Assembly (NCBI GenBank): GCA_019897865.1
Contig: GCA_019897865.1_4532.1
Strand: one strand, 5' to 3'
Source of the DNA: a phage
Length of the DNA: 64,000 nucleotides
Shown here: one piece after another, positions 1-64,000 of the stretch
How the letters are laid out: every line of letters begins with the position of its first letter
How positions within the stretch are numbered: the stretch's first letter is position 1
Notes under the pieces: generated by a model
The model's database searches: none
Told to the model about the DNA's origin: nothing
What the model saw: the letters and a program-made list of their open reading frames with translations, nothing else
Program-made: the position numbers and the translations under genes

Positions 1-296
1 AAAAAAACTTTAAATACTGTGGGCGCGCAAAATTTTTAAAATTTTCCTTGATTTTTGAGTTTTGTTTTGTATCTAACATTTTAAGATAATTTTCCTAAAC
101 TTTAAATTTTGGTTTTCAACTTTCACTTTTGTAAATTCTTAAAAAGTTTAAATAATTTGAGGGATTTTTGAGATAATGGATAGTGGGAATTTGATATAAC
201 CTTTAATCTTATTAGTAGACCTTCAGGAACCCACCTAGATCGAATCCTAGGGATGCAAACTGAAAAAGACAAGGGTTTGTATAGGACAAAATAATA

Positions 297-328
297 GGCT
301 CTCTACGGTGCTGTAGGAGCCTTATTTC
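297..328. terminator. Intrinsic terminator-like hairpin downstream of the leftward NADAR gene, T/A-rich on both sides
   Basis: ggctctctac/gtaggagcc stem with one bulge, followed by ttatttctg on + and tattatttt on the minus strand. Confidence 0.5.
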
Positions 329-377
329 TGTGCTACAAAGTGACACCTTTGTTCTAAAAATGAAAAAAGTTAAAATA

Positions 378-920
378 TCACAAATATCGTCTTTGCGGTA
401 TTTTGTCTGGGAAAAGTATTTCGATCAGTTTATTATGATATTTTCCTAAAAGATTCTGCCCTTTCCAGGTAGCAGGGTTTAGCACCCCTGGTTCATACAT
501 TCCCATTCCAATACCGTAAACCTTATCGTAAGGACTTGCTTCAACAAACGTTTTGTATTGGTAAAGGTGTAAGTCTGCATACAAATCTGGATTCTGTACA
601 TATTTCAAGCATAAGCCTCGCATAACAATACGCTCACGGTTCTCTTCCCACATATCATTATTAAAACCAGATACCGCTCGACCCATACGTTTGTAGTATG
701 CTTGTTTCCTCTCGTTGTCACGTATAGTTGAGTGATCAAGGATAGCTGCTGCAATCGCATGATCCTTGAACAGCAAAGCCTTACGCCACATCATATATTG
801 CTCAACACAACAGAAAGTCTCATTGTAACCTGGTTCAGTTTCTGTAAAGGGTGCAATATACCAATTACTAAACACATCTTTATGTGAAAAGAAGAATACA
901 TATTCATCAGTTATTCTCAT
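378..920 (-). CDS. NADAR-domain protein (YbiA-like ADP-ribose processing enzyme)
   Basis: 180 aa; FSNW, CVEQYMMWRKALLF, MGR and GIG..N.LG motifs resemble E. coli YbiA/NADAR. Confidence 0.7.
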   Translation of the reverse strand: MRITDEYVFFFSHKDVFSNWYIAPFTETEPGYNETFCCVEQYMMWRKALLFKDHAIAAAILDHSTIRDNERKQAYYKRMGRAVSGFNNDMWEENRERIVMRGLCLKYVQNPDLYADLHLYQYKTFVEASPYDKVYGIGMGMYEPGVLNPATWKGQNLLGKYHNKLIEILFPDKIPQRRYL

Positions 921-1096
921 TTTTTCATGCCTTCTAAAACTTTAGCTTGCCCGTCTTGAAAAGCTTTCATCAGAACTATCTTAAGATTGACTTCCAAACG
1001 TTCTTCATCCTCTCTATAACAATCCAACACTGCTTTAAGTTCATCATAGTGGTTCAGAATAGGTTTAAAGATTTCATGATCTGCTAAACGTGCCAT
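917..1096 (-). CDS. hypothetical small protein
   Basis: ORF in track (917..1132); second ATG at 1096 is preceded by AAGGAGA, first ATG has no RBS. Confidence 0.45.
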   Translation of the reverse strand: MARLADHEIFKPILNHYDELKAVLDCYREDEERLEVNLKIVLMKAFQDGQAKVLEGMKK

Positions 1097-1109
1097 AGTT
1101 TCTCCTTTG

Positions 1110-1475
1110 TTAGTCCATCCACCAGTAGCCATAAACTGCGTCTGCGTCGATGAGTTTGTGTTTGTTGTTCCGCATGTAGTCTAAGATAAGTAGACGTTTA
1201 TTGTATCTGGAGAGATTATGACCCTCTTTTCCGCCATAGTCAAAATATTTTGCAAGATCTTTACACTCAAACAAAATCAGTTCGGGAGTTTCTTCACACT
1301 GGTCTGTCTGGTACACTTGACGAATGATCATGTATACATCGTCGTCTTCCGCTAAATGCTCTACTGGTCCACATCCAGCAGGAACAAATTCATAGTCCCA
1401 TCTGATCAGATGTTTCTCTACTGCTTCAAAGAAGTCCATTCTTTCGTTGCGCATAATTTGAACGTCAACTAACAT
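1110..1475 (-). CDS. hypothetical protein
   Basis: 121-aa ORF, GGAGG-containing RBS upstream (rc of ctcctctctc at 1481-1490). Confidence 0.5.
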   Translation of the reverse strand: MLVDVQIMRNERMDFFEAVEKHLIRWDYEFVPAGCGPVEHLAEDDDVYMIIRQVYQTDQCEETPELILFECKDLAKYFDYGGKEGHNLSRYNKRLLILDYMRNNKHKLIDADAVYGYWWMD

Positions 1476-2929
1476 GTTTCCTCCTCTCTCATTATTCCAC
1501 CTGCTTGGTTGATAGCACTTAAGACGATAGCCAAATCCTCGCGCAGGAAGGTTTCACTATGACCATCTTTCATGTGCAAGCGTTCTACACAGCCAATAGA
1601 CGGTAGAATCTGATCAGTCTTAGACTTTAGCTTACTCTCTAACGCCCTGCAAGCTTGGTAGGACGGCAGATCGAACAATGCTATACGGCGCATAGAGTAA
1701 TTGTTGTTTGCATTCTGCCCTTTGATCCTGATATCACTGTCCTTTGCAATCCCCAACTTGTAAGCTCCCGTGTCTTCTCCGTACTCATCAAGAATAATAT
1801 TGATGTAAAATTCTTGCATATTTCTGTTCTTACAGCCTGGACAACCTTTCCCATTGAGATAATCGGTAGGTGTGATCGTTTGCTCTCCATGCTCCCTACA
1901 TAGATATTTAAACTTGCTGTTATTGCTTACCTTATCAATGAATCCTATAAATTGATCCCCTCGTTCCTGGCAAGCTTTGGTCATACGGTAGGCCCATTGT
2001 TCAGGAGTGTAATGATAATATTTAGAACAACGGCAAGGAAGGCCACCCCTTTTCAAATGACTCATCTTCATCTCAAATTTATTATCGCATAAGCCTTCTT
2101 TACAATAATCATCCTCTGCACATATAGGACATTCTACAATCCAGTAAACCTGACGACCTAATCTATCTACTCTATCGCTACGATAATATTTACGCTCTAC
2201 ATTATCAGGACAAGCTTTTATAAAATCTTCAACATGTTGTTTATCCTCCATTGTATTCCTTTGTTTCGTCATTTCTCTTTGACAACTGTAGCATCCAGTC
2301 CCTTGTTTAGCACTGTTTACAGTGGTAGTGCACCATTGACCATGAACCTTACACTCACAAATCAACTTAGTGCGGGAACCGTTCCACGGTTCCACATAGC
2401 CTCTAACAATCCAGGGTTTTTCTTTATAAGCTTCTTCTACTTCTTCTTTATGTTTCTCCCATGCAATCGATGTTCTTTCTCTGTTTGCTTCTCCCATACA
2501 CTTCCTGCATCCACTCCCGTTTTTCGCAGAAGATATAGAAGTAGACCTCCACTCCCCATGTAAAGCACAACAACAAACCAGTTTAGTATTCCATCCTTTC
2601 CATTCTCCGTGCCATCCTGTAACAGTCCAAAACTTACCTGCCTGATTGTAAGTGGTTTGCACTTCTTCTTTATATTGCTCCCAGGTTTTTGATTTGTTTA
2701 TAGATACTGCTTTACTTATAATCTCCCTACCGCATTCTGGACAACCCCTCCCTAGTTTAGCGGTATTTATGCTTGTTGTTTTCCATTCTCCATGCAGAGC
2801 ACAGATGCATCTAAGTTTAGTTTTATTGCCGTTCCACGGCTCAATATAATCTACAACAGTCCAAGACTTACCTTGATAAGCTTGTTTTATATCTGTTTTA
2901 TATTGTTCCCAAGTGACTATTTTTGGCAC
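1469..2929 (-). CDS. Homing-endonuclease-like protein: three tandem ~66-aa Zn-ribbon repeats plus GIY-YIG/T5orf172-like C-terminal domain
   Basis: 486 aa; repeated W..YK...W.G..TKL.C.CALHGEW...S.AK.G.GC..C units; C-terminus FYINI...YKLGIAKD...R...E; GTG start with GGAGG RBS. Confidence 0.5.
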   Translation of the reverse strand: MPKIVTWEQYKTDIKQAYQGKSWTVVDYIEPWNGNKTKLRCICALHGEWKTTSINTAKLGRGCPECGREIISKAVSINKSKTWEQYKEEVQTTYNQAGKFWTVTGWHGEWKGWNTKLVCCCALHGEWRSTSISSAKNGSGCRKCMGEANRERTSIAWEKHKEEVEEAYKEKPWIVRGYVEPWNGSRTKLICECKVHGQWCTTTVNSAKQGTGCYSCQREMTKQRNTMEDKQHVEDFIKACPDNVERKYYRSDRVDRLGRQVYWIVECPICAEDDYCKEGLCDNKFEMKMSHLKRGGLPCRCSKYYHYTPEQWAYRMTKACQERGDQFIGFIDKVSNNSKFKYLCREHGEQTITPTDYLNGKGCPGCKNRNMQEFYINIILDEYGEDTGAYKLGIAKDSDIRIKGQNANNNYSMRRIALFDLPSYQACRALESKLKSKTDQILPSIGCVERLHMKDGHSETFLREDLAIVLSAINQAGGIMREEETC

Positions 2930-3017
2930 ACCTCCCCCTTTAGCTATTAGTGCGAGCCTACAACAAAAGAATAACTAAAATCCCTCCATAACAAATGCCC
3001 CTTGCGGGGCATCTTTA

Positions 3018-4157
3018 TTAGAACACGCTACCAAGTGTAGTGGAACGTTGTGTTACAGGCTCCAGCACCACTCGCAAAGTGTTTCCTGGTGTAGTGCTCA
3101 TAACCAGAATCTTACCACCTTCAATCAGATCACAAGTTAGACCATCAGCCGTTGCACATAGATCAATATGTGGATCACCATCTTCATCCAGGATAACATA
3201 ACTGTTGGTTTCCATTGCTTCCACTTCATCATCTTTCAAACTTTGTAGATAGATGTTCAGGGAACAAGCACCCGACAAAAACTTAGTAGGGGTGAAGTCG
3301 TGCCAGTTATTGATCCAATTCACCTTCAAGGTTTTGCCATTAGCTACGATAGAAGCCACATTCCATTTAGCATCGTTCCCTAAAGAAATACCCATCATTT
3401 CAAGACATTCTTTAAAAGTCATTTTTGGATAGAAATTCAATTCTTCTACAATGCCTTGAATAACATCGAAAGACAACTCTGTGCTAACATCCCATAAACG
3501 TTGGAAGTTATCTACGTGCTTTTTATTTACCAAGTTCTTATCCAAGTAATCTAACATAGTTTCACTAGACAGTTTATCGTAATTGAAACTGTAGTAGATA
3601 CGACTAGGACGGTTTACAAAATATTCCGAGATATAACCACTATTTTTAGTGAGGATGTAAAGTTTATTCCCACTTCCTGTTCCATCCAACAAGGTCAACA
3701 GTGCTTCCTGATCTTCTTTCTTAGCGTACACTTTATCAAATTCGTCAAATAAAACAACAGCACGATCTGTAATTTTACTCATAAATTCTAAGAAGCCAGC
3801 ATCTGTGTAAGGCTGTGTAACCAAAATGGTTGGAATACCTAAACCTTCTGTGGACATTAGAGACATGCTAATTAGTTTAGCTAACATCGTCTTACCACTG
3901 CCTTTTGTCCCTGTCAGTAACACCCCAGTATTTTTACCTTCTTTACTACGACGAGCAAATGTTTTAATAACATGTGCGGCGCGATCTTTAGTTTCCCCAT
4001 AAAGAGTGTTCGGAAGAGAGAAACTTTCACCACGCACTAAAGAGTAGTTACCGTGCGGATCGCAGTTGACAACCCAAACTCCAGCAGGAAGTTTATTAGC
4101 TTCAACGCCATATTCCTTATTTACAACAGCTACATCTCCAAAAATAGTGTATTTCAT
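3018..4157 (-). CDS. AAA-type ATPase
   Basis: 379 aa; Walker A GTKGSGKT and Walker B VVLFDEFDK. Confidence 0.65.
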   Translation of the reverse strand: MKYTIFGDVAVVNKEYGVEANKLPAGVWVVNCDPHGNYSLVRGESFSLPNTLYGETKDRAAHVIKTFARRSKEGKNTGVLLTGTKGSGKTMLAKLISMSLMSTEGLGIPTILVTQPYTDAGFLEFMSKITDRAVVLFDEFDKVYAKKEDQEALLTLLDGTGSGNKLYILTKNSGYISEYFVNRPSRIYYSFNYDKLSSETMLDYLDKNLVNKKHVDNFQRLWDVSTELSFDVIQGIVEELNFYPKMTFKECLEMMGISLGNDAKWNVASIVANGKTLKVNWINNWHDFTPTKFLSGACSLNIYLQSLKDDEVEAMETNSYVILDEDGDPHIDLCATADGLTCDLIEGGKILVMSTTPGNTLRVVLEPVTQRSTTLGSVF

Positions 4158-4513
4158 TAGAACGTTTCTCCTTTTAAAATAATTACTGTAAACTTTGCAG
4201 TTTTTTCACTCTTAATATTCTTGACTAATAAGTATTCTCCTCCAGGGGCATCTTTGTATTGTTTAATAGCTACTATTTCATTTTTGCAAGTAGCTATAAT
4301 CGAATAAAAAGGACGTTCCGTGTTATCTTCTTTTCCCGTATATGCCTCAACATCTTTACACTCTTCTAGAACACCATTCCCAGGTGTATAGTAAAACTTA
4401 TTGCCTGTGATCACAACATCTTTACCAATATCTGTTTTAACTGCTACAAATTTTTGAGCGTAAGTGGTGAAGCTTACGGTAGCCAGCAATGTGGCTAAGA
4501 TTAGTTTTTTCAT
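4157..4513 (-). CDS. secreted/periplasmic protein with N-terminal signal peptide
   Basis: Track ORF 4157..4543; internal ATG at 4513 preceded by AGGAGGG; MKKLILATLLATVSFTTYAQ signal peptide. Confidence 0.55.
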   Translation of the reverse strand: MKKLILATLLATVSFTTYAQKFVAVKTDIGKDVVITGNKFYYTPGNGVLEECKDVEAYTGKEDNTERPFYSIIATCKNEIVAIKQYKDAPGGEYLLVKNIKSEKTAKFTVIILKGETF

Positions 4514-4524
4514 AAACTTCCCTC

Positions 4525-4689
4525 CTATTCCCACAACATACAAATCGCAGCGACAAACATATTAGCAATAGCCGCACCAAGAACTATAAACATCGCCAGT
4601 TCAGAACAATATTCACCAACCAAAGGGGATACTATTGCACAGAGTAACCCCAATGTCAAACACAAGTTGATGATGAAGTTTAAAATCAT
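4525..4689 (-). CDS. small hydrophobic membrane protein (54 aa), not in ORF track
   Basis: Hand-translated MILNFIINLCLTLGLLCAIVSPLVGEYCSELAMFIVLGAAIANMFVAAICMLWE; AAGGAGAG RBS upstream; fills an otherwise empty gap. Confidence 0.45.
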   Translation of the reverse strand: MILNFIINLCLTLGLLCAIVSPLVGEYCSELAMFIVLGAAIANMFVAAICMLWE

Positions 4690-4698
4690 ATTCTCTCC

Positions 4699-4890
4699 TT
4701 ACAACCAACCTTTTGCCTGATAGCCTTTAGAAAATCCATCTTCCCATTCTTCGAATTCCTTTTTGTGTGTCATTGGACAATATGGATTTACTTTATTAAA
4801 CATACCAAACTTGAACCCTGCGGTATACCCCTTCTTAAAAGCTATTGATTCTAAAGAGATCATATTCTTTCTCCTCTTAGAACTCGACAA
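4699..4890 (-). CDS. hypothetical small protein
   Basis: 63-aa ORF tiled in leftward operon. Confidence 0.4.
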   Translation of the reverse strand: MSSSKRRKNMISLESIAFKKGYTAGFKFGMFNKVNPYCPMTHKKEFEEWEDGFSKGYQAKGWL

Positions 4891-5128
4891 TGATTTTGTC
4901 TAAGTGTTCTGCTTCAACTTGGGATAATGTTAACACCTGCACCAAACCTCTGTCAATACCAATTTTAATGACTTGCAAATAATCACCAAAAAGATCTGAT
5001 AAAGAAATAGCATGTTCCGTAACTACAATAACTTCATTACCTTTAGTGTATTCTTTCCACACCCGACCACATTTATAAATGTAATCTTTTTGATCTTCAG
5101 TAATCATTTTAGGTTTGATACTTAACAT
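4877..5128 (-). CDS. hypothetical protein
   Basis: 83-aa ORF tiled in leftward operon. Confidence 0.45.
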   Translation of the reverse strand: MLSIKPKMITEDQKDYIYKCGRVWKEYTKGNEVIVVTEHAISLSDLFGDYLQVIKIGIDRGLVQVLTLSQVEAEHLDKIIVEF

Positions 5129-5493
5129 TACATACTCCCGTATTCTGGTTCAATATTATGTTTACGACAAATGGTATCCCAACGTTCATTACCAAAACTT
5201 CTTCCATGTAGAGCGTTAAATGCGAAATGCTCTGCCAACCACAATACTACATCATCAGGATCTGTGTCAAGAGGAATTCTAAACTCTCGATCATAACGCA
5301 TACGCAGAATAAAATCCTTATCATCTTCAAGGAGATACATGTGACTTTTAGCCCGTGATGCCAAATCAAAGAAAGGAGGCTCATCTTTCCAAACGTGACG
5401 CTCAACTTCAACACCATGATCTACTACCAGAGTAGCGATCACCTCTCTCATTTCTTTACTAAACATATTACCTCCATTAACCAATGAGTTCAA
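5128..5493 (-). CDS. hypothetical protein
   Basis: 121-aa ORF, abuts neighbours. Confidence 0.5.
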   Translation of the reverse strand: MNSLVNGGNMFSKEMREVIATLVVDHGVEVERHVWKDEPPFFDLASRAKSHMYLLEDDKDFILRMRYDREFRIPLDTDPDDVVLWLAEHFAFNALHGRSFGNERWDTICRKHNIEPEYGSM

Positions 5494-5665
5494 CTGCTTT
5501 GCAGATGTAGATCCAAACCGGAGTGAGCATAAGAGCTATACCGAATGCACAATTCCACTTAATTCCCATTTCCTCTATTAGAGACATGATTAAGCCAACA
5601 GCACTAATAATCAGATAGATCCCTAAGAAAGCCATTGTGAAGAATTCAGACATATTTAGCTCCAA
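5477..5665 (-). CDS. small membrane protein
   Basis: 62 aa with two hydrophobic helices. Confidence 0.4.
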   Translation of the reverse strand: MELNMSEFFTMAFLGIYLIISAVGLIMSLIEEMGIKWNCAFGIALMLTPVWIYICKAVELIG

Positions 5666-6012
5666 AGATTATCAAAATAACTAGCGAATAAAAGACGGCC
5701 CTCTAACCGTGCCTTCCTTTGATCTTCAGCATACACGATTTCTGGATTACCACTATCAATAAAAGCATTCTCCATCTTTTCTAAAATATTTAACCACTCT
5801 CTTCTACCTGTCTCCTCTTCTTCATCTGTATACGGCGCACTTCTATTTGGATACAAAACACGCATCAGTTTAGTGGGGATCATGACAAACGTGCTATTGT
5901 TTGCCTTCTCGCGGAAGGCTTTAATTCCTGCATAGATTACCTTCCCCAAAGCTGCATCCAAATCCATCAGGTCACTTTCTTCTATTTGAATTTCATCGTG
6001 TACAATTTTCAT
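5656..6012 (-). CDS. hypothetical protein
   Basis: 118-aa ORF. Confidence 0.5.
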   Translation of the reverse strand: MKIVHDEIQIEESDLMDLDAALGKVIYAGIKAFREKANNSTFVMIPTKLMRVLYPNRSAPYTDEEEETGRREWLNILEKMENAFIDSGNPEIVYAEDQRKARLEGRLLFASYFDNLWS

Positions 6013-6296
6013 CGTGCCTTCTCCCGATCTGCGTCCAATTTCAACAAGAAGGTTGCATACTCTTCTGAGCCTTGATGCAAGAACATACGATAAGAACTTA
6101 CCAGTTTCTTGGTCGTTGTATAACGTTCCATTTCCCCAACAACACCTCCACCCAGGGTGTAGAGCACAACACCCTCAAACCCAACATGAGTTACTACTTC
6201 AACCAAGTCTGTGTTATCCCAATGGTAGTTAGGTGACACAATAAGATCGCCAACTGCCAGTTTAATGTTTGCTACTTCATTTTGTGAATAATACAT
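6009..6296 (-). CDS. hypothetical protein
   Basis: 95-aa ORF overlapping neighbour by 4 nt. Confidence 0.5.
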   Translation of the reverse strand: MYYSQNEVANIKLAVGDLIVSPNYHWDNTDLVEVVTHVGFEGVVLYTLGGGVVGEMERYTTTKKLVSSYRMFLHQGSEEYATFLLKLDADREKAR

Positions 6297-6308
6297 TTGG
6301 TTCTCCTC

Positions 6309-6602
6309 TCACATTAAGACACGTTTTGTATCGATGGGTGCATTATCAAACATGTTAAGAACATTGTCAAGCAGTTTTACTAATTCATTTGTAATTTGTT
6401 CTTTTGAACGGGAGGAAGTGAGCACTTTGCTTTCACCAACGATATGCATAACTTTTATAGGAGCATCTAAAATAATGTTGTGCTGACGATCCTCTTCAAA
6501 AGAAGCCAACCATTTCTCGTTGTTACCGTGTAAGGCTACAATGACACCAAAACCGTTAATTGTCTCAGAAATATTCTTAGTTGCTAAAGTAATGTTCATC
6601 AT
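6309..6602 (-). CDS. hypothetical protein (first gene of leftward operon)
   Basis: 97-aa ORF; tandem ATG ATG preceded by GAGGT. Confidence 0.5.
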   Translation of the reverse strand: MMNITLATKNISETINGFGVIVALHGNNEKWLASFEEDRQHNIILDAPIKVMHIVGESKVLTSSRSKEQITNELVKLLDNVLNMFDNAPIDTKRVLM

Positions 6603-6627
6603 CTACCTCTCTTGTTAATGTTCATAT

Positions 6628-6686
6628 ATGATACCTGAAAATAATTTCAGATCAAGTATTGACATGCTTTTTAGTCCTGTTAAGAT
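6628..6686. promoter_or_regulatory. Divergent sigma70-like promoters: rightward TTGACA-N16-TGnTAAGAT, leftward TTGATC-N16-TATCAT
   Basis: Rightward -35 at 6659-6664, -10 at 6681-6686 with TG at 6678-6679; leftward -35 is rc of 6650-6655, -10 is rc of 6628-6633. Confidence 0.5.
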
Positions 6687-6716
6687 CAACTCATACAAAA
6701 CAAGAGGAGAAAACAA

Positions 6717-7151
6717 ATGCAAAACATCAAACTAACTTGGACCGAAGCTAAAGAAGCAATGAAGGAAGGTAGACGTGTTGAGCACAGTTATTTTTGCGGT
6801 GGTGAATGGTTTGAGATGCGAGATGGTGTTATTCTCGACGAACAAGGTTATAACATGGAAACTTGGTTCAGAGGGGAAGCTTGGCAGGAAGAGGGTTGGT
6901 CTGTAATTGAAAAAGAAGACAGTAAGGAAGAAGGCGTGTTGTCTAATGTAGAACGCAAGATGAGGGAAACAAAGATACCTGCTTTGGATTTTGTATACCT
7001 GGAAGAACTTGTGGCAGCATCTTTTGTAGCAGGAAATCTTTGGAATACACCTGTTAGCCGACTGGAGAACCAAAATAACCCATCTGCTCGTAATCACAAG
7101 CTTTATAAGGGTAAAGGTCACAACAAATTAAAGAAAGGAAAGAAGAAATGA
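6717..7151 (+). CDS. hypothetical protein; N-terminal region weakly DUF2829/Tad2-like
   Basis: 144 aa; EAKEAMKEGRRV...GEAWQEEGWSV pattern; lysine-rich tail. Confidence 0.5.
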   Translation: MQNIKLTWTEAKEAMKEGRRVEHSYFCGGEWFEMRDGVILDEQGYNMETWFRGEAWQEEGWSVIEKEDSKEEGVLSNVERKMRETKIPALDFVYLEELVAASFVAGNLWNTPVSRLENQNNPSARNHKLYKGKGHNKLKKGKKK

Positions 7152-7294
7152 TCTACAAAAACAAGTTCACTGGTTGTCTCCGTAAATTTATCGATAAGAA
7201 AGGGTATGTTTCTCTTGACAACGGGGTTACATGGACAGAGAATGGCACTTCAGAACAGCTGATCAAAGCTTTGCCTTACTACGAGGAGGTTTAA
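7148..7294 (+). CDS. hypothetical small protein (48 aa), not in ORF track
   Basis: ATG overlaps upstream stop; ends at TAA immediately before next ATG. Confidence 0.35.
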   Translation: MIYKNKFTGCLRKFIDKKGYVSLDNGVTWTENGTSEQLIKALPYYEEV

Positions 7295-7618
7295 ATGTCA
7301 AACAGTTTGTTTAGCGTGTCAATTGCACCACGTGTCAACATCCGTTGTCAGTTTGTTACTTTACCTGGTGTAACGCATATCACATTAGAATACGATCCTC
7401 GCTCACGAGACAACCCAATCACAGGGAAAATTGATTGTGCTTATGGAGACTTTGTTATGGATCACCAAACCCTCTTATGCTGTGTGCAACGCTTACAGGC
7501 AGGATCTTTATACATCTTTAAGAAAACAGTGTTCCAAGAGATTGCTCAAGCAGTTGAAAGCGGTATGGAGACTCTTAACGTTATGATTGAAGCAGCCAAC
7601 CAGAAGGAGGTTTTATGA
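7295..7618 (+). CDS. hypothetical protein
   Basis: 107-aa ORF with GAGGAGG RBS. Confidence 0.5.
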   Translation: MSNSLFSVSIAPRVNIRCQFVTLPGVTHITLEYDPRSRDNPITGKIDCAYGDFVMDHQTLLCCVQRLQAGSLYIFKKTVFQEIAQAVESGMETLNVMIEAANQKEVL

Positions 7619-7872
7619 CACTTTATCACGTAACCACTGAAGGCGATACCGAAGGTCGTACTACGAAAGATTTAGGGTATGTTGAAGCAGATTCCCCTGA
7701 ACACGCAATTAAGTATTTGCATTCCATCGGTAAATATGCGACTTATGAATATACTATCTACAAGGTTGAAGTTAGCCCTATACAAGTGGCAACTCCTATG
7801 GTAGAGTTGAAACATCTTAAGGCAAAAGTAAGACCTGGTATAGTGTCCGATTACAAAGGGGAAGTAAAGTGA
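7615..7872 (+). CDS. hypothetical protein
   Basis: 85-aa ORF, 4-nt overlap with upstream gene, AGGAGG RBS. Confidence 0.5.
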   Translation: MTLYHVTTEGDTEGRTTKDLGYVEADSPEHAIKYLHSIGKYATYEYTIYKVEVSPIQVATPMVELKHLKAKVRPGIVSDYKGEVK

Positions 7873-8081
7873 GTGGATGGATTAAAGTATCTGGTACCGA
7901 GGATGTTCCTATCGGAGAGTGGCTTGTAATCATGGCAAACGGCAAGAAGGGATTCTGTGAAGTTAACAAAACACGCAATGGCACGATAGCTGTTATCAAT
8001 GGTCATTTTTATTTTGACTTGGCACCTGTGATCGCATACCATGCACTACCAACATATGAAGAGGAGATTAACAATGGCTAA
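7869..8081 (+). CDS. hypothetical protein
   Basis: 70-aa ORF, GTG start overlapping upstream stop. Confidence 0.45.
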   Translation: MSGWIKVSGTEDVPIGEWLVIMANGKKGFCEVNKTRNGTIAVINGHFYFDLAPVIAYHALPTYEEEINNG

Positions 8082-8397
8082 CAAAGAACCACATGTATAC
8101 ACTGCACTGGTAAAGCACTTGAACAAAGAACGTAACAAGATCATTGCAGATTATCGTAAATTTAAACGTAGTAGTCTAAATCGTAAATACATGCCACATG
8201 CAGCTTTTGACGCTACACGTGCAGTGTTTCGTGCAAAGATTGCAGAAATGGATAATCTGCTTAAGCTTGCACGATTATCTATTCAGGCATCCAAAGTAAC
8301 AGGAGTCACTCACTTCTTTGACTTCGATACTAAAGCACTATATGCACCAGAAGCAGGTGAACAATTGATTTATCTACTTACCAAAAATAAGTGTTGA
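8074..8397 (+). CDS. hypothetical protein
   Basis: Track ORF 8041..8397; ATG at 8074 preceded by GAGGAG. Confidence 0.5.
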   Translation: MANKEPHVYTALVKHLNKERNKIIADYRKFKRSSLNRKYMPHAAFDATRAVFRAKIAEMDNLLKLARLSIQASKVTGVTHFFDFDTKALYAPEAGEQLIYLLTKNKC

Positions 8398-8439
8398 CTT
8401 TTTTCAAAAAATATGCTACCCTAACCCCGAAGGGTCGAG

Positions 8440-8548
8440 CGATAGCGAGTATAGATTATGTAATAGATTAATCTCTATCGTTAGATGTTCGAAGAACAGA
8501 GATTTAAGTACTTGTTCTTATCGGTAGATGATCGTAAGATCAAGAACA
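8440..8548 (+). promoter_or_regulatory. Repeat-rich intergenic control region (direct and inverted repeats, candidate weak promoter TTGTTC-N17-TAAGAT)
   Basis: cgatag/ctatcg inverted repeat; tagatta x2; tcgttagatgttcg vs tcggtagatgatcg direct repeat; aagaaca at 8492-8498 and 8542-8548 with inverted copy at 8513-8519. Confidence 0.4.
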
Positions 8549-8566
8549 ATAATAGGAGAGTGTGTT

Positions 8567-8764
8567 ATGTTAGTCAGTGAAATACTACCTGACTCTAATG
8601 GTAATCAGATCACTATTGATTGGTTTCCTGGTACTGGTACACTAGATCTAACTGCTGAATGGTCTGGTGATATTTATGGAGAAGGTGTATTATCCTTGTC
8701 TACAGAACAAATGATCATCCTTCGTGACTTCTTAATTAGTTTAGATCTAGGAGAAAACAAATGA
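8567..8764 (+). CDS. hypothetical protein
   Basis: Track ORF 8528..8764; ATG at 8567 preceded by AGGAGAG. Confidence 0.45.
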   Translation: MLVSEILPDSNGNQITIDWFPGTGTLDLTAEWSGDIYGEGVLSLSTEQMIILRDFLISLDLGENK

Positions 8765-9030
8765 GTAAAACTTCTGTTGAGTTTATCGAGAAATCCCCTG
8801 TTCCAAAGTTATACCGTTTATCTGAAATTGAACCTATGTCTGTTTTCTATTACTACAACTCAGAAGTAAATGAACAAGAACGGGACTACTACTTAGCTAC
8901 AGATACAGGTGCAGTTTGCTTAACAGGTTCTCGTGCAGGAGAATACATTGCAAATAGTCGTTTTAATGAAGCAGATTCCTGTTGGGCTAAGGTTGAAACT
9001 AAGATCGTCATCAACATCATCAATCATTAA
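8761..9030 (+). CDS. hypothetical protein
   Basis: 89-aa ORF overlapping upstream stop. Confidence 0.5.
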   Translation: MSKTSVEFIEKSPVPKLYRLSEIEPMSVFYYYNSEVNEQERDYYLATDTGAVCLTGSRAGEYIANSRFNEADSCWAKVETKIVINIINH

Positions 9031-9052
9031 GATTAATCTCACAAAGAGTTAC

Positions 9053-9082
9053 TTGACATGTGCAAAGCTCTTTGTGTAGAAT
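9053..9082 (+). promoter_or_regulatory. sigma70-like promoter TTGACA-N18-TAGAAT overlapped by an 8-bp inverted repeat
   Basis: -35 at 9053-9058, -10 at 9077-9082; acaaagag (9041-9048) and ctctttgt (9068-9075) are reverse complements. Confidence 0.5.
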
Positions 9083-9112
9083 AAAGATTCACTTACTAAG
9101 GAGACTTTATAA

Positions 9113-9310
9113 ATGGCTACAAAGAAACAGAAAATGAAATGTCTTACTCTTACTGAACTGGGTCAAGCTTCCAACTGCGTTACTGTTGGTAAGATTTATT
9201 CTACAGTTCTTGATAAAGACAACAACAGTTTTACTTTCAAAGATGATAACGGAAACCCTCAAGTTGGAATCTACCCTTCCTGTGCTTTTGGTACTTGGGA
9301 AAAAGTGTAA
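9113..9310 (+). CDS. hypothetical small protein
   Basis: 65-aa ORF with AAGGAG RBS. Confidence 0.5.
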   Translation: MATKKQKMKCLTLTELGQASNCVTVGKIYSTVLDKDNNSFTFKDDNGNPQVGIYPSCAFGTWEKV

Positions 9311-9353
9311 CTAATTAGAGGGTATACTTGTAAACAAGATTAAGGAGGCATTT

Positions 9354-9527
9354 ATGGGAGATAAACAAAGTAACATCCGTTACGCGCTTTATGGAAGAAT
9401 GGGTGCAGATTGTGAATGGATGCTTCTGTCGCAACGTATACCCTCTTACAAAGAGGCTCTTGAAAAAAGAGACTATTATAAACAAACATGGCGTTTTGTC
9501 ATTTGTAAACACTATTTGGAGGCGTGA
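9354..9527 (+). CDS. hypothetical small protein (57 aa), not in ORF track
   Basis: Perfect TAAGGAGG RBS 6 nt before ATG; preferred over antisense track ORF 9315..9542. Confidence 0.45.
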   Translation: MGDKQSNIRYALYGRMGADCEWMLLSQRIPSYKEALEKRDYYKQTWRFVICKHYLEA

Positions 9528-9835
9528 TGAGTACATTATCATTAGCAGTTATGGTACATCAACAGTATGAAGAAGCTGTGAAAGATTCAGAAAACCCTTC
9601 TACATTGGTGTTTGAAGATCGGACTGGTCTTAAATGGGTAGAATCTTGTGGTGAACTTTACTTTTGGTATCCACAAGGTTGCACAAGTAATTCTAATCTG
9701 TATAGTTATGAATTGGAGTATCGTGCGCCTGTAGACGAAGATGATAATTACATCATGTATTATGTTAATAATGGTTGCGGTGAAATGTTTAATGTAGTAT
9801 TCTCTAAAGCCTTGAAGTCCGACGAGGAGATGTGA
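9527..9835 (+). CDS. hypothetical protein
   Basis: Track ORF 9524..9835; ATG at 9527 overlaps upstream TGA. Confidence 0.5.
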   Translation: MSTLSLAVMVHQQYEEAVKDSENPSTLVFEDRTGLKWVESCGELYFWYPQGCTSNSNLYSYELEYRAPVDEDDNYIMYYVNNGCGEMFNVVFSKALKSDEEM

Positions 9836-10194
9836 TGAGAAAAGTGCTGTTTGCCTTGCTGTTATTAGCCTCTACTGGTGTTTTTGCTCGTGACGGCTTT
9901 AAGGTTGGGGCAGATCGCACTAAATTCTTCACATGGTTCGGAGGTGAAGCACTTTACCAAGACGGTAAAGATAAAATAAAATGTAAGTATGTAGAAACAT
10001 TAAAAGGTGTGGATGATTGGGGCGATGCTTATCAAGCAACAGGCTTCTCTTGTAAGAAACACCTTTACATTGTAGTAAAAGAGTTTCAAGATATAAATAA
10101 ACAACTTTTTATTTTAGTAGATCCTAGTAAATTTAATGAACGGGCAGCTTATGAAGTTGACATGTTCTTAGAATACAAGAAGGAGGAAAAATGA
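9835..10194 (+). CDS. secreted protein with signal peptide
   Basis: MRKVLFALLLLASTGVFA signal peptide; GAGGAG RBS. Confidence 0.5.
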   Translation: MRKVLFALLLLASTGVFARDGFKVGADRTKFFTWFGGEALYQDGKDKIKCKYVETLKGVDDWGDAYQATGFSCKKHLYIVVKEFQDINKQLFILVDPSKFNERAAYEVDMFLEYKKEEK

Positions 10195-10553
10195 GAGAAA
10201 CGATTGTAGATGTTGTTATTAATGGTCAACGTTATGTGCCTGTTGTAGATAAAGCTGAACCAGATGCTTTAGATGTTGTTTTTGAAGACGATGATCTTGG
10301 CACTGTTACTGTGCGTGAATATTTCAGACGACTGCTCTCTACACTTTGGGAAGAAGAAGACAGTTTCAGTGGAAAACGTCCTTTCGGTAATTCTTGTTGG
10401 CAGTTCGATTTGATTATTGGTTTGATCGATGCTGGGTACTTGGAAGGTAAAGTTTATCGTGACGAAGATGGTGGTATAGAAGATACCGACTATGATCGAG
10501 AAGAAGCAGATAAACTAATTCAAGGTCTGATCGCACGTATGTGTTTAGGTTAA
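10191..10553 (+). CDS. hypothetical acidic protein
   Basis: 120-aa ORF overlapping upstream stop. Confidence 0.5.
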   Translation: MRETIVDVVINGQRYVPVVDKAEPDALDVVFEDDDLGTVTVREYFRRLLSTLWEEEDSFSGKRPFGNSCWQFDLIIGLIDAGYLEGKVYRDEDGGIEDTDYDREEADKLIQGLIARMCLG

Positions 10554-10554
10554 T

Positions 10555-10923
10555 ATGAAGGTATTAAACTTTTACCATTTAGGCAAAACAATCCCAGAAG
10601 GTGCTGTTTATATTGGTAGAGCAATGCCACACATGGGACTAAAAGCCTCCAAGTTTGCAAACCCTTTTAAGTTAAAAGATGATGAACCACGAGGATCAAC
10701 TATACAAAGGTATAAAGAGTGGTTGTGGGAGCAAATTCGTTGTGGTAAGATCACTCTTGAAGATTTATTAGAGCTAGAAGGGAAAGATTTAGTTTGCTTC
10801 TGCTCCCCTCAACCTTGTCATGGAGATGTATTGATAGCAGCCGTGGCTTGGGCTAGAAAAGAGTGGGACAAAAGGCATTCTACTTATGTAGACAATTATT
10901 GGATTTGGGAGGAGAATTTTTGA
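10555..10923 (+). CDS. DUF4326-like protein
   Basis: 122 aa; VYIGRAMPHMGLKASKFANPF motif typical of DUF4326. Confidence 0.45.
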   Translation: MKVLNFYHLGKTIPEGAVYIGRAMPHMGLKASKFANPFKLKDDEPRGSTIQRYKEWLWEQIRCGKITLEDLLELEGKDLVCFCSPQPCHGDVLIAAVAWARKEWDKRHSTYVDNYWIWEENF

Positions 10924-11273
10924 AAAATATTATTGATGTAGATGTGTTTGGTATCACAACACTACAAGACAAACAAGCAACACTGTATTATCATAAAAAA
11001 GAGGACCAAGCTTACATCTACATCGGGGCAGAAAAGTTTGGTGTTGGAGATATGGTTTTAAATGTTGAAGGAGATCTTCCTTTAGAACAAAAGTTGAAAG
11101 TTTTTCGTTTCACAGGAGATGTTAAACTAGACGGCGTTATCGCAATCCTACAAGAAGACCATTATTATATGGTAACTTTCGTTACTCCTGCTTTCTCTGG
11201 CCTTAATGGAGAAGAAGCCCTTAACGATGTTATTATCTTAAAGATTGGTAATGCTCTAAACGATGTAAACTAA
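10920..11273 (+). CDS. hypothetical protein
   Basis: Track ORF 10863..11273; TTG at 10920 is 5 nt after GGGAGGAG. Confidence 0.4.
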   Translation: MKNIIDVDVFGITTLQDKQATLYYHKKEDQAYIYIGAEKFGVGDMVLNVEGDLPLEQKLKVFRFTGDVKLDGVIAILQEDHYYMVTFVTPAFSGLNGEEALNDVIILKIGNALNDVN

Positions 11274-11283
11274 AGGAGGGAGT

Positions 11284-11793
11284 ATGTTCTTTGATGCAAA
11301 TTCTCTTTTTGTATCTACAGCAGGGCAATCTGCTGTTAATGCAGAATTTGAGGAAAGAGAAGAATGGATTGATAATCACAACTATGATCCAAGTAATTTA
11401 AACTGGTGCAGTTTGGATGTTGGTAATCTTAGTAGAGATAATGCACTTAGAGCATACTACTCTGTATATACTGTTGACAATCTTTATCAATACTATGTGT
11501 TTCGTAGTCTTATTGTTAATCTTAATTTAGCTGGACGTTTAAAGAACAATAAGGCATTCACATTGGGACATTATATTCCCTTCCGTAAAGGTGGTGTGCA
11601 TTTTCCATGTAATTGGATTATTCAAACACGAAAAGAAAACAGTTTAGCAGGAGATACCATGCCAAGATTTAAAGATAAGTGGACATGGGAAAAACAAATG
11701 GGATACATTAATGCACATTTGCCACCTAATCTAAAAGAACCTTATGCCAGCAGAGCTAAGGAAATGATGAGGATTGTCAAGAGTTTTTATTAA
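11284..11793 (+). CDS. hypothetical protein, possibly HNH-like nuclease
   Basis: 169 aa; GHYIPFRKGGVHFPCNWIIQTRKEN loosely fits an HNH H..P..GG...N pattern. Confidence 0.35.
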   Translation: MFFDANSLFVSTAGQSAVNAEFEEREEWIDNHNYDPSNLNWCSLDVGNLSRDNALRAYYSVYTVDNLYQYYVFRSLIVNLNLAGRLKNNKAFTLGHYIPFRKGGVHFPCNWIIQTRKENSLAGDTMPRFKDKWTWEKQMGYINAHLPPNLKEPYASRAKEMMRIVKSFY

Positions 11794-11807
11794 GAGAGGA
11801 GAAATAC

Positions 11808-13400
11808 GTGTCTACACAATTGAGTTTTACACCTACCGACGAACAATACGCTATTGAAAGTGGGTATCAAGAAAATCGTTTCGTTACAATTCAAGCTAAA
11901 TCTGGATCAGGTAAAACGTCAACGCTGTATATGTTGGCTAATGGCACAAATGATAGTATTCTATACTTGGCGTTTAACAAAAGTATGGCAGAGGAAGCTC
12001 GACGTAAAATGCCGCCTAATGTTATGTGCCGAACGCTACATTCAATCTGTTACCAGCGTCTTCCACAAAACCTTCGACACAAATTGTCTCGTCCAGAAGG
12101 TCAATATGTTAACGTAGCTGGAACTGGTAGTGAGATTGCCAAAAAATTCAAGATTCAGAACTTGATTGATAAGAATGGTAAAGTGCTACTGACTCGTGCA
12201 ATGATCGGGTTAATGGTAAAACAAACTTTAGCTAAATATGAGTTTTCTGACGATGAACATATTGGACATAAACATTTTCCTAAAGTACATATGTCAGATC
12301 TTAAACGTAAGAACATCAACGAACAAAAACTTATTAACGAAGTTGTTAAATATGCGAAGCAACTTTGGCGTGAGCGTATTGATCCTAAATCAGAAACCAT
12401 TATGACTCATGACACCTATGTGAAACTCTTCGAATTGAGTAAAGAAGATTTAGGATACGATATTATTTTTGGAGATGAATTCCAGGATGTTAACCCTGCA
12501 TTCCTGTCTATCCTTCGTAATGCTAAATCGGCTAAACGTATTGTTGTTGTGGGTGATGAATTTCAGAGTATTTATCAGTTCCGTGGAAGCCAGAACATGA
12601 TGAAGCAAACGGCTACATATGGGGTTGAGTTGCCTCTGACAGCTTGTTTTCGCTTTGGTCCTAAAGTTGCGGACATTGCTAATGCGATCCTTTCTGATCG
12701 TTCACCTCTGAAGCATCCGCTGGTAGGCAAAGGTTATGATACTGTCACTGGAAGTTTTCATTCTGATGTGGTAGATTATAGTAAACCTTACACCATTATT
12801 TTCCGTAAGAATTTGACCCTGTTGCTCGAAGCTATGGATCGAATCGCTAACGGAGAAGAGATTATTATTAACGTAGATACCAAAGATTTCATTTCTATGG
12901 TTGATAGTGTTAATGCTTTACGTAGAGGTGATTTGGACAAAGTTAAGCATGAGACAGTTCTACCTTACACTTCTTGGGAAGAATTTGTAGAGTGTGCAGA
13001 ATCAGATCCTGATGCAAAACGACTTTTAAACATTGTTGTTTCTGGTAAAGCTAATAATATTGCATACACTTTACGTATGCACCGTAACTCTCCAACGGCT
13101 AAAGTTACTTTAACTACAGCCCACAAATCAAAAGGTTTGGAATGGGATCAGGTTATTGTTGCAAATGACTTCCCTTCTAATTATGATAAGAAGGGTGAGT
13201 GGGTAGGTCTTGAAGAATCAGAACGAAATCTCCTGTATGTTGCACATACACGTTGTATTAAATGTCTGCAATGGAACCGGACTGTTCAAGAGATTTTAGA
13301 CATGCATCGTTTAGGTAAGAGCACGGCTCCTGTATCTGAAGAAGATAAGCTTATAGCTGCCCTTGCTCGTAAGATTAATCAAATCAGAGAGGATCGTTAA
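11808..13400 (+). CDS. UvrD/PcrA-like superfamily 1 DNA helicase
   Basis: 530 aa; motif I AKSGSGKTSTL, motif II IIFGDEFQD, motif III VVVGDEFQSIYQFRGS. Confidence 0.75.
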   Translation: MSTQLSFTPTDEQYAIESGYQENRFVTIQAKSGSGKTSTLYMLANGTNDSILYLAFNKSMAEEARRKMPPNVMCRTLHSICYQRLPQNLRHKLSRPEGQYVNVAGTGSEIAKKFKIQNLIDKNGKVLLTRAMIGLMVKQTLAKYEFSDDEHIGHKHFPKVHMSDLKRKNINEQKLINEVVKYAKQLWRERIDPKSETIMTHDTYVKLFELSKEDLGYDIIFGDEFQDVNPAFLSILRNAKSAKRIVVVGDEFQSIYQFRGSQNMMKQTATYGVELPLTACFRFGPKVADIANAILSDRSPLKHPLVGKGYDTVTGSFHSDVVDYSKPYTIIFRKNLTLLLEAMDRIANGEEIIINVDTKDFISMVDSVNALRRGDLDKVKHETVLPYTSWEEFVECAESDPDAKRLLNIVVSGKANNIAYTLRMHRNSPTAKVTLTTAHKSKGLEWDQVIVANDFPSNYDKKGEWVGLEESERNLLYVAHTRCIKCLQWNRTVQEILDMHRLGKSTAPVSEEDKLIAALARKINQIREDR

Positions 13401-13652
13401 ATGGCGGGGTATCACATAACAGACATTAAGAAACAACCTTATGGCAGCATAGAAAAGATTAAAGAGGAAGTAGAAGAACTTTTTGATGCTGTTGAACAGG
13501 ATTGCAAAATAATGCAACTTGTTGAATTATCAGATATTATAGGTGCTGTGGAGGGAGTTTTAGAACAACAGTTTCCAGATATGACTTTACAAGATTTAAT
13601 CATTATGTCCAGCATTACTAAACGCGCTTTCCGCACAGGAGGAAGATCATGA
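13401..13652 (+). CDS. small helical protein, possibly MazG-like
   Basis: 83 aa; EEVEELFDAVE and ELSDIIGAVE acidic helix motifs. Confidence 0.3.
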   Translation: MAGYHITDIKKQPYGSIEKIKEEVEELFDAVEQDCKIMQLVELSDIIGAVEGVLEQQFPDMTLQDLIIMSSITKRAFRTGGRS

Positions 13653-14203
13653 ACGTAGCTGTTATTGCTCAAGCTATTGATTACTACGGGCGATTTGCGG
13701 AGATGTTGGAAGTCCCTTATCTTGTAGATGCGGATATCCTTGCATATACATTACCAGAAGGTAAAGAGGATCGCCCCTTGGGGCATCCTAATGGTAAGTT
13801 CTACGTAGCCAGTGCAGAGCAGTCTTTCCTCCAGATGGAGAAAGACGGGTTTGAATTTTCAACAGATCATCCTTATATGGCTCTAACACCTTGCTACCGA
13901 ACAGAAGAAGAGTTAGATGATGTTCATTTTAACATTTTCTTGAAGTTGGAAATTATTGAGTTTTATCCAGGAGCATCCATCAAAGAATATGCCGAAACTA
14001 TGCGCTATTTCTTTTGGACGTATTACAAAGTTCAAACTCAAATCATAGAGACAGATATTGGTCTTGACGTGGAAGATATGTATGGGTTAGAATTAGGTTC
14101 GTTTGGGATGAGAACTTCTCCACAAGGTCATCCGTATTTATACGCCACTGGTATCGCAGAGCCTAGGGCATCTATTGCAATAAAACGAGGAGGGTTATTA
14201 TGA
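13649..14203 (+). CDS. hypothetical protein
   Basis: 184-aa ORF overlapping neighbours. Confidence 0.5.
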   Translation: MNVAVIAQAIDYYGRFAEMLEVPYLVDADILAYTLPEGKEDRPLGHPNGKFYVASAEQSFLQMEKDGFEFSTDHPYMALTPCYRTEEELDDVHFNIFLKLEIIEFYPGASIKEYAETMRYFFWTYYKVQTQIIETDIGLDVEDMYGLELGSFGMRTSPQGHPYLYATGIAEPRASIAIKRGGLL

Positions 14204-15549
14204 ATGTATATACACATAAGCAAGATTTGGTAACAGCGGCAAACAATCGGGGCTTGTTCGATAGGCTTTGCAAAGCTATTGAAATTGCATATGGTTGGAC
14301 TAAAGAGACAGATCCTAAACTTACAGGACAATATGCTCTTTTACACGGTTGCACAAATTTTCCATACGTCTGTCACACAGTCGGGACCAATGAATTTTCT
14401 GGAGAGCCGACAGTAGGAGATAATGAGCTACGTTTTACAGGAGATGCAATGCTAGATTTAATTCTTAAGAAAACTAAAATGTTAAAAATTGAAGATGTTT
14501 ACACAGACACTAGTAACCTTTCTGAAGAAGAAATTGGAGAAATGATTACTACTTTCAATAATACAACAGGGAAGAGTTTTTGGACTAAAAGCGATGCTTC
14601 CCGTCTTAAACGAGTAGACCCTGCTATTCCAGAAGACGGTAAGAAGTATCGAAAAGTTATCTTTTACGATAAAATGGCAGGTCTGGATGCGCTGCATCTT
14701 GAGTGTGGAAGCCTTGTGCCTCCGGCTGTCAGAGAACATGAATTTGCAGTTGAGGTTGAAGCACAGGAGTTTAAAGATATGTTTTATACTAAGCATGTAA
14801 GGAAAGTGGAAGATATGGAACAACAAAAAGAGACTTTTGAACCAGAAGACACAGAGCCTACCTATATTCCTAATACAGGTATTCAACCTTGTGAAGACTT
14901 TGTTCAAGTCCGTTACAAAAATGGTGTTTTAGAAGTATGCAAAGCCAACCACTTTGAATGGGAGAAATACGATAGTGAATGGCAGATTGAAGAATATTTT
15001 GTTCTCCCAAGAACAGCAAAATACCAAGCCCACATTGGAGGTAAACGCCCTTGTGATGGTCCTGTTGATGTTCTTTTTCGAAATGGGGACCAAGGAAAAG
15101 GTTTGTCGGCAGAGACGCTTTATTGGAGCCACTCTGGAGATGGATCAGACATTGTAGGTTATATTAAACTTAACCCGTCTCCACGTTACCGCAAGCGTCG
15201 TCAGAAGCCGCCAGTAGGTAAGAAGAGTGTCGTTCGTGTCCTCTACACTACACAACAGACCTACACATTTAAAAATGTGGTAGACGTGCAAGTGACTGAG
15301 GAGCGAGTTTATATCCAATATGATCGTGAAGTTACAGAGGGTATCAAAGAATCGGTTACTACCGAAATTGAAAATAAGCTTGTTATGGCGATCATTGTGG
15401 AAGAAAGTAAAGTAGAGAACGGTAAAGCCTACACTGTTCGTGATAGCTTCTTGCGTAATATCGATGGAACTTGGGATTATAATGGACATGATGGGACCGC
15501 TGTAAAGAACGGTAAGATTATGGGAAGACAATTCCTCTCCAAACAATAA
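14200..15549 (+). CDS. hypothetical protein
   Basis: 449-aa ORF, followed by terminator. Confidence 0.55.
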   Translation: MNVYTHKQDLVTAANNRGLFDRLCKAIEIAYGWTKETDPKLTGQYALLHGCTNFPYVCHTVGTNEFSGEPTVGDNELRFTGDAMLDLILKKTKMLKIEDVYTDTSNLSEEEIGEMITTFNNTTGKSFWTKSDASRLKRVDPAIPEDGKKYRKVIFYDKMAGLDALHLECGSLVPPAVREHEFAVEVEAQEFKDMFYTKHVRKVEDMEQQKETFEPEDTEPTYIPNTGIQPCEDFVQVRYKNGVLEVCKANHFEWEKYDSEWQIEEYFVLPRTAKYQAHIGGKRPCDGPVDVLFRNGDQGKGLSAETLYWSHSGDGSDIVGYIKLNPSPRYRKRRQKPPVGKKSVVRVLYTTQQTYTFKNVVDVQVTEERVYIQYDREVTEGIKESVTTEIENKLVMAIIVEESKVENGKAYTVRDSFLRNIDGTWDYNGHDGTAVKNGKIMGRQFLSKQ

Positions 15550-15555
15550 AACTTA

Positions 15556-15578
15556 AAGGCGCACTTTGCGCCTTTTTT
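15556..15578 (+). terminator. Rho-independent terminator
   Basis: aaggcgca ctt tgcgcctt hairpin followed by TTTTTT. Confidence 0.75.
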
Positions 15579-15649
15579 GATTTTCCTCAAAGCTTTTTTC
15601 GGTTGGAAGAGGTAGAATAATAGTTCTACTCACAAAATAAGGATTAATA

Positions 15650-17464
15650 ATGAAAGATTTGTACCAAGATGTTTTTTCTTTTTTAGATCGCACTTCAGAA
15701 ACATACACTAGAGAGAATGCAAACAAACCTTCCCACCTCGTTAACACGCATAGGGATCTCTTGGCGGGGATTTTAAGCAAACATATGGCAATGACACAGA
15801 TACTGCCAAAAAACTTGTCAGAATGGCATACAGAAGGTTTTGGACATATTCACGATTTGGATTATCTACTCTCTCCTCTTACAAACTGTTGTCTTGTTAA
15901 TTATCAAGATATGTTAGAGAATGGTTTTAAGATCGGAGCCGCACAAATAGAAAAACCAAAATCTATTGGGGTAGCTACTACAGTGCTAACTCAAATCATT
16001 CAAGCTGTTGCCTCCAGTCAGTATGGAGGTCAGACGTGTGCGCACATTGATAAAGGTCTTAGTCCTTATGTTGAAGCTAGTTTCCTTAAAAACATGGAGA
16101 TAACTAAACGTCGCTACGGTTGTTATGCAAGGAAAGAAGCCCTAGAAATGACCGAACAAGATGTATATGATGCTATGCAAACTCTCTTGTATCAGGTTAA
16201 TACTTTAATGAGTGTAAATGGACAATCTCCTTTTATTACAATTAGTATGGGTCTGGATACCTCTGTTTTTGGCAGAATGATCACAGCTAACTATCTTAAA
16301 GTGCATAGTAATGGTCTAGGCAAAGATCATGTAACACCTGTATTTCCTAAAGTTATTTTCTTTTTACAAGAAGGTGTTAACATGAAACCTAGTGATCCTA
16401 ATTATGACCTTAAGCAACAAGCTTTGGCATGTTGTGCTGATCGCATTTATCCAGATTTTATTTCTGTTCCTTTGAACAAAGAAGTTACGGGATCAGCAGA
16501 TGGTACTGTTACGAGTATGGGTTGTCGTTCCTTTTTGTCGTACTATGCCACCGAACAAGGAGAAAAATATGATGGACGATTCAACCTTGGAGTAGTTTCT
16601 ATCAACTTGCCTCTGATTGCTGCGGAAGCGAGAAGTAAAGGAGAATCTTTCACCGACCTCCTTAATAAACATATGGAGATAGCCTACGATGCTCACATGT
16701 TACGTGTAAACCGTATTAAACATACCAAAGCATCTGAAAACCCTATTCTTTTCATGGAAGGGGCTTTAGCGCGTTTAAATGCCAACGATGAAATTGGTGT
16801 TTTGTTTGAAGATGGTTATGCTTCTATTAGTATTGGTTATGTAGGTCTTGCTGAAGCTTTGGAAATCCTTTATCCAGAAGAAAAAGATAAAAAGGAGCTA
16901 GGTAAAAACATTCTGCAACATATGAAAGATGTGTGTGCTGTGTTTAAAGAGCGATCTAAGCTGGCATTTAGTCTCTATGGAACTCCAGCAGAATCTTTGT
17001 GCTATAAGTTTGCAACAGCTTTAAATGAAAAATATCCAGGTCTGGTAGAAAGAGATTATCTTACTAACTCTTTTCATCAACCTGTATGGTTGGTAACAAA
17101 TCCTTTTGAAAAATGGGATTATGAAGCAGGTTTTGCACAGATTAGTAATGGTGGTAACATAAGTTATGTCGAAACACCAAACTTAAAGAATAACTTAGAA
17201 GCTTTGGAGACTTTAGTAGACTACGCTTATGAACATATTCACTATTTTGGTATTAATCAGCCCGTGGATCAATGCTTTAAGTGTGGTTTTCATGGAGAAT
17301 TTAAGGCAACGGCTAAAGGGTTTGAGTGCCCTGATTGTGGCAACCATGAAGAAGAAACTATTTCTGTAGTTAGACGTGTATCAGGGTATCTTTCTGCTCC
17401 TAATTCACGGCCTTATAACAAAGGTAAAATGCAGGAAGTTTTGCAAAGGGAGAAACATCTTTGA
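15650..17464 (+). CDS. nrdD: anaerobic ribonucleoside-triphosphate reductase (class III)
   Basis: 604 aa; C-terminal Zn ribbon CFKCGFHGEF...CPDCG and glycyl-radical motif RRVSGYL. Confidence 0.85.
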   Translation: MKDLYQDVFSFLDRTSETYTRENANKPSHLVNTHRDLLAGILSKHMAMTQILPKNLSEWHTEGFGHIHDLDYLLSPLTNCCLVNYQDMLENGFKIGAAQIEKPKSIGVATTVLTQIIQAVASSQYGGQTCAHIDKGLSPYVEASFLKNMEITKRRYGCYARKEALEMTEQDVYDAMQTLLYQVNTLMSVNGQSPFITISMGLDTSVFGRMITANYLKVHSNGLGKDHVTPVFPKVIFFLQEGVNMKPSDPNYDLKQQALACCADRIYPDFISVPLNKEVTGSADGTVTSMGCRSFLSYYATEQGEKYDGRFNLGVVSINLPLIAAEARSKGESFTDLLNKHMEIAYDAHMLRVNRIKHTKASENPILFMEGALARLNANDEIGVLFEDGYASISIGYVGLAEALEILYPEEKDKKELGKNILQHMKDVCAVFKERSKLAFSLYGTPAESLCYKFATALNEKYPGLVERDYLTNSFHQPVWLVTNPFEKWDYEAGFAQISNGGNISYVETPNLKNNLEALETLVDYAYEHIHYFGINQPVDQCFKCGFHGEFKATAKGFECPDCGNHEEETISVVRRVSGYLSAPNSRPYNKGKMQEVLQREKHL

Positions 17465-17931
17465 ATTTTGCAGGATATGAACCTGTAGATCTTATTAATG
17501 GTGAGGGAGTTAGGTGCTCCCTCTGGGTTAGTGGTTGTAGCCACGGTTGTCGTGGCTGTTTTAACCAAAAAGCCTGGTCTTATTCTTATGGGAAACCGTT
17601 TACTGACGAAAATGTAGAGCAAGTTTTAAAAGATTTGTCAAGACCATTTGTAAAAGGTTTAACAGTTTTAGGAGGAGAACCATTAGATCCGCAGAATATT
17701 CACAATGTTAAAAGCCTTATAGAAAAGGTTAGAGACGTTTATGGGTCAAGCAAAGATATAATGGTGTATACAGGATATACTTTTGAGGAAGTGCCTTTGT
17801 ATATTAAAAATCTTGTTGACATTATTGTAGACGGAAAGTACGAAATAAACAATCCAACTACAAAACCTTTCAGAGGGTCAGATAATCAAAGATTATGGAC
17901 CAAAACGGCAAGTGGTTGGCAATCAGATTAA
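17461..17931 (+). CDS. nrdG: anaerobic ribonucleotide reductase activating protein (radical SAM)
   Basis: 156 aa; CSHGCRGC radical-SAM cluster motif; TTG start overlapping nrdD stop. Confidence 0.8.
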   Translation: MNFAGYEPVDLINGEGVRCSLWVSGCSHGCRGCFNQKAWSYSYGKPFTDENVEQVLKDLSRPFVKGLTVLGGEPLDPQNIHNVKSLIEKVRDVYGSSKDIMVYTGYTFEEVPLYIKNLVDIIVDGKYEINNPTTKPFRGSDNQRLWTKTASGWQSD

Positions 17932-17944
17932 CTTAGGAGGTTTC

Positions 17945-18136
17945 ATGGTTACATATTTTGCTGTAGGAGATAGAGTAGGGACGGCAGGAGAACTGTTGAA
18001 GAACAGTGATCGGGACGTTAAGGAGATTCTTGCAACCCTTGTGGATATTTTACAAAGAAAAGAGTTGCTTTCTGATCGAGATGTTGCTAAATTACTTGAT
18101 ATCGGAGGAGATGAACTTCAAAGACTTCCATTTTAA
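17945..18136 (+). CDS. hypothetical small protein
   Basis: Track ORF 17912..18136; ATG at 17945 preceded by AGGAGG. Confidence 0.45.
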   Translation: MVTYFAVGDRVGTAGELLKNSDRDVKEILATLVDILQRKELLSDRDVAKLLDIGGDELQRLPF

Positions 18137-18151
18137 GTGAGGAGATAAGTA

Positions 18152-18757
18152 ATGCAACATAGTGTAGTAGTCAACATGCCGAACAGCGGAGATAAATCTT
18201 TTGGTGTCCCTGCTAAAAAAGTGTGGAAAGCCCATTTTCATCTTACTTTATCTAACGTTAGTTCTGAAGAGTTGATGAAAGCAGCTAAGATTATTGGTGC
18301 CAAATGCACAACAATTGATTTACATCGGGATACAAAGTCTCAACGTGATCGTATGTTAACAAAGTATCAAAGCGATCTCGACACTACTTTAATGTTGCAA
18401 TGTGTAGAAAAACTTGAGAATGCAGGTTTCAATGTTGTTCGTTACAAACTGGAACGAATGTTTAAACATGTTGCCTGTGTTCTTTTCATGGATCTAAGTA
18501 AAGAAAATTATGGAGAAGTTCACATTAAGACTTCAGCAAGTGATCCCGAAGTAGAAACAAACTTCTTCCGTATTTCTTCTAATGCTGAAGAAATTGATTA
18601 CCGATTTTATAATGCTCGCTTATATTCCGCAGAAGATAAGTTGCGTTTCAATGAAGCGTATGATATGCTCTTGAACAGTGGGATACAGATAAAAGGCTAC
18701 CACATAGAACAAGTTGTGGTAGACAGTAACTTAAATCTTGATGCGTGGTGGGCCTAA
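18152..18757 (+). CDS. hypothetical protein (first gene of Ter-like cluster)
   Basis: 201-aa ORF, GAGGAG RBS. Confidence 0.5.
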   Translation: MQHSVVVNMPNSGDKSFGVPAKKVWKAHFHLTLSNVSSEELMKAAKIIGAKCTTIDLHRDTKSQRDRMLTKYQSDLDTTLMLQCVEKLENAGFNVVRYKLERMFKHVACVLFMDLSKENYGEVHIKTSASDPEVETNFFRISSNAEEIDYRFYNARLYSAEDKLRFNEAYDMLLNSGIQIKGYHIEQVVVDSNLNLDAWWA

Positions 18758-18758
18758 T

Positions 18759-19415
18759 ATGACAATAAAACATATCTCTTTTGATGTATGGAACACTCTT
18801 ATTTCTGCCAATCAAAACTATGCAGATGCACGTACGCACACTATTGCGACATATGGTAGAATGTCTGAACGTGCCGCAAAAGAAGCATATAAAGATGCCA
18901 AAGAAATTATGGATAATGCTGCACTAAATGGGTGTGCAGAAGGTGTAGCATATGCATGGAATATGTTGGGAAGAAAAATAGGTTTAACCCCTGTAGAATC
19001 TGCACAAATGCGTTTTGAGTGTGAACAATGGTTTCTTAAATTTCCTCCACATATTGCTTTAGATTTGCCAGTTTGTTTGCTATACTTGTCTGGTAAATAT
19101 GATCTTAGTATTAAAAGCAATACTAATTTTATATCTGGGGATATTTTGCGTCGTGCTTGTATGTTCGATAGTTGGAATTGTTTTGAATTTATGCATTTTT
19201 CAGACGAACATCTGTTGTGTAAACCAGATCCTAGATTCTTTGTTAGGACCGCCACATATTCAAGCATTCCTTTGAAGGCTGAAGAGATTTTACATGTTGG
19301 GGACAGCGAAGAATTTGATGGTAAATGTGTTGACATAGGGATTAACTTCTGTCATATTAAGAACCCTAACGACTTACTAGAGAAACTTAAAAGAGGAGAA
19401 ATTGTAAATGCGTAA
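18759..19415 (+). CDS. HAD-superfamily hydrolase
   Basis: Motif I ISFDVWNTL, motif III CKPDPRFF, motif IV HVGDSEEFD. Confidence 0.6.
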   Translation: MTIKHISFDVWNTLISANQNYADARTHTIATYGRMSERAAKEAYKDAKEIMDNAALNGCAEGVAYAWNMLGRKIGLTPVESAQMRFECEQWFLKFPPHIALDLPVCLLYLSGKYDLSIKSNTNFISGDILRRACMFDSWNCFEFMHFSDEHLLCKPDPRFFVRTATYSSIPLKAEEILHVGDSEEFDGKCVDIGINFCHIKNPNDLLEKLKRGEIVNA

Positions 19416-20235
19416 TCAAATTCAAATTTTTGCAAATAAATTTGATGACCTGGAAACTGCTACTTTTGATATTAAAGATTATTCAAAATTGAAATTTGGT
19501 AGTAACCAGGCTGCGCGTCGTATGGGTAAAGAATTGGCACTTCAGTTTTTTGCTCAAGTGGCAATGAAACATATTGGGGAACAATTTGTTATCATCCCTT
19601 CTCCTTATAACCATGTGCATAATGCTGCAACAATGATGACAGATCATTTTATTAATTACTTTAATATGTTGCAAGCACAATATGATCAAGGTCGTTCAGC
19701 AGAACTGGATATTATTCATCGTAAAGTTAGCTATATCAACGATTATGGTTTCTTGGATAAAGCTAGTCGTAAGAAACTTATTGATGGGGATACATTCTAC
19801 TGCAACAAAGAATTCTGGGGTGATAAGAAGCTTGTGTTCATTGATGATGTAAATATCACCGGAACTCATGAAGACAAACTGATTGAGATCCTTGATGAAA
19901 ATCAAGTTAAAAATGATGTTTACTTCTTGTATTTTGCAAAATATGAAGGTAATCAAGCAGATACCGAAGCTAAACTGAATTTTAATTATATTAATACACC
20001 AGAAGCGTTTGTTAAAATGATTAATGAAGAACGTGATGCACAGTGCCTTGTTCGTCCTATTAAGTATCTTATGGGCCAAAATCACGAAGACTTCAAAATC
20101 ATTCTTAGCCAATTGCCACACTACTATGTAGAGCAACTTTTCTTTGGATGTTTGGGAGAAGGTTACAACCGAATTTCAAAGTATGCTGAAAACTTTGAAT
20201 TCTTGGATCGTTACACAAAACAACATGTTCTGTAA
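19408..20235 (+). CDS. type I phosphoribosyltransferase (PRTase)-like protein
   Basis: 275 aa; PRPP-binding-like motif KLVFIDDVNITGTH. Confidence 0.6.
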   Translation: MRNQIQIFANKFDDLETATFDIKDYSKLKFGSNQAARRMGKELALQFFAQVAMKHIGEQFVIIPSPYNHVHNAATMMTDHFINYFNMLQAQYDQGRSAELDIIHRKVSYINDYGFLDKASRKKLIDGDTFYCNKEFWGDKKLVFIDDVNITGTHEDKLIEILDENQVKNDVYFLYFAKYEGNQADTEAKLNFNYINTPEAFVKMINEERDAQCLVRPIKYLMGQNHEDFKIILSQLPHYYVEQLFFGCLGEGYNRISKYAENFEFLDRYTKQHVL

Positions 20236-20248
20236 TAAGGAGCTAAAA

Positions 20249-20722
20249 ATGCTTAAAATGAAAACAGGTAATCTTATTGATGCCGCTAAAGCAGGCGAAG
20301 TAACTGTTATTGCTCATTGTTGCAATTGTATGTGTAATATGGGAGCAGGAATTGCTCCGCAAATTAAACGAGCATTCCCTTATGCATATGCGGCAGATTT
20401 AGACACAATGGCTGGTGATCAAAGTAAGTTAGGTTCTTTTAGTTTAGGGGTGCCAGACGAACAATCGGACCCTTTGGTATATAATCTATACGGACAATAC
20501 CGTTACGGATACAATGCTAAAGGTCGTCAGTTGGACTATGATGCACTTTACGATGCACTAATAGCTATGGCTAATGATTTGCTTCTCCGTGACCAAAAAT
20601 GTAAGATCGGCTTACCTATGATTGGCGCTGGATATGCTGGAGGTAATTGGGCTATCATCCAAGTGATGATTGAAGAAACTTTAGTAAAAACAGGTCACGA
20701 TGTGACTATTTATAAACTTTAA
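20249..20722 (+). CDS. macro-domain protein (ADP-ribose binding/hydrolysing)
   Basis: Track ORF 20144..20722; ATG at 20249 preceded by AAGGAG; VTVIAHCCNCMCNMGAGIAPQI macro signature. Confidence 0.6.
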   Translation: MLKMKTGNLIDAAKAGEVTVIAHCCNCMCNMGAGIAPQIKRAFPYAYAADLDTMAGDQSKLGSFSLGVPDEQSDPLVYNLYGQYRYGYNAKGRQLDYDALYDALIAMANDLLLRDQKCKIGLPMIGAGYAGGNWAIIQVMIEETLVKTGHDVTIYKL

Positions 20723-20734
20723 GAGGAGATTAGT

Positions 20735-20956
20735 ATGGGTGTTTTTGCAGGTATTGTTGCAGTGGTAAGCTTTTTTGTTATTGCTTTTATGCTTAGTTTG
20801 ATTCCAGCTTGGTTACTGTTGCTGGCTTACAACTATGTTGCTGAAGTTATGGGTCATGCAGATATCACTGTCCCAGTAACCTTCTGGACCGTGGTTTGTG
20901 TTTCGTTTATTCTGGCGGTATTACGAGGAATCTTTTCCTCTCATTCAACAAAATAA
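20735..20956 (+). CDS. small integral membrane protein
   Basis: 73 aa, two hydrophobic helices, AGAGGAG RBS. Confidence 0.5.
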   Translation: MGVFAGIVAVVSFFVIAFMLSLIPAWLLLLAYNYVAEVMGHADITVPVTFWTVVCVSFILAVLRGIFSSHSTK

Positions 20957-20959
20957 GTG

Positions 20960-20987
20960 TTGACATAGTTCTTAAAAAGAGTAAGAT
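20960..20987 (+). promoter_or_regulatory. sigma70-like promoter TTGACA-N16-TAAGAT upstream of TerC
   Basis: -35 at 20960-20965, -10 at 20982-20987; followed by 8-bp stem-loop gcggggaa/ttccccgc at 21000-21018 in the 5' UTR. Confidence 0.5.
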
Positions 20988-21035
20988 ATATCACATGAAG
21001 CGGGGAATAGTTCCCCGCAAAGAGAGGAGAAAAGA

Positions 21036-22010
21036 ATGCAACTCGGTTTCCCAATTATTGATGTAGTTGTTTTAGTTGGTATTTTGGCATTGTCTATTGG
21101 TATCGATTTCTTTGGTCATAAAGAGAATAAAGAAATTGGAATTAAATCTGCTTTGCTTTGGTCTGTTTTTTGGATTGCTTTAGCTTTAGGATATTACGCA
21201 TTCATTTGGGTAGAGCATGGTAAAGAGTTTGCCGCACTTTTCCTAAGTGGATATGTGTTGGAAAAGAGTCTTTCTGTTGATAACCTAATGGTGTTCATGG
21301 CAATTTTTGCAAGCTTTGGAATTAAGAGCACACATCTCCAACATAAGATTTTACTTTGGGGGATTGCAGGAGCCATTGTCTTCCGAGGTATTTTTGTTGC
21401 AGCAGGGACCGCTTTGTTTAACCTTCATTGGTCGGTCCAAGTGTTGTTCGGTTTGATTGTAGCTTGGTCTGCCGTGGCTATCATCAAAGGTGGTGACGAA
21501 GAAGAGGATATTGATTACTCTAAGCATTGGGCTGTTCGTTTAGTAGGTAAAGTTCTGCCTGTGCACAATGCACTGGATGGTGAAAAGTTCATCACCATTA
21601 AGAATGGTATTAAATATGCAACTCCTGCTCTTCTTTGTGTGTTTGTTATTGAGCTTACAGATATTGTCTTCTCTTTTGATTCAGTTCCGGCTGTGATCGG
21701 TGTGACACAAGAACCTCTGCTAGTTTATTCTGCAATGCTGATGGCTGTTCTTGGTTTACGTGCACTTTTCTTTGTGTTAAGTGTAGCTGTGAAATATCTG
21801 GTTCACTTAGAGAAAGCTGTTGCTGTGGTTCTGGTGTTTGTTGGTGCTAAACTTATGTATCACCCGTTCGGTGAAACACTTCATGCCAAGTGGTCATTCC
21901 TCCCGCATGATATTTCCCCTAACGTAAGTCTGATGATTGTTCTAGGCACATTAGCTCTTGGTGTTATTGCAAGCTTTATCTTCCCTGAAAAAGAAGAAGC
22001 TGCTGTTTAA
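21036..22010 (+). CDS. TerC-family integral membrane protein
   Basis: 324 aa, multi-pass hydrophobic; TerC-type motifs including LEKSLSVDNL. Confidence 0.7.
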   Translation: MQLGFPIIDVVVLVGILALSIGIDFFGHKENKEIGIKSALLWSVFWIALALGYYAFIWVEHGKEFAALFLSGYVLEKSLSVDNLMVFMAIFASFGIKSTHLQHKILLWGIAGAIVFRGIFVAAGTALFNLHWSVQVLFGLIVAWSAVAIIKGGDEEEDIDYSKHWAVRLVGKVLPVHNALDGEKFITIKNGIKYATPALLCVFVIELTDIVFSFDSVPAVIGVTQEPLLVYSAMLMAVLGLRALFFVLSVAVKYLVHLEKAVAVVLVFVGAKLMYHPFGETLHAKWSFLPHDISPNVSLMIVLGTLALGVIASFIFPEKEEAAV

Positions 22011-22016
22011 TAGATG

Positions 22017-22041
22017 AGCCTCCTTCGGGAGGCTATTTTAT
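22017..22041 (+). terminator. Rho-independent terminator
   Basis: agcctcc ttcg ggaggct hairpin (UUCG tetraloop) followed by ATTTTAT. Confidence 0.7.
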
Positions 22042-22052
22042 AGGAGAGACTT

Positions 22053-22403
22053 ATGAATAATTTTGATGAAATTCAAGAACTTGTTTGGGATTTATCTGGT
22101 GATGTGGATTACGTTTTAGATTATCTTTCAAAAGTTTACCCTGGGGTAAGCGTTATGATCGTGACCAAAGATCCAATTAATTTGCCTCCTAATGTGGTAG
22201 CTTGTTGTGGGAGTGGTTCAGGGGCAGTGGAGCCTGTATCCCGTTGGGAATTAACTAAAGCTGTTTCAAAACGAAACGGTGAAGTTTTGAATATTGATAT
22301 CGAGCAAATATGGACTTCTCCAGCAGCTAAATGGAATGATCCGAATGGTTGGGACTTGTTCTTCTGGGATAATGAAACTGATGATGAGGTATTTTTAAAA
22401 TGA
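22053..22403 (+). CDS. hypothetical protein
   Basis: 116-aa ORF with AGGAGAG RBS. Confidence 0.5.
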   Translation: MNNFDEIQELVWDLSGDVDYVLDYLSKVYPGVSVMIVTKDPINLPPNVVACCGSGSGAVEPVSRWELTKAVSKRNGEVLNIDIEQIWTSPAAKWNDPNGWDLFFWDNETDDEVFLK

Positions 22404-22645
22404 AATACTTGTTGGTTGTGTTTGAAAATATTTGTTTTGCAATAGGGTTGTTTGTTGTAATTTTTGTATTGACAAGCGTAATCAACGGCAGTAAAGTGAG
22501 TTTATACCGAGATGGAGAGCAACTTTATTGCTTCTCTGGAGATTTCAAACACAGATGTATTAATAGCCAAAACGAGGAAAGCAAATATGAAAAAACTAGC
22601 CCTGATTTTAATTGGTTGTATCTTTTTAACAGCTTGCGAGGATGA
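22400..22645 (+). CDS. putative small membrane protein (overlaps lipoprotein gene; extent uncertain)
   Basis: 81-aa ORF with hydrophobic N-terminus; 3' end overlaps 22587..23024 by 59 nt. Confidence 0.3.
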   Translation: MKYLLVVFENICFAIGLFVVIFVLTSVINGSKVSLYRDGEQLYCFSGDFKHRCINSQNEESKYEKTSPDFNWLYLFNSLRG

Positions 22646-23024
22646 AACAAATCCTGCACAATACCAACAACCTCCTCAACAATACGCTCAACAAGGATCT
22701 GAAGGAGATACAACTATTATCAACAATGGTGGCGGTTCTAGTAGTAGCGGTGTTGGTGAGTTTGCTACAGGTATGTTGTTAGGGCATATGATGAGTGGCG
22801 GTAGTAATCGTAGCAGTGGGGATTATAACGATAACAGAACGATTATTAATAAGCATTATAATACACCTAAACCGAAAACTAATTTTTATGGTAAGCCTAA
22901 ACAAGAGATAAAAACTTATGAAAAGCCGAGACAAACTTTTAAAACAAATAGTAGCTATACAACTCGTAAATCTTACAATAGCCCTTTAAGTAAAAAGAGT
23001 TCATCTCGTAGCAAGCGACGTTAA
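22587..23024 (+). CDS. lipoprotein (signal peptidase II lipobox), Gly/Ser/Asn-rich
   Basis: MKKLALILIGCIFLTAC with L-T-A-C lipobox; track ORF 22512..23024 has internal ATG at 22587. Confidence 0.6.
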   Translation: MKKLALILIGCIFLTACEDETNPAQYQQPPQQYAQQGSEGDTTIINNGGGSSSSGVGEFATGMLLGHMMSGGSNRSSGDYNDNRTIINKHYNTPKPKTNFYGKPKQEIKTYEKPRQTFKTNSSYTTRKSYNSPLSKKSSSRSKRR

Positions 23025-23038
23025 TAAGGAGAAAAACA

Positions 23039-23632
23039 ATGACAATTTCTATTCGTACTTCCATTGTAGGTGTTAAAAGGTTGCCTAATGCTTTGCAAAT
23101 CACACGCGCTTTGAGGGATACATTCTCTGCTGTGGACGAGCATAAGATGCTTGATAATCTTTCAAATTGGCCCTATTTCCATTATTTTAAAAATGAAGAT
23201 GACGAGTTTATAGACGCTGTTTCTTATGGTTATGATTTCGGTAAGGAGGTTTCTGCTGAAGAATTTGTAGCTATGGTGTTCCCAAACGGTTTGCCTACTC
23301 GCAGTAAACGTAAAAAAGGACCAAAAAACAAGAAACGTGCTACTAATAAAGCTACCATTTTCTTTACTGATGGCACACAATATACGATTAAAGATTTTGA
23401 AGAGGTATCTTATACAGCAGGTGGGAATCTTTCTTTCTACACCATCAAAAAACAAAACTCTACGTTCAGCCATGTTTCTAACATGATTGAAATGTTAGTA
23501 GAAGATATTGAAAGCGTAGCTGTGTTAGGTATGCATAAAAGCTTTTTAATTACAAATATTTCAGATTTCAGTGCACGTTTATCTGGCCCTGATTTTGAAG
23601 CCACGACCACGCATTTCACTTTTAAGGTGTAA
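23039..23632 (+). CDS. hypothetical protein
   Basis: 197-aa ORF. Confidence 0.5.
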   Translation: MTISIRTSIVGVKRLPNALQITRALRDTFSAVDEHKMLDNLSNWPYFHYFKNEDDEFIDAVSYGYDFGKEVSAEEFVAMVFPNGLPTRSKRKKGPKNKKRATNKATIFFTDGTQYTIKDFEEVSYTAGGNLSFYTIKKQNSTFSHVSNMIEMLVEDIESVAVLGMHKSFLITNISDFSARLSGPDFEATTTHFTFKV

Positions 23633-23635
23633 GTT

Positions 23636-24226
23636 ATGTATACCGAGAGAGACTTGCAACTCTTGTGGTGGGAAGTGATGCAGGAAATAAAAGAAGATTT
23701 TCCTGTTTACTACAACATGTTACGTGAAGCAGGATATAAAGCTTGCGTTAGAAACAAAGTGAATAACTCTTTCGGTTGGTGCAACTACCGAGATAAAATT
23801 GTTGTTGTAAATTGGCACTTGCATAAGAACTCTACAAGAGATATGATCGTGGATACAATGAAGCACGAAATTGCTCATGCTATTGATGGTTGTATGGGTA
23901 AGTTTAGTCGGCACGGTGCTCATTGGCAAAAACTGGCAGCAGAATTAGGGGCAAACCCTAAAGCTACTTCCAAAGAGCCGTTGAACCATGAATATAAATA
24001 TGTTCTTGTTTTGGTGGATAGGTTTGCGACAAGATGTGTTAGAGGGTATAATCGTAAACCTAATCGCATGTATCCAGGTAAGCAACCTAATATGTGGTTA
24101 AAATCAGATAAAGAAGGAACAGAAGGAAAATTATGGTTGTATAAATGGGACGATTGGGTTAAAGTAGCTAAAGAATACGGTGTTTCACCATATATAAGAG
24201 ATGCAGAAGAGGAGAATGAAGAATGA
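23636..24226 (+). CDS. SprT-like zinc metalloprotease-domain protein
   Basis: 196 aa; HExxH motif in MKHEIAHAIDG. Confidence 0.45.
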   Translation: MYTERDLQLLWWEVMQEIKEDFPVYYNMLREAGYKACVRNKVNNSFGWCNYRDKIVVVNWHLHKNSTRDMIVDTMKHEIAHAIDGCMGKFSRHGAHWQKLAAELGANPKATSKEPLNHEYKYVLVLVDRFATRCVRGYNRKPNRMYPGKQPNMWLKSDKEGTEGKLWLYKWDDWVKVAKEYGVSPYIRDAEEENEE

Positions 24227-25335
24227 CAAGTCCGTTTTTAAAAGCAGCTACTGGTGGTCAGAAGAAGTCTGAAATGAGTGTATTCACTGCAACAACAGAT
24301 GCAAGTAAATCTGTATTTGCTCCAACCGTGTTAGATGCCAGTCCTGTTTATGCACCAGCCGCACCGCAAGAAGTCCCAGTTTTGCCTTCTATGACACGAC
24401 AAGAGATCGAAGAGATCGGGGCAGAGGCAGGAACAACCTTGCGTTCCTTGAATGCCGAGGTATTAAAACATCAACGTAGTAATCAAGGCGATCAGATGAG
24501 TGAACGACTCACAGCTTTGATTAAACAGGCAAAACAACTTGATCCAAACTCTATTAAACAAAGCAAAGGTATTACTAAACTCATTAAAAAAGTTATGGGT
24601 ATGAAAGAAGACCTGTTTGGGGAGTTTGATAATGTTAATAACCGTATTGAAGAGTTGGTAAAGAACCTTCAAATGGATATTCGCAAAGAAGAAGATTCCT
24701 TGGTATATCTTGAAAAGCTACATCAAGCTATTGGACAATATGCTGCAAGTTTGAACCGAGATATGCAGCTTCTAACAGCAACCTATGAAAAAGAAGAACA
24801 AGCTTTGGCTGCTCTTCCAAAAGATGCGGTAGAACAGCGACAAGCGATCCGAGATACCTTGGATCTTCTGGAGATTCGTATTGCGGATTTAAAAGCATTG
24901 CGCCTACTGTGTGTCCAAATGGGACCACGTGTGCAAGGTATGCAAAAAGTTTCTGCAAGCTTAATGCGATCTGCGCGTAACATAGTAAATAATGTTATTC
25001 CTGCTTACTCTGCTAACTTCTCAATGTATATTGAGAGCTTACGTCAAATGAAAGCCGCAGAGACACAGAATAACGTTCTTGATGAATTTAACCTGGCAAT
25101 TAAACTGGGTAGCGATCTTGCCACACAGAATCAGATCGAAGCAGCAGCACTGGCTAACCGTCAAGTGTTGGATATTGAAACTCTGCGTCACGATCAGGAA
25201 AACTTGGTCAAAATGTTGGAAGAAACTAACCGCATCAATACGGAAGCCCGTGCTGCCCGTGTTGATTACATCAATGAAGTTCAATCTCTCGAAGATGGGA
25301 TGGTTGACGCTGTTAAGAAGGGGTTGGGTAAATGA
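24223..25335 (+). CDS. TelA-like (toxic anion resistance) helical protein
   Basis: 370 aa, Ala/Pro-rich N-terminus then long helical region; size and context fit TelA/KlaA family. Confidence 0.4.
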   Translation: MTSPFLKAATGGQKKSEMSVFTATTDASKSVFAPTVLDASPVYAPAAPQEVPVLPSMTRQEIEEIGAEAGTTLRSLNAEVLKHQRSNQGDQMSERLTALIKQAKQLDPNSIKQSKGITKLIKKVMGMKEDLFGEFDNVNNRIEELVKNLQMDIRKEEDSLVYLEKLHQAIGQYAASLNRDMQLLTATYEKEEQALAALPKDAVEQRQAIRDTLDLLEIRIADLKALRLLCVQMGPRVQGMQKVSASLMRSARNIVNNVIPAYSANFSMYIESLRQMKAAETQNNVLDEFNLAIKLGSDLATQNQIEAAALANRQVLDIETLRHDQENLVKMLEETNRINTEARAARVDYINEVQSLEDGMVDAVKKGLGK

Positions 25336-25538
25336 GAATCCGTGTATACATGCTTGACGAACAAGCTGGAGAAATAGGTGTTCGTTATGACGAAGAGAAA
25401 CGCTTTGCCCCAATGACCCAGCTACAAACTCCAGATATTTTTGCAGCTTGTCGTGATGGATATATCTATGAAGGTTGTCGTAACTTTGGTAGATTTAAAG
25501 TTATTTCTGATGTGGACTTTAATGAGGAAGAAGAATGA
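25332..25538 (+). CDS. hypothetical small protein
   Basis: 68-aa ORF. Confidence 0.45.
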   Translation: MRIRVYMLDEQAGEIGVRYDEEKRFAPMTQLQTPDIFAACRDGYIYEGCRNFGRFKVISDVDFNEEEE

Positions 25539-25708
25539 AAACTTTACGAGTGAATATTGAAACTGCTTGGTGTGGATGCAATGAGGTTGTGGATATCGAA
25601 ATTGAAGATGATATGTCTCAAGAGGATATAGAAGATCTTGCACACGAAACCTTTCAGGACTATTGTAGCTATGGGTTTCATATTTTAGAGGAGAAAGAAG
25701 ATGCATAA
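25535..25708 (+). CDS. hypothetical small acidic protein (57 aa), not in ORF track
   Basis: ATG at 25535 after GAGGAAG; MKTLRVNIETAWCGCNEVVDIEIEDD... Confidence 0.4.
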   Translation: MKTLRVNIETAWCGCNEVVDIEIEDDMSQEDIEDLAHETFQDYCSYGFHILEEKEDA

Positions 25709-25898
25709 TCCAAAACCTGATACCATTACGTTGACTCGACAGGAACTGATCACAATCATTGAAGATGCTTTTATTGATGGTTGGAATACACAAGATAATG
25801 ATTGGGGTGGACCTGAAGCTTTTCTAGAACATCATAAAGCGTATGGAGAATTTTGTGAAACCACTGTAGCTCTTGATAATCTGAAGGAGGGTTTGTAA
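25701..25898 (+). CDS. hypothetical small protein
   Basis: 65-aa ORF. Confidence 0.45.
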   Translation: MHNPKPDTITLTRQELITIIEDAFIDGWNTQDNDWGGPEAFLEHHKAYGEFCETTVALDNLKEGL

Positions 25899-26461
25899 TG
25901 GGTTGTTTTAGCTTTTTGTGTAAGGAATCGGGCAAAGCTGCCCTTTCTACTTCTTTCGACGGATCACCTTGCTATCTCTTTCTTTTGAAGGATGGTGTTG
26001 TTATTGAAGAGATGTATGGCAACTATGATAGTTATGGTTGTGTTTTCTCTGGAAAGGAGGATGAAAATGGCGTTCGTGAACGGTTCGAATGGGCTATGGA
26101 TTGGGGTAAGGTTTGTGATTTAATGCATTCCTCGAATCCAAGGGACGGTATCGCTATGGTGCTGGAAGAGTATTTTACAGGTGAAATCCCTACAGAACAA
26201 TCTGACGGAGATCCTAACCAAGGTTGGGGTGATGGCGAAGAAGATCCAGATTGTTTTTTCAGCACAGAAAAGAATAAGTTTAAACGTGTTGACAACCCTT
26301 ATCACAAAGTGCATAATACTCTCATTGAAACAGAAGATGACAAGATGGAAATTGAAGAAGATGATCCTCTTGTAACACTTCCTATAAGTGAGTTACAAAA
26401 GATCACTAAGGAAGCTTACGATTTGGGCTTCAAAATTGGTAGAGGAGGTATGCGTGTTTAG
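25898..26461 (+). CDS. hypothetical acidic protein
   Basis: 187-aa ORF. Confidence 0.5.
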   Translation: MGCFSFLCKESGKAALSTSFDGSPCYLFLLKDGVVIEEMYGNYDSYGCVFSGKEDENGVRERFEWAMDWGKVCDLMHSSNPRDGIAMVLEEYFTGEIPTEQSDGDPNQGWGDGEEDPDCFFSTEKNKFKRVDNPYHKVHNTLIETEDDKMEIEEDDPLVTLPISELQKITKEAYDLGFKIGRGGMRV

Positions 26462-26732
26462 ATTCAATATTCAAGAAGAAAAGTGTCAGGATTTACCTAT
26501 TGCTTTCGAAGATCTTGGCATAGGGGACACATTCATGTATTATGATGCCTATGAAGACGCAGGGTTGGATACCTACCGTAACTTGGTGTTCATTAAAAAT
26601 TCCACAAACAGTGCGATCTGTATTAATGGATCACTAGCACAACGAGGCTATACTCATTGCATCCCACCAGATACAAATATGGTGGAAGTAGATTTAGAAG
26701 TTACCAATATTACACTTAAGAAGGAGAAATAA
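26454..26732 (+). CDS. small protein, paralog A of duplicated module
   Basis: GTG start 6 nt after AGGAGG; about 40 percent identical to 27754..28023 product (shared DLxxGDTFxY..A.E..GLD and EV.L.VT.ITLK). Confidence 0.5.
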   Translation: MFRFNIQEEKCQDLPIAFEDLGIGDTFMYYDAYEDAGLDTYRNLVFIKNSTNSAICINGSLAQRGYTHCIPPDTNMVEVDLEVTNITLKKEK

Positions 26733-26733
26733 T

Positions 26734-27528
26734 ATGTCCGAGAAAATCAGCCTGAAAAAACGTCAAGAAAACCTTGCTTTCTCTCTGAAAAAGAATAAGA
26801 ACCTGAACGAAGGTAAGATTGTTCTTCGTGTAGCATGTGCTCTAGATATTTCTGGTAGTATGCATGGTCTATATACTCGTGGGGTAGTGAGTGATTTTGT
26901 AGGTAAACTGCTTCCTTTTGGTATGCTGTTCGACGATAATGAACAAATTGACATGTGGGCCTTCAATACGAGTTCTCAAGAGCTTACTCCAGCAACAGCA
27001 GACGTTTACGATGACTACGTTGGTAAATGTATGCGTAATGTTCGTATCGGAGGTGGAACAAATTACGCCCCTGTAATGGCAGATATCTACGATGAGTATT
27101 TTGGCACTGTTACCAAATATGTTACCACTAAACAAGTGGTACAAGAGGAGGCTCCAAAGAAAGGCTTCTTTAATCGTCTGCTTGGTAAAACTGAAACAGT
27201 GTCTGTAGAGCGTGAAAAAGTTGTAGCTGTATCTGAACCAGGTGCTGACGTTACCCCTGGTGTTGTATTCTTCCAGACGGATGGTGAGAATGGTGATCCT
27301 AGTGCTGTTCGTCGTCTTATTGAAGAGAATAAGAATAAACCTATTTATTGGTTCATGGTTGGCGTTGGTAATGAGAAGTTTGGCTTCCTGAAAGAACTGG
27401 CAAATGCTTATGATAATGTTGGTTTTATTGGCATTAAAGATTTAGACTTGACAGATTCAGAGCTTTATGACAAACTCTTATCTGAAGAGTTCGGAGAGTG
27501 GGTTGTTAAAGTAGGTGCTAAAAAATGA
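26734..27528 (+). CDS. vWA-domain protein (TerF/TerY-like) with TerD-like N-terminal KISLKK motif
   Basis: 264 aa; MIDAS-like DISGSM; N-terminus MSEKISLKK mirrors TerD N-terminus. Confidence 0.55.
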   Translation: MSEKISLKKRQENLAFSLKKNKNLNEGKIVLRVACALDISGSMHGLYTRGVVSDFVGKLLPFGMLFDDNEQIDMWAFNTSSQELTPATADVYDDYVGKCMRNVRIGGGTNYAPVMADIYDEYFGTVTKYVTTKQVVQEEAPKKGFFNRLLGKTETVSVEREKVVAVSEPGADVTPGVVFFQTDGENGDPSAVRRLIEENKNKPIYWFMVGVGNEKFGFLKELANAYDNVGFIGIKDLDLTDSELYDKLLSEEFGEWVVKVGAKK

Positions 27529-27773
27529 TCGACGAGCTTGCCTCTCAAGTCATAGAAAATTATTGGCGCGAGAGAGAAGCTTTCATTATGCGCAGTCTCA
27601 AAGAGTATTTCATTGGGACTGTGCGAATGGAAGATATTGTAAGTAGAGTAGAGATTCATGTATGGCCTGATTATGAAGAATGGGTTGACAAAGAAAATGA
27701 AAATGCTATAATTCTTCGTATATACAAACCGGAGATAACATTAGGAGGAAGAAGTGTTAAACTTCGAAATTGA
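27525..27773 (+). CDS. hypothetical small protein
   Basis: 82-aa ORF. Confidence 0.4.
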   Translation: MIDELASQVIENYWREREAFIMRSLKEYFIGTVRMEDIVSRVEIHVWPDYEEWVDKENENAIILRIYKPEITLGGRSVKLRN

Positions 27774-28023
27774 TGAGCAAAAAGTAAATAAACGATGCCT
27801 TACCATTAAAGATTTGGATGTAGGAGATACTTTCGTCTATGAAAATGCATTTGACGAAAATGGTTTAGACCTTAGTGAAATCATTGTTTATTTAAAAGTA
27901 GATGATGGGGAAAATGATTATTCTGCTGTAGAACTAAACCATCATGCACAATTAGTATCAATCCAAAACACATCTAAGCTTTTGGAAGTAGAATTGACTG
28001 TAACTGGTATTACACTTAAATAA
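27754..28023 (+). CDS. small protein, paralog B of duplicated module
   Basis: GTG start after AGGAGG; paralog of 26454..26732. Confidence 0.5.
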   Translation: MLNFEIDEQKVNKRCLTIKDLDVGDTFVYENAFDENGLDLSEIIVYLKVDDGENDYSAVELNHHAQLVSIQNTSKLLEVELTVTGITLK

Positions 28024-28038
28024 TAGAGGAGACAAAAG

Positions 28039-28641
28039 ATGACTGATAAAATTTCCCTGAAAAAAGGCTCTAGCGAAAAAATTTCCCTGAAGAAAGTTGC
28101 TCCGGCTCTGAAAGAACTGCGCCTGGAATTCTCTTGGAAATCTGATTCTAAACTAGATCTGGATGTAAGTGCACTGGTTTGTCGTCATAATGCCGCTGGC
28201 AATCCTGAAATGCTGTCCGCACGTCATCTGGTTTGCTATGCTAATAAGTTTGATCCTGAACGTTCTACCTTCGCTGGTGACGATGTTCGTGATGGAACTG
28301 GCAGCATGGAGCAGATTGATATTACTCTGGCTAAAATCTCTCCTGATGCACAAGAGATTGCCTTTGTTCTGACTATTGATGATGATACAGGTCTGAAACG
28401 TTTTGGTCATGCTTCTGAAGGTATGCTTAAAATCTTCGACTCCGAGCGTAATGTGGAAATTCTGGATTTTGACTTCCTGGCTCCTGAAGTAGCTGGCAAC
28501 ACAATCTGCCACGTGGCTTCCCTGGTTCGTGAAGATGGAGAATGGAAGCTGAAAGCATATGGTGTAGGTAAAGCTGGTCTGGATATTTGCGATGTGGTGA
28601 TGGCCTTCGGTGGTAAAAAAGAATGGTATGAATGTCCATAA
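28039..28641 (+). CDS. terD: TerD-family protein
   Basis: 200 aa; ISLKKG...ISLKK, LDLDVSAL, GDDVRDGTG, GEWKLKAYGVGKAGL match the TerD fold signature. Confidence 0.8.
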   Translation: MTDKISLKKGSSEKISLKKVAPALKELRLEFSWKSDSKLDLDVSALVCRHNAAGNPEMLSARHLVCYANKFDPERSTFAGDDVRDGTGSMEQIDITLAKISPDAQEIAFVLTIDDDTGLKRFGHASEGMLKIFDSERNVEILDFDFLAPEVAGNTICHVASLVREDGEWKLKAYGVGKAGLDICDVVMAFGGKKEWYECP

Positions 28642-28659
28642 TAATTAACAAATGATTTT

Positions 28660-28679
28660 GAGGGGGAGAAATCCCCCTC
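28660..28679 (+). terminator. GC-rich hairpin after terD (weak U-tract)
   Basis: gaggggga gaaa tccccctc perfect 8-bp stem; only TT follows. Confidence 0.45.
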
Positions 28680-28708
28680 TTGCAATAAAGCCTCTATCGT
28701 GTTATACT
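28680..28708 (+). promoter_or_regulatory. sigma70-like promoter TTGCAA-N17-TGnTATACT
   Basis: -35 at 28680-28685; extended -10 TG at 28700-28701 and TATACT at 28703-28708. Confidence 0.55.
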
Positions 28709-28740
28709 AGAAGTTCGTTAACTTAAAAAGGAGGCAAAAT

Positions 28741-29262
28741 TTGCTGATAAAAAACTTTGTAACAGTTGCGTTACTATCCTTAACTGCTTTTACATTTACA
28801 CCTGTTGTGGCGAAAGCCGAAGCTGCAAACGTAAAAACCGCTAAAGTAGTTCACAAATGTACAAAGCAATATAATGATAAAATTCTATTAGCTTGTGCAA
28901 TTTACGCAGAAGGTCGCGGTCTGGGTAAAAAAGGAATGAATGCCGTTGGGAATGTGGTAATCAACAGAAGAAATGATGCCTACTTCCCTAACACAGTCAA
29001 GGGAGTCTTGTTCCAGAAAGGGCAATTCTCATATGCGAAAACTTTTAACGTGACAGAGAAAGATAAGTGGCAGGAAGCAAAAGCAATAGCGGAGCGTTTA
29101 CTTTATTTAGAGAAACATTTTCCTGAATTGCGGTCTGTTTTAGATGTTACTAAAGGTGCTCTATACTTCAAGAAACGGAATATAAGGACACACTGGGAGC
29201 GTGATATGCGTCTTGTTTATCGAGATAAAGTGCATGGTTTCTATCTACCAAAGGGGAGTTAA
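28741..29262 (+). CDS. SleB/CwlJ-like cell-wall hydrolase with signal peptide
   Basis: TTG start 6 nt after AAAGGAGG; signal peptide MLIKNFVTVALLSLTAFTFTPVVAKA; LLACAIYAEGRG...VGNVVINRR...GQF motifs. Confidence 0.6.
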   Translation: MLIKNFVTVALLSLTAFTFTPVVAKAEAANVKTAKVVHKCTKQYNDKILLACAIYAEGRGLGKKGMNAVGNVVINRRNDAYFPNTVKGVLFQKGQFSYAKTFNVTEKDKWQEAKAIAERLLYLEKHFPELRSVLDVTKGALYFKKRNIRTHWERDMRLVYRDKVHGFYLPKGS

Positions 29263-29263
29263 A

Positions 29264-29548
29264 ATGCAAGAAGATAATACTGTTGTTGTAGCAAGTTACC
29301 TGGTTGTCGGTCTTACCGAAGAGGACGTATACTACACCCGTAAACATTTGGAAGCATACGCTACTTTGTTTATGGAAGATGAAAAAGATGTAGATAAATA
29401 TAGCATTGATATGATCAACGACAGTATTTATCCTTGTATGGTTCTTAAAGTAGATGCTGTGCTGTGGGAGCGTTTTGCAAGGACTCATGATGCTGTAGAA
29501 TGCTCCGCAGTAATGTCTCAAAACAACATTTTAGGGGAGATTCACTGA
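29264..29548 (+). CDS. hypothetical protein
   Basis: Track ORF 29201..29548; ATG at 29264 follows AAGGGGAG. Confidence 0.45.
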   Translation: MQEDNTVVVASYLVVGLTEEDVYYTRKHLEAYATLFMEDEKDVDKYSIDMINDSIYPCMVLKVDAVLWERFARTHDAVECSAVMSQNNILGEIH

Positions 29549-29778
29549 TGGGAGAAGTCATTGAAGTAAATTTTCGCACTAAACAAAAAGTGCAAAAATA
29601 TGTTGTTATTAAAAACATTTGCGTTGTCTGCTTCAATACTGTAATATATGATTCACGACGCGGAGAAAACGAAAATGAACCTTACATTGAAATTTCTAAG
29701 AACAAAGGTCAATGTATTTGTAAGAACTGTGCAGTAGCTATTAAGGAGGTTGTAAATGAAAACGCTTGGGACCAATGA
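29548..29778 (+). CDS. small Zn-ribbon protein
   Basis: Track ORF 29500..29778; ATG at 29548; CVVCFN...CKNC cysteine pairs. Confidence 0.45.
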   Translation: MGEVIEVNFRTKQKVQKYVVIKNICVVCFNTVIYDSRRGENENEPYIEISKNKGQCICKNCAVAIKEVVNENAWDQ

Positions 29779-29947
29779 AACTGGCGAGATCTCTCTTCAA
29801 GAAGTGACAAACGACAAGCTGATTAAACTACGGGATGTAGCTCGTGACCATCTCCAAGAATCTTTTAAAGAATATATGGAAGCACGAGATCGTGTCATCC
29901 AAATCCAACAAGAAATGATTAAACGTGGGATTGTAGCTGACAGTTAA
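29756..29947 (+). CDS. hypothetical small protein
   Basis: 63-aa ORF with AAGGAGG RBS. Confidence 0.5.
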   Translation: MKTLGTNETGEISLQEVTNDKLIKLRDVARDHLQESFKEYMEARDRVIQIQQEMIKRGIVADS

Positions 29948-29963
29948 TATAACGGAGGGGAGA

Positions 29964-30527
29964 ATGATTTATTATATTACTCCCTATCTGACAGGAAATA
30001 TCGGCAAGGCTATCAATGAAGCTATTGCCGTTCTTCCAGATGATAGTTGGGTGTGCTTAAGAGATACCGATACAATGTTCCTCCTACCTGATCAACCATC
30101 TATGCTTGAAGAGCTTGTTATGTCAAACCCGCCTTTTGATGTAATAGGTGCAACTTGTAACAGGTTAGGTAGTGGTTATCAGCTTTTCTCTAACCAAATT
30201 AACGATGATCCAGATATTCTAAACCATATAGAATATGCTAAGATTGCAAGAGAATATCATAAAGTGAGTGTTGAAGAAGTTCCTTTCGGAACACCTCTGG
30301 CAGGTTTCTTTTTGCTTTTTAGAAAATCATTGTGGAATGAAATTCCTTTCGAAGAAAAATCTATCCAATTCGACCTAATTTTCTCTCGCACTTTACATGA
30401 AAAAGGAAAGAGGTTAGGATTGATGCGGGGAATGTATCTGTTTCACATTTACAGATTAGGTCAAACAAATCCTCAACGGTCTATACATCATTTATTACAC
30501 TGTCACGATCACAGTAAAACTATCTAG
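29964..30527 (+). CDS. putative GT-A-fold glycosyltransferase
   Basis: 187 aa; N-terminal ITPY...N.G and acidic CLRDTDT segment. Confidence 0.35.
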   Translation: MIYYITPYLTGNIGKAINEAIAVLPDDSWVCLRDTDTMFLLPDQPSMLEELVMSNPPFDVIGATCNRLGSGYQLFSNQINDDPDILNHIEYAKIAREYHKVSVEEVPFGTPLAGFFLLFRKSLWNEIPFEEKSIQFDLIFSRTLHEKGKRLGLMRGMYLFHIYRLGQTNPQRSIHHLLHCHDHSKTI

Positions 30528-30535
30528 GAGAGAAA

Positions 30536-31219
30536 ATGGAAAATATTAAAATCGGAGTGGGTGTTATCACTGTAGGTGTCCGTCCACTTAAAGACTATCT
30601 TGTAACAGATCCACATGCAGATTTTCGAGTATTCAACGATCCAGATCGTAAAGGTGTAGCTTACGCCAGGAATGAACTTATGCACCAGTTTTATGAAGAA
30701 GGTTATGATTATTGGTTTATTTTTGACGACGATTGCTACCCAATCATGGAGGGATGGGAAACATATTTTGTAGATCAAGCTGTCTCTGGAGGATGGGATT
30801 TCTTTGGTATGCCGGAGTATTTCAAAGATAAAGTTGTTGGGAGTAAAGGAGAAGTTATTCTCTGGGAACTTGCAATGTGTCAATTTGCAATGTATTCTCG
30901 TGCCGTTGTTGAGAAGATGGGTTATTTCCGCCCTTACACTCACGGCTATGGTTTTGAAGATGCTGAATGGGTACACCGTTTGAAAGCTGCTGGTTTGAAT
31001 CAGGGTATTCAGGCAATACCTTGTCCACTTCGTATCATGGCTTATATCCACCCAGACGATGTTTTTGGAAACAATCCTATGCCTTTTGCTAATCTGACAA
31101 AAGAAGAGAAAGAAGCTGCTATTGGCATTAACTGGGAAGAATATAAAGCGTCTTTAGAAGATATTAAAAATGGGAAAATCCGAATTTCTTATGAGGAGGC
31201 ACTGGCACATGTCAAATAA
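30536..31219 (+). CDS. putative GT-A-fold glycosyltransferase
   Basis: 227 aa; FIFDDDCYP (DxD-like) and GYGFEDAEW motifs. Confidence 0.4.
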   Translation: MENIKIGVGVITVGVRPLKDYLVTDPHADFRVFNDPDRKGVAYARNELMHQFYEEGYDYWFIFDDDCYPIMEGWETYFVDQAVSGGWDFFGMPEYFKDKVVGSKGEVILWELAMCQFAMYSRAVVEKMGYFRPYTHGYGFEDAEWVHRLKAAGLNQGIQAIPCPLRIMAYIHPDDVFGNNPMPFANLTKEEKEAAIGINWEEYKASLEDIKNGKIRISYEEALAHVK

Positions 31220-32156
31220 AAAACGGACTAAACTGAAAATTGATGCAAAACCTCACAGTGGTTGTGATTATCATCGTATTGTTATACCATTTAACAACAA
31301 TAATTTTCAGCCTAAGAAAGATGTTGTCGTGTTTAACCGTATTCATTCTAAAGGGGCAGAATACGTTCTGTCCCTGAAACGTCAAGGTGTTAAGATTGTT
31401 GTAGATTTAGATGATTTCTACCAACTTAATCCAGAACATTATTTAGCAAGTTTATATGAGTCAAACACTCATGCTATTGTAGCTATGGTTAAGCTTGCCG
31501 ATGTGGTCATTGTGACTACGGAATATTTGGCATATAAGATCCGTCACTTAAATAGGAATGTTGTTGTGATCCGAAATGCACTTCCTTTTGATAGCGGACA
31601 ATTCACTTTGTCAAATGATCGTTCATCCGGTACCCCTGTTGTATGGGCTGGAGGTGCTAGTCACGAACCCGATTTACGACTAGTCTCTAACACTTTTGAT
31701 GATGAACTTCTTACTATTGCGGGGTATGAAGCTTCGCAGAGTATCACAGGGCAAGAGTGGATTAAGATCCGTAGAAATTTACCAAATGCCAAATATAAAG
31801 CTGCTGTAAAAGATTTAGATAATTACATGAGTGTTTACGAAAGTCATGCTATTGCTATAGCTCCTTTGGTAGATAATGATTTTAATAATTGTAAAAGTAA
31901 TCTCAAAATCCTTGAAGCTGGGGCAAAAGGTATTCCGATTGTTTGTTCTAAGGTATTACCTTATTTTAACCCTGTAGATGCTCGCGCTGTTGCTTATGCA
32001 GAGAATAAAGCAGAATGGCATTACGAAATTGTTAAACTTCTTCGCAATCCGAACTATCGGGAAGATCGTGGCTTGTTCTTAGCGGAACATGTTCGAACAC
32101 ATTATAATCTGGCAGATGCAAACGAATTGCGACGCCAGGTTATTGAAAGTTTGTAG
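31209..32156 (+). CDS. putative GT-B-fold glycosyltransferase (paralog 1)
   Basis: Track ORF 31170..32156; ATG at 31209 after GAGGAGG; KSNLKILEAGAKGIPIVCS motif. Confidence 0.4.
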   Translation: MSNKKRTKLKIDAKPHSGCDYHRIVIPFNNNNFQPKKDVVVFNRIHSKGAEYVLSLKRQGVKIVVDLDDFYQLNPEHYLASLYESNTHAIVAMVKLADVVIVTTEYLAYKIRHLNRNVVVIRNALPFDSGQFTLSNDRSSGTPVVWAGGASHEPDLRLVSNTFDDELLTIAGYEASQSITGQEWIKIRRNLPNAKYKAAVKDLDNYMSVYESHAIAIAPLVDNDFNNCKSNLKILEAGAKGIPIVCSKVLPYFNPVDARAVAYAENKAEWHYEIVKLLRNPNYREDRGLFLAEHVRTHYNLADANELRRQVIESL

Positions 32157-32163
32157 GTGAAGT

Positions 32164-33108
32164 ATGGGACAAATAATTCTTGACAATCGTAACGGAATCA
32201 ATTATAGTGTCTGCGATTTCCATAGGGTAGTGCTGCCTTACTCAAGGCAGTTCTCTTCACAACCTAAACACAACGTTTTCGTTTTTAACGGAGTGCCAAC
32301 AAAAGGTAAAGAGGGCTTTTTAGCCCTTAAAAACCTAGGCTTTAAAATGGTTATGGATTTGGATGACTCTTTAGTTATTCCAAAAGGACACATGTTAGAA
32401 GGTATTTTTGAATCAGGTATTCGTGAACATTTAAAATGGTTTTTAGAGCACAGTGATCTTGTTACAACTACGACACCTGCCTTGCAAGTTGAACTTTCAC
32501 AATACAATGATAATGTGCACATAATCCCTAATGGACTTCCTTACGATGAAGGTCAATTTGTGTTGACCCGTGACCGCTACTCCAAAACTCCATTAGTCTG
32601 GGCTGGAAGTGAAACACATAAACAAGATTTGGCTATCTTGCCCGATTTTGGTAAAGATCTTACAATATGTGGTTTTCGTAGGGATTCTGAAGTTTTAAGT
32701 AGTCGTGAATGGTCTGTAATTAGAGAAAATGTAGCACCAACTTGTGTTTATGAAGGTGTAAGACCATATGCCAACTACATGGAATCTTACGATGGTCATC
32801 AAATCAGTCTTGCACCATTGATCGATAACGTGTTTAATAATGCAAAAAGCAATCTTAAAATTCTTGAGGCAGGTGCTAAGGGTTTACCTTTAATCTGCTC
32901 TCCTCGTGAGAATTATCATACACAAGAGTTTAAAGATTTGTTATTCTTTGCTGAAACACCTTCCGAGTGGAAAGATATTACGGAATACTTATTAAGTGCT
33001 CCCGATGTTTGCATGGAGAAAGGATTAGCATTAGCTAAGTATGTCAGGACTCATTATCACATTGATGTGTTGAATGAGCGTCGTAGACTTTTATTTGAGG
33101 AGCTATAA
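32164..33108 (+). CDS. putative GT-B-fold glycosyltransferase (paralog 2)
   Basis: 314 aa; shares CD(F/Y)HR(V/I)V(L/I)P and NLKILEAGAKG(L/I)P motifs with 31209..32156. Confidence 0.4.
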   Translation: MGQIILDNRNGINYSVCDFHRVVLPYSRQFSSQPKHNVFVFNGVPTKGKEGFLALKNLGFKMVMDLDDSLVIPKGHMLEGIFESGIREHLKWFLEHSDLVTTTTPALQVELSQYNDNVHIIPNGLPYDEGQFVLTRDRYSKTPLVWAGSETHKQDLAILPDFGKDLTICGFRRDSEVLSSREWSVIRENVAPTCVYEGVRPYANYMESYDGHQISLAPLIDNVFNNAKSNLKILEAGAKGLPLICSPRENYHTQEFKDLLFFAETPSEWKDITEYLLSAPDVCMEKGLALAKYVRTHYHIDVLNERRRLLFEEL

Positions 33109-33386
33109 TGATTAACACTTTTGATTTTGAATACACCACTCGTAACGGGAAAGCCTTGGTCGTGGAGGTGGATTACTATTATGAAGAACCTAATCCACTT
33201 TCTCGTGAAAGCGATTGGGATTACCACGGAGGGCTTTTAATTGACGGTATTCGTTTTTATGAAGGATCTACAGAAGTTTTTGAAAAAGATTTAAATGTAA
33301 CTGTAGCAGAAATTGCTTTCCAATTTAGAAAGCACATGGAAGAACTAGAAGCAGAATATATGATGGAGACTAACGAACCATTTTAA
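33108..33386 (+). CDS. hypothetical protein
   Basis: 92-aa ORF, start overlaps upstream stop. Confidence 0.5.
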   Translation: MINTFDFEYTTRNGKALVVEVDYYYEEPNPLSRESDWDYHGGLLIDGIRFYEGSTEVFEKDLNVTVAEIAFQFRKHMEELEAEYMMETNEPF

Positions 33387-33398
33387 CAGGAGAACAAA

Positions 33399-35177
33399 GT
33401 GTCGCACATTATAACTAAATATGGATTTGATGTTGATCTTAGCAAGGAAGGGCATACAGGTTGTCCGCGCTGCATGAAAAATGGCAAGGATCGCTCTCGT
33501 AATAACCTGATGGTTTATGGATTAGATTCTAATGGAGAGCATAAAGGTGCTAAGTGCTTTGCGTGTGAATACACTATTCCTAGCGTAGAATGGTTACGAG
33601 AAAATGGTGAAGTTTTAGAAGAAGAGGAGGAGATTGTGGGTTCGGAATTTAATAAACAGATTCATCGTAAAATTGTTCAAGAAACATCAACCAACCCACG
33701 TGGTTATCGAGGCATTAAAGAAAAAGTTTCATCTTTCTATGGTGTTCGTTATGAATACCGTCAGGAAGGGGATCAGATGGTAGTAGAAAGTTGTTTATAT
33801 CCGACTACCATCGGTAAAGAATTGGTTGGTTTTAAGCGTCGTATTCATCCTAAAGATTTCAGTAAACCTATTGGTCAAGTAGGTAAAGATGTAGATCTTT
33901 TTGGACAAATTCGTTTTGCAGACCGTTCTCATACTGTTGTAATTACAGGTGGTGAACACGATGCTCTGGCAGCTTATCAAATGCTATCTGAAAACTTGGA
34001 CAGTAAATATGAGCTTCCAGCCGTAGTAAGTGGCACAACTGGTGAAACCAGTATGTATAAACAAGTTCAGGCACAATATCCTTTCTTTGAAAAATTTAAG
34101 AAGATTATTGTTTGCATGGATAACGACAAAGCAGGTAATGAGGCATTTGAAAATATTGTTAAGGTGTTACCTCGTAACAAAGTCTACCGTATGCAGATGG
34201 ATCTTAAGGATGCCAATCAGTATCTGGAAGAAGGTCGTGCAAAAGATTTCGTAAAAGCTTTTTGGAGTGCTCGTCTATACACCCCAGCAGGTGTTTATGC
34301 TTCTAATGTCTTGTATGAAGCTGCATTGGAATGCTTGGAATCCAAGATGATTACCTTGCCTCCTTTTATGCGTGTTGCTGCAAATATGTTGGGGGGTGGT
34401 TTAGTAGAGGAAGAGATTACAGTCATCCTGGCAAAGACCAGTATCGGTAAAACTTTGATGGTGAACGAGATCACCAAACATATTATTGTTGCGCACCCAG
34501 AACATACCCTAGGTATTCTGTCCTTGGAAGCAACTTATAAGAAATATTCTCGTAACCTGTTGTCCTCGTTCCTGCATATTCCTCTACACAGGAAAACACC
34601 GGAAGAGAAATTTCAAATCTTGGAAGAGAATAAAGAAAAAATCCTAGATTTTTACGAAAGAGAAGATGGATCACCACGTTTTTATGTGTGTGATGATCGT
34701 GGAGCAGATGTGGAGTCTATCAAAGAAAAAGTTTTGGAGATGATCATCTATTTTGGAGTAACAATTCTTGTTATCGACCCTTATTCTGATTTGCTTTCTG
34801 GTATGGATGTTCAAGCCCAGGAAGAGTTAGCAACATGGTTGAAGCGCATCATGAAAGAGTATGCTATAACCATTATCGTCATCTCACACGTTAAGAAGTC
34901 GGCTAATGGTGGCAATGAACACTTAACAGAGGACGATGCAATGGGTAGTAGTTTCTTGGCTAAAGGTGCTGGTATTACCTTGGCTTTGGAACGAGATAAA
35001 GCCGCTGAAGACCCTGTAGAACGCAATACGACTCATTGCTTTATCCTAAAAAACCGTGAGTTCTCGGAAACTGGTCCGGCAGGGCAGTTTTACTATGACA
35101 TTAGAACTGCAACTCTGCATGACAAAGAGCAGTATTTCAACAATCCTGCTAATTTGCCTACGGATAGCAACTATTAA
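33399..35177 (+). CDS. bifunctional DNA primase/helicase (T7 gp4-like)
   Basis: 592 aa; N-terminal Zn finger CPRC...CFAC, central primase region, C-terminal DnaB-like ATPase with AKTSIGKT. Confidence 0.75.
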   Translation: MSHIITKYGFDVDLSKEGHTGCPRCMKNGKDRSRNNLMVYGLDSNGEHKGAKCFACEYTIPSVEWLRENGEVLEEEEEIVGSEFNKQIHRKIVQETSTNPRGYRGIKEKVSSFYGVRYEYRQEGDQMVVESCLYPTTIGKELVGFKRRIHPKDFSKPIGQVGKDVDLFGQIRFADRSHTVVITGGEHDALAAYQMLSENLDSKYELPAVVSGTTGETSMYKQVQAQYPFFEKFKKIIVCMDNDKAGNEAFENIVKVLPRNKVYRMQMDLKDANQYLEEGRAKDFVKAFWSARLYTPAGVYASNVLYEAALECLESKMITLPPFMRVAANMLGGGLVEEEITVILAKTSIGKTLMVNEITKHIIVAHPEHTLGILSLEATYKKYSRNLLSSFLHIPLHRKTPEEKFQILEENKEKILDFYEREDGSPRFYVCDDRGADVESIKEKVLEMIIYFGVTILVIDPYSDLLSGMDVQAQEELATWLKRIMKEYAITIIVISHVKKSANGGNEHLTEDDAMGSSFLAKGAGITLALERDKAAEDPVERNTTHCFILKNREFSETGPAGQFYYDIRTATLHDKEQYFNNPANLPTDSNY

Positions 35178-35196
35178 GGGCTTCGGCCCTTTTATT
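35177..35196 (+). terminator. Rho-independent terminator
   Basis: agggc ttcg gccct hairpin followed by TTTTATT. Confidence 0.65.
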
Positions 35197-35207
35197 AAAA
35201 ATACCTG

Positions 35208-35236
35208 TTGACAACTTTACGGAAGGGACTTATACT
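35208..35236 (+). promoter_or_regulatory. sigma70-like promoter TTGACA-N17-TATACT
   Basis: -35 at 35208-35213 and -10 at 35231-35236. Confidence 0.6.
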
Positions 35237-35269
35237 TGTCTCATCAACCAAACAAGAGGAGAAGTAAAA

Positions 35270-35701
35270 ATGCGTATGACAATCGATCTGAATGCAAAAG
35301 TTAAAGCTGCTGGTGCTCTGGGCGCTGGTGTTATTAAACACAAACAAGCGTTGGCATTTGCCATCCCACATATGATTGTTGAGGATCATCCTGAAGAGTT
35401 TGCTGTAAAAGTTGTTGAGAACAATGTCTCTGTTATTGAACATCTTCCAACTGGACGTTCTTACCGTGTTGTTTCTTCTAGAGGTTTCCGTTTCGATGTA
35501 AGCCCTTCTTTCACAAAAGGTGCTGGTCGTAGTAAAGTGGGTATTCTTTCTTACAAATATTATATCGATAAAGTTGCAGATGGTGTCGCATTCTGTCGTG
35601 TAAGTGAAGGTAAAGTAGATATCATCTTTAAAAATACCAAAAACATGGTTATTTCTGACGATGGGAAAGTTGACCTCACTATTGAGTTCGCTAACAACTA
35701 A
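35270..35701 (+). CDS. hypothetical protein
   Basis: 143-aa ORF with AGAGGAG RBS. Confidence 0.55.
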   Translation: MRMTIDLNAKVKAAGALGAGVIKHKQALAFAIPHMIVEDHPEEFAVKVVENNVSVIEHLPTGRSYRVVSSRGFRFDVSPSFTKGAGRSKVGILSYKYYIDKVADGVAFCRVSEGKVDIIFKNTKNMVISDDGKVDLTIEFANN

Positions 35702-35710
35702 GGAGGACTA

Positions 35711-36505
35711 TTGAGCAAGTTGAATACACTTGATCAATATTACACTAACCCCGCTTATGCGGGGTTCTTATGTGATAAGATCAAAGAAATTTTTGGAGAG
35801 GAAGCTAACTACGTAGAACCATCTGCGGGAGAAGGAGCTTTCTCTTCTTGTTTTAAAAACATAACTTCTTTTGATATTGACCCTAAGTTTGAAGATTGTA
35901 TTGAGGCAGATTTTTTAGCTCAATCTGTTGAGTCTGTTGGCAGTGTAACTGCTTTTGTCGGTAATCCTCCGTTTGGAAAAAATGCTAGTCTTGCCATTAA
36001 GTTCTTTAACCATTGTGCTGAAATGTTGGATAACGAAGGTGGTATTTGTTTTATCTTGCCTCGCACATTTCAAAAAATCTTTTTTGCACACAAACTAAAT
36101 CCCCACATGCATCTTCTTTACGAAGAAGAATGTCCAAAAGGATCTTTTATTCTTCATGGAGAACCTTGGGATGTTCCTTGTGTATTCCAGATATGGATTA
36201 AACGCAACGAGAAGCGTTCTCCCGTTGTTTTAGGAGAGAATCGACTGTTCGTATTAGGTAACAGTAAAGACTACGATATAGCCGTTAGGAGAGCGGGAGC
36301 AAGTGCAGGTAAAGTGTTATCAGAAGAAGATTCTTTATCTGAAGCATCTACCTATTTTTTAAAAGCCTTGACTTCTGATCTTAAAACGCGTATCATTGAG
36401 GCTTACCCGTTACTTAAAGCTGAAGCTAGTAAAACTGCGGGAGTAAGAAGTTTAAGTTTAAAAGAACTTCAGTGGGTTCTGGAGAACATTAGAAAGGAGG
36501 AATAG
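35711..36505 (+). CDS. N6-adenine (amino) DNA methyltransferase
   Basis: 264 aa; AdoMet motif EPSAGEGAF followed by catalytic NPPF; TTG start after AGGAGG. Confidence 0.65.
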   Translation: MSKLNTLDQYYTNPAYAGFLCDKIKEIFGEEANYVEPSAGEGAFSSCFKNITSFDIDPKFEDCIEADFLAQSVESVGSVTAFVGNPPFGKNASLAIKFFNHCAEMLDNEGGICFILPRTFQKIFFAHKLNPHMHLLYEEECPKGSFILHGEPWDVPCVFQIWIKRNEKRSPVVLGENRLFVLGNSKDYDIAVRRAGASAGKVLSEEDSLSEASTYFLKALTSDLKTRIIEAYPLLKAEASKTAGVRSLSLKELQWVLENIRKEE

Positions 36506-39102
36506 TGAGTAAGTTTACATGGGATATTGAAGCAAACGGATTGTTGAATAATGACACTATTGATTATTTAGCTAGTCCTTATCGTCTCAAAGACACATTT
36601 CAAATGCACTGTATTGTCTTAGAGAACCATGAAACAGGAGAAATAGTAGCTTTCCACGATGGCCCTAAATACATCTTTGATGGGCGTCCTTATGAAGAGT
36701 CAGATGGTAAATACACATATGTTCTTAAAGAGTATGTGGCGCAAGATTACACGCATTTTCAACTAAAAGATTTCCCAGACTTTATTAATCATGAAGGTTA
36801 TTTTAAAGACAAGCCTGAATATCTGGTTGAAATGGCTGTGGCTCACAACGGTATCAACTACGACTGGTTGGCTACAAAACTGTTTTATGGATTAGATTAC
36901 AGTGTTAAATATAATACGTGGGGCAAAAATAAGGTAAAACTTATTGACTCCTTGATTTTGAGTAAAGTGTTAAACCCAGATCGAAAGATTGAGGGCAAAT
37001 CAGGACATAGCTTGGCAGCACTTTCTCGAAAAGCAGGTGGTGATGTAAAAATAGATTTCCGTAAAGAGATTCCAGAAGAAGATCGATTTAAGACTTTTGC
37101 TGCGGATATGCTTTATTACTGTATCTATGACAACAAAGCCAATACGAGCGTATATAACTACCTTATGGAAGAATGGGGCGATTATGATAAATGGGAAGGT
37201 CCATTTGAACTTGAACAACGTGTAGCAGACATTATCACACGCCAAGAACACCGTGGGTTTGCTTTTAACATGAAGCAAGCAGAAGAGAACCTTGCTTTTT
37301 TGGATGCAGAAATGGAGCGTCTTCGTTTACTCGTTGAGCCTATTTTGCCACCTAAACCAGCAACAAAAGGCTATCTTAAGGCTTTTATTCCACCTAAGTT
37401 GCAAATTAAAAAGAACTTAGAGCCAACTAACCATATGATCAATTTTGCTAAGAAACATGATGGTCATTTGGAAGAGAGGGATGGCGATTGGTGGTTAGTT
37501 ATGTTGGGGAAAGAGTGGAAACTGCCAGTTGCAGCAGATGAACCTCTATGTGATCCTAACATCCCTGCAACATTGAACGATACAACCCATATTAAAAACT
37601 GGCTTGTAGGATTAGGTTGGGTACCGTCTGAATATAAAGATAAAGACTTGACCCTTAAATCTGGAACCAAGATTAAAAAGAGCGAGGAAGAACTTCAGAA
37701 AGGTATTCGAGCTTACGTTGAGCAAACTCTATCTTCTAATTTTTGTCAGGATCGTTGTGATCATCTGGAGTGCACACCGGAAACCTTGGAAAGGAAGATT
37801 CAAGAGCGTATAGCAAAAGGTAAAGGTCGCGGTCTTAAAGTATTGACTAACCCATGTTTTACCAAAGGTCAGGAAAAAGAAATTTGTCCTAACCTGCAAG
37901 CTTTGGGTGAGAAATTTCCTTATGCTACACAGATTGTAGAATACTTAACGTATAAACACCGTAGGAACTCTATTTTAGGTGGTGGTGCCGATTGGGAAGA
38001 AGACGAAGAAGATCAAGAATACGATAAAGGTTTCTTAGCCGCAGTAAGGGCGGATGGTCGTATTCCTACCCCAGCCGCTACATGTGATGCTGCAACCTCT
38101 CGTATGAAGCATAGATCTGTAGCTAATATTCCTCGTGTCACATCTTTGTTTGGATGGGAGATGCGTAACTTGTTTGGTGTGGAGGTTCCTAAATACTTCC
38201 AGATTGGTTATGACTTCGACTCTTTGGAAGCAAAGATTGAGTCACATTATTGTTGGCGCTACGAACCGGAGCCTCATGAATACTGTAACGCTCTCTTGTT
38301 AGAGAAGCCTAACGATGTTCATACCATGATGGCAAAACGTATTACAGACACTATTGGACGTAAGTTTGAACGTAGTCCAGCGAAATCTGTTAAATACGGG
38401 ATCACTTATGGTGCACAAGCAGACAAGGTTGCTAAAACAATTGGTAGCGATAAGTTTACAGGTCAGTTAGTGTTCGATGCTTTCTGGGAAGCTGCATTCC
38501 CACTGGCACGTCTTAAAGAACGTTTAAACGATTTCTGGGTTAAGACTGGTAAACAGTATGTTTTGGGTATTGACGGTCGTAAGGTTCCTACTCGTTCTGC
38601 TCACGCGATTCTTAACTCTCTGTTCCAAAGTGGTGGGGTTATCTGTGCTAAACGTGCAATGGTTATTTATGACGATATGATCGAAGAAGAAGGACTAAGT
38701 GTTGACTTCTTTAAAGATGACTGGAAGAATAAAGACTTCGTGCAACAAATGATTGCATACCACGATGAAGCCCAGCTTGAAGTTTCTCGTAACCTTGTAG
38801 AATTCAAATGGTTTTCACCTGAATCGTTAGGTTGGAAGAAAGTAGACGATCCTGAAGAACAAAAGAAAATTGATAAAGAATGCCTTGCTAAAGTTGAAGA
38901 ATGGAAGCATAATAAGGAAAAAGAGACGGGACAAATTTGGGCTAATATTCATGAATCTCCCAAAGGTGGATGGTTTACAGCCTATAGTCGGGCAGGTGAA
39001 CTTGCTGCCTTAGCTGTTACTAAGGCTGGAGAATTTTACAATCTTAATGTTCAGCTTACTGCCGGATATGACGTGGGTAATTCCTGGGCATCCTGTCATT
39101 GA
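36505..39102 (+). CDS. family A DNA polymerase with 3'-5' exonuclease domain
   Basis: 865 aa; Exo I WDIEANGL, motif A GYDFDSLEAKI, motif B RSPAKSVKYGITYG, motif C YHDEAQ; GTG start after AAGGAGG. Confidence 0.8.
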   Translation: MSKFTWDIEANGLLNNDTIDYLASPYRLKDTFQMHCIVLENHETGEIVAFHDGPKYIFDGRPYEESDGKYTYVLKEYVAQDYTHFQLKDFPDFINHEGYFKDKPEYLVEMAVAHNGINYDWLATKLFYGLDYSVKYNTWGKNKVKLIDSLILSKVLNPDRKIEGKSGHSLAALSRKAGGDVKIDFRKEIPEEDRFKTFAADMLYYCIYDNKANTSVYNYLMEEWGDYDKWEGPFELEQRVADIITRQEHRGFAFNMKQAEENLAFLDAEMERLRLLVEPILPPKPATKGYLKAFIPPKLQIKKNLEPTNHMINFAKKHDGHLEERDGDWWLVMLGKEWKLPVAADEPLCDPNIPATLNDTTHIKNWLVGLGWVPSEYKDKDLTLKSGTKIKKSEEELQKGIRAYVEQTLSSNFCQDRCDHLECTPETLERKIQERIAKGKGRGLKVLTNPCFTKGQEKEICPNLQALGEKFPYATQIVEYLTYKHRRNSILGGGADWEEDEEDQEYDKGFLAAVRADGRIPTPAATCDAATSRMKHRSVANIPRVTSLFGWEMRNLFGVEVPKYFQIGYDFDSLEAKIESHYCWRYEPEPHEYCNALLLEKPNDVHTMMAKRITDTIGRKFERSPAKSVKYGITYGAQADKVAKTIGSDKFTGQLVFDAFWEAAFPLARLKERLNDFWVKTGKQYVLGIDGRKVPTRSAHAILNSLFQSGGVICAKRAMVIYDDMIEEEGLSVDFFKDDWKNKDFVQQMIAYHDEAQLEVSRNLVEFKWFSPESLGWKKVDDPEEQKKIDKECLAKVEEWKHNKEKETGQIWANIHESPKGGWFTAYSRAGELAALAVTKAGEFYNLNVQLTAGYDVGNSWASCH

Positions 39103-39120
39103 TCTAACATGTTGTTTTAT

Positions 39121-39140
39121 AAGGGGCTTCTGCCCCTTTA
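39121..39140 (+). terminator. terminator-like hairpin after DNA polymerase
   Basis: aaggggc ttct gcccctt hairpin followed by TATA (weak U-tract). Confidence 0.4.
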
Positions 39141-39151
39141 TAGGAGAAGAT

Positions 39152-39343
39152 ATGAGTTACGATTTAGATTATTTTGGTATGCCTTACCTACCAGATGAAT
39201 TTGAAGGTGAAGAAGAATGTGAATGGGACGATGGAGATATCCGTTGTTGGTCTTGTGGTAAAGATATGTCCTATGAACAACATATGCACAATGATGGTTT
39301 CTGCATACATTGTTATAATGAAATTGATCTGGAGGAAGATTAA
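39152..39343 (+). CDS. small acidic Zn-ribbon protein
   Basis: Track ORF 39047..39343; ATG at 39152 after AGGAG; CWSCG...CIHC. Confidence 0.45.
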   Translation: MSYDLDYFGMPYLPDEFEGEEECEWDDGDIRCWSCGKDMSYEQHMHNDGFCIHCYNEIDLEED

Positions 39344-39510
39344 TGGGAAATGGTATCATGATTTGCTATAAAATTGTGCGTATTGTCGGAGACGAAATTA
39401 CCACTCGGTATTTTATGATAGAGTCTCAAGCCGATGAGGTTTACAATGACTGGCTTGAAAAAGGTGGATACGATTTTGTATCTAAAGAAACTTTCCGTTT
39501 AGAGGTATAA
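39343..39510 (+). CDS. hypothetical small protein (55 aa), not in ORF track
   Basis: ATG at 39343 after GGAGGAAG; ends TAA at 39508. Confidence 0.4.
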   Translation: MGNGIMICYKIVRIVGDEITTRYFMIESQADEVYNDWLEKGGYDFVSKETFRLEV

Positions 39511-39520
39511 GGAGAAAACA

Positions 39521-39739
39521 ATGCGTAAACTAGTGAGCTTTAATGTTTCAATTCTTATTGATGAACAAAATGAAGATGTTATTAAAGGTCTTGCAAATAA
39601 GATTGCAGGTGGAATGACGGAAGCTGAAGTGTGGGAAGAATGTGCTCGACTTTATGAGGAAGGTGTTATTGAGGTCTTGGGGGATGAGATTAATATGGAC
39701 GATGTTGTAAAAGTAACTGTGGAGCGTATCAATGACTAA
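39521..39739 (+). CDS. hypothetical small acidic protein
   Basis: 72-aa ORF with AAGGAG RBS. Confidence 0.5.
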   Translation: MRKLVSFNVSILIDEQNEDVIKGLANKIAGGMTEAEVWEECARLYEEGVIEVLGDEINMDDVVKVTVERIND

Positions 39740-40328
39740 ATCAAAACAAATCAATATTGCCAAAGAAATTCTTACCGTATTAAAGATCGCTGATCCTAAT
39801 TCTGTCTTGGCTGGCGGTGCTGTTCGTGATTGGCGTATTCTTGATATTGCTGGACGTGATCTGGATTTTTACACGTCTCTTCCTGCACATCGATCAGAAG
39901 AGCAAATACAAGACTTGATTGCATCTGCTTTGATGGGAACTAATATTCGTAAACTAGGAAACAAAGAGGCTTCTGATAACTACGAGGGTGTTACTGGTCT
40001 TAAACACGTTTTTGAATTTGAACGTGATGGTCAGCTTTGCAACCTTATGATTATGGACCCAAATGTAATGACAACCTTTCTGAATGAGTTTGATCTGTCC
40101 ATCTGCCAGGCTGCATTTGATGGAAAGGATTGTTATTACTCTAAAGATTTTGAAACAACTTTGGAAACAGGGATCTGCTTCTTGCACAAAGATGTTAGAG
40201 AAGATGCCAAACATGTTATTAAAATCGCTACGCGTTTCCCATATCTTCGCTTTGTTAAAGAGGTTAAGGTTCCACGTCCACCTCAAGTAGATACCAAATC
40301 GGAAGAAGAAGATGATATTCCTTGGTAA
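39732..40328 (+). CDS. minimal Pol-beta-superfamily nucleotidyltransferase (CCA/poly(A) polymerase head-like) with SSB-tail-like C-terminus
   Basis: 198 aa; LAGGAVRDWRIL...DLDFY matches the GGAVRD...D.D head motif; C-terminus EEEDDIPW. Confidence 0.5.
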   Translation: MTKSKQINIAKEILTVLKIADPNSVLAGGAVRDWRILDIAGRDLDFYTSLPAHRSEEQIQDLIASALMGTNIRKLGNKEASDNYEGVTGLKHVFEFERDGQLCNLMIMDPNVMTTFLNEFDLSICQAAFDGKDCYYSKDFETTLETGICFLHKDVREDAKHVIKIATRFPYLRFVKEVKVPRPPQVDTKSEEEDDIPW

Positions 40329-40373
40329 TTAAAGCTTGACAATATTAAACATTTTATGATAGGATAGCATTCA

Positions 40374-40766
40374 ATGACTGAACGTTCTAAGATAGCTGTT
40401 GAAACTGTTTATGGAAACTATACCAGTTTGACACTAGTTGAGAAAAATGTTGTAGGTCTTGACAACTCTTTTTATTTTCAAATTTTGGTTATTCAAGGTG
40501 GAAACAAGAAGCTAACTGCTCGTGTTGAAACATCTGAAATAATTGAAACCACTGTTACAAACAAAGAATTCATTTCACTGCAAGATACAATCCGAAACGT
40601 TATAGACGAAGAAGGCAAAGCTGCCACAATTAAACTCGGAGGTTTCCCAGTGCAAATAGTTCATTTTCCTAATGGTGAAATTGGAGTTGGAATAGGTAAA
40701 GGTAAATACCTGTTAGAGCAAGATGATATGGAAAGACTCCGCTCTTTCTGTGCAAAATTAATGTAA
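40374..40766 (+). CDS. hypothetical protein
   Basis: 130-aa ORF; no obvious SD. Confidence 0.45.
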   Translation: MTERSKIAVETVYGNYTSLTLVEKNVVGLDNSFYFQILVIQGGNKKLTARVETSEIIETTVTNKEFISLQDTIRNVIDEEGKAATIKLGGFPVQIVHFPNGEIGVGIGKGKYLLEQDDMERLRSFCAKLM

Positions 40767-40782
40767 TGTAGAGGAGATAATA

Positions 40783-41670
40783 ATGTCCGTAATTAATACT
40801 GAAACTGATCGTAAAGGCAAAACCGTAACTTATGCAACTGGTATCGTAGACTACGTTAAACTGGATAAATTCGCTGAACCTAAAACTTTTCATTGGGAAG
40901 GAAAAACGATTGTTTCAACTCACCGAGCCTCTCTTGTTCTGAAAGAGAAAGGTGCTAAACCAGATGAGAAAGGTGTTTGGATTTCTCTTGGTGACATTGA
41001 ACTGAAAGAAGGTTATGAAAACCTGCAAGTCAAAGAAGGTGATAATTGGATCACTATTGAAAAAGGTGTAGAAGTAAGTATTGATATTGATCGCGTTGAT
41101 AATAAAGGCGGTAAAACTTACTACAATACTAAAAAATCTCGTATTACAGTATTGTCTACCGATGGTGTTCAGAAGTCTAACAAATCTTCTGGCAATAAAG
41201 GTTCCAACGATGCTGCTCCTAAGCAGTCCTATAAAAAACGTGATACTGTAGGTCTGGAAACTGGTCACGCAGTAAATGGTGCACTGGAACTGATTCGTAA
41301 TGGTGTTAAAGGCGATGCTTTCGATATCGCTGGGGTTGTTCAATCTGCAACTGTCACGCTGAAATCTGAAATTGCTGAATCTCGTGGCGTTGATATTAAT
41401 GATTATGATCTTGGGGCATCTGTTGGTCACGCTATTCTCAATGCTTGTAAAGACCATACCATTAAGACTGTCTCTGTAGAAGATCTGATTGAGTCTGCTC
41501 GTAAAGTTCTGGCTCTGTCTGATAAAGTTGCTGCTGCCATTCGTGGTTCCGCAGAACAGCCTAAGAAAGAAGAGAAGAAAGAAGTTAAGAAACCTGAACC
41601 ACAACCAGAACCAACTCCAAGTAATCAAGAAGAACCTCCAATGGACTTCGACGATGATATTCCATTCTGA
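40783..41670 (+). CDS. single-stranded DNA-binding protein-like protein with host-SSB-type C-terminal tail
   Basis: 295 aa; last residues PSNQEEPPMDFDDDIPF match the E. coli SSB tail; acidic Pro-rich linker; GAGGAG RBS. Confidence 0.6.
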   Translation: MSVINTETDRKGKTVTYATGIVDYVKLDKFAEPKTFHWEGKTIVSTHRASLVLKEKGAKPDEKGVWISLGDIELKEGYENLQVKEGDNWITIEKGVEVSIDIDRVDNKGGKTYYNTKKSRITVLSTDGVQKSNKSSGNKGSNDAAPKQSYKKRDTVGLETGHAVNGALELIRNGVKGDAFDIAGVVQSATVTLKSEIAESRGVDINDYDLGASVGHAILNACKDHTIKTVSVEDLIESARKVLALSDKVAAAIRGSAEQPKKEEKKEVKKPEPQPEPTPSNQEEPPMDFDDDIPF

Positions 41671-41705
41671 TCTTATTGATTTATAAAGAGTTTTTTATAA
41701 AAGAA

Positions 41706-41736
41706 AAGGGAACCTTTGCGGGTTCCCTTTTTTATT
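41706..41736. terminator. Bidirectional Rho-independent terminator between convergent SSB and fibre genes
   Basis: gggaacc tttgcg ggttccc hairpin flanked by AAAAGAAAA upstream and TTTTTTATT downstream. Confidence 0.75.
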
Positions 41737-44410
41737 AGTCGTAATATTTCAAACCTGTAATGAACTTCGATCCCCAATCCGCACTTGCGGCGGTGAACGT
41801 CAACATCCAAGTTGTAGCTGTACCAGTGAAGACCTCTCGTTGCACAGTACCATCAGTGTGGTAAATGTCCACGCCAGTATGTCCATTCTTAGGAATAGTG
41901 AAGGTAACAGCACTGGTAGTGTCTCGTGCATAAGAACAAACAAATGGTGTCCCCGCCCAAACTGGATTTGTCATATCACCCATCTCAAGCTGTGGAACCC
42001 AAGCAATAAGACCTGCCGTACCATCTCCTGCGAAAGTGTCTGATCCACTTGCATTCAAAGCTATAATCTCATAGGTTATAGATGCTTGTTTGGCAACTGT
42101 CACTTTGTGTAGAATTACACGATACCAACCATTCCCCATATCGATTATGTTTGCATCTGCACCTGTAAATGTTCCAGCTACAAGATCATAAGTCCCTTCG
42201 TTAATCTCATCTCCTGAAGTCAATTTGAGTTTCACTTTAGTGATCCCGTCTGGCTTCAAGAATACGGATGCCGCCCAGTGCTTACCTGCTGTAATATCAG
42301 AAGCTGTATTCACTGCTGATAAAATATGTTGTCCTGAAGTTGTAGAAGGTGTTAACTTGTAAGTGTTAGCCGTAGTTCCAACCGGAGAGTTGATTGTTGA
42401 TGCTGTGACTGTCAAGTTCGTCTTCAACCACGGGGAAGCTGTTGTCAAGTTATTGTTGATAAAGATATGTGTACGGTTGGCTGCTACAACACGTCTACCT
42501 TGTGGAGTTGTACCAACATATTCTAAAGGTGCTACGGGAGCAGAACTCTCTGTAGGTACAAGGATATCTCCAGAAGCCCTGGCATAACGGTTACTCCTAT
42601 TGACCTTTACATCCGTTGGAATAGTTTCTTGCGTCAAATCATAGTCCATCACAATCACCACAGCATTCACTGCGAGATAAGAACTATCTTCGGCAGTTAC
42701 CACACCTTGATAAGTTGCTCTACAACCGATACGACAATCCCCATCAGCAACCGCTGTAATAACGCCTGTAACGGGGTCAACTGTTGCTACCGTAGGGTCA
42801 TTAGAGAAATACTCAACAACCATACCAGGTAAGCTTGCTGCTCCTGTTGGTGTTATTTCTGCTACCATTGTTTGTGTTGTTCCTACATCCATCGCAGATA
42901 AGCTAGGGGTGTAAACGCTCAATGTTGAAGCATATCCTCCAGAGGTATCTGATAAAGTTGTTCCTTCAGCGTTTAAGGCTGTCATACCTGCATCAAAACC
43001 ACCTTCTGCATGGAAAGTCATTAAACCAGTAGATGATATTGTCATGTTTGCAGGGGCAGAAGAAGTGTATTTAATATTGAAAAGTTTACCTCCTTCTGGT
43101 CTAACAGAATGTGTCAACTGTTTAGTTCCACCTACAATACAAATTCCTAAAGAATCTGTAGTTAAGCCAGTTGCCAGAATATCGCCCGTAATCACGGAGC
43201 TTGCTATTGGTGTGAATTTATTATAGTTTAGACCACTATTGAACAGATACGAGGCTTTCCCATCTTTCCAAATACCGGAATAATACATATCTCCATTATA
43301 AACGAAAAAGGTTCCTTGATAACCTAATTGGTTAGTAACATCCATATTCAGCGTATGAACGCTTGTGAGCTTGTTTATATCCCAAGAACCCACTCCTTCA
43401 GGTTTAACTGGTTTTCCCACTTGGAGTGGATCTCCGCTCGCAGAATCATACCCCAAACCTAAGTTTGCAGTGTAGTTCTTACCAATAGCCCACAAGGAAT
43501 TATTGATCCCAACGAAAAAAGAGTGGCGGCTTGGTGGAAACTTCCATGTTGAGAAACCTGCTGCAAAGGTATCCAGTTTAGTGTAGGTTGTTTCTGTATT
43601 AGATCTAACATATAAGTAGTTTACTGTACCCGTGCCACCGGAGGTATCTCCTACAACTATTGTCTGGGAAACTGTATTGATGTAATCTTTGACATACACT
43701 GTTTCAGTAGCGGATATCTTGGCATTGACAAAAGCTGTTGTTGTGTTATTATTACCTGCTAAACCTTTACTAGCTCCACAAACACGCAAGGTTCCCACAT
43801 TGTTGACATAAGAACATTGGTTGTAACCTGCATCAAAAGCAACTGCTGCACTTGTTATCTGACGAGGAGTAGAAACTTCGTTAGTAGTACTTGCACCTAA
43901 ACTACCTACTGTGTTTTGACCTGATCCATAAAGAACACCACTATTCATTAACCAGAGAGTATTGTTATATCCTCCCTTAACCTCTTTAAGATTAGCTAAA
44001 GAGATAGTCCCTGTTATTACAGATGGAAAGCTGGTCCAAGTAGTTACACATGCGTCCGTACCACCTGCTGCTATAGATCCTACCAATCCTGCTGTCAATC
44101 CTGAATATTGCCATCCTCCACTGTTAGTTTTAATAACAAAACAACGATCTGCGGTAAACACATCCGCTACTACAGTAGAAGCTAAGTGGAAATTATTGAA
44201 TCGTGCACTACGAGTTCCATCTGCAATCTCACCAAAAAGGTTTGCGCCTTGAGTAAACAATCTACCATCATTAAGCAAAATTGCTAAACTGCTATTAGAA
44301 TTACCAGCATTATCTGGGTAATCTAAAGTGATTACTTTTTTAACAATACCTGCTGGCAGAGGAACGACACCAGTGCTGGTCATAATAGTAAATATTGGAA
44401 TTGGAAACAT
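41735..44410 (-). CDS. tail fibre/adhesin-like structural protein with RCC1-like repeats and Ig-like (BIG2) domain
   Basis: 891 aa; N-terminal RCC1-like repeats; mid BIG2-like VTAVADGDCRIGCRATYQGV; Thr/Ser/Gly-rich. Confidence 0.5.
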   Translation of the reverse strand: MFPIPIFTIMTSTGVVPLPAGIVKKVITLDYPDNAGNSNSSLAILLNDGRLFTQGANLFGEIADGTRSARFNNFHLASTVVADVFTADRCFVIKTNSGGWQYSGLTAGLVGSIAAGGTDACVTTWTSFPSVITGTISLANLKEVKGGYNNTLWLMNSGVLYGSGQNTVGSLGASTTNEVSTPRQITSAAVAFDAGYNQCSYVNNVGTLRVCGASKGLAGNNNTTTAFVNAKISATETVYVKDYINTVSQTIVVGDTSGGTGTVNYLYVRSNTETTYTKLDTFAAGFSTWKFPPSRHSFFVGINNSLWAIGKNYTANLGLGYDSASGDPLQVGKPVKPEGVGSWDINKLTSVHTLNMDVTNQLGYQGTFFVYNGDMYYSGIWKDGKASYLFNSGLNYNKFTPIASSVITGDILATGLTTDSLGICIVGGTKQLTHSVRPEGGKLFNIKYTSSAPANMTISSTGLMTFHAEGGFDAGMTALNAEGTTLSDTSGGYASTLSVYTPSLSAMDVGTTQTMVAEITPTGAASLPGMVVEYFSNDPTVATVDPVTGVITAVADGDCRIGCRATYQGVVTAEDSSYLAVNAVVIVMDYDLTQETIPTDVKVNRSNRYARASGDILVPTESSAPVAPLEYVGTTPQGRRVVAANRTHIFINNNLTTASPWLKTNLTVTASTINSPVGTTANTYKLTPSTTSGQHILSAVNTASDITAGKHWAASVFLKPDGITKVKLKLTSGDEINEGTYDLVAGTFTGADANIIDMGNGWYRVILHKVTVAKQASITYEIIALNASGSDTFAGDGTAGLIAWVPQLEMGDMTNPVWAGTPFVCSYARDTTSAVTFTIPKNGHTGVDIYHTDGTVQREVFTGTATTWMLTFTAASADWGSKFITGLKYYD

Positions 44411-44423
44411 TTAAACCCTCCAT

Positions 44424-44448
44424 AAAAAGAAAGCCCCTTTCGGGGCTT
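44424..44448 (-). terminator. Rho-independent terminator (minus strand) after collagen-like fibre gene
   Basis: aagcccc tttc ggggctt hairpin; minus-strand downstream UCUUUUUAU. Confidence 0.6.
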
Positions 44449-44451
44449 CTG

Positions 44452-46476
44452 TTATCGTGTTACAACAACCATGTCCACGATATCACCCACACCAGGATAC
44501 GTTAATTGCAAAATTGTTACTGCGTTAGCAGTAGTTGCTATTTCTGTATCATTTAGTGCTCCATAAGACGCATCTAGTGTAACCGTGTGTCCCGTTGTAT
44601 CTTGAATCAAATAAATCATTGCTGAAAACGCTTTAGGTTTTGTAGAGCCAGTGACACCAGGCCATGCTCCAACTGTCAGAGCGTCAGTTACTGTAACAAC
44701 ATACATATTGGAAGTTCCAGAAGGAGTCCAAGATGCTCCAGAGTTGGCAGTAGTTGTTTCAAGTTCCATGAAACCTGCTGTAACTCTAGTTGGTGTTATA
44801 GCTTCCGTAGGATCTGATCCGGATATTTCGATCCAATTTCCATCAGACCTACCATACGTCAAGCCGTCTTGAGGGGCTTCTGGTATACTAGGAAGAGTGC
44901 CTATAAGCGTCCACGTAGAAGAATCTGTTTTCTTAAACACTGCTCCAGTGGTAGTATTGAAGGCGTAATCATTGATAACACCGTCTCCTGCGACTGGATT
45001 AGTTGTTGCTACAAACCACTGTGCGCCGTCCTTACCGTTGGTCCCATCAGTACCGTTGGTTCCGTTTGTTCCAGGATCACCCTTATCTCCTTTATCCCCT
45101 TTTTCACCTTTGTCGCCTTTAATACTTCCCATGTCAACAAAAGATGCGGAATTGGTGTCTTGATCGTAGGTATAGATGTAAAGATTACTAGTGTCTTCAG
45201 TTAAATAGGCATCACCGTAGTTATTATAAACAGGGAGAGCTTCACTGTTCGGAACATGACCTTTAGCTGTAATTGATGTTCCTCCAAGACTGCCAACATT
45301 CATCCATTCCGTAGCATCTTGAACCCAAACATACAAATCATTATTAATTTTATATGCATCACCTACTTCTCCAGTAGGAGGAAGTTCAGCTTCGCTGTTC
45401 AGAACCCCGATAATCTCTAAACCTGATCCTGTTGCACCCACTGGTCCTTGTGGACCTAGTTCACCTTGTGGACCTCGCTCTCCTTGATCACCCTTGTCTC
45501 CTTTTGGACCTTTAAGTGAGGCAATAAAATCTACTTCTGTCCCTTCATTACCAGCATCCAGCCAACTTTGATATGCAGATTTCCCTTCATCTCCATCTGT
45601 TCCATCTAGACCGTCTTTTCCTGCCTCGCCTTGTGGACCTTGAGGACCAACAATATTACCCATGTTGACCCAAGCTGTCCCATTAGAGACATAAAGATTA
45701 CCATTGATAGAATAAGCTTGGCTTACGTTTTCAGAGTTAGGTTGTGGTAAGTTACTTGTAGAAGGCAAATCTCCACGATAATCAAAACCGTTGGCGTTAA
45801 CACCAGGTGCTCCCTGTGGCCCTGTAGGACCAACATCGCCTTTATCACCTTTTATAGAGGTAAGGAAATCATAAACAGATCCTGTATTACCATCTGCCAA
45901 CCATACCTCGTAAGCTGATTTACCTTCTGGCCCAAGAGAAGAAATAAGTTTCCAAACAGAACCATCCCAAGCGTAGATTACATCACCTACGATATAACCA
46001 TCCCCTGCAACGTTACCTGTGGATGGTAGTTCACTAGTGCTTGCTAATGATCCTTTAATATTAAGTTGAGCACCAGTATCCCCTTTCAAAGAGGCAAGCC
46101 ACTGTGCTTCTGTTCCAACAAAACCATTATCAAGTGCGATCTGATAAGCCGATTTACCAGCTTCAGGTATTGTTTCCGACAGATCATCAATCTGTTGCTG
46201 CATTGCCGTAAACTTGGCATTGATAATTGCTATATCATCAGCGGTCCCAACACTTTGCCATGCAAGGGAAGAAATACCACCTGTGGTGGCTGGCGTAGAG
46301 TTTGCTGGAACCACTTTAGGAAAAGTTCCTTTCCATTGGTAATAATTCCCTTCTGCTGCTAACAGCAAAACTTCACGGGAATTACGTAATGTAAAACCTG
46401 CCTCAAAGCTGCGACGTTTTCGATAAGTAGCTTCTACCAGATCGGCTATCGCACTATTAGGTCTTGTTAAATTCAT
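44452..46476 (-). CDS. side tail fibre protein with collagen-like Gly-X-Y stretches and phage tail fibre repeats
   Basis: 674 aa; GDKGEKGDKGDKGDPGTNGTNGTDGTNGKDG and KGPKGDKGDQGERGPQGELGPQGPVG; three GKSAY..WL..G..G....F..S.KG repeats. Confidence 0.7.
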   Translation of the reverse strand: MNLTRPNSAIADLVEATYRKRRSFEAGFTLRNSREVLLLAAEGNYYQWKGTFPKVVPANSTPATTGGISSLAWQSVGTADDIAIINAKFTAMQQQIDDLSETIPEAGKSAYQIALDNGFVGTEAQWLASLKGDTGAQLNIKGSLASTSELPSTGNVAGDGYIVGDVIYAWDGSVWKLISSLGPEGKSAYEVWLADGNTGSVYDFLTSIKGDKGDVGPTGPQGAPGVNANGFDYRGDLPSTSNLPQPNSENVSQAYSINGNLYVSNGTAWVNMGNIVGPQGPQGEAGKDGLDGTDGDEGKSAYQSWLDAGNEGTEVDFIASLKGPKGDKGDQGERGPQGELGPQGPVGATGSGLEIIGVLNSEAELPPTGEVGDAYKINNDLYVWVQDATEWMNVGSLGGTSITAKGHVPNSEALPVYNNYGDAYLTEDTSNLYIYTYDQDTNSASFVDMGSIKGDKGEKGDKGDKGDPGTNGTNGTDGTNGKDGAQWFVATTNPVAGDGVINDYAFNTTTGAVFKKTDSSTWTLIGTLPSIPEAPQDGLTYGRSDGNWIEISGSDPTEAITPTRVTAGFMELETTTANSGASWTPSGTSNMYVVTVTDALTVGAWPGVTGSTKPKAFSAMIYLIQDTTGHTVTLDASYGALNDTEIATTANAVTILQLTYPGVGDIVDMVVVTR
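45030..45125 (-). repeat. collagen-like Gly-X-Y triplet repeat within tail fibre gene (second block about 45425-45520)
   Basis: Plus strand shows periodic acc/tcc/ttt...cc triplets encoding Gly-X-Y on minus strand. Confidence 0.7.
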
Positions 46477-46512
46477 TTATCTCTCCTATCATTAGACCAT
46501 TCTATTGGAAGA

Positions 46513-46532
46513 AGAGGGGGAATCCCCCCTCT
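46513..46532 (-). terminator. GC-rich hairpin after tailspike gene
   Basis: agaggggg aatc ccccctct perfect stem; modest U content downstream on minus strand. Confidence 0.45.
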
Positions 46533-46538
46533 ATTCCA

Positions 46539-49500
46539 TTAGGTTGTTGGCACATCTACTACTGGCGTTGGGCGAATAACCGCAGTATTACCTACAGAAA
46601 CATTACTGGAATCATTAGGTATGGTTTTAATTCTAACTCCAGCACTTGTAGGCGTTACAATTGGATCTGCAATGTCTATTTTAACTGGGTTAGTCCACGT
46701 ATCATTATCTTGATAAGGTGCACGAGTAATAACTGTGTCCAAATCTGCTCCACCTACGCCAGCACCAGGAATACGGATACGTGTCCCTGCTGACAGAGGG
46801 TAATGATACAACCAAGAAGCATTTGTTGCTGTCCCGTTAGGAGTCAAGTTCTGTGTCAGGAAGGTATCTCCTGCCTGTGTAGCTCGAATACCGAAAGCTG
46901 GGATATCTGGAATATATGCCCCACTTGTTGTTACAAGGAAGAACGTATTATCCGCTTTGACTATCATATCACCTTTGTCAAACTCTTTCCCTGTTGGGAA
47001 ATGCATTCCATCAATGTTTCGACTAGGATTAGGCTCTAAGTAATAAACTTTGCCCGTTGTCCCTACAATAGCTCCAATACCACCTGCGATATTGGTATAC
47101 ATATTAGCTTCAACATTACAGTTGACACGATGAATATCCGAGTAACGGCAACGGCTCCACTGTGGACGACCAGTAACCATCGTCTTGCCATCTGGGTAAC
47201 AGTTTACGTTAACCATTTCAAGAACAGATTTTTCTCTACGGAAGAATCCATCATAAAATGTTCCTGGACCAGATTCAGGTTGACCAACACAATCGAAGAT
47301 ATTACAGGTGATGTTAGACATTGAAAGCCAAGAAGCTATACCGAACAACTGCAATGCAGCGCAACGAATATTTTCAAAGCTAACTCTGTTTTCATAACCT
47401 GGCCCAGCGGAAACTCCCGCAAAAACACGCCCAGTTTTGGTGTGAATGTTACGAACAGAATAGTTAAAACATGGGTTTGAAGGTCTACCCTGTGCCGGAA
47501 CTACCGGATTACCCTCTTCGTCCAGAACTGCGTTAGTTCCCCACTCCAAATAAATCATACGGATATTACTTGCAAGTGTGCTACCGTCTGTTTTAGGCTC
47601 TCCATAAACACCGTCAATCGTAAAATCTTTACTTCCATACATTACAACTGCGCCAGTTGCCAAACCTGTCCCAACAGATACGGTTTGATCTGGATCGCCA
47701 TGAATGTTTTCGATAGAAATATTACGACCAACTTCTACGTGGACAATCTGACGGCAACGTTTTGCAAAAACGTTACGAATTGTAATATTCTTGCAATATT
47801 GATCATCAGGGATTCCGTAACCATATGGTCCTTTACCAGCTACACCGATACCGATACCCCAGTTGGACAGAGGAATAGGAGCGTTAGTCCCATCGATATT
47901 AGACAGGTAAATATTCTCAATCACACAACCATCATCATAATGTTTATTGATGACATTCAGTTCTATCGCATCACCTTGCATGTCCATGAAGGTAAGGTTA
48001 CGGAAGACACCGCGTGTTACTGGTTCTCCTGTCCCTTGTTGAAGGATGCCATATAACCCGTTTTTAAAAGTACAATTATCAATTTCAAAAGTACCTGATA
48101 TTGGGTTGCCTTGGAATACCAAGCTACCAACTTGACCTGCGCGAGGAGCACCGTCCCACAAACAATCGAACATGCGCACAGCACCACCCCAATACATAAC
48201 ACGAGAGTTACGGAAAGTTGTGCCTTCTACTGTAGCATTCTGCACACGATAGTCGCGTTGACCACGGAACACACCACCACGCAAAGTGATACCTTGAATA
48301 TCAAAAGAGCTTGTCGTGAAAGTCATATCGCAACCGTAAGCATCGAGAATCTTACTTTTCGAAGCTTTTGCTGCTAACAGTGCCGCCTGGAAAGCTGCTT
48401 CTGGTGTGGTATAGGTAGTTGTATTGTTAGCAAATTCTGACAAGTAGACAACATCGAATAAATCGTTGTATGTTCCACCACGAGGGGTTAACAGTCCTTC
48501 CGTATTAGTTAGAACCCATGCGTTTGGACCTAATCCACCGCTTGTCTCTAACGTGTCAGAGGCCAAAATACTTTTTGGTAAACTTCCAGCCCAACGATAA
48601 CGACCAGCACCACGTCCAATCGTCTGATTTTTAGCTGTCAGAGTTACATTATTACCAAAGCTTGTAGGCAAATGAACAAACTGTCCACGTTCAACAGCTA
48701 ATGCAGAAAGATCTACAGATCCGCCAGAATAAGTCATTACTCCAGAAACAGACAAAGATGTTAAAGTCCCTGTGATGTTAGGAGGCAATGTGTAGGAAGA
48801 TTGTGCTACTGGATCATACAGAGCTTTAATCCCTGTTAATGATTGACCCGCTGTTGCGTAAGCTACTTCATCATCCAACAAACCGTATTTACGAGCAATA
48901 GTTTGTAAAGGTACTTTATCCATGCTTTCTGTCAGTTCTTCAGTTTTTGTTTCTAAACTGACAAGACGGTTCTCTAGATTAGGATCTGTATCTGCTGAAG
49001 CTACGATTTTACCAATATAAGCGAAAAGCTTGTTTGGCAGTCCTGTTGCAGGATCGTGTCCCAAAGGTTCAGATAAGATGATCTTACTATCTTCTATACG
49101 GAAAGCTTCCCCCAGAACCTGAATAACACCATTGATCGTAACAATAGCACTATCAAAGATGTAAGGAGGACTGATTACTGTTTCATAACCAGTTGCACCA
49201 GAATATACCCAAGGTGTGACTTCTGTTGCCAATTGTTCTGTCTTCAATCCCCACAATACCCAGTTGTTATCTCCTACTGGAGTACCTTGCATAGGGATTG
49301 GGTTTACCAATGTAGCATTAGGAGCATAATAATAACCGCTCAATACCCCATTCTGAAAATAACGTAGTTGGTTAAAAACTGTTTCGTTTGTGCCTTGCGC
49401 CCAATCCAATGGGCTTTTAAAGAAAAAGTTGTCAACAAGGGCTTTTCTCAGGGTTGGTATCAACCCTGATTCTGTTTCAATACTCTCTGTAGCACTTCCA

Positions 49501-49592
49501 TTAATAACATCATGGAGTTGGTTAGATGAGAAAATAACCAGGTCTACGCCCTGTTCGAGAGACGTTGCTGGATATGTTGGGAATGTTGCCAT
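46539..49592 (-). CDS. tailspike protein with right-handed parallel beta-helix (pectate-lyase-like, putative depolymerase)
   Basis: 1017 aa; repeated NxxIxNxxG-type beta-helix rungs (IENIYLSNIDG, ITIRNVFAKRC, ISIENIHGD); N-terminal anchor region. Confidence 0.65.
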   Translation of the reverse strand: MATFPTYPATSLEQGVDLVIFSSNQLHDVINGSATESIETESGLIPTLRKALVDNFFFKSPLDWAQGTNETVFNQLRYFQNGVLSGYYYAPNATLVNPIPMQGTPVGDNNWVLWGLKTEQLATEVTPWVYSGATGYETVISPPYIFDSAIVTINGVIQVLGEAFRIEDSKIILSEPLGHDPATGLPNKLFAYIGKIVASADTDPNLENRLVSLETKTEELTESMDKVPLQTIARKYGLLDDEVAYATAGQSLTGIKALYDPVAQSSYTLPPNITGTLTSLSVSGVMTYSGGSVDLSALAVERGQFVHLPTSFGNNVTLTAKNQTIGRGAGRYRWAGSLPKSILASDTLETSGGLGPNAWVLTNTEGLLTPRGGTYNDLFDVVYLSEFANNTTTYTTPEAAFQAALLAAKASKSKILDAYGCDMTFTTSSFDIQGITLRGGVFRGQRDYRVQNATVEGTTFRNSRVMYWGGAVRMFDCLWDGAPRAGQVGSLVFQGNPISGTFEIDNCTFKNGLYGILQQGTGEPVTRGVFRNLTFMDMQGDAIELNVINKHYDDGCVIENIYLSNIDGTNAPIPLSNWGIGIGVAGKGPYGYGIPDDQYCKNITIRNVFAKRCRQIVHVEVGRNISIENIHGDPDQTVSVGTGLATGAVVMYGSKDFTIDGVYGEPKTDGSTLASNIRMIYLEWGTNAVLDEEGNPVVPAQGRPSNPCFNYSVRNIHTKTGRVFAGVSAGPGYENRVSFENIRCAALQLFGIASWLSMSNITCNIFDCVGQPESGPGTFYDGFFRREKSVLEMVNVNCYPDGKTMVTGRPQWSRCRYSDIHRVNCNVEANMYTNIAGGIGAIVGTTGKVYYLEPNPSRNIDGMHFPTGKEFDKGDMIVKADNTFFLVTTSGAYIPDIPAFGIRATQAGDTFLTQNLTPNGTATNASWLYHYPLSAGTRIRIPGAGVGGADLDTVITRAPYQDNDTWTNPVKIDIADPIVTPTSAGVRIKTIPNDSSNVSVGNTAVIRPTPVVDVPTT

Positions 49593-49595
49593 TAA

Positions 49596-49931
49596 TTACC
49601 CCTTATTCTGTGTACGTTTAACTATGTCATCTAGCATCATTTGGATAGTCGCATTCTTGAGGTCCATAATCTTTTCAATTTTTTGCTCAAGGGTGTTATT
49701 ATTTGCCATTAATGTAGAGTTAATTTGATTTAGCATCTGGGTAAGTTCGGCTTTAGTTGCATAAGTTGATTCAACAAAGACCAACTTCTTCTCTAGCTCT
49801 CGACTTTTCTCCTCCATTTCCTCAAGATCAGAGCCGAATTTATCCATTTTTTGTTTGAAAAAGAACCAGATGACTCCGATTAAAGGGATTATTGCATCCT
49901 TTGCAAGTCCCCATGCTTCTTGAAATTCCAT
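49596..49931 (-). CDS. membrane-anchored coiled-coil protein
   Basis: 111 aa; N-terminal TM helix IIPLIGVIWFFF then heptad-like helical region. Confidence 0.45.
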   Translation of the reverse strand: MEFQEAWGLAKDAIIPLIGVIWFFFKQKMDKFGSDLEEMEEKSRELEKKLVFVESTYATKAELTQMLNQINSTLMANNNTLEQKIEKIMDLKNATIQMMLDDIVKRTQNKG

Positions 49932-49940
49932 AGTGATCCC

Positions 49941-50486
49941 TTATTCTGTCGGTAATGTAGGCCAATCTATAGCGTAAGGATAGTCTTTTTGAAGCGGAAC
50001 ACGATTTAGTTTAACTACATAAACTTGAAGATTTTTAAGATAAGCTAATTCGTCTTCAGTAGCCATTTCTAAATCTTTAGCATACTGTAAAGGTGTTATA
50101 AGTGCTACCGCTGTTTCTTGTAAAGAGCGAATTTTTGCACTAGCTTGTGTCATCAACTCTTCACGGGAATACTCTTTATTCTTAAGAGTTAAGGTTTCTA
50201 AATCCAGAACCTTGTTCCTAATATCCTCAAAAGTATCTATGTTAAAGTCTACTTGTGCTATAGAAAGATCTTCAGGGCAAAGTAGTGTAGGATCAGTATT
50301 CCAAAACACAATACGATTTTGATCATCAAAAACGACTTTCATTTTATCGTTATTGAATTCTGTGCTACGTAAATCATACCAATCGTAACCTTGATCGCAA
50401 CGAAGAAAAAGAATGTTCTCTGCTTCTACCAATTCTTTTAGTTCAGGGTCTTCAGGAATATATTTTTTAAAGTTTGTAAATATCAT
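49941..50486 (-). CDS. tail fibre assembly protein (Tfa/gpG-like chaperone)
   Basis: 181 aa; C-terminal ATEDELAYLKNLQVYVVKLNRV...IDWPTLP typical of tail fibre assembly proteins; directly downstream of fibre gene. Confidence 0.7.
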   Translation of the reverse strand: MIFTNFKKYIPEDPELKELVEAENILFLRCDQGYDWYDLRSTEFNNDKMKVVFDDQNRIVFWNTDPTLLCPEDLSIAQVDFNIDTFEDIRNKVLDLETLTLKNKEYSREELMTQASAKIRSLQETAVALITPLQYAKDLEMATEDELAYLKNLQVYVVKLNRVPLQKDYPYAIDWPTLPTE

Positions 50487-51548
50487 TTAGCCTCCAATAT
50501 CGTACCAGTTTCCGTTAACGTTGCGCTGGAGGCGTTTGAAGTAAACCCCACCGATGTTATCCGCAGAGCTACGTCCTGTTTCCTGTACGATAATACCAGA
50601 AAGAACATAACCAGAAGAACAGATATAAGTCCAAGAAACCTCGTTCCCTGGTGGATAATACACACCTTGGCTAGTATAACGAATATCTCTTACAAAGGTT
50701 CCGTTAGCATAGTTGTAGTTATTTGTAATCTGACTTTGATGATTACTTTCTACATTGTTTATACGAGAAGAGAGGTTGTTGTTAACATTATTCAAGTTGT
50801 TTTGAACAGTGTTAATATTCGTCTGCAATGTGTTCTGAAGGGAAGTCAAACGAGAGTTCAGATAATCTAAACGAACTAAAGCATTTCCGTTAGAAGTGTC
50901 TTGTCCACTGTTTGATCTTGGATTATCTATTAGAACATAACCTGCATCATATAAACGAACACCTGCCGATACACTACCTGTGCTAGGATTTCTACGATAG
51001 ATGTAAAGCTGACCTCCGCTTTGATACTCGGCAGAAATCTCACCATTCGTTTGTCCTGCAAAGTTTTTGAAGAACAGTGTTGCAGGATCTGTTGTGGAAG
51101 TACCGTTAACATAAACATCACCACCATAAATAGCACCACCCGCATCACGTTTTACCAACACGTTTGGTGTTACTGTTGAACTAGTGGCATCCGTAATGTT
51201 TGCCGACAAGTGATTATGACTGTTATCTTGAACCTGGATAGATAAAGTAACTTCTTTGTTACCGTTCCAAGTAGCCTCACCAGTAGCATCACCTGCCATT
51301 GTAATCTTAGTTCCCACTAAAGGCAAGTAGGTATTAGGTAAAGTTGGAAGAAAGTCATCCACCAAATAGCGAATCCATAAACCGATATTATTAAGAATCC
51401 AGTTCATTTCTTCGCAAGTCATGATTTGACCATAATCCATACCAACTGTGCGGATGGTTTCTTTAGGTCTAATTTTGTTTGTGTTTAAAGTTCCTGGGAG
51501 CGTTACAGTTTGTGTAGCCCAGTCAGGATAATATATTGGCTTCGCCAT
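50487..51548 (-). CDS. tail fibre protein
   Basis: 353 aa; Asn/Thr-rich with coiled-coil LQNTLQTNINTVQNNLNNVNNNL; followed by Tfa. Confidence 0.65.
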   Translation of the reverse strand: MAKPIYYPDWATQTVTLPGTLNTNKIRPKETIRTVGMDYGQIMTCEEMNWILNNIGLWIRYLVDDFLPTLPNTYLPLVGTKITMAGDATGEATWNGNKEVTLSIQVQDNSHNHLSANITDATSSTVTPNVLVKRDAGGAIYGGDVYVNGTSTTDPATLFFKNFAGQTNGEISAEYQSGGQLYIYRRNPSTGSVSAGVRLYDAGYVLIDNPRSNSGQDTSNGNALVRLDYLNSRLTSLQNTLQTNINTVQNNLNNVNNNLSSRINNVESNHQSQITNNYNYANGTFVRDIRYTSQGVYYPPGNEVSWTYICSSGYVLSGIIVQETGRSSADNIGGVYFKRLQRNVNGNWYDIGG

Positions 51549-51557
51549 TTAAACTCC

Positions 51558-52187
51558 TTAATCTATTTGCTTGAGAAGCGTACACATGCGTCCTGTTTCA
51601 TCCCCAGTAGATTCCATGTACAGGGAACCTAAACCACCAATACCATGAGGCGGTTTGGTAGCATAATAAGAACTAAAACCAAAAGCTGATCCTGCTTTTG
51701 CTCCAAGACGGTAGCTACTAATAATAGGGAAAACACTTAGCAACTGCTCTAAAGCTTGATCAGATTGAAGACACAGGTTGTAGAAAAACACATCAAAGGT
51801 TTTATTCAAACCTACGTAAGTATTAAGCGTTTCACGCTCTGTTCCTGTGAAACGGGCGAAGATATCAATTATGTCACCACGAGTCCCCGATGAGGCTACG
51901 CGGTAAGCCCTGATTTTTAATATTGTTCTATACTCTTCATCATCAGAGCCATTACGTTCGATCCCCATTTCTTCTCCTAAGATATCTAGGTATTTGCCTG
52001 TGGCTGTGGAGATCAAGCGGTGTTTAGCAAGATAGATCATTGCCTGATCTATCTTTTGCTTTTCACTGGATACGATGTAGAGGAGCTTGACAATGTTAGG
52101 AGAAGATTTAAAATCTTCAATCAGAAGGTTTTTAACGTCTTCATTGATACTGGCCCAAGTTGTTACATGGTCAACACTCACTGCCAT
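51558..52187 (-). CDS. baseplate/tail formation protein (P2 gpI-like)
   Basis: 209 aa; position immediately downstream of baseplate J homologue. Confidence 0.4.
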   Translation of the reverse strand: MAVSVDHVTTWASINEDVKNLLIEDFKSSPNIVKLLYIVSSEKQKIDQAMIYLAKHRLISTATGKYLDILGEEMGIERNGSDDEEYRTILKIRAYRVASSGTRGDIIDIFARFTGTERETLNTYVGLNKTFDVFFYNLCLQSDQALEQLLSVFPIISSYRLGAKAGSAFGFSSYYATKPPHGIGGLGSLYMESTGDETGRMCTLLKQID

Positions 52188-52189
52188 TT

Positions 52190-53677
52190 TTACACTCCAT
52201 ACTCGTAAGAAATGTTATCAAGGTCAAAAGAAGGGACAACATTATAAGCAGGAACTATATTATTCTCTGTATATTTACTGTCATCCTCAGTATTAAGTTT
52301 AACATAAACACGAAGAGAAGTCAAGCGTCCAAAAGCAAGTGCTGCATAAATAACACCTTTGATTTGATCGTTCGTTACTGAAGAACCTAACTCAAAGTAA
52401 GCTTGCAGGTTTTGTAAAGCTTCTACGATGTTTTGTTTTTCTGTTCCACTTAAAGTTGTTCCGTTGACAGTTTGATAAACAAGTTTTACGGAATACATAG
52501 CAGAAGCACCAGGAGAGAAGCGAATAATTTCTTGTCCTCCATCTTCTGTTGTAACTGTTATGTTTGTTGTTCCGTGTGTCAAAGTGTTGATTGGTTTGGT
52601 TTTATAGATAACATTTGCAATTTCTTCTGCACTGCCACCATAAACTATAGTCTGGAAAGTCATAGCTGGAGCATGTTCTTGATCATGTAATGTAGGGTTA
52701 TCATAAATCTTCACCTTAGTAACACCATCTGTAAGTAGCAGAGCTTTCACAATAGCTGCTCGTGTCCCTGCGTTAGCTTCGTCAACGTTGTCATTGAAAC
52801 GAGAGCGGAATTCTGCGTCTGTCTCAACATCTCGACCAGGGGAAAATGAATAGAAGTTACCACTATCAAGATAACCTGTAAAGGTAGAAGATATCCCTGT
52901 AATAGACTCCACACCCACCGGATTGTATCCTTTCTCTGCTGCAACTACCGGAATTTCACTCCATTTGGTTCCAACTGGAACACTAGCATAAAATTTGATA
53001 GGAGTTACTAGTCCCACTGGAGTATCACTGGTTAAAGAAGTAAAACCAATTGACAAGTTACCAGAATCAGAAAATACAAGACTACGATCAGCCTCTGTTA
53101 AGTTTGCCTTGATAAAAGTTTCAAGATCGGCTATAAATGTAGAAGAACCAGGTGCAAGTGTTTTACTGTTTAGTCCTCCATCTATCGCACTTTGTGCATA
53201 AAAAGTAATATTTGGAACACCTGTAGCAGTTGCATTAGCACGAGAAATTTGATAAGCTGCAATCTTAGCATTCAACATAGTTGGTGTGCTAACATAGTAG
53301 TTCATATCGCTATCAGAGTTGAAATAAATATCTGTGCCTAACTCGTAAGTCCAAGCTGCTTTGTTATTACTTTTAACATATGCATATCCTGTACTTGCTG
53401 CCGCCCCTGCTCGATAGAAACCACGTTTAGAAAAGATTTCATCAAGATAAATACCTTCTGCACCATCCAGTGTTTGAGTATTATAAACCCCTTGCATACC
53501 TTCCCACAATGTGTAATCTGTGTATGCAATTATTCTAAACAGTTGTCCGATCACAGTATCTTCCGAAGTGGCTGCATCTGCACCAAATGTGTTTTTTACT
53601 GCTGTCATGTAGTTGTTTAAAACATCGTCAAAAGTCGGGATTACAAATCCCGCATCTGTCAAACCATATTCGTCCAT
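52190..53677 (-). CDS. baseplate J-like protein (T4 gp6 / P2 gpJ family)
   Basis: 495 aa; N-terminus MDEYGLTDAGFVIPTFDDVL...GQLFRIIAY...AEGIYLDEI...GFYRAGAAASTG fits Baseplate_J pattern. Confidence 0.6.
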   Translation of the reverse strand: MDEYGLTDAGFVIPTFDDVLNNYMTAVKNTFGADAATSEDTVIGQLFRIIAYTDYTLWEGMQGVYNTQTLDGAEGIYLDEIFSKRGFYRAGAAASTGYAYVKSNNKAAWTYELGTDIYFNSDSDMNYYVSTPTMLNAKIAAYQISRANATATGVPNITFYAQSAIDGGLNSKTLAPGSSTFIADLETFIKANLTEADRSLVFSDSGNLSIGFTSLTSDTPVGLVTPIKFYASVPVGTKWSEIPVVAAEKGYNPVGVESITGISSTFTGYLDSGNFYSFSPGRDVETDAEFRSRFNDNVDEANAGTRAAIVKALLLTDGVTKVKIYDNPTLHDQEHAPAMTFQTIVYGGSAEEIANVIYKTKPINTLTHGTTNITVTTEDGGQEIIRFSPGASAMYSVKLVYQTVNGTTLSGTEKQNIVEALQNLQAYFELGSSVTNDQIKGVIYAALAFGRLTSLRVYVKLNTEDDSKYTENNIVPAYNVVPSFDLDNISYEYGV

Positions 53678-53919
53678 TAGTCATCCTCTTTGGTAGATTG
53701 TGATCTGCCCCAGCGTAAATCAATAAGATTTTTCATGAGGCGAGAAGGAGTTATCATGAAAACAAAAGCCCAACCCATCCATTCAGGAATTTCTTTTTCT
53801 ATTCCTAAAAAGATAAACATGCCTGTCATGGTTAGCATTCCCAGTGCGTTCCACACTTTAGTAGAACTGATTTTGTTGTTTGGATAAGTACAAAACATTC
53901 CGATTAAAAACTTTCTCAT
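53677..53919 (-). CDS. small membrane protein
   Basis: 80 aa with two hydrophobic helices. Confidence 0.4.
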   Translation of the reverse strand: MRKFLIGMFCTYPNNKISSTKVWNALGMLTMTGMFIFLGIEKEIPEWMGWAFVFMITPSRLMKNLIDLRWGRSQSTKEDD

Positions 53920-54227
53920 GGTGCGTTCTCATTACTTTTTAAATCACGATATACAGCTAATTCCCCAAGGTCTACAGAACCCGCTGAATGCACAAGTACA
54001 GCAGCAGTACTAAGGCTTATAGCAGTAACCCCAGAACCAAGGTTAGCTGGTAAGGAGTAAGCACGCTGTGACACTTTGTCATAAATGACTTTGTAACCAC
54101 CTAAGTCTACACCTACAGCAAAGTAGACTACTTCATTCTGTTTAACACCAAACTTACGAGCAATGGCTTGTTTATTGGTAAGAATACCAGTGGAGCCTTT
54201 ACCACCTTGACTAAACATTTCGTTCAT
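53916..54227 (-). CDS. small protein homologous to an N-terminal segment of the 1017-aa tailspike
   Basis: 103 aa; YDKVSQRAYSLPANLGSG...AGSVDLGELAV aligns with YDPVAQSSYTLPPNITG...GGSVDLSALAV in 46539..49592. Confidence 0.5.
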   Translation of the reverse strand: MNEMFSQGGKGSTGILTNKQAIARKFGVKQNEVVYFAVGVDLGGYKVIYDKVSQRAYSLPANLGSGVTAISLSTAAVLVHSAGSVDLGELAVYRDLKSNENAP

Positions 54228-54247
54228 ATGTACCTCAAATTATTTTA

Positions 54248-54270
54248 CCCCCCTCCTTCGGGGGGTTTTT
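54248..54270. terminator. GC hairpin with U-tract on the plus strand, inside leftward late operon
   Basis: cccccc tccttc gggggg followed by TTTTT on +; on minus strand followed by UAAAAUAAU and an RBS. Confidence 0.45.
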
Positions 54271-54272
54271 CA

Positions 54273-56543
54273 TTATCTGACTACGAATTTACCAAGGCTA
54301 ATATCGTTTATCAGAGTTGCAACGATGTTTGCCAGTTGGGTGGTTGTTAACGTGTTCACATCACCACCACGCAACTGTCCAGCGTTGGTGAACGGGAATT
54401 GTTGCGGGGTTGCGCTATTGGCAAACTGGTTGTTAGCCTCATAACGTTTTGTTGGTACAGGGTTGTACCCAATACTGCCTGTGGTTGTGTCAGGAGCCAC
54501 GCAGTTCGTAATATTCACTATAGCGGCAGAACCACTACCATTTGTATATATTGGCCTGTTAACCGTTCCGAATGGTTGCACAGCTACCAGTCTGTTAACA
54601 ATAACACTCTGTGAGGCTAGCGCCTGTAAATAAGATTCTGCGCTCCCGTTGCACCCCCTCAAGTTCACATTATCAACATCTATGTGGCGGCAGTTAATGA
54701 TGACGATATAATGCCCATTTTCTGTGTTAGGGTAAGCGCCTACTATGCGAACATTTTTTAATGTTAAATCCGTGGTTGGAACCGCAGCAGGCCCACCGTT
54801 GAAAACAAACCCTTTTGCACCATTTGCAAGTGCGTGTATCGTAATGCCGTCAAACTCGATGTCGGCAAGATTAGTCGTGGTATTGGCTGAGTTTGCCAAA
54901 AAATAAACAGCCTCAGCAGAGCAACCTGATATCAAGAAGTTAGAAAAACGCATCCTTGTGTTTTCTACCGGATAGAAGCGGCATAACAAACCCTGCGAGC
55001 AGTTACGAATAACAACGTTATCGTAGGATACGTCACTAGCTCCTTCAATTGCGACACCTGCGTTCGAACTTTCTACATATAGTCCAGTAACTACTCCATT
55101 ACGGAAATTCCCTCGAAGACCGTGGCTTTCACAGTTTTTGATTGTAACGGCGTTTATGTTAACTCTTGTGATAGCAGTGCCATCACCATAACCGTTCACA
55201 AGGTCGTCTGACTGAATACGCAAACCGTTACCACCAGAGGTATTAATGCTCACATCGTTAATCATAAGATTAAGCGTACGGTTTGGGCGACGTGATGAGA
55301 AGAACAAGGATGAGGCCCAAGTGTTTCTGCAACGGATATGATGGACGTGCGCCTCTGTGGGGTCGTTAACAATAATTGCCATGCCTTGACGATTGCTGCC
55401 GTCCGGCTGTTGGATTTTCCCACGTCCACAATCGTGTGAATACAGACTGTCAGCCAACGCCCAGCGACCATAATCCATTGTTACGTTACTGTTCCACGCA
55501 CCTTGTAATTCACACCCTGAAAGCTCAAGCGTGCCAGTGGATTGCATAGCTAGCCCAACCCCAGGGTCAAATGACGCATCCTGTCGGTAGAAATCGAACA
55601 GGAAGTTGCCAACAATGCGGATGTCATATGGCGTATAGTCATATTCCTGGTTTGTTTCGTTCCAGGTTCGTGGTGATCTCAACCAGAACTGACGTGAATC
55701 AACGGTTACTTTTGGCAGCAATGGCTTGAGTCGGATGTCTCCCTGAATAATGAAGATTCCTTCAACATTCACAGGAGAATAACCAATGTAGATATTACCA
55801 GCCTTTGGCAACAAACGAGTAAGCTGTGCATCATTCTGGGCAATCTTCCATCCAGTAACTACTTCGTTAAAAAATGATGCCGGGAATAGCTCGTATGTCT
55901 CATTAATTACAGTTTGATCAAAACTGGTCACAGTCACCGATGAAGTAAGTGCAGAATCTAGCATCATCAGTTTGCCATTCACCCTAATAAACATTACTCC
56001 GGACGGGATAACATCACCGACAGACAACGAACGATTGTTCTCTGTTGGGAAGCAGGAACCACCGTAAAAACCTGATGATACGTTGGTAGAAAAATCACTG
56101 TATTTCACCCAGGCATTTGACGATACTCCGCCAGTACTATCCGGAGTAGAATTATCAGAAATAGTTTTTGGGAAAGAGCCTGCCCAGGTGTAACACTGAC
56201 CCGCTGCGATATGCCAAACCGCATCCTCTTTACTGTTTACTGTAGCGCCTTCTTCAAAGCTACCATTGACAAGGGTTAACCCTGCCTCAGCAAGACTACG
56301 ACGCCACTGTTCACGATCATTAAGAAGATTGTTATTCAACTCTTCCTGAACAGTATTACCATTTGAGGATTGTATTAAATCTGCTCCATCTGTATCTTTC
56401 AACTGGGTGGCTAAAACCACCCCAATGTCAGTAAGAAAGTTGGAAACTGTGCTTTTAACAGTTTTATCAGGTTGATCTAAAACCAGGTAATCTGAACCAT
56501 TAACTTTTGATGTTTCGGGTAAATTAGTAATTGTAGTTGACAT
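54273..56543 (-). CDS. tailspike protein with parallel beta-helix (putative depolymerase)
   Basis: 756 aa; distinct N-terminal domain; beta-helix rungs (VTIKNCESHG, VVIRNCSQG, FLISGCSAE). Confidence 0.6.
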   Translation of the reverse strand: MSTTITNLPETSKVNGSDYLVLDQPDKTVKSTVSNFLTDIGVVLATQLKDTDGADLIQSSNGNTVQEELNNNLLNDREQWRRSLAEAGLTLVNGSFEEGATVNSKEDAVWHIAAGQCYTWAGSFPKTISDNSTPDSTGGVSSNAWVKYSDFSTNVSSGFYGGSCFPTENNRSLSVGDVIPSGVMFIRVNGKLMMLDSALTSSVTVTSFDQTVINETYELFPASFFNEVVTGWKIAQNDAQLTRLLPKAGNIYIGYSPVNVEGIFIIQGDIRLKPLLPKVTVDSRQFWLRSPRTWNETNQEYDYTPYDIRIVGNFLFDFYRQDASFDPGVGLAMQSTGTLELSGCELQGAWNSNVTMDYGRWALADSLYSHDCGRGKIQQPDGSNRQGMAIIVNDPTEAHVHHIRCRNTWASSLFFSSRRPNRTLNLMINDVSINTSGGNGLRIQSDDLVNGYGDGTAITRVNINAVTIKNCESHGLRGNFRNGVVTGLYVESSNAGVAIEGASDVSYDNVVIRNCSQGLLCRFYPVENTRMRFSNFLISGCSAEAVYFLANSANTTTNLADIEFDGITIHALANGAKGFVFNGGPAAVPTTDLTLKNVRIVGAYPNTENGHYIVIINCRHIDVDNVNLRGCNGSAESYLQALASQSVIVNRLVAVQPFGTVNRPIYTNGSGSAAIVNITNCVAPDTTTGSIGYNPVPTKRYEANNQFANSATPQQFPFTNAGQLRGGDVNTLTTTQLANIVATLINDISLGKFVVR

Positions 56544-56551
56544 TTTTACTC

Positions 56552-58705
56552 CTATATATAAAATTTTTGTGTTGTTACTAAATCTTCTCCAGATTTAGTG
56601 GCTAATGTAATTCCACTTATGGTGGCAATCTCAACATTTACCTGTTTAAGAGTGATATCCTGTAAATAAACGTTCAAAGGCACGTTACCCATATAGAAAA
56701 CTTGGGATTGAGAATTAACTACCGTGATAGAATCGTGCATTATTTGAGGATAGGCCCATATATATTGTGTAAGTCCGTCAAACTTATTGGCGTTCAACAC
56801 TATGTTACCTATAATCATTTTCCAAAGATACGTGCGGTAGTTTGATTCAGGATCAAAGCCATACAAAGGTGCAAGAGTAGCATCTGGAACAAAACCTGCA
56901 AGATAATGTATCTTATCATAACTAAAACCTAATTGTTCATTAGGTATTGTGATAGCGTCAAAAGATTTTTCCATCTTACCTTCCAACAACCAGTCATAAC
57001 ATTCTGAACAATAAAAGTCGAAGTTTTCTGGGATATAATAATCTTTAGGGAAGTTAACAAACTCCATCATACCGTTACCTAAAATGGATGGCACAAATGG
57101 TAATAATGTAACTTTAGCTCCAGGATAGGCTAATCTAGTATCTGTTGCAAACTTTGCAACTCTTAATCCTAGTTTACGAGACAAAAATGCATAGTATTCG
57201 TCAAACGGTGTTCCTGTTTTATAATTATCTATTGTTCCTACATCTTGTGCAAATAAACCTGTTTCTGTGTTGAATGCTAGTTTAGTAGTGTAATCGTATA
57301 TACAAGGCATTTTACTCGCTGTATTATACCACCACCAAGGCTCACCAATTTGAATGACAACTGGAATATTATTAGCTTGCGAAATAGATGCTATTTTATT
57401 AATAACATTTTGCAAATATTTCATACCTTCGTCAATAGTTGGAGACAACACGTAACTAGGAGGCTTATACCCTGTTGCTGCAAGAGCATCGTTCCAATCA
57501 TGCTGGACCCATTCAACAGGACAAACTGTGCTCATCAACTCAAAACTTAAAGAGTTCATTATTGTGTAACCCTTCTCGTTCGCTATAGAATGGAAACTAT
57601 TTAGCCAAGCTTCTGTAGCTGGATTCAGGAAGACAGATCTATTTAAAGCCCAAGATGTTCCGTTCCATGAGAACTCATAATAGTGAGACATTCCATTGTA
57701 ATGGTTAATCATTCCACGATAACCTAGCGCATATGTATTATAAATAACTCTCTCTGGAGTCAGATTATACATATCGTCATAAGATGTGCACATGCGAATA
57801 TCATGTTCAGGCTGGACAAGGTTACTGACTTTCATCATACTATAACCAGAAGTAGGTTCAAGAAGAGTGAAAGTAAACCAAGCCTCTTGACTATCAATAG
57901 GCACAATCTCTTCTATTTCTTCATACCTTGCTGTAATCAAAGAGAAGAAAATATTATCTACAGCACTCATGTCCAAAGGAATATCATTATTAGGACCAGA
58001 GAAGATATTACCAAAATCTAATTTGATTGTAGCTGTTTTACCATCTTCTGAAATATCTGAAGCATAAAATCCTAAACTAACATAGTGGACACTTTTATCC
58101 AAGAGAGTTACAGTCAAAGTTGGCACCAAAGGTTCTTCTTTAAAACCTGGCATGTTTTGACTAATTTCCATTTTAAACCAAAGTTTCTCTGAACTTAAAT
58201 CTGTGTGGGGTAAATACCCAACACCTTTATGGTCATATTTGTCAACTGTGCTCCAGATAACCCCTGCCAAACCTGCTGTTGTTCTGTTTACAAATCTTGC
58301 AGTAAAAGAGTCTCCATGAGATACAATAGAACAACTTTCCGTTGCTTGAGAATCTATTGTCCAATACATAGGAGAGAACATTTTAACGTCTTTTGTAGTC
58401 CAAGTTATTGGAGTAGTATTTTCTTGGATCGTAGTTATAATACAGTTGATGGTCGTTTCAACCATCATGTTATTTTGACTAATCCCTGAAACTTGGAGGG
58501 AGAAGTTAAGATCTATTGAGTTCTTTGGTCGTTCAAATACTTCAACCACAATGGTAGCAGAATCAGCATCATCAGGGAACACAAGTGTTCCCGATTTTGC
58601 AATATAATCTCTACCAGCGACTGCTGTTCCGTCAACAGTCGTGTAGTTAAATGAACTCGCATTTACTCTTTTGTCTCGCGTGACAGTAAATATAGCTTGT
58701 TTCAT
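56552..58705 (-). CDS. baseplate/tail-associated protein with N-terminal Calx-beta-like domain
   Basis: 717 aa; FNYTTVDGTAVAGRDYIAKSGTLVFPDDADSATIVVEVF resembles Calx-beta. Confidence 0.45.
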   Translation of the reverse strand: MKQAIFTVTRDKRVNASSFNYTTVDGTAVAGRDYIAKSGTLVFPDDADSATIVVEVFERPKNSIDLNFSLQVSGISQNNMMVETTINCIITTIQENTTPITWTTKDVKMFSPMYWTIDSQATESCSIVSHGDSFTARFVNRTTAGLAGVIWSTVDKYDHKGVGYLPHTDLSSEKLWFKMEISQNMPGFKEEPLVPTLTVTLLDKSVHYVSLGFYASDISEDGKTATIKLDFGNIFSGPNNDIPLDMSAVDNIFFSLITARYEEIEEIVPIDSQEAWFTFTLLEPTSGYSMMKVSNLVQPEHDIRMCTSYDDMYNLTPERVIYNTYALGYRGMINHYNGMSHYYEFSWNGTSWALNRSVFLNPATEAWLNSFHSIANEKGYTIMNSLSFELMSTVCPVEWVQHDWNDALAATGYKPPSYVLSPTIDEGMKYLQNVINKIASISQANNIPVVIQIGEPWWWYNTASKMPCIYDYTTKLAFNTETGLFAQDVGTIDNYKTGTPFDEYYAFLSRKLGLRVAKFATDTRLAYPGAKVTLLPFVPSILGNGMMEFVNFPKDYYIPENFDFYCSECYDWLLEGKMEKSFDAITIPNEQLGFSYDKIHYLAGFVPDATLAPLYGFDPESNYRTYLWKMIIGNIVLNANKFDGLTQYIWAYPQIMHDSITVVNSQSQVFYMGNVPLNVYLQDITLKQVNVEIATISGITLATKSGEDLVTTQKFYI

Positions 58706-58713
58706 TTTACCCC

Positions 58714-61590
58714 TTACTCGGTAACGTCCACACTAATGTTTGCCATTGTCAAAACAGTAAGTGCAGGAATATTGCTCGAATCCAAAACAGGTAATGCATT
58801 TTGGGGATTAAGTTTTTTGTATAAAGCATACAACCCAAAACCACGTAACAACTCTCCAGCGTGGAAGCCAAAGAAGACTCCGTTATCACTATCTGGTCTA
58901 GGAGCGGCACTCCAACAACCATTCATGACGTGATTAGGACCAAGAACAATATAGTTTTCCTGAATAAGTTCAAAACAGCGGTCTGCTACTATTTTAATGT
59001 TAGGAATTTCTGAATCATATCCAGCCATCCCCATTATAGCACATCCCGCCATAAAGAGCGCAGACATGTGACTTGTAAAGTCATCTACAGGCGCAGCCAC
59101 TTCTCCATTGGGATAAAATATTGTTGGTGTTCTTCCTTCGTTGTTATCTTGGAACCATTTCAGATAGTTGATCCAGTTTTTACAAACTGTTAAAAGTTTT
59201 TCAGGAACTTCTGCTCCTCGTTGTTTCAGTTCGTATACTGTATGACACGCACAGAAGAATGCTCGTGCTTCATAACCATCCCAAGCTTTATCGTTCCAAT
59301 GATACATTGTGAACTCATTCTTGTTTCCGTATTTATGAGCATCCCAACGATCCCAAACATAAGCTTGTGCCATTGGTCCAGGCATCACAGGGGCAAACTT
59401 ATTATAAAACCACATTTGTGAATCATATAAAAAGTCTATACTGTTGTTCATACGAACCCAATCAATATCTCTCCCTTTAAAACAATATAAGGATGGGTAT
59501 TGATAACCTGGGTAAGGAATACCACGCCAACCGTCATATAAGGCTGTGTTAGGATCACTGATATTGGAAAATGGAATGATTCCTGGAGTATAATTCAAAC
59601 TGTTAAGTTTGTAGTCCAGTATTGTACAATCTCCAAGTTTTGCTGTATAAGGATTTTCAGATGAAACTGTAACCCTGAAATACATTGTGTAATCATCACC
59701 AGTGGCTGAAGAATACAAAGATGGGATATCGTTAACGCAATAAAAATCGATTGCCCCTGTCAAGCCATTTGCAGGTTCAGAATCCAATGCAATATTGATC
59801 TGATCAACAGCAGTCAGGTTTATTGACGAAGGTTTTGCCTCTGTGTCTTCGTGATTAGGTTGCCAAGTACTTAATTTGAAATCGGCAGGACTTAAAGCTT
59901 TAGTAACCCATGCAGAATTTGTTTTTTCTAACATGGCCCACCATCTCCAACCTGCAGAATCCGTAATAGTGATGTTAAAATCATCTGCGTATGAACGATA
60001 CGTAATAGATTTTAAATTGGCTGTTTTAGTTGGTGTTAACCAAAACCCAACAGTAAAACCACCATCTGAATCCATATTAGCAGAAACTATCTGATCACTA
60101 TTTGTCCCAGCAATACCAGTTGCATATTTATATTGTATCACAGTATTGCTTCCCCAGTCAACAATGATTCTAGGTTCAGCAATAATATATACACCACCTC
60201 CAGGAGGTTCGGTGCGCATAAAACTGGATAAAGGTATATCCATCTTAGTCATATTAGCTGCACCAAGAGGTAAGCCACAACGATATGTCACTGTGTCTGT
60301 TTCACTCTTAGTCTTGCTTAATTCTAACTCTGGACGGAAAAGAACACCTTCCCCTGCATCATCTACACCTTGAAACTCAATACGCAGTTTTGAATTCTGA
60401 TCCACTCTGAACCAAACTGCCTGTTGTTCTAGAGTTGTTTGTGCTGCAACATCTTGGCGAATTACTGTGTATCCTAATTCATCACGAGAATATTTAGGTA
60501 TTGCTGTAGATGGGTATGAGTAATCATACGAGATACCATCTGTAAAAGGAATTATTGCTGTCGTAGATCTACGGAAGAATTTATCAAACATATCGATGTT
60601 TGAGTAGTCTTGACACAACAATAAAGAAGATTGCCAGCAAAGCCAGTATTTTCTCTCTCCTGTGATCTGATACATCAAGTAGTTTGCATCACACCACCAC
60701 GTTTCAGCATCGGAAGCATTATCTTGATAACCTAACTCTACCGGAACGTTTACAGGACGGTTATGCCACATCTCATTACGCTTAAGCAGATATCCACCGT
60801 GTTCTACAGGGTTGCATGTAGCGTAGTTGAATTTATAATCACCGTTCACAGAAGCATTTTTAAGTTGCACTGTTCCATATTCTGCGAAGCTGTGACCTGT
60901 AGATAAAATGTTACCATCCCAATCAACTTTACGTCCTAGACGGTCTATAATCCATTCAACGTCCCACTGATCTCCATATTCTTTCCAGTTGGTTGAACCA
61001 TCTGGGTTAGTTGCATACACTGTTGCGTTAACAGAGTTCCAACCAAGATTACCATTGAAAGCAAACCAAGCTTTATCTAAGTATTCTCCCCAGTGTGGCG
61101 CACCTTTAGGAATAACAGTCCTTCCGTTAATCCAAGTCATCATGCTACCTTTGAACCCGCCGTGCGTAGGATATCCATCATCTGTGAGAGGGTAGTGTGC
61201 TAAACGTGGTTCTTTACCATTGATGATCCAGTTGGGACGATATTTAGCCGGAGGATCAGGAATAGGTTGGCCCCCGAAGAAGTGATCTATATAGGCTTGC
61301 CAATACTTCTCGGCAGATTCAAGATATTTTTTATCCCCTGTAGCCAAATATGCATAAGCAAAACCAGTGATAAGCACAGATTGACCTTCGGTAGTAGCGT
61401 CACCGTTTGGTTGCCCTTCCTGCGCTGTCCAGTTAATAAAGTGTCTGTTGTTCGCCAATACGTTTTGTGGGTTGATAATGTAGTGCTGAACCGTAGGATC
61501 TATAGTAAGCCCAGTATTTCTTTCCAGAAACTGAACCAACCCTTCAATCAACTGAAACGTGTTGTCAATATTGTGCTTAACTCTTGACAT
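58714..61590 (-). CDS. large baseplate/tail-associated protein, possible glycan-degrading enzyme
   Basis: 958 aa, Trp/Tyr-rich; no secure motif. Confidence 0.4.
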   Translation of the reverse strand: MSRVKHNIDNTFQLIEGLVQFLERNTGLTIDPTVQHYIINPQNVLANNRHFINWTAQEGQPNGDATTEGQSVLITGFAYAYLATGDKKYLESAEKYWQAYIDHFFGGQPIPDPPAKYRPNWIINGKEPRLAHYPLTDDGYPTHGGFKGSMMTWINGRTVIPKGAPHWGEYLDKAWFAFNGNLGWNSVNATVYATNPDGSTNWKEYGDQWDVEWIIDRLGRKVDWDGNILSTGHSFAEYGTVQLKNASVNGDYKFNYATCNPVEHGGYLLKRNEMWHNRPVNVPVELGYQDNASDAETWWCDANYLMYQITGERKYWLCWQSSLLLCQDYSNIDMFDKFFRRSTTAIIPFTDGISYDYSYPSTAIPKYSRDELGYTVIRQDVAAQTTLEQQAVWFRVDQNSKLRIEFQGVDDAGEGVLFRPELELSKTKSETDTVTYRCGLPLGAANMTKMDIPLSSFMRTEPPGGGVYIIAEPRIIVDWGSNTVIQYKYATGIAGTNSDQIVSANMDSDGGFTVGFWLTPTKTANLKSITYRSYADDFNITITDSAGWRWWAMLEKTNSAWVTKALSPADFKLSTWQPNHEDTEAKPSSINLTAVDQINIALDSEPANGLTGAIDFYCVNDIPSLYSSATGDDYTMYFRVTVSSENPYTAKLGDCTILDYKLNSLNYTPGIIPFSNISDPNTALYDGWRGIPYPGYQYPSLYCFKGRDIDWVRMNNSIDFLYDSQMWFYNKFAPVMPGPMAQAYVWDRWDAHKYGNKNEFTMYHWNDKAWDGYEARAFFCACHTVYELKQRGAEVPEKLLTVCKNWINYLKWFQDNNEGRTPTIFYPNGEVAAPVDDFTSHMSALFMAGCAIMGMAGYDSEIPNIKIVADRCFELIQENYIVLGPNHVMNGCWSAAPRPDSDNGVFFGFHAGELLRGFGLYALYKKLNPQNALPVLDSSNIPALTVLTMANISVDVTE

Positions 61591-62063
61591 TAAATAACTC
61601 CTGCTAAAACTAAGCTACCTGTCCAAGTTGCTCCATTATCATAACTGATAAACTCAAAAGTGTCTGTTGCACCTTGACGATAACTCAAAACTGGGGAACG
61701 ACCAAAACTCCATTTTACAGAAGAAGGCCATACGACTTTATTTGCACCACTTCCTTGACGCAAAGCTAAAGTAAAGTTTAAAACTGCATTTGTTGCTACT
61801 GGAATATTAGTAAAACTAATTGTGCACGTTGCAGAAGATAAAGTTGCTGAAAAATATTCTGCCGAACTAATATCTAATGCCAAGGTGCTAGTTACTGTTC
61901 CCCGTGCATTCAGACGGTTTCTAGTTACCCCTGCACCACTCAACAGCACTTTCAAAGAAGTTTTCTTTGTTATTCCAGCCTGATCTGTTACAAAGAAATC
62001 TGTATCAGACACAGAGGTTGTTTGTGTAAGATCAGAAATTTTGATCGTAGTTAAATCTGCCAT
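61590..62063 (-). CDS. tail/baseplate structural protein
   Basis: 157 aa Ser/Thr-rich; overlapping start/stop with neighbours. Confidence 0.45.
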   Translation of the reverse strand: MADLTTIKISDLTQTTSVSDTDFFVTDQAGITKKTSLKVLLSGAGVTRNRLNARGTVTSTLALDISSAEYFSATLSSATCTISFTNIPVATNAVLNFTLALRQGSGANKVVWPSSVKWSFGRSPVLSYRQGATDTFEFISYDNGATWTGSLVLAGVI

Positions 62064-62689
62064 TACTCTTCTACTCCTGTCATAGCTGTTATACCGAAGT
62101 CATTGTTTGTAGCTAATGCATCACCTTTTTCGTTAACCATGATTCTTTCCACTGCTGACTCTGTAGACCATTCATTCCACCAAGTAGAGTAGGTATCACG
62201 TGGCAAACCAACAAAGTTGATAAAGCGATAAAGTCTATTCGAATTCTCAACAATACTGTAAGCTTCACAAATGATCGCTGCATTGTCTTCACCAGCTTCA
62301 GGGTAAATAAACTCTTCAGAAGGTTGAGTATTGAATATAGATGTTACTGTATCTGCTCCAACTGTGACCATAACTGTCATTGAGTAATAACGTTGATCCA
62401 TATCATAAGCAGATTTATAACTGTTTATTGTATCTATGTAAACGTTTTTGGCAATCTCTGCTAAAAATATTCTGTCTACAATATCTTTCTTTCTAGCAAC
62501 ACCAATAATCTCTTGTAAGTAAGGAACACCGAAGTTAGTATTTAAAAACCACTCCCCACGATACGTGTTCAGAGTTATCCCAAGAGTTTGTGCTGCAATT
62601 TCTGTTCTGGTTGTAGTGAGGACCAAATCCCCATCATCCATGATGAGGTCGTTGTTTGGCCCAAGTTTTAAGTCAAAAGGGATTCCCAT
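62063..62689 (-). CDS. baseplate wedge protein, gp25/gpW-like
   Basis: 208 aa; YRGEWFLNTNFGVPYL at residues 43-58 matches the GPW_gp25 G....FG...L motif. Confidence 0.55.
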   Translation of the reverse strand: MGIPFDLKLGPNNDLIMDDGDLVLTTTRTEIAAQTLGITLNTYRGEWFLNTNFGVPYLQEIIGVARKKDIVDRIFLAEIAKNVYIDTINSYKSAYDMDQRYYSMTVMVTVGADTVTSIFNTQPSEEFIYPEAGEDNAAIICEAYSIVENSNRLYRFINFVGLPRDTYSTWWNEWSTESAVERIMVNEKGDALATNNDFGITAMTGVEE

Positions 62690-62690
62690 G

Positions 62691-63425
62691 TTAGGCTCCT
62701 GTTGGTTTTAAGGACTCGGCACTTGAGTTACCGCTCTGAATGTTACGAACCGTGTGCGTGTGAGTATGGAATCCGATGCCATTACCATCTGTCATCAAAC
62801 CGTTCTGGTCTATTTTAAGACCATTGATATCTGCCACGCCGCCTTTGAAAGTTAAATTACCACCTTTTAGATCCAAAGTCCCTGTGCCATCTGTAATAGT
62901 AATACCGGAGGTAGTAATATCTATTTTCATCCCTTGACTATTCCATATTGAAATATTACCTGTAGGGTCGAAAGAAGCGTACGTGTTTTTGTTATTAGAA
63001 ATAACTACCTTTTCAGAATCTACAGCTTCTGTTGAATCTGTTCCTGTAGCTATTTTGGGAATAAAACAAATAGGGTATAATCCACAAGGCTGCATAAAAG
63101 TGGATGATGAAGAGGTTTCTCCACTAGTTTGCAGTGCATTAGAAGGATCTCTTTCAGAAAATATAACAGTTCCTAAATCGCCAGCTTTAATAGGAAATGA
63201 GATTCTTCCTGTCCCACCCCCATTAACCATAAAAGGAACATCTTCAAAAGTAGGATAATCTATTTCATCTTCACTAGATCGTGTGTTTTTAACAATAGAT
63301 TCTAAAGTGACAGTTTTAGCACCATAATTAACGCCAGTCACACGGACTGGCAAGGCTGTATGGACTTCTGCTAATTGTTCTGTCATTAAGCCACGCATTG
63401 CTGTGACAAAATTCAATGCATCCAT
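62691..63425 (-). CDS. central baseplate spike protein (gpV/gp5-like) with HxH apex
   Basis: 244 aa; N-terminal OB-like region; C-terminal Gly-rich beta-helix ending GIGFHTHTHTV. Confidence 0.6.
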   Translation of the reverse strand: MDALNFVTAMRGLMTEQLAEVHTALPVRVTGVNYGAKTVTLESIVKNTRSSEDEIDYPTFEDVPFMVNGGGTGRISFPIKAGDLGTVIFSERDPSNALQTSGETSSSSTFMQPCGLYPICFIPKIATGTDSTEAVDSEKVVISNNKNTYASFDPTGNISIWNSQGMKIDITTSGITITDGTGTLDLKGGNLTFKGGVADINGLKIDQNGLMTDGNGIGFHTHTHTVRNIQSGNSSAESLKPTGA

Positions 63426-63922
63426 TATTTCTCCTTAGTCATTATTTCAGACACGGATACACACTCCACCTCAGTAACCCACTCTTTACCCTCTTTATCA
63501 CCATTGTGAGAAACAGAAACAACCTTAAATGGACCATCATAATCTCGGCTTTTTAACCAGATTGTTTTTTCTGGTAATATTGCACCATTCATTTGGCATT
63601 TGAATTTAACACCGTCTGTAGGTTTCTTTGCCTTCTTAGAGGACTTGGTAACTTTTTTAGTAGGTTTTATATCGTTGTGGAATGGTTCTGGACTTCCTAT
63701 CAAACCAGTTTCAGGACTAATATAGGCGCTACGTGCACTAGACATTTGTGAACGAGGAGTGACATAAACAGATCCATCTTGTATTGACACATTGTGATCA
63801 ATACTTTTACAAATATGTTCTAGGTAATGTGAAGTGTTTCCACACATAGCTGTTGCTGAAGATAAGGTTTGATCATTATCTACGTGTATATTACCTTCTG
63901 TAGTTCCTAAATCCTTTACCAA
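63425..63922 (-). CDS. structural protein, Lys-rich; 5' end uncertain
   Basis: 165-aa ORF whose TTG start lacks an RBS; may extend upstream. Confidence 0.35.
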   Translation of the reverse strand: MVKDLGTTEGNIHVDNDQTLSSATAMCGNTSHYLEHICKSIDHNVSIQDGSVYVTPRSQMSSARSAYISPETGLIGSPEPFHNDIKPTKKVTKSSKKAKKPTDGVKFKCQMNGAILPEKTIWLKSRDYDGPFKVVSVSHNGDKEGKEWVTEVECVSVSEIMTKEK

Positions 63923-64000
63923 ATCTGTAACAACACGTTTGATTTTAGTTCCTTTTGGATAACTGCGGCTTGTTCTTGCTTCTGCAATGTTAATACCGCC

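Follow-up and report, generated by a model that had tools for sequence, protein, structure and literature searches.

How does a phage come to encode a protein that ends, residue for residue, in the C-terminal tip of the SSB of Escherichia coli, and what is such a protein for? The question arises at positions 40783..41670 of a 64,000-nucleotide stretch of phage DNA (GCA_019897865.1, contig GCA_019897865.1_4532.1), which as a whole is called the window below. An earlier note, made from the sequence alone, had read the gene as a phage SSB whose tail recruits the host SSB interactome to phage DNA, and had placed the phage in an enterobacterial host. The host is confirmed: in a megablast search against phage records, positions 39500-42500 are 98-99.4% identical to Escherichia phages of the genus Phapecoctavirus, with vB_EcoM_Schickermooser as the best match, and the window derives from a phAPEC8-like myovirus of E. 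coli (Phapecoctavirus, Stephanstirmvirinae, ~150 kb myoviruses). In the records of these relatives the gene is mostly annotated as 'hypothetical protein' and in a few cases as 'SSB'. The gene and its immediate surroundings are:

39732..40328, + strand, 198-aa nucleotidyltransferase of the poly(A) polymerase / CCA-adding head-domain type, two genes upstream of the SSB-like gene
40336..40365, + strand, sigma-70-like promoter match TTGACA-18-TAGGAT with TG (consensus match only)
40374..40766, + strand, 130-aa ORF of PHROG 16560 (unknown function), directly upstream of the SSB-like gene
40771..40776, + strand, ribosome-binding site GAGGAG, 6 nt 5' of the ATG (direct sequence reading)
40783..41670, + strand, coding sequence of the SSB-like protein, a single ORF of 295 aa, ATG start, TGA stop codon included (ORF listing and translation)
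41704..41731, no strand assigned, GC-rich hairpin with T runs on both strands, a bidirectional intrinsic terminator

The promoter match precedes both the 130-aa ORF and the SSB-like gene, which are probably co-transcribed, and the hairpin lies between the SSB-like gene and the convergent gene for an 891-aa tail-fibre protein. The position of the 130-aa ORF between the nucleotidyltransferase and the SSB-like gene is not kept in distant relatives. Genes of the tellurite-resistance type also occur in the window, one for a vWA-TerF-like protein (26734..27528) and one for a protein with a TerD domain (28039..28641), and in the relative ESCO25 a TelA-like gene is annotated near genes of this type.

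The product ends in ...PEPTPSNQEEPPMDFDDDIPF, and E. coli K-12 ssb (NC_000913.3), when translated, ends in ...APAAPSNEPPMDFDDDIPF. The earlier note had given a match of nine residues, MDFDDDIPF; alignment with the K-12 protein bears this out and lengthens it to twelve:

41632..41667, + strand, residues 284-295, EPPMDFDDDIPF, the SSB-Ct docking peptide, equal to the C-terminal 12 residues of E. coli SSB

An exact match over 12 residues cannot be chance. The residues P-S-N ahead of the tip also match E. coli SSB, across a two-residue insertion (QE). BLASTP aligned phage residues 270-295 with SSB 155-178 and nothing else, and a search of all PDB sequences, both by phmmer and with the family profile, returned SSB tails only (1eqq and 7f2n). 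The dodecapeptide directly precedes the stop codon in the window's gene, leaving a DDDIPF end with a free terminal Phe. The SSB-Ct is an established docking element; in E. coli SSB, many genome-maintenance proteins dock on the 6-9 C-terminal residues (PMC5872125, PMC7913777 and PMC10164576). Since the phage tip is identical to the SSB-Ct and is carried on a long flexible linker, it should be a ligand for the same pockets, and its identity to the host peptide suggests that the phage protein probably docks to host SSB partners.

What of the remainder of the protein, which the earlier note had found unlike the bacterial SSB OB domain? This judgement stands for the sequence but not for the fold. 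Pfam gives no SSB match at E <= 1 and has no model for the 295-aa protein; NCBIfam NF006533 reaches 23 bits, where its cut-off is 260, and over residues 254-295 only; matches to the SSB PHROGs and to NCBIfam PRK09010 are confined to residues ~250-295; and the OB-domain sequence fails to match the bacterial SSB family (PF00436 / PRK09010). T7 gp2.5 is neither a sequence match nor a close fold match. Prediction of the N-terminal fold, which the earlier note had proposed, nevertheless returned a divergent OB fold for residues 1-128. The AlphaFold2 model (47-sequence alignment, mean pLDDT 82), which agrees with a model of a close relative built from a second alignment, divides the protein ahead of its tip as follows:

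40783..41166, + strand, residues 1-128, predicted divergent OB fold, putative ssDNA-binding domain, all-beta, pLDDT ~85-92
41167..41238, + strand, residues 129-152, disordered basic linker, pI ~10, pLDDT < 50 in both models
41239..41547, + strand, residues 153-255, four-helix bundle, pLDDT 90-97
41548..41631, + strand, residues 256-283, disordered Pro/Lys/Glu-rich linker, pLDDT 50-60, its sequence unconserved in the family

The layout of a disordered linker followed by an acidic tip at the very C-terminus is of the bacterial SSB type, and the linker of residues 256-283 is analogous to the intrinsically disordered linker of SSB. The solved folds nearest to the predicted OB domain are those of RPA32, Stn1 and Rim1, at 7-12% sequence identity, a likeness at the level of the fold only, with nothing to point to shared ancestry beyond the OB superfamily. 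The most conserved part of the family is the four-helix bundle, which contains the motifs RDxxGxExGHAxNGA and DYDxGAsVGHAxLNA and in which D154, G157, G161, H162, A163, G211 and G215 are nearly invariant. A specific fold identity for the bundle was sought and rejected, the matches being generically helical (a designed repeat protein, DdrC, sigma-factor domains), and an internal duplication of the helical domain, considered on account of its two GHAxN motifs, was not significant in a shuffle test (z 1.2). Foldseek against viral structures (BFVD) matched uncharacterised phage proteins only.

The position of the gene speaks to its function, for it is the last of a rightward T7-like replication operon that includes:

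33399..35177, + strand, T7 gp4-type primase-helicase (Toprim and DnaB_C, Pfam)
36505..39102, + strand, family-A DNA polymerase (Pfam DNA_pol_A, E 1.6e-13)

Distant relatives, at 31-38% identity, retain the order of primase-helicase, polymerase, a few small genes and the SSB-like gene, and on the contig of one of them the SSB-like gene lies directly 3' of a T7 gp5.9-like gene. ESCO25, a close relative with a complete genome of 149 kb, has no other SSB annotated, and no ORF of ESCO25 or of the window was matched when the OB domains of E. coli and prophage SSBs served as queries (phmmer --max); a T4 gp32-like or T7 gp2.5-like SSB elsewhere in the genome is excluded by annotation only. That a phage with its own helicase and polymerase has no other SSB candidate supports the reading of this gene as a replicative SSB. 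The gene context is also that of T7, in which gp2.5 is the SSB found beside a gp4-type primase-helicase and a family-A polymerase; gp2.5 joins an OB fold to an acidic, Phe-ended tail that contacts replisome proteins (10.64898/2026.02.22.705581). E. coli SSB (PF00436) and the phage protein share one layout, an OB fold followed by a disordered linker and an acidic tip, and their final 12 residues are identical. SSBs of temperate phages, prophages and plasmids, such as that of HK620 and a prophage SSB that ends in EPPMNFDDSDIPF (L006), are likewise mobile-element SSBs with a host-like tip, but they are true PF00436 homologues of the host SSB and the protein described here is not.

The role of phage SSB that the earlier note had assigned is well supported indirectly, by the predicted OB fold, the SSB-like layout, the position at the operon end, the conserved synteny and the status of sole candidate; the correction is that the N-terminus appears to be an OB domain, though a very divergent one. 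We consider it probable that the gene encodes the replicative SSB of this phage, a member of an uncharacterised family that uses an SSB-type tail as a docking peptide.

That family is PHROG 4477 ('unknown function'), whose profile matches the 295-aa protein over its full length (E 1.7e-97, 328 bits). It is large, restricted to phages, uncharacterised and without a Pfam model; a Pfam scan of 96 distant members yielded no shared family, just scattered single-member matches, and a search of the literature on phAPEC8, Phapecoctavirus and rV5 together with SSB found no experimental paper on any member. A word-indexed search produced 137 relatives, and an exhaustive profile search of 1.84 billion representatives produced at least 318 family clusters at 50% identity. 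Members fall into two size classes, of ~270-300 aa and ~370-420 aa. The longer proteins carry an extra beta-rich insert of ~70 residues (KVYGEV...VGGRLAA...) between the OB fold and the bundle, as in P0069, P0078, P0091 and rV5 gp209 (residues ~170-235), and this insert may be a second small barrel domain. Isolated phages with the gene belong to the Stephanstirmvirinae and Vequintavirinae (rV5, CR3, SSE121 and others), and their hosts are Enterobacterales. The gene is also found in ~20 records labelled 'Campylobacter phage' (host C. jejuni; MG065689.1, MG065644.1 and others), where its copies show the same levels of identity as those of E. coli phi92-like and rV5-like phages; these records are probably coliphage contaminants or bear mislabelled hosts. 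The host labels of the records 'Pseudomonas phage PsgM04F' and 'Acinetobacter phage ABPH49' are equally doubtful.

The C-termini of 259 collected members show how widely the tip is kept. An ending of the form [ILVMC]PF occurs in 219 of them (~85%, acidic-[ILV]PF), DDDIPF in 92, MDFDDDIPF in 36 and the full E. coli 12-mer in 17, all of the last within the clade closest to the phage (17/120, versus 0/139 among distant representatives). This distribution indicates that an acidic-[ILV]PF ending is ancestral to PHROG 4477 and that it is host-identical only in the closest clade. Confinement of the 12-mer to a clade whose known members infect Enterobacterales fits a matching of the tip to host partners, and the conservation of the tip behind an unconserved linker points to strong selection acting on a short linear motif at the C-terminus. 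EPP[MV]DFDDDIPF is retained exactly in relatives whose overall identity is ~60%, next to a linker that has become unrecognisable; a motif unchanged beside scrambled sequence is what would be expected if the partner were a host protein, which does not co-evolve with the phage.

So close a match invites the explanation that the 3' end of a host or prophage ssb gene was recently fused onto an unrelated phage gene by horizontal transfer. The exact identity of 12 residues, the P-S-N upstream of them and the abundance of prophage and plasmid ssb genes in E. coli all speak for it. The nucleotide sequence says otherwise: only 4 of the 11 degenerate codons of the tail agree with those of K-12 ssb, Ser being AGT in the phage and TCT in the host, and blastn against 5,426 complete E. 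coli genomes found merely matches of 43-51 nt at 78-86% identity (E 0.03-1), which lie in chromosomal, prophage or plasmid ssb genes. Scrambled synonymous sites and such marginal matches imply that the phage did not take its tail from the host in recent times, and rule out a recent capture of the host ssb 3' end; an acidic-[ILV]PF tail ancestral to a family of at least 318 clusters argues in the same direction. Recent acquisition of the tail is thus already contradicted, and we regard it as highly improbable, while the last ~12 codons may have been exchanged long ago among members of the enterobacterial clade.

The free tip of the window's gene is one of two natural states. Several family clusters, one of them 99% identical to the window protein, continue past ...IPF with APIGLQYGRNFLHCF (+15 residues), an extension beginning APIGLQY that the window's own gene lacks. 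It is carried, at lengths of 15-17 residues, by the near-identical and viable phages Mt1B1_P17, ZCKP1, nieznany and vB_Ec-G1, and by rV5. Directly after the SSB gene of Mt1B1_P17, ZCKP1, nieznany and PsgM04F comes a gene for a 164-aa HNH endonuclease, whose ATG falls within the codons for LQY-G in the SSB extension; vB_Ec-G1 keeps the extension, although its endonuclease ORF has suffered an internal deletion. In rV5, gp209 ends in ...DDIPF-APVGLQYGKSRIHAL and its gene is overlapped by that of the endonuclease gp208. The loci in the relatives are:

L002, 4886-4933, extension / SSB locus
L008 and L009, ~1530-1574, extension / SSB locus
L047, 901-2172, extension / SSB locus (rV5 gp209)
L002, 4905-5399, HNH endonuclease gene
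L008, 1633-2040, HNH endonuclease gene
L009, ~1575-1640, HNH endonuclease gene (remnant)
L047, 2144-2760, HNH endonuclease gene

The pairing of the HNH gene with the 'APIGLQYG...' extension has the look of the life cycle of a homing endonuclease that targets the 3' ends of SSB genes, and the HNH link is limited to this subtype. A degenerate DNA scan of IMG/VR for DIPFAPIGLQY recovered 34 contigs (L013-L046), most of which are phage contigs of 40-55 kb that encode canonical OB-type SSBs ending in ...DDDIPF-APIGLQYPALLNCM, with unrelated downstream genes; some canonical mobile-element SSBs, in other words, bear the same post-tip extension as the relatives of this gene. As a general explanation, an origin of the +15 extension as a mere by-product of the overlapping HNH gene is rejected on account of these contigs and of the codon variation described next. 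The consensus, APIGLQY-[PGRK]-x-[LI]-[LIV]-x-[CA]-[MILF] over 14-17 residues, holds in PHROG 4477 and in canonical SSBs alike, and the seven codons of APIGLQY show synonymous variation (three different codons for Ala and four each for Pro, Gly and Leu), from which it follows that selection acts on the peptide. The string PIGLQY was not found in the literature searched. Docking of the extension back onto the protein was considered and is not supported, as residues 296-310 of the capped variant are disordered in the AlphaFold2 model (pLDDT < 50). PsgM04F, considered as a case of host tracking of the tail, was uninformative: it keeps ...GMDFDDDIPF plus the extension, and its 'Pseudomonas' label may not mean a different SSB tip.

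The existence of viable phages with an extended tip implies that plaques can form without a free ...IPF carboxyl end, provided that the extension is not cleaved off after translation. The extension would bury the carboxylate of the terminal Phe and should block pockets that hold it, so that these phages can at least do without docking to the host through a free tip. From the ...YDFCDDIPF of rV5 gp209 it follows that identity beyond the last ~6 residues is not required for growth on E. coli. The capped form may constitute a second linear motif with a partner of its own, or may hide the tip from host proteins or from defences that sense SSB.

A second protein of the operon has a tail of the same kind. 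The nucleotidyltransferase ends in ...EEEDDIPW (tail codons ~40311-40325), which resembles the SSB tip; a DD[ID][IF]PW tail is kept in all ten of ten homologues of 58-96% identity, the preceding segment varying, and two homologues of 31-33% identity are without a tail of the DDIPW type. Such endings are rare in ESCO25: among its 628 ORFs of 50 aa or more, only four close with an acidic stretch and an aromatic residue, namely those for the SSB-like protein, the nucleotidyltransferase, the beta subunit of ribonucleotide reductase and a 54-aa product. The tail of ribonucleotide reductase beta is a subunit-docking peptide. In T7 the SSB and the helicase both carry acidic tails ending in an aromatic residue, a pattern that the DDIPW tail recalls.

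These observations bear on whom the tail serves. The protein could be a phage SSB whose tail is directed mainly or only at phage partners (the polymerase, the primase-helicase, the nucleotidyltransferase or another neighbour), its identity with the host tip being inherited or incidental and not a matter of host recruitment. The replisome is T7-like, and a T7 gp5.9-like gene adjoins the SSB-like gene in one relative; the acidic-[ILV]PF ending is family-wide and extends far from the enterobacterial clade; and the conserved DDIPW tail belongs to a protein of the same operon. There is precedent for tails of this sort acting on phage-encoded partners, for the tail and last Phe of the T7 SSB are needed to contact the T7 polymerase and helicase (10.64898/2026.02.22.705581), and in HK620 the Sak4 protein of the phage is recruited by the six C-terminal residues of its SSB (PMC5928155). 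A tail and a phage partner could drift together, however, and yet relatives of ~60% identity hold EPP[MV]DFDDDIPF without change. We therefore treat an exclusive or predominant service to phage partners as possible but doubtful, and favour, on the strength of the peptide identity, docking to host proteins, possibly alongside docking to phage proteins. This preference has to accommodate the relatives, rV5 among them, that grow with 15-17 residues past the tip, which counts against a replicative SSB that docks to the host as well, and the short match of rV5 gp209, which has only ...YDFCDDIPF before its extension.

A further possibility is that the protein is no replicative SSB at all, and displays the SSB-Ct as a decoy or hub-hijacker, to titrate or redirect host nucleases, helicases and restart factors, or to disguise phage nucleoprotein as 'self' against defences that distinguish SSBs. 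Mimicry perfect over 12 residues would suit such an agent, and the fact that the helical bundle and not the OB fold is the best-conserved part tells both for it and against a replicative SSB. Several defence systems, namely Hna, AbpAB, retron-Eco8 and DARNA, are triggered through phage SSBs (10.64898/2026.02.22.705581). A decoy would need neither an OB fold nor a long SSB-like linker, however, and an OB fold is predicted; the synteny with helicase and polymerase is kept in distant relatives, the genome of a phage with its own replisome offers no alternative SSB, and neither PADLOC nor the anti-defence families gave a match to the 295-aa protein. We judge a decoy function quite improbable.

As a replicative SSB, the protein would act as follows. 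The N-terminal OB fold would bind the ssDNA exposed by the T7-like primase-helicase and family-A polymerase; the four-helix bundle would probably mediate self-association or cooperativity, or hold a phage partner; and the long disordered linker would present EPPMDFDDDIPF as a C-terminal docking handle. Because this peptide does not differ from the SSB-Ct of the host, host proteins that bind the SSB-Ct, among them Pol III chi, PriA, RecQ, ExoI, RecO, RecG and DnaG, should recognise ssDNA that the phage protein has coated. The tail may also contact the phage polymerase and helicase, as does that of T7 gp2.5.

Both SSBs of mobile elements with tails like that of the host and phage SSBs whose acidic tails end in Phe are already established. 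The finding reported here is real, and the gene very probably encodes a phage SSB in which a divergent OB fold and a novel helical bundle are joined to a tail of the SSB type. The least expected items are the capped-tip motif and the tailed nucleotidyltransferase, and they point to a broader interpretation, in which the family is a separate class of phage SSB hub and the SSB-Ct a host-matched, exchangeable docking module of a wider phage-encoded network. Through its DDIPW tail the nucleotidyltransferase may be brought to the pockets that receive the SSB tip, whether on host SSB partners, the phage SSB or the replisome, and near-identical phages switch between a free tip and an APIGLQY-capped one, a peptide that in this family travels with an HNH gene. 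We put this broader interpretation forward as speculative and, on balance, unlikely.

Phage therapy collections make wide use of large myoviruses of the phAPEC8, phi92 and rV5 groups, whose hosts are E. coli, Salmonella and Klebsiella. Naming the gene as a probable SSB fills a gap in the replication module of these phages and adds a new conserved helical domain. An identical 12-residue peptide on a non-homologous scaffold offers a way to ask how much of the host SSB interactome the peptide alone recruits, and the host-identical tip, together with its natural capped and uncapped variants, provides material for the study of self versus non-self discrimination by SSB-triggered defences such as retron-Eco8, Hna, AbpAB and DARNA.

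Follow-up and report, generated by a model that had tools for sequence, protein, structure and literature searches.

The window analysed here is a 64,000-nucleotide stretch of phage DNA, and the genes and features of its leftward block are listed in the table below. A preliminary description of the window had reported an arsenal of large fibre and spike genes in one such block, and the ORF list with translations showed all of these ORFs on the minus strand at the coordinates given, in a tight colinear operon with overlapping start and stop codons. Pfam searches also recovered the domains that had been named (RCC1/Ig-like in the 891-aa, collagen-like in the 674-aa and Calx-beta in the 717-aa protein, together with Tfa and the J-like protein), and the gp25-like gene that had been placed near the block corresponds to the 208-aa ORF. 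The 157-aa mini-fibre and the 103-aa orphan tailspike N-domain had been omitted from that description.

Features of the baseplate and tail-fibre block (positions are those of the window)
Feature	Coordinates	Strand	Assignment
891-aa 'TfpM1'	41735-44410	-	Pfam RCC1 24.3 bits (cut-off 21.7) and Big_2; phrog_11922 'tail protein', full length
674-aa collagen-like tail fibre, phi92 gp151 homologue	44452-46476	-	Tail_spike_N 70.5 bits; Collagen 46.4 bits; phrog_15437 tail fiber
1017-aa tailspike, phi92 gp150 ('colanidase') homologue	46539-49592	-	Tail_spike_N; phrog_6117 'colanic acid degradation'
111-aa small protein, phi92 gp149 homologue	49596-49931	-	phrog_15210 'lipoprotein'; N-terminal hydrophobic segment; 76% identical to phi92
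181-aa Tfa, tail-fibre assembly chaperone for the adjacent 353-aa fibre	49941-50486	-	Pfam Caudo_TAP 49.7 bits; phrog_136
353-aa short tail fibre	50487-51548	-	phrog_4465; phi92 gp147 'fibre III' equivalent; related to Mu gpS
209-aa wedge protein	51558-52187	-	phi92 gp146-like
495-aa J-like wedge protein	52190-53677	-	Pfam Baseplate_J; phi92 gp145-like
80-aa predicted membrane protein	53677-53919	-	phi92 gp144-like; phrog_1322; hydrophobic segments in translation
103-aa orphan tailspike N-domain	53916-54227	-	Intact ORF just downstream of the 756-aa gene
G+C-rich hairpin CCCCCCgaaggaGGGGGG	54246-54266	.	Between the 756-aa stop codon and the 103-aa ORF; terminator-like match
756-aa chimeric tailspike	54273-56543	-	Pfam Tail_spike_N aa 92-149, 60 bits (cut-off 25); slot of phi92 endosialidase gp143
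717-aa protein, phi92 gp142 homologue	56552-58705	-	Pfam Calx-beta 42.5 bits, NCTSP_N, TIM-barrel_NCTSP; 79% identical to phi92
958-aa 'TfpL', phi92 gp141 homologue	58714-61590	-	83% identical to phi92 gp141; AF2 fold
157-aa mini-fibre 'TfpS3', phi92 gp140 homologue	61590-62063	-	phrog_9017 tail fiber
208-aa sheath initiator, gp25-like	62063-62689	-	phrog_120; 73% identical to phi92 gp139
244-aa central spike	62691-63425	-	Pfam PF18352 and PF21930; 73% identical to phi92 spike

The listed ORFs match phage protein families over their full length with an E-value of 0 (PHROG), and therefore they are not chance ORFs. The notion that the large ORFs are chance or mis-called frames, or non-structural genes forming no receptor-binding arsenal, has a negligible probability: these matches, Pfam scores above threshold and the DNA and protein identity to phages rule it out, and the homologues with solved structures and the tight colinear operon also oppose it. 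The DNA of the block is 97-98% identical over 86-90% of its length to many Phapecoctavirus genomes (TSP7_1, Ro121c4YLVW, phAPEC8). Compared protein by protein (tblastn), identity to Phapecoctavirus is 97-100%, except for the tailspike (76-96%, N-terminus only), the 103-aa ORF (85-86%) and the 80-aa ORF (89-94%). Comparison with multi-spike phages, which had been proposed as a check, gave a one-for-one gene order with phi92 gp138-gp151 (ORF order against the phi92 and Phapecoctavirus annotations): hub, spike, sheath initiator, mini-fibre, gp141-like, gp142-like, tailspike slot and small membrane protein, followed by the wedge pair, short fibre, Tfa, gp149-like, gp150-like and gp151-like genes. 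From gene content, homology and synteny, which are direct observations, we consider it very probable that 41735-63425 holds the genes for baseplate and tail fibres of a Phapecoctavirus and encodes a phi92-type multivalent adsorption apparatus. With equally high confidence, we assign the source to the subfamily Stephanstirmvirinae, as a phAPEC8-like myovirus with E. coli as its host. The earlier proposal of a multivalent apparatus with probable depolymerases agrees, at the level of homology, with published accounts of the phi92/Phapecoctavirus block (PMC5380687, PMC13450770, PMC10844046, PMC12695924). The phi92 apparatus is described as multivalent, with many host-binding proteins (Schwarzer 2012, as summarised in PMC5380687), and Phapecoctavirus AV125 has been likened to a 'Swiss army knife' (PMC10844046). 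This reading restates known biology, and the swapped 756-aa tailspike is the only new element of the block. That the block is an already described system had not been recognised in the preliminary description.

The wedge pair (495 and 209 aa) matches Pfam Baseplate_J and DUF2612 as well as phrog_6 and phrog_4056, and is 80-87% identical to phi92 (tblastn), in which gp145 and gp146 form the wedge and fibres attach to the wedge platform (PMC13450770). The baseplate-core roles of the sheath initiator and central spike come from the same phi92 cryo-EM study, which puts the homologues of the 495-, 209-, 353-, 208- and 244-aa proteins on the baseplate, and gp143 tentatively (PMC13450770). Fibre III was assigned there to gp147, which was fitted into the corresponding density, and fibre I to the endosialidase gp143; gp140, gp150 and gp151 were named as further fibre candidates. 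No placement in the density was given for gp141, gp142, gp150 and gp151, and fibre II had no assigned gene (PMC13450770).

The 353-aa protein is 76% identical to phi92 gp147 over aa 1-267 (tblastn), and a PDB sequence search paired its C-terminus with the short tail fibre of phiTE (9CUY_c, E 5e-23). The 353-aa short fibre probably binds the LPS core; LPS-core glucose as receptor is an inference from BASEL (PMC8594841). In the 674-aa fibre, Tail_spike_N is followed by four short Gly-X-Y segments between globular repeats and then by a C-terminal knob; the protein is 60% identical to phi92 gp151 over aa 3-674 (tblastn), and its C-terminus matches the phiTE tail fibre 9CUY_g (PDB sequence search). 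The 157-aa mini-fibre shares its C-terminal ~100 aa with other tail-fibre PHROGs and is 83% identical to phi92 gp140. The 1017-aa tailspike, which is 100% identical in Phapecoctavirus (tblastn), begins with an anchor (aa 1-225), which is followed by a TSP1/gp63.1-type N-domain (aa 226-300), by Tail_spike_N (aa 302-361) and finally by a catalytic body resembling WcaM. It matches the N-domains of CBA120 TSP1/3/4 and G7C gp63.1 (E 1e-26 to 1e-30), WcaM (E 1e-25, NCBIfam) and, over aa 426-1000, the solved phi92 gp150 structure 6E0V (E 1.4e-79, PDB sequence search). The beta-helix predicted earlier for this protein is supported by the 6E0V and WcaM matches, and a direct Pfam match to Beta_helix lay below threshold. 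In an enzyme listing gp150 appears as the phi92 colanidase (PMC5380687), and elsewhere its degradation of colanic acid is treated as a potential or predicted role (PMC13450770). The probable substrate of the 1017-aa homologue is colanic acid or a slime polysaccharide like it.

The 891-aa protein has an RCC1-like beta-propeller (~aa 40-330), Big_2 Ig-like domains (~aa 400-590) and a C-terminal domain resembling the GTA head spike fibre (aa 580-831; NCBIfam GTA_spike_fiber 73.7 bits against a cut-off of 36; E 4e-14 to the RcGTA head spike fibre, PDB 6TB9). It is 99-100% identical in Phapecoctavirus, and its match in phi92 is to the Ig part only, at 62% (tblastn); it has been reported as absent from Justusliebigvirus (PMC12695924). 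The protein is probably a glycan-binding fibre or decoration. It had been counted among the fibres of the block, but the assignment to the tail does not follow: to judge from the resemblance of its C-terminal domain to a head-spike fibre, it may not belong to the tail.

The preliminary description had also listed the 958- and 717-aa proteins as fibres or spikes. This label suits the 353-, 674-, 1017- and 756-aa proteins but not these two, which, as modelled, are glycosidase-like or CBM-like globular proteins rather than fibres or spikes. The 958-aa protein showed no sequence match in Pfam, NCBIfam or PDB. Its predicted fold (AF2 pLDDT 86.1, pTM 0.80) is a split (alpha/alpha)6 barrel of glycoside hydrolase-like type with inserted CBM-like beta-sandwich domains; the barrel in the model is GH8/GH76/GH88/GH105-like, and Foldseek matched the model to CBM11, CBM22 and GH48. 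The 717-aa protein contains Calx-beta (aa 4-82), an N4 gp65-like N-domain (aa 107-292 plus 269-344; NCTSP_N PF23844, 59 bits) and an N4 gp64-like TIM barrel (aa 299-658; TIM-barrel_NCTSP PF23845, 268 bits, E 2e-79), and matches chains M and I of PDB 9LC0 (gp64 E 4e-30; gp65 E 2e-12). The protein is probably an appendage of the baseplate that binds glycans or acts as a glycosidase. An N4-type tail sheath was ruled out for this protein, with only gp65 residues 343-416 matched; it cannot serve as a 'tail sheath' because the phage has a real contractile sheath and its own sheath initiator. A natural 1557-aa fusion (P0097) joins a 958-like and a 717-like protein.

The conservation of these two proteins bears on a narrower reading, to which we give a little less than an even chance. 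According to this reading, only some of the listed proteins are receptor-binding: the 958- and 717-aa proteins would be conserved structural or enzymatic parts of the baseplate without a host-range role, the 891-aa protein would decorate the head or neck, and there would be about four receptor-binding proteins (353, 674, 1017 and 756 aa), with or without the 157-aa protein. Homologues of the 958-aa protein occur in Enterobacter and E. coli prophages, Pseudomonas and marine bacteria at 43-55% identity and constant length, unlike typical receptor-binding proteins; both proteins are 96-100% identical across all Phapecoctavirus compared (tblastn) and 79-83% identical to phi92. Such strong conservation across hosts makes a host-range role unlikely for the pair. 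The predicted (alpha/alpha)6 and TIM barrels are globular rather than fibrous, the C-terminus of the 891-aa protein matches the RcGTA head-spike fibre, and a fibre screen in phi92 left gp141 and gp142 unflagged (PMC13450770). However, glycosidase-like and CBM-like folds combined with Calx-beta are typical of glycan-engaging proteins, and the receptor-binding protein of N4 (PMC13434306) is gp65, with which the 717-aa protein shares partial homology. Moreover, gp141 and gp142 are tabulated as glycosidases among the virion-associated enzymes of phi92 (PMC5380687). The narrower reading refines, and does not contradict, a phi92-type multivalent apparatus.

The 756-aa tailspike is a chimera. Its aa 1-54 are the conserved Stephanstirmvirinae anchor, 93-96% identical to phAPEC8 and phi92, and from ~aa 75-150 onward to the C-terminus it carries an imported module, a right-handed beta-helix of receptor-binding or depolymerase type. 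Both the junctions of the chimera and its foreign GC content were observed directly: the imported DNA spans ~54237-56140, with breakpoints placed by blastn, and has a higher GC of 0.44-0.50 (GC profile). The protein is 74% identical to the C-terminus of G7C gp66 and 72% to MK-13 gp200, its module is 81-83% identical to prophage tailspikes, some of them from prophages in O8 strains, and its best match in a set of 5.8 billion proteins was 82-83% identical. No Stephanstirmvirinae among 50,697 phage records carried this receptor-binding module. The alleles found in this slot differ, being endosialidase-like in phAPEC8, GDSL-type in SKA64 and of other kinds in TSP7_1 and Ro121c4YLVW, and the slot is empty in Schickermooser. 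The beta-helix claimed earlier for this protein was recovered by AF2 and Foldseek: the model (pLDDT 79.9) shows a run of short strands at aa ~230-680, mostly with pLDDT above 90, and low confidence for residues 1-74. It matched the CBA120 TSP3/TSP1/TSP4, HK620 and Sf6 tailspikes and GH87/GH28 enzymes with a probability of 1.0 but TM-scores of only 0.2-0.33, and close homologues carry PF13229.

On sequence similarity, the 103-aa ORF is the stub of a second tailspike of gp63.1/Kuttervirus type. In many tailspike families its PHROG matches stop after the first ~95 residues. Amino acid identity is 83-87% with the N-termini of complete tailspikes, G7C gp63.1 among them, and 48% with aa 230-302 of the 1017-aa protein. 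At the nucleotide level the region is colinear with the gp66-3'/hairpin/gp63.1-5' region of G7C (blastn). The hairpin adjoins the 3' boundary of the swapped cassette and lies within 53953-54431, which aligns to the G7C g66-g63.1 intergenic region at 78.8% (blastn); a recombination role has been proposed for the G7C hairpin (bioRxiv 10.1101/542787). The G7C record annotates a repeat in the intergenic region to which the hairpin stretch aligns. The 1017-aa protein, at aa 226-300, and the 103-aa ORF each have a TSP-type N-domain, and Pfam identified no T4 gp10-like docking domain for branched tailspikes in the proteins of the block. It is conceivable, though improbable, that neither the 756-aa tailspike nor the stub is functional and that both are left over from recombination, with a chimera unable to assemble on this baseplate and a phage dependent on its other fibres. 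The slot is dispensable, since Schickermooser has no tailspike gene and the Schickermooser/ESCO13 group manages without one, and the 103-aa ORF is plainly a tailspike gene cut short. However, the 756-aa ORF starts with the conserved anchor and runs unbroken to the C-terminal residues that also end G7C gp66 and MK-13 gp200. Its chimeric junction lies in or beside the conserved Tail_spike_N region, where other alleles of the genus also diverge, and most of its beta-helix is modelled with confidence (pLDDT above 90).

Combining these results, we infer positions in the virion, enzymatic activities and receptors as follows. The wedge proteins (495 and 209 aa) would hold several sets of appendages. 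The Mu gpS-like 353-aa short fibre, folded with the Tfa chaperone, would make the terminal contact with the LPS core, the gp150-type 1017-aa tailspike would probably break down colanic acid or a similar slime polysaccharide, and the 674-aa collagen-like fibre, the 157-aa mini-fibre and the 891-aa RCC1/Ig/GTA-fibre protein may add glycan contacts. The carbohydrate-enzyme-like 958- and 717-aa proteins probably act as a pair and may make up an arm on which the exchangeable tailspike docks; this arm or scaffold role is a conjecture, because the phi92 cryo-EM study left gp141 and gp142 unplaced. Serotype tropism would be set by the 756-aa tailspike, in which a beta-helix depolymerase module follows a short conserved anchor at the N-terminus; the module was putatively acquired horizontally from a donor pool common to G7C gp66, Ackermannviridae tailspikes and P22-like E. 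coli prophages.

Among known systems, Phapecoctavirus members (phAPEC8, Ro121c4YLVW, TSP7_1, SKA64 and others) share the gene order and, outside the tailspike, 103-aa and 80-aa ORFs, 97-100% protein identity. Their tailspike alleles, however, are unrelated to the receptor-binding part (aa ~150-756) found here; phAPEC8 and Schickermooser lack the 103-aa stub, and Schickermooser also lacks any tailspike. The block of phi92 (Justusliebigvirus) is 60-87% identical for the hub-side baseplate, gp140-142, gp145-147, gp149, gp151 and the N-terminal part of gp150, and it shares the tailspike anchor (aa 1-54) and the concept of several co-expressed fibres, spikes and glycosidases. It differs in having the endosialidase gp143 in the tailspike slot, no 103-aa stub, a 202-aa Ig-like gp152 instead of the 891-aa RCC1/Ig/GTA-fibre protein, and a gp150 (804 aa) that is ~210 aa shorter than the 1017-aa protein. 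The non-contractile sheath heterodimer gp65/gp64 of N4 has the NCTSP_N and TIM-barrel_NCTSP domains in common with the 717-aa protein. Here, however, parts of gp65 and gp64 are fused into one chain with an added Calx-beta domain, and most of gp65 (1382 aa, ten domains) is unmatched, including the C-terminal D9-D10 that bind and gate the tail plug.

The swapped module itself resembles tailspikes of other phage groups. G7C gp66 (Gamaleyavirus, N4-like) and MK-13 gp200 (Ackermannviridae) are 72-74% identical to the C-terminal ~680 aa of the 756-aa protein, and fGh-Ecl02 provides another Ackermannviridae tailspike for comparison. In G7C the downstream hairpin and the 5' end of the gp63.1-like gene are colinear with the layout here. 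However, the N-terminal ~380 aa of gp66 are absent, with the Stephanstirmvirinae anchor in their place, only 103 aa remain of the gp63.1-like gene, and the virion here is a myovirus. The tailspikes of P22-like E. coli prophages have a body that is 80-81% identical in protein and ~90% in DNA over 1.5 kb, but they belong to temperate podovirus prophages and carry the P22 head-binding domain (PF09008), where the tailspike described here has the Stephanstirmvirinae anchor and Tail_spike_N.

All ORFs named in the preliminary description, which had proposed at least five large fibre or spike genes in this region, were found where it had placed them, on the minus strand and in a single tight leftward block, and its domain descriptions were borne out by curated domain models (see the table). 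The leftward minus-strand block runs on to at least 63922, and at ~41.7 kb it converges on plus-strand replication genes. The central spike was identified by the domain accessions PF18352 and PF21930 together with synteny with phage phi92. Every large protein gave full-length matches to phage tail PHROG families with an E-value of 0. Therefore, none of the large ORFs is a chance ORF, an explanation also ruled out by the curated domains and by protein identity to known phages. A block-wide search found no meaningful direct or inverted repeats able to mediate exchange between receptor-binding genes, and sigma-70-like promoter matches were at the background level (53 versus 51.5 in shuffled sequence). 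Two small hydrophobic products were also observed inside the structural block: an 80-aa 'membrane protein', conserved in phi92 as gp144, and a 111-aa 'lipoprotein' with a coiled-coil-like C-terminus, conserved in phi92 as gp149.

Features of the tail-fibre and baseplate block, in the order of their coordinates
Feature	Coordinates	Strand	Domains or description
Hairpin	41704-41731		terminator-like, after the 891-aa gene
891-aa protein	41735-44410	-	RCC1, Big_2
Hairpin	44430-44449		terminator-like, after the 674-aa gene
674-aa protein	44452-46476	-	Collagen, Tail_spike_N
Hairpin	46517-46529		terminator-like, after the 1017-aa gene
1017-aa tailspike	46539-49592	-	Tail_spike_N
111-aa 'lipoprotein'	49596-49931	-	
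181-aa Tfa	49941-50486	-	Caudo_TAP
353-aa fibre	50487-51548	-	
209-aa wedge protein	51558-52187	-	
495-aa wedge protein	52190-53677	-	Baseplate_J
80-aa 'membrane protein'	53677-53919	-	
103-aa ORF	53916-54227	-	intact; first ~95 residues of a TSP1/gp63.1-type tailspike
G+C-rich hairpin CCCCCCgaaggaGGGGGG	54246-54266		between the tailspike stop codon and the 103-aa ORF
756-aa tailspike	54273-56543	-	Tail_spike_N
717-aa protein	56552-58705	-	Calx-beta, two domains named for the N4 'non-contractile tail sheath'
958-aa protein	58714-61590	-	
157-aa protein	61590-62063	-	
208-aa protein	62063-62689	-	gp25-like, followed by the central spike gene
244-aa central spike	62691-63425	-	

When compared by megablast with 50,697 phage records, 54 of them each covered at least 80% of 41735-61590, and the best matches were members of Phapecoctavirus (TSP7_1, Ro121c4YLVW, P3322, UP17, phAPEC8 and others), with 97-98% identity over 86-90%. 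We also compared each protein of the window by tblastn with five Phapecoctavirus loci and with phi92. The 891-, 674-, 1017-, 353-, 495-, 209-, 958-, 717-, 157-, 208- and 244-aa proteins and Tfa were 97-100% identical to Phapecoctavirus proteins. Identity to phi92 was 73-87% across practically the whole length of the 958-, 717-, 157-, 495-, 209-, 208- and 244-aa proteins. It was 60% for the 674-aa protein, 76% within residues 1-267 of the 353-aa fibre and 75% within residues 1-215 of the 1017-aa protein. The 891-aa protein resembled phi92 in the Ig region only (62%), where phi92 has merely a 202-aa Ig protein, and the Tfa chaperone gave no tblastn match in phi92. The gene order of phi92 gp138 to gp151 is reproduced one for one. 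Based on this gene order and on the identity to Phapecoctavirus, we identify the region, with high confidence, as a baseplate and tail-fibre module from a phAPEC8-like myovirus.

In every megablast alignment, the gene for the 756-aa tailspike is left as a gap. Matches to Phapecoctavirus are confined to its 5' ~390 nt, which encode the N-terminus of the protein, and the remaining DNA is ~80% identical to G7C gene 66, Shigella phage MK-13 and Enterobacter phage fGh-Ecl02; these three, none of which belongs to the Stephanstirmvirinae (the subfamily of Phapecoctavirus and phi92), were the only carriers of the module among all 50,697 phage records. At the protein level, residues 1-54 show 93-96% identity to phAPEC8 and phi92 and residues 1-152 show 84% to Ro121c4YLVW. 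Residues 75-756 share 74% identity with the last 682 residues of G7C gp66 and 72% with MK-13 gp200. By blastn against the closest relatives, the exchanged segment extends from ~54237 to 56127-56183. The GC content is 0.44-0.50 across the imported module (window 54300-56300) and 0.33-0.39 in the flanks, which fits a recent acquisition from an E. coli-like (prophage) source. In the AF2 model (pLDDT 79.9), the tailspike forms an extended series of short strands, and its best PDB matches are the CBA120 TSP3/1/4, HK620 and Sf6 beta-helix spikes and GH87/GH28 enzymes, with a probability of 1.0 and modest TM-scores.

The best protein matches to the module, in a set of 5.8 billion protein clusters, were 82-83% identical, and many tailspikes of E. 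coli P22-like prophages (726 aa, with a head-binding domain) showed 80-81% identity. The two closest metagenomic copies lie on a sipho-like temperate contig (L010, 6001-8196) and in a P2-like tail cluster (L011, 732-3122). Judging from these sipho-like and P2-like settings, the receptor-binding module circulates among at least six phage architectures. The first copy adjoins a tape-measure gene and ERF/SSB genes; the second comes after a Tail_P2_I gene. The window thus adds one more natural transfer of a tailspike cassette with mapped junctions, in a series that comprises a myovirus, an N4-like podovirus, Ackermannviridae and P22-like, sipho-like and P2-like phages, and these junctions can serve as a template when host ranges are to be engineered.

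In phAPEC8 and phi92, this tailspike slot is occupied by an endosialidase-like protein, in SKA64 by a GDSL-type spike and in TSP7_1 and Ro121c4YLVW by other alleles, and in Schickermooser it is empty; no tailspike gene is present in the group formed by Schickermooser, ESCO13 and Ro121lw. In Schickermooser (L009, 13695-15758), the homologue of the 717-aa protein is shortened to 687 aa (96% identity over aa 1-683) and abuts a small membrane-protein gene. Given that the occupants differ or are missing across the Stephanstirmvirinae, the tailspike slot is an exchangeable, dispensable specificity slot of this subfamily.

The G+C-rich hairpin adjoins the 3' boundary of the swapped cassette. The stretch 53953-54431, which contains this hairpin, is 78.8% identical to G7C, spanning the 5' end of gp63.1, the intergenic hairpin and the 3' end of gp66, and the hairpin of G7C has been proposed by its authors to promote module exchange (bioRxiv 10.1101/542787). 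The 103-aa ORF shows 83-87% identity to the N-termini of full-length spikes of Kuttervirus, FSL SP-076 and G7C (gp63.1). This stub is common to some Stephanstirmvirinae (85-91%) and absent from phAPEC8 and Schickermooser. From these alignments, it is probably the remnant of a two-spike cassette whose second spike was lost.

To consider the receptor, we turned to the prophages: P22-like prophage tailspikes with ~90% identity to the receptor-binding DNA over 1.5 kb are present in 27 of 5426 complete E. coli genomes (for example, NZ_CP091020.1 3502695-3504212 and NZ_CP043334.1 1496048-1497562, from the chromosomes H91-H115). Three strain sets of the 27 genomes could be tied to O8 or ST410 via papers. 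STEC306-308 belong to serogroup O8 and ST88 (PMC9227347); WCHEC115106 has a chromosome nearly identical to the one in an O8:H9 ST410 isolate (PMC9405272); and BA22372 belongs to ST410 clade B4/H24RxC (bioRxiv 705905), of which three tabulated strains are O8 (PMC12753057). The ties of WCHEC115106 and BA22372 to O8 are indirect. Because the traceable prophage copies sit in O8 or O8-linked ST88/ST410 strains, we tentatively suggest that the module family may target the O8 polymannan. The 756-aa spike is a candidate allele of an O-antigen depolymerase, possibly with specificity for O8.

The 958-aa and 717-aa proteins had been counted among the fibres and spikes, and this part of the preliminary description did not hold. 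The 958-aa protein has no sequence match in Pfam, NCBIfam or PDB. Its structure, predicted from a 36-sequence alignment (pLDDT 86, pTM 0.80), contains CBM11/CBM22-like beta-sandwiches according to Foldseek. The 717-aa protein combines Calx-beta with an N4 gp65-like N-domain and an N4 gp64-like TIM barrel. Given that these predicted folds and domain matches are glycosidase-like, neither protein is regarded as a fibre or a spike, and the results agree with the older 'glycosidase' labels of phi92 gp141 and gp142. In N4, the sheath heterodimer is made up of gp64 and gp65, the latter being the receptor-binding protein (PMC13434306). We also considered whether the 958-aa protein is structurally linked to the N4 sheath, and this was not established: Foldseek comparison of the model with the PDB gave weak or local matches only, and N4 gp65 was not among them. 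For a receptor-binding protein, the family of the 958-aa protein is unusually conserved, with relatives at 43-55% identity in prophages of Enterobacter and E. coli, in Pseudomonas and in marine bacteria. One metagenomic relative (P0097, 1557 aa) is a natural single chain of a 958-like part (44%, aa 13-960) and a 717-like part (52%, aa 968-1538), the latter differing from ours in the lack of Calx-beta; other relatives, of 1400-1650 aa, are extended by differing C-terminal additions. The presence of both in the one chain of P0097 argues that the neighbouring 958-aa and 717-aa proteins work as a pair. Fold prediction and the natural fusion favour the view that the homologues of gp141 and gp142 make up one paired, carbohydrate-active unit, which could help to assign unresolved fibre densities in the phi92 cryo-EM maps.

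In the 1017-aa tailspike, residues 426-1000 match the solved structure of phi92 gp150 (6E0V, E 1e-79), those at 226-372 correspond to the N-terminal domains found in CBA120 TSP1/3/4 and G7C gp63.1, and the body is related to WcaM. The 353-aa fibre is related to gp147 over aa 1-267 (76% identity) and, at its tip, to the short tail fibre of phiTE. The 674-aa protein begins with Tail_spike_N, which is followed by four short collagen-like stretches and a terminal knob resembling that of a phiTE tail fibre. The 157-aa protein found nothing in a PDB sequence search. The 891-aa protein consists of a propeller, Ig domains and a C-terminal domain (aa 580-831) with matches to PDB 6TB9 (E 4e-14), the head-spike fibre of the gene transfer agent of Rhodobacter capsulatus, and to NCBIfam GTA_spike_fiber (73.7 bits; cut-off 36). 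Since its C-terminus is of this kind, a place outside the baseplate is possible, and this 'tail protein' may be something other than a baseplate fibre.

From the gene content, homology, folds and junctions established here, we infer virion positions, activities and receptors on the model of phi92, in which several appendages would be displayed together on a single wedge platform. The 1017-, 756-, 958- and 717-aa proteins would serve as glycan-degrading or glycan-binding units, and the 674-aa, 157-aa and possibly the 891-aa proteins as fibres. Terminal attachment would be made by the short fibre (353 aa, with its Tfa chaperone) binding the LPS core, and the swappable spike would set serotype tropism. 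A more ambitious combined reading, which we consider rather unlikely as a whole, is that the 756-aa spike is an unsampled allele (at most 83% identity in 5.8 billion protein clusters and in no sequenced Stephanstirmvirinae) captured from the E. coli prophage pool and giving tropism for an O-serogroup, which might be O8 (polymannan; the closest prophage copies are in O8 strains of the unrelated ST410 and ST88); that the conserved 958/717 pair is the missing 'arm' of phi92 fibre I or II, where exchangeable spikes dock; and that the 103-aa N-domain is a functional plug or adaptor, not debris.

The preliminary description was right in proposing a multivalent adsorption apparatus with probable polysaccharide depolymerases, which has already been published for phi92 and Phapecoctavirus. 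As summarised in a 2017 review (PMC5380687), phi92 is the textbook 'multivalent adsorption apparatus' of Schwarzer et al. 2012, with at least five receptor-binding proteins, in which gp143 is an endosialidase, gp141 and gp142 are glycosidases, gp150 is a colanidase tailspike and gp151 is a tail fibre. In the 2026 cryo-EM study of phi92 (PMC13450770), models were built for gp145/gp146 (the wedge), gp139 (the sheath initiator) and the spike, fibre III was assigned to gp147 and the tip of fibre I, tentatively, to gp143; fibre II has no assigned protein, and gp15, gp140, gp150 and gp151 are further fibre candidates. The BASEL study links the short fibre to Mu gpS and to LPS-core glucose as its probable receptor (PMC8594841). 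A 'proteomics' paper on an O177 Phapecoctavirus is in silico only, without virion mass-spectrometry data. Four tail-fibre sets and two tailspikes have been described in Phapecoctavirus AV125 (PMC10844046), and TfpL (958 aa), TfpM1 (891 aa), TfpM2 (681 aa), TfpS1 (353 aa) and TfpS3 (157 aa) were named in the Stephanstirmvirinae in 2025 (PMC12695924). The multi-receptor-binding system is thus already known, and all that is new is one tailspike allele, itself of a familiar type. The system joins the 'Swiss army knife' baseplates of phi92-like and phAPEC8-like phages, described since 2012 and accepted as the reason for their broad host range.

Follow-up and report, generated by a model that had tools for sequence, protein, structure and literature searches.

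A 103-residue tailspike head-domain reading frame at the right-hand edge of a variable spike cassette in a Phapecoctavirus-type phage

Results

Gene order and signals at the locus

The stretch of phage DNA analysed here (64,000 nucleotides, referred to as the window) spans the tail-fibre and baseplate genes of a Phapecoctavirus-type myophage (Stephanstirmvirinae, phAPEC8/phi92 group), with its best DNA matches in Klebsiella phage ZCKP1 and Escherichia phages ukendt and EF1-1. All genes in the region are on the minus strand. Starting from a 958-aa tail protein, the order is a 717-aa protein with N4 gp65-type domains, a 756-aa tailspike, a GC-rich hairpin and a 103-aa open reading frame (ORF), followed by an 80-aa membrane protein, a baseplate J-like wedge protein, a baseplate protein, a tail fibre and its assembly protein, a lipoprotein, a 1017-aa spike of the colanic-acid type (46539-49592, minus strand; a homologue of phi92 gp150) and a 674-aa collagen-like fibre. 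The 756-aa tailspike gene (54273-56543, minus strand) was recognized as the variable cassette by tblastn, Pfam and blastn colinearity with phage G7C; residues 1-76 of its product form an anchor conserved across the subfamily, and Pfam Tail_spike_N was matched at residues 92-149. The membrane-protein gene (53677-53919, minus strand; PHROG 1322) is the first conserved backbone gene after the short ORF, as judged also from synteny in relatives, and is followed by the baseplate wedge gene (52190-53677, minus strand; Baseplate_J).

At 53916-54227 we found the stand-alone 103-aa ORF that an earlier note on this DNA had described, with its ATG at 54227 and its TGA at 53916-53918 on the minus strand. 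The ORF list, phmmer searches against the PDB and PHROG comparisons divide it into a D1/TD1 tailspike head (codons 1-95) and a new tail of eight codons, and we refer to it below as the stub. A Shine-Dalgarno sequence (GAGG, 54233-54236, minus strand) stands 5 nt upstream of the stub ATG, the stub is co-oriented with its neighbours in an operon, and its TGA overlaps the ATG of the membrane-protein gene in an ATGA junction (53916-53919, minus strand), an arrangement that permits translational coupling. Given the good ribosome-binding site and the co-orientation in the operon, the stub is probably still translated and its protein made.

The region between the 756-aa tailspike gene and the stub holds a GC-rich stem-loop (54247-54266; terminator scan and folding) with a 7-bp G:C stem and a 6-nt loop, which within a 66-nt context folded with -20.8 kcal/mol (z = -3.9). 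Most related loci examined, together with G7C and Ackermannviridae phage ZQ1, carried a GC-rich stem-loop in the corresponding intergenic region, and in position the hairpin corresponds to the stem-loop annotated between G7C genes 66 and 63.1. The structure had been called unusual in the earlier note; it is real, but it is the usual inter-spike stem-loop, odd only in that its T-run lies on the plus strand, opposite to the genes, while on the gene (minus) strand the stem is followed by UAAAAUAAUUU. A T-run in gene orientation was observed in several relatives (nieznany, G7C).

The stub encodes a tailspike D1 domain

The stub had no Pfam match, and it matched the first ~95 residues of several PHROG tail-spike families. 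Searches of the PDB with phmmer returned CBA120 TSP1 (4OJ5 residues 1-95, E = 5e-47), G7C gp63.1 (4QNL residues 1-94, E = 5e-45) and 9d84 (E = 2e-42); the solved spikes matched include phage B2 gp48, TSP3 and an internal part of TSP4. The stub and TSP1 were identical at 81 of 95 residues (~85%, counted from the printed alignment), and identity of the stub D1 domain to the N-termini of spikes from other phage families was ~82-87% at the amino acid level. The D1/TD1 core (residues 16-91; 53955-54182, minus strand) was modelled by AF2 as one helix and six strands, with a pLDDT of about 80-87 over residues 20-90 and of less than 50 for residues 1-15 and 92-103, which were disordered. Foldseek matched the alpha+beta D1 fold of this model to the D1 domains of 4oj5, 4ojl and 4qnl with a TM(query) of 0.75-0.77, and the model agreed with TSP1 D1 (4oj5/4ojl) to an rmsd of 1.2-1.6 Å over 82-86 residues (E = 1e-13 to 3e-14).

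The likeness to the D1 of TSP1 and gp63.1 covers sequence, predicted fold and N-terminal position, and for G7C gene 63.1 it extends to the same upstream stem-loop and Shine-Dalgarno context. Unlike TSP1 and gp63.1, the stub has no D2 (PF18668), neck, beta-helix body or C-terminal domain. It ends at residue 103, after eight residues (96-103) that showed no relation to any spike and a stop that overlaps the next gene. In domain terms the stub comprises one complete D1 and no more.

Similarity to the 1017-aa spike

The earlier note had singled out homology to an internal segment of the 1017-aa spike. BLASTP aligned stub residues 20-94 with spike residues 230-302, with 36 of 75 positions identical (48%, E = 1e-18), and the Smith-Waterman score of 165 lay above the 35 +/- 4.9 (maximum 64) obtained after shuffling the stub 1000 times (z = 26.5). 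The alignment is significant against shuffled controls and the homology stands; the matching segment does lie inside the spike, at residues 230-302 (48687-48905, minus strand) rather than at the residues 226-292 given before. The description in the earlier note is true but misleading, with foreign spikes far closer to the stub (~82-87%). BLASTP and the PDB matches of the 1017-aa spike identify the segment as an internal D1/TD1, and it is because this spike carries its own, more distant D1 after the N-terminal anchor that the stub aligns with it.

We considered whether the stub could be a fragment copied from this internal segment by duplication within the genome, which the significant similarity to residues 230-302 would allow. 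The identity is only 48%, compared with ~85% to the TSP1 and gp63.1 N-termini of other phage families; the stub opens with the N-terminal motif MNEMFSQGGKGSTGIL, which is missing from the internal segment; and the hairpin upstream of the stub and the adjoining spike's C-terminus are colinear with G7C. On these grounds of identity and synteny we rejected an intragenomic duplication, which appears next to impossible.

A candidate docking site and the question of an adaptor

D1 (also named TD1) is the head domain by which TSP1 binds the gp10-like XD3 domain of TSP4 (PMC8825819; PMC11414711). A protein consisting of D1 only could in principle act as an adaptor or cap, a 103-aa trimer that docks on the XD domain of a virion protein and fills or regulates a branch point of the fibre complex, and the whole D1 fold, the Shine-Dalgarno site and the ATG have all been kept in the stub. 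XD profiles built from gp66 and ZQ1 did not match the stub, which has no XD2/XD3 beta-jellyroll domain. Among the ORFs of the window, the top match to the XD profile was weak and fell within the 1017-aa spike (residues 128-179, E = 0.011). With the AF2 model and Foldseek added, a candidate XD (T4 gp10-like) domain was delimited at residues 122-196 of this spike (49005-49229, minus strand), as a beta domain between a phiTE gp241-like anchor and the spike's own D1. The model of this XD-like domain matched CBA120 TSP4-N (7rej_A) with E = 3.7e-3 and a Foldseek probability of 1.0, which is moderate support. It is the only candidate D1 docking site found in the window, and its presence makes a docking site conceivable; any adaptor would find its best candidate partner here.

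A truncated partner can be a real adaptor, as seen in phage B2, where gp49 is the 44-kDa part of a gp48/gp49 tailspike complex, was detected by virion mass spectrometry and co-purifies with gp48. Judging from PDB matches, B2 gp49 may be a short gp66-like protein carrying the anchor/XD side. The stub resembles it as one half of a branched spike pair encoded as a short separate protein, and differs from it as the D1 side, with signs of decay, where gp49 would be the anchor/XD side and is found in virions. Also against an adaptor, the stub lacks both D2 and the helical neck, the isolated D1-D2 head of TSP1 required Zn2+ for trimerisation, and a trimeric TSP3 head could not be produced (PMC8825819). 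The 2026 cryo-EM study of phi92 names no such component and does not mention the stub ORF.

A single breakpoint in the subfamily

Homologous ORFs of 101-103 aa were found at the same position in ZCKP1, nieznany, ukendt, iGC_PHA_EC001, EF1-1, P3322, TSP7_1, dw-ec, ECML-183-2, PD06, KKE7M, BME3 and two metagenomic contigs. Searching IMG/VR with the membrane protein gave 10 loci, and scanning it with an invariant 25-mer returned PD06 only. All Stephanstirmvirinae stubs found, both in the loci and in database clusters, share one breakpoint, at which GELAV(S/Y)RD is followed by LKSNENA(P/L) and the stop; full-length spikes run on beyond this point as SRE followed by EYVTLPGSF. The new C-terminal tail of the window copy, LKSNENAP, is encoded at 53919-53942 (minus strand), as located by protein alignment and the stub translations from 19 loci. 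An ATGA junction was present in every stub-bearing locus.

The earlier note had proposed looking in related phages for full-length spikes with the stub-type N-terminal module at this position. A full-length D1-led spike occurred at the stub position in none of the 27 loci with a membrane-gene homologue, a sample biased by the 8 loci that were picked via matches to the stub, and the stub-bearing loci were all truncated alike.

The 5' part of the stub is mosaic and travels with the imported spike

ZCKP1 gp113, nieznany gp223 and ukendt gp240 are orthologous ORFs of 101-103 aa that agree with the window copy in locus, breakpoint and ATGA junction, while the window copy differs from them in being G7C-like over its first ~210 nt, where its nucleotide identity to them is 60-85%. 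When the window was compared with ZCKP1, SF1-1 and contig L009, its closest backbone relatives, identity was ~100% over the wedge and membrane genes and the stub from nt ~239 on, dropped to 60-85% over stub nt 1-212, and gave way to unrelated sequence upstream of the stub. Sliding identity and alignment place the inferred crossover zone of this genome at 53988-54042 (minus strand). Alignment, segment identities and allele classes define a near-invariant 3' segment of the stub (53916-54000, minus strand). The number of allele classes among 15 stubs fell from 8 in nt 1-60 to 6-7 in nt 61-180 and to essentially one in nt 236-312, and some stubs, including those of ukendt and iGC001, were internally mosaic. 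Different stubs carry TSP1-like or TSP3-like alleles. The last ~85 nt were ~96% identical between two backbone lineages whose identity is 80% in the membrane gene and 75% in the wedge gene.

The imported block could be traced in two cases. Residues 77-756 of the 756-aa spike share 74% identity with the last 680 aa of G7C gp66 (tblastn), and nucleotide homology of the window to G7C (78-79%, blastn) begins at spike codon ~78. A single contiguous G7C-homologous piece was found by blastn to take in the final ~160 nt of the spike gene, the hairpin and stub nt 1-275, and the block is colinear with the gp66, stem-loop and gp63.1 layout of G7C. In contig L009, the cleaner of the two cases, the corresponding match was to ZQ1 (311 nt, 94.5% identical), extending from the first base after the stop codon of the upstream ZQ1 spike to stub nt 212. 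In these two cases the imported cassette therefore came with the intergenic region and with the opening of the next spike gene of the donor. For the window and L009, the positions of these junctions indicate that recombination with the imported cassette resolved inside the resident stub, and we infer that this would apply to the subfamily as a general mechanism. The same positions suggest that the stub itself was the recombination substrate.

The adaptor reading finds little support in this pattern. The N-terminus of the 1017-aa spike is 100% identical between the window and L009, and the D1 alleles of their stubs differ, so that the D1 allele tracks the upstream cassette and not the XD-like domain on which it would have to dock.

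The stub protein shows no sign of constraint

In codons 61-103 of the stub we counted 14 nonsynonymous and 3 synonymous changes; the genes flanking it in the same genomes, taken as the control, gave 98:170 (Fisher p = 4e-4). For the 43 stub codons and their 17 events the ratio fits the neutral expectation of 3:1 (p = 0.59). The whole stub had 41 synonymous to 24 nonsynonymous changes, a ratio from which dN/dS cannot be interpreted because codons 1-60 have been re-imported repeatedly from functional genes. Singleton changes in ECML-183-2 (R24C, G27R) strike residues that vary little or not at all across the family, and the KKE7M stub carries Y49C. The stub amino acid sequence appears to be under no selection, and its high nucleotide identity together with the neutral pattern points to recent horizontal spread rather than to purifying selection on a protein.

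Of the 19 stub-bearing loci examined, 15 had an intact stub of 101-103 aa, as did most database clusters. Four had decayed: the SF1-1 stub has a frameshift, the UAB_1 stub has lost most of D1 through an in-frame deletion of 54 codons, ALITA has a replaced 5' end and retains only codons 47-103 behind a new start codon, and in IMGVR_049843 the frame is destroyed (only 13 open codons and no start). The stub was missing altogether from eight more distant loci that have the same membrane, wedge and fibre genes.

That the ORF is intact in most Phapecoctavirus genomes would be expected of a functional adaptor. Against this, codons 61-103 evolve neutrally, residues otherwise invariant or nearly invariant are mutated, and there are relatives with these same wedge, fibre and colanic-acid spike genes in which the ORF has been disrupted or is missing. 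The earlier note also suggested that the ORF might be expressed separately as an adaptor, mediating docking or competing for it. This absence of protein constraint, the losses in relatives and a D1 allele that varies while its only candidate XD partner stays 100% identical speak against that suggestion; taken with the docking evidence above, we regard an adaptor as improbable. Somewhat less credible again is an expressed "headless anchor" that caps XD sites, either those of the phage's own 1017-aa spike (tuning branching) or those on TSP4 or gp66 of co-infecting phages (sabotaging assembly).

A decoy acting specifically between phages would cap XD3 of co-infecting Kuttervirus or G7C-like phages and leave their progeny without TSP1 or gp63.1. 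The ~82-87% identity to the docking domains of such competitors speaks for it, as do the shared hosts and evident recombination among these phages and the occurrence of TSP1-like or TSP3-like alleles in different stubs. This allele diversity is more simply explained by hitch-hiking with imported cassettes, the substitution pattern is neutral and decay frequent, and a decoy of this kind is without experimental precedent; we consider it very improbable.

The frame leading into the membrane-protein gene

Three of the four decayed stubs keep an open frame into the ATGA junction, which could mean that something is selected. The near-invariant last 85 nt could likewise reflect a cis-acting element rather than recent recombination. 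One reading of these observations is that an open frame or nucleotide element at the 3' end of the stub acts in cis as a leader and feeds ribosomes to a weakly initiated membrane gene through the ATGA overlap. It is compatible with a remnant origin of the stub and would explain why the fragment persists. Several observations are in its favour. The ATGA junction is conserved in every stub-bearing locus, and conservation of the last 85 nt reaches ~96% across backbones although the N:S ratio is neutral; the UAB_1 deletion is in frame, the new ATG of ALITA is in the same frame and SF1-1 retains a 54-codon frame into the junction; and the membrane gene has an AGG-type Shine-Dalgarno sequence in stub-less loci and only GAGAA in stub-bearing ones. 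Set against these, IMGVR_049843 has lost the frame, one outcome in three would be in frame by chance and the decayed cases number only four, and stub-less relatives manage without the stub. A sigma-70 scan found no promoter in the invariant 3' end, and a 19-mer from this end occurs once in the window, with no related motif elsewhere in it. We rate a selected leader function as unlikely, though less so than any role for the protein.

Discussion

The stub is a real feature with an ordinary explanation: it is a scar that recombination has left where a receptor-binding-protein cassette ends, seen at unusually fine resolution. We think it likely that a TSP1/gp63.1-type tailspike gene left the stub behind as its orphaned 5' module (D1/TD1, codons 1-95), and that the stub is now the right-hand recombination junction of the cassette. 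Of the two readings raised in the earlier note, the remnant of receptor-binding-protein module exchange is the one that our results strongly uphold, through the one breakpoint, the mosaic 5' part imported with the spike, the crossover inside the ORF, the decay and the neutral substitutions. The stub is probably not a working protein. It marks a patch of DNA homology for recombining in spikes from unrelated phages, and it probably is that patch.

The following course of events would account for the observations. In phages with tandem spikes (the gp66, hairpin and gp63.1 order of G7C; the TSP arrays of Ackermannviridae), a stem-loop comes after each spike gene, and behind it the next spike gene begins with its conserved D1-coding part. 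A second spike gene of this type was cut after codon 95 in an ancestor of Phapecoctavirus and Justusliebigvirus and fused to eight new codons with a stop overlapping the start of the membrane gene, as the shared breakpoint shows. The fragment would since then have stood at the right-hand edge of a hypervariable spike cassette. A new spike would be acquired by a left crossover in the conserved spike N-terminus or the D2 region and a right crossover inside the stub, the latter because the stub is the first downstream DNA homologous to the donor. Repeated right crossovers in the stub would overwrite its 5' part with donor alleles and homogenise its 3' ~85 nt across the subfamily. The reading frame is more likely kept, we tentatively suggest, by a cis effect, namely translational coupling to the membrane-protein gene, and the stub is possibly a vestigial fragment retained as a translationally coupled leader ORF.

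These findings agree with what is known of spike exchange in other phages. For Ackermannviridae, homologous recombination has been proposed to take place at the conserved 5' ends of tsp genes, and experiments have made use of these ends for it (PMC11414711); in G7C-like phages exchanges of gene 66 stop at the stem-loop before gene 63.1 (bioRxiv 10.1101/542787). The same module and stem-loop bound swapped cassettes on the right in Stephanstirmvirinae, and the junctions again map inside D1-coding DNA. The difference is that here the downstream gene providing the homology is a 95-codon relic, which still links Stephanstirmvirinae to podovirus and Ackermannviridae donors. Receptor-binding domains are shared between Agtrevirus and Phapecoctavirus (PMC11414711), and the stub helps to explain this sharing across families: the donor layout of a spike, a stem-loop and the conserved start of the next spike gives the right-hand homology, and on the recipient side the 95-codon relic suffices. 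The stub thus offers a base-level picture of a large myophage capturing spikes from unrelated phage families.

GenBank records of Phapecoctavirus genomes label the short ORF "tail protein" or "tailspike". We found no discussion of it in the literature searched, nor any virion proteomics for Phapecoctavirus in the literature, and what is new here is the recognition of the short ORF as a relic and as the receiving homology arm across phage families. ORFs of ~102 aa with either label should not be counted as receptor-binding proteins in host-range prediction. The stub and the conserved spike N-terminus suggest themselves as an engineering handle, in the form of homology arms for host-range swaps in phi92/phAPEC8-like therapeutic phages.

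D1-only ORFs with other breakpoints were also observed independently in unrelated phages, one of them closing a spike array. Gene 63.1 was fragmented in the G7C-like phage U1G.

Comparison with related loci

A 311-nt stretch was common to L009, a Phapecoctavirus-type metagenomic contig (Logan ERR10615622; 5906-6212), and L007, the Ackermannviridae phage vB_EcoM-ZQ1 (3402-3712), with an identity of 94.5%, and spanned the intergenic region together with nt 1-212 of the D1 head domain. This match indicates recent exchange of DNA between the two families.

D1-only ORFs of independent origin were observed in two loci, L030 and L033. The first, from an unrelated phage, carried a 93-aa D1-only ORF (4372-4653) at the end of a two-spike array adjoining SNF2 and DNA pol A genes, while in the second, the G7C-like phage U1G, gene 63.1 was broken up into a 107-aa D1 piece (5001-5324) and separate beta-helix pieces.

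The gap from the spike stop to the stub (the D1-only ORF, a probable relic) was only 45 nt in the window, compared with 540-650 nt in phages ZCKP1 (interval at L001 5036-5690) and nieznany (L003 5036-5581). These longer intervals contained one to two small hypothetical ORFs, which are probably more debris of imported cassettes. The hairpin between spike and stub (54247-54266 in the window) also differed, as its T-run in the window was on the + strand, against the direction of the genes, whereas that of the equivalent hairpin in nieznany and G7C was in gene orientation. The window hairpin may have been inverted, or may be only an RNA-stabilising or recombination-limiting structure.

Neighboring spike and fiber genes

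The 1017-aa colanic-acid-type spike was ordered as a phiTE gp241-like baseplate anchor, a candidate XD (T4 gp10-like docking) domain at residues 122-196 (49005-49229, - strand), and its own D1/D2 head. The placement of this candidate domain between anchor and head suggests the spike as a branch point. Directly downstream is a 674-aa collagen-like fiber (44452-46476), which has a D2-like domain (residues 12-77) right at its start and could be a partner of the 1017-aa spike.

Immediately upstream of the variable spike is the gene for a 717-aa protein (56552-58705, - strand) with matches to Calx-beta and PF23844/PF23845, joining Calx-beta to the N-terminal and TIM-barrel domains of a non-contractile tail sheath protein family, here encoded by a contractile-tailed phage. 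We take the PF23844/PF23845 family to be that of phage N4 gp65. Since Justusliebigvirus phages reportedly target the NGR glycan, as does N4, the 717-aa protein may be the receptor-binding protein responsible for NGR targeting. The fiber gene cluster ends with the gene of an 891-aa protein (41735-44410, - strand) containing RCC1-like beta-propeller repeats and Big_2 Ig-like domains.
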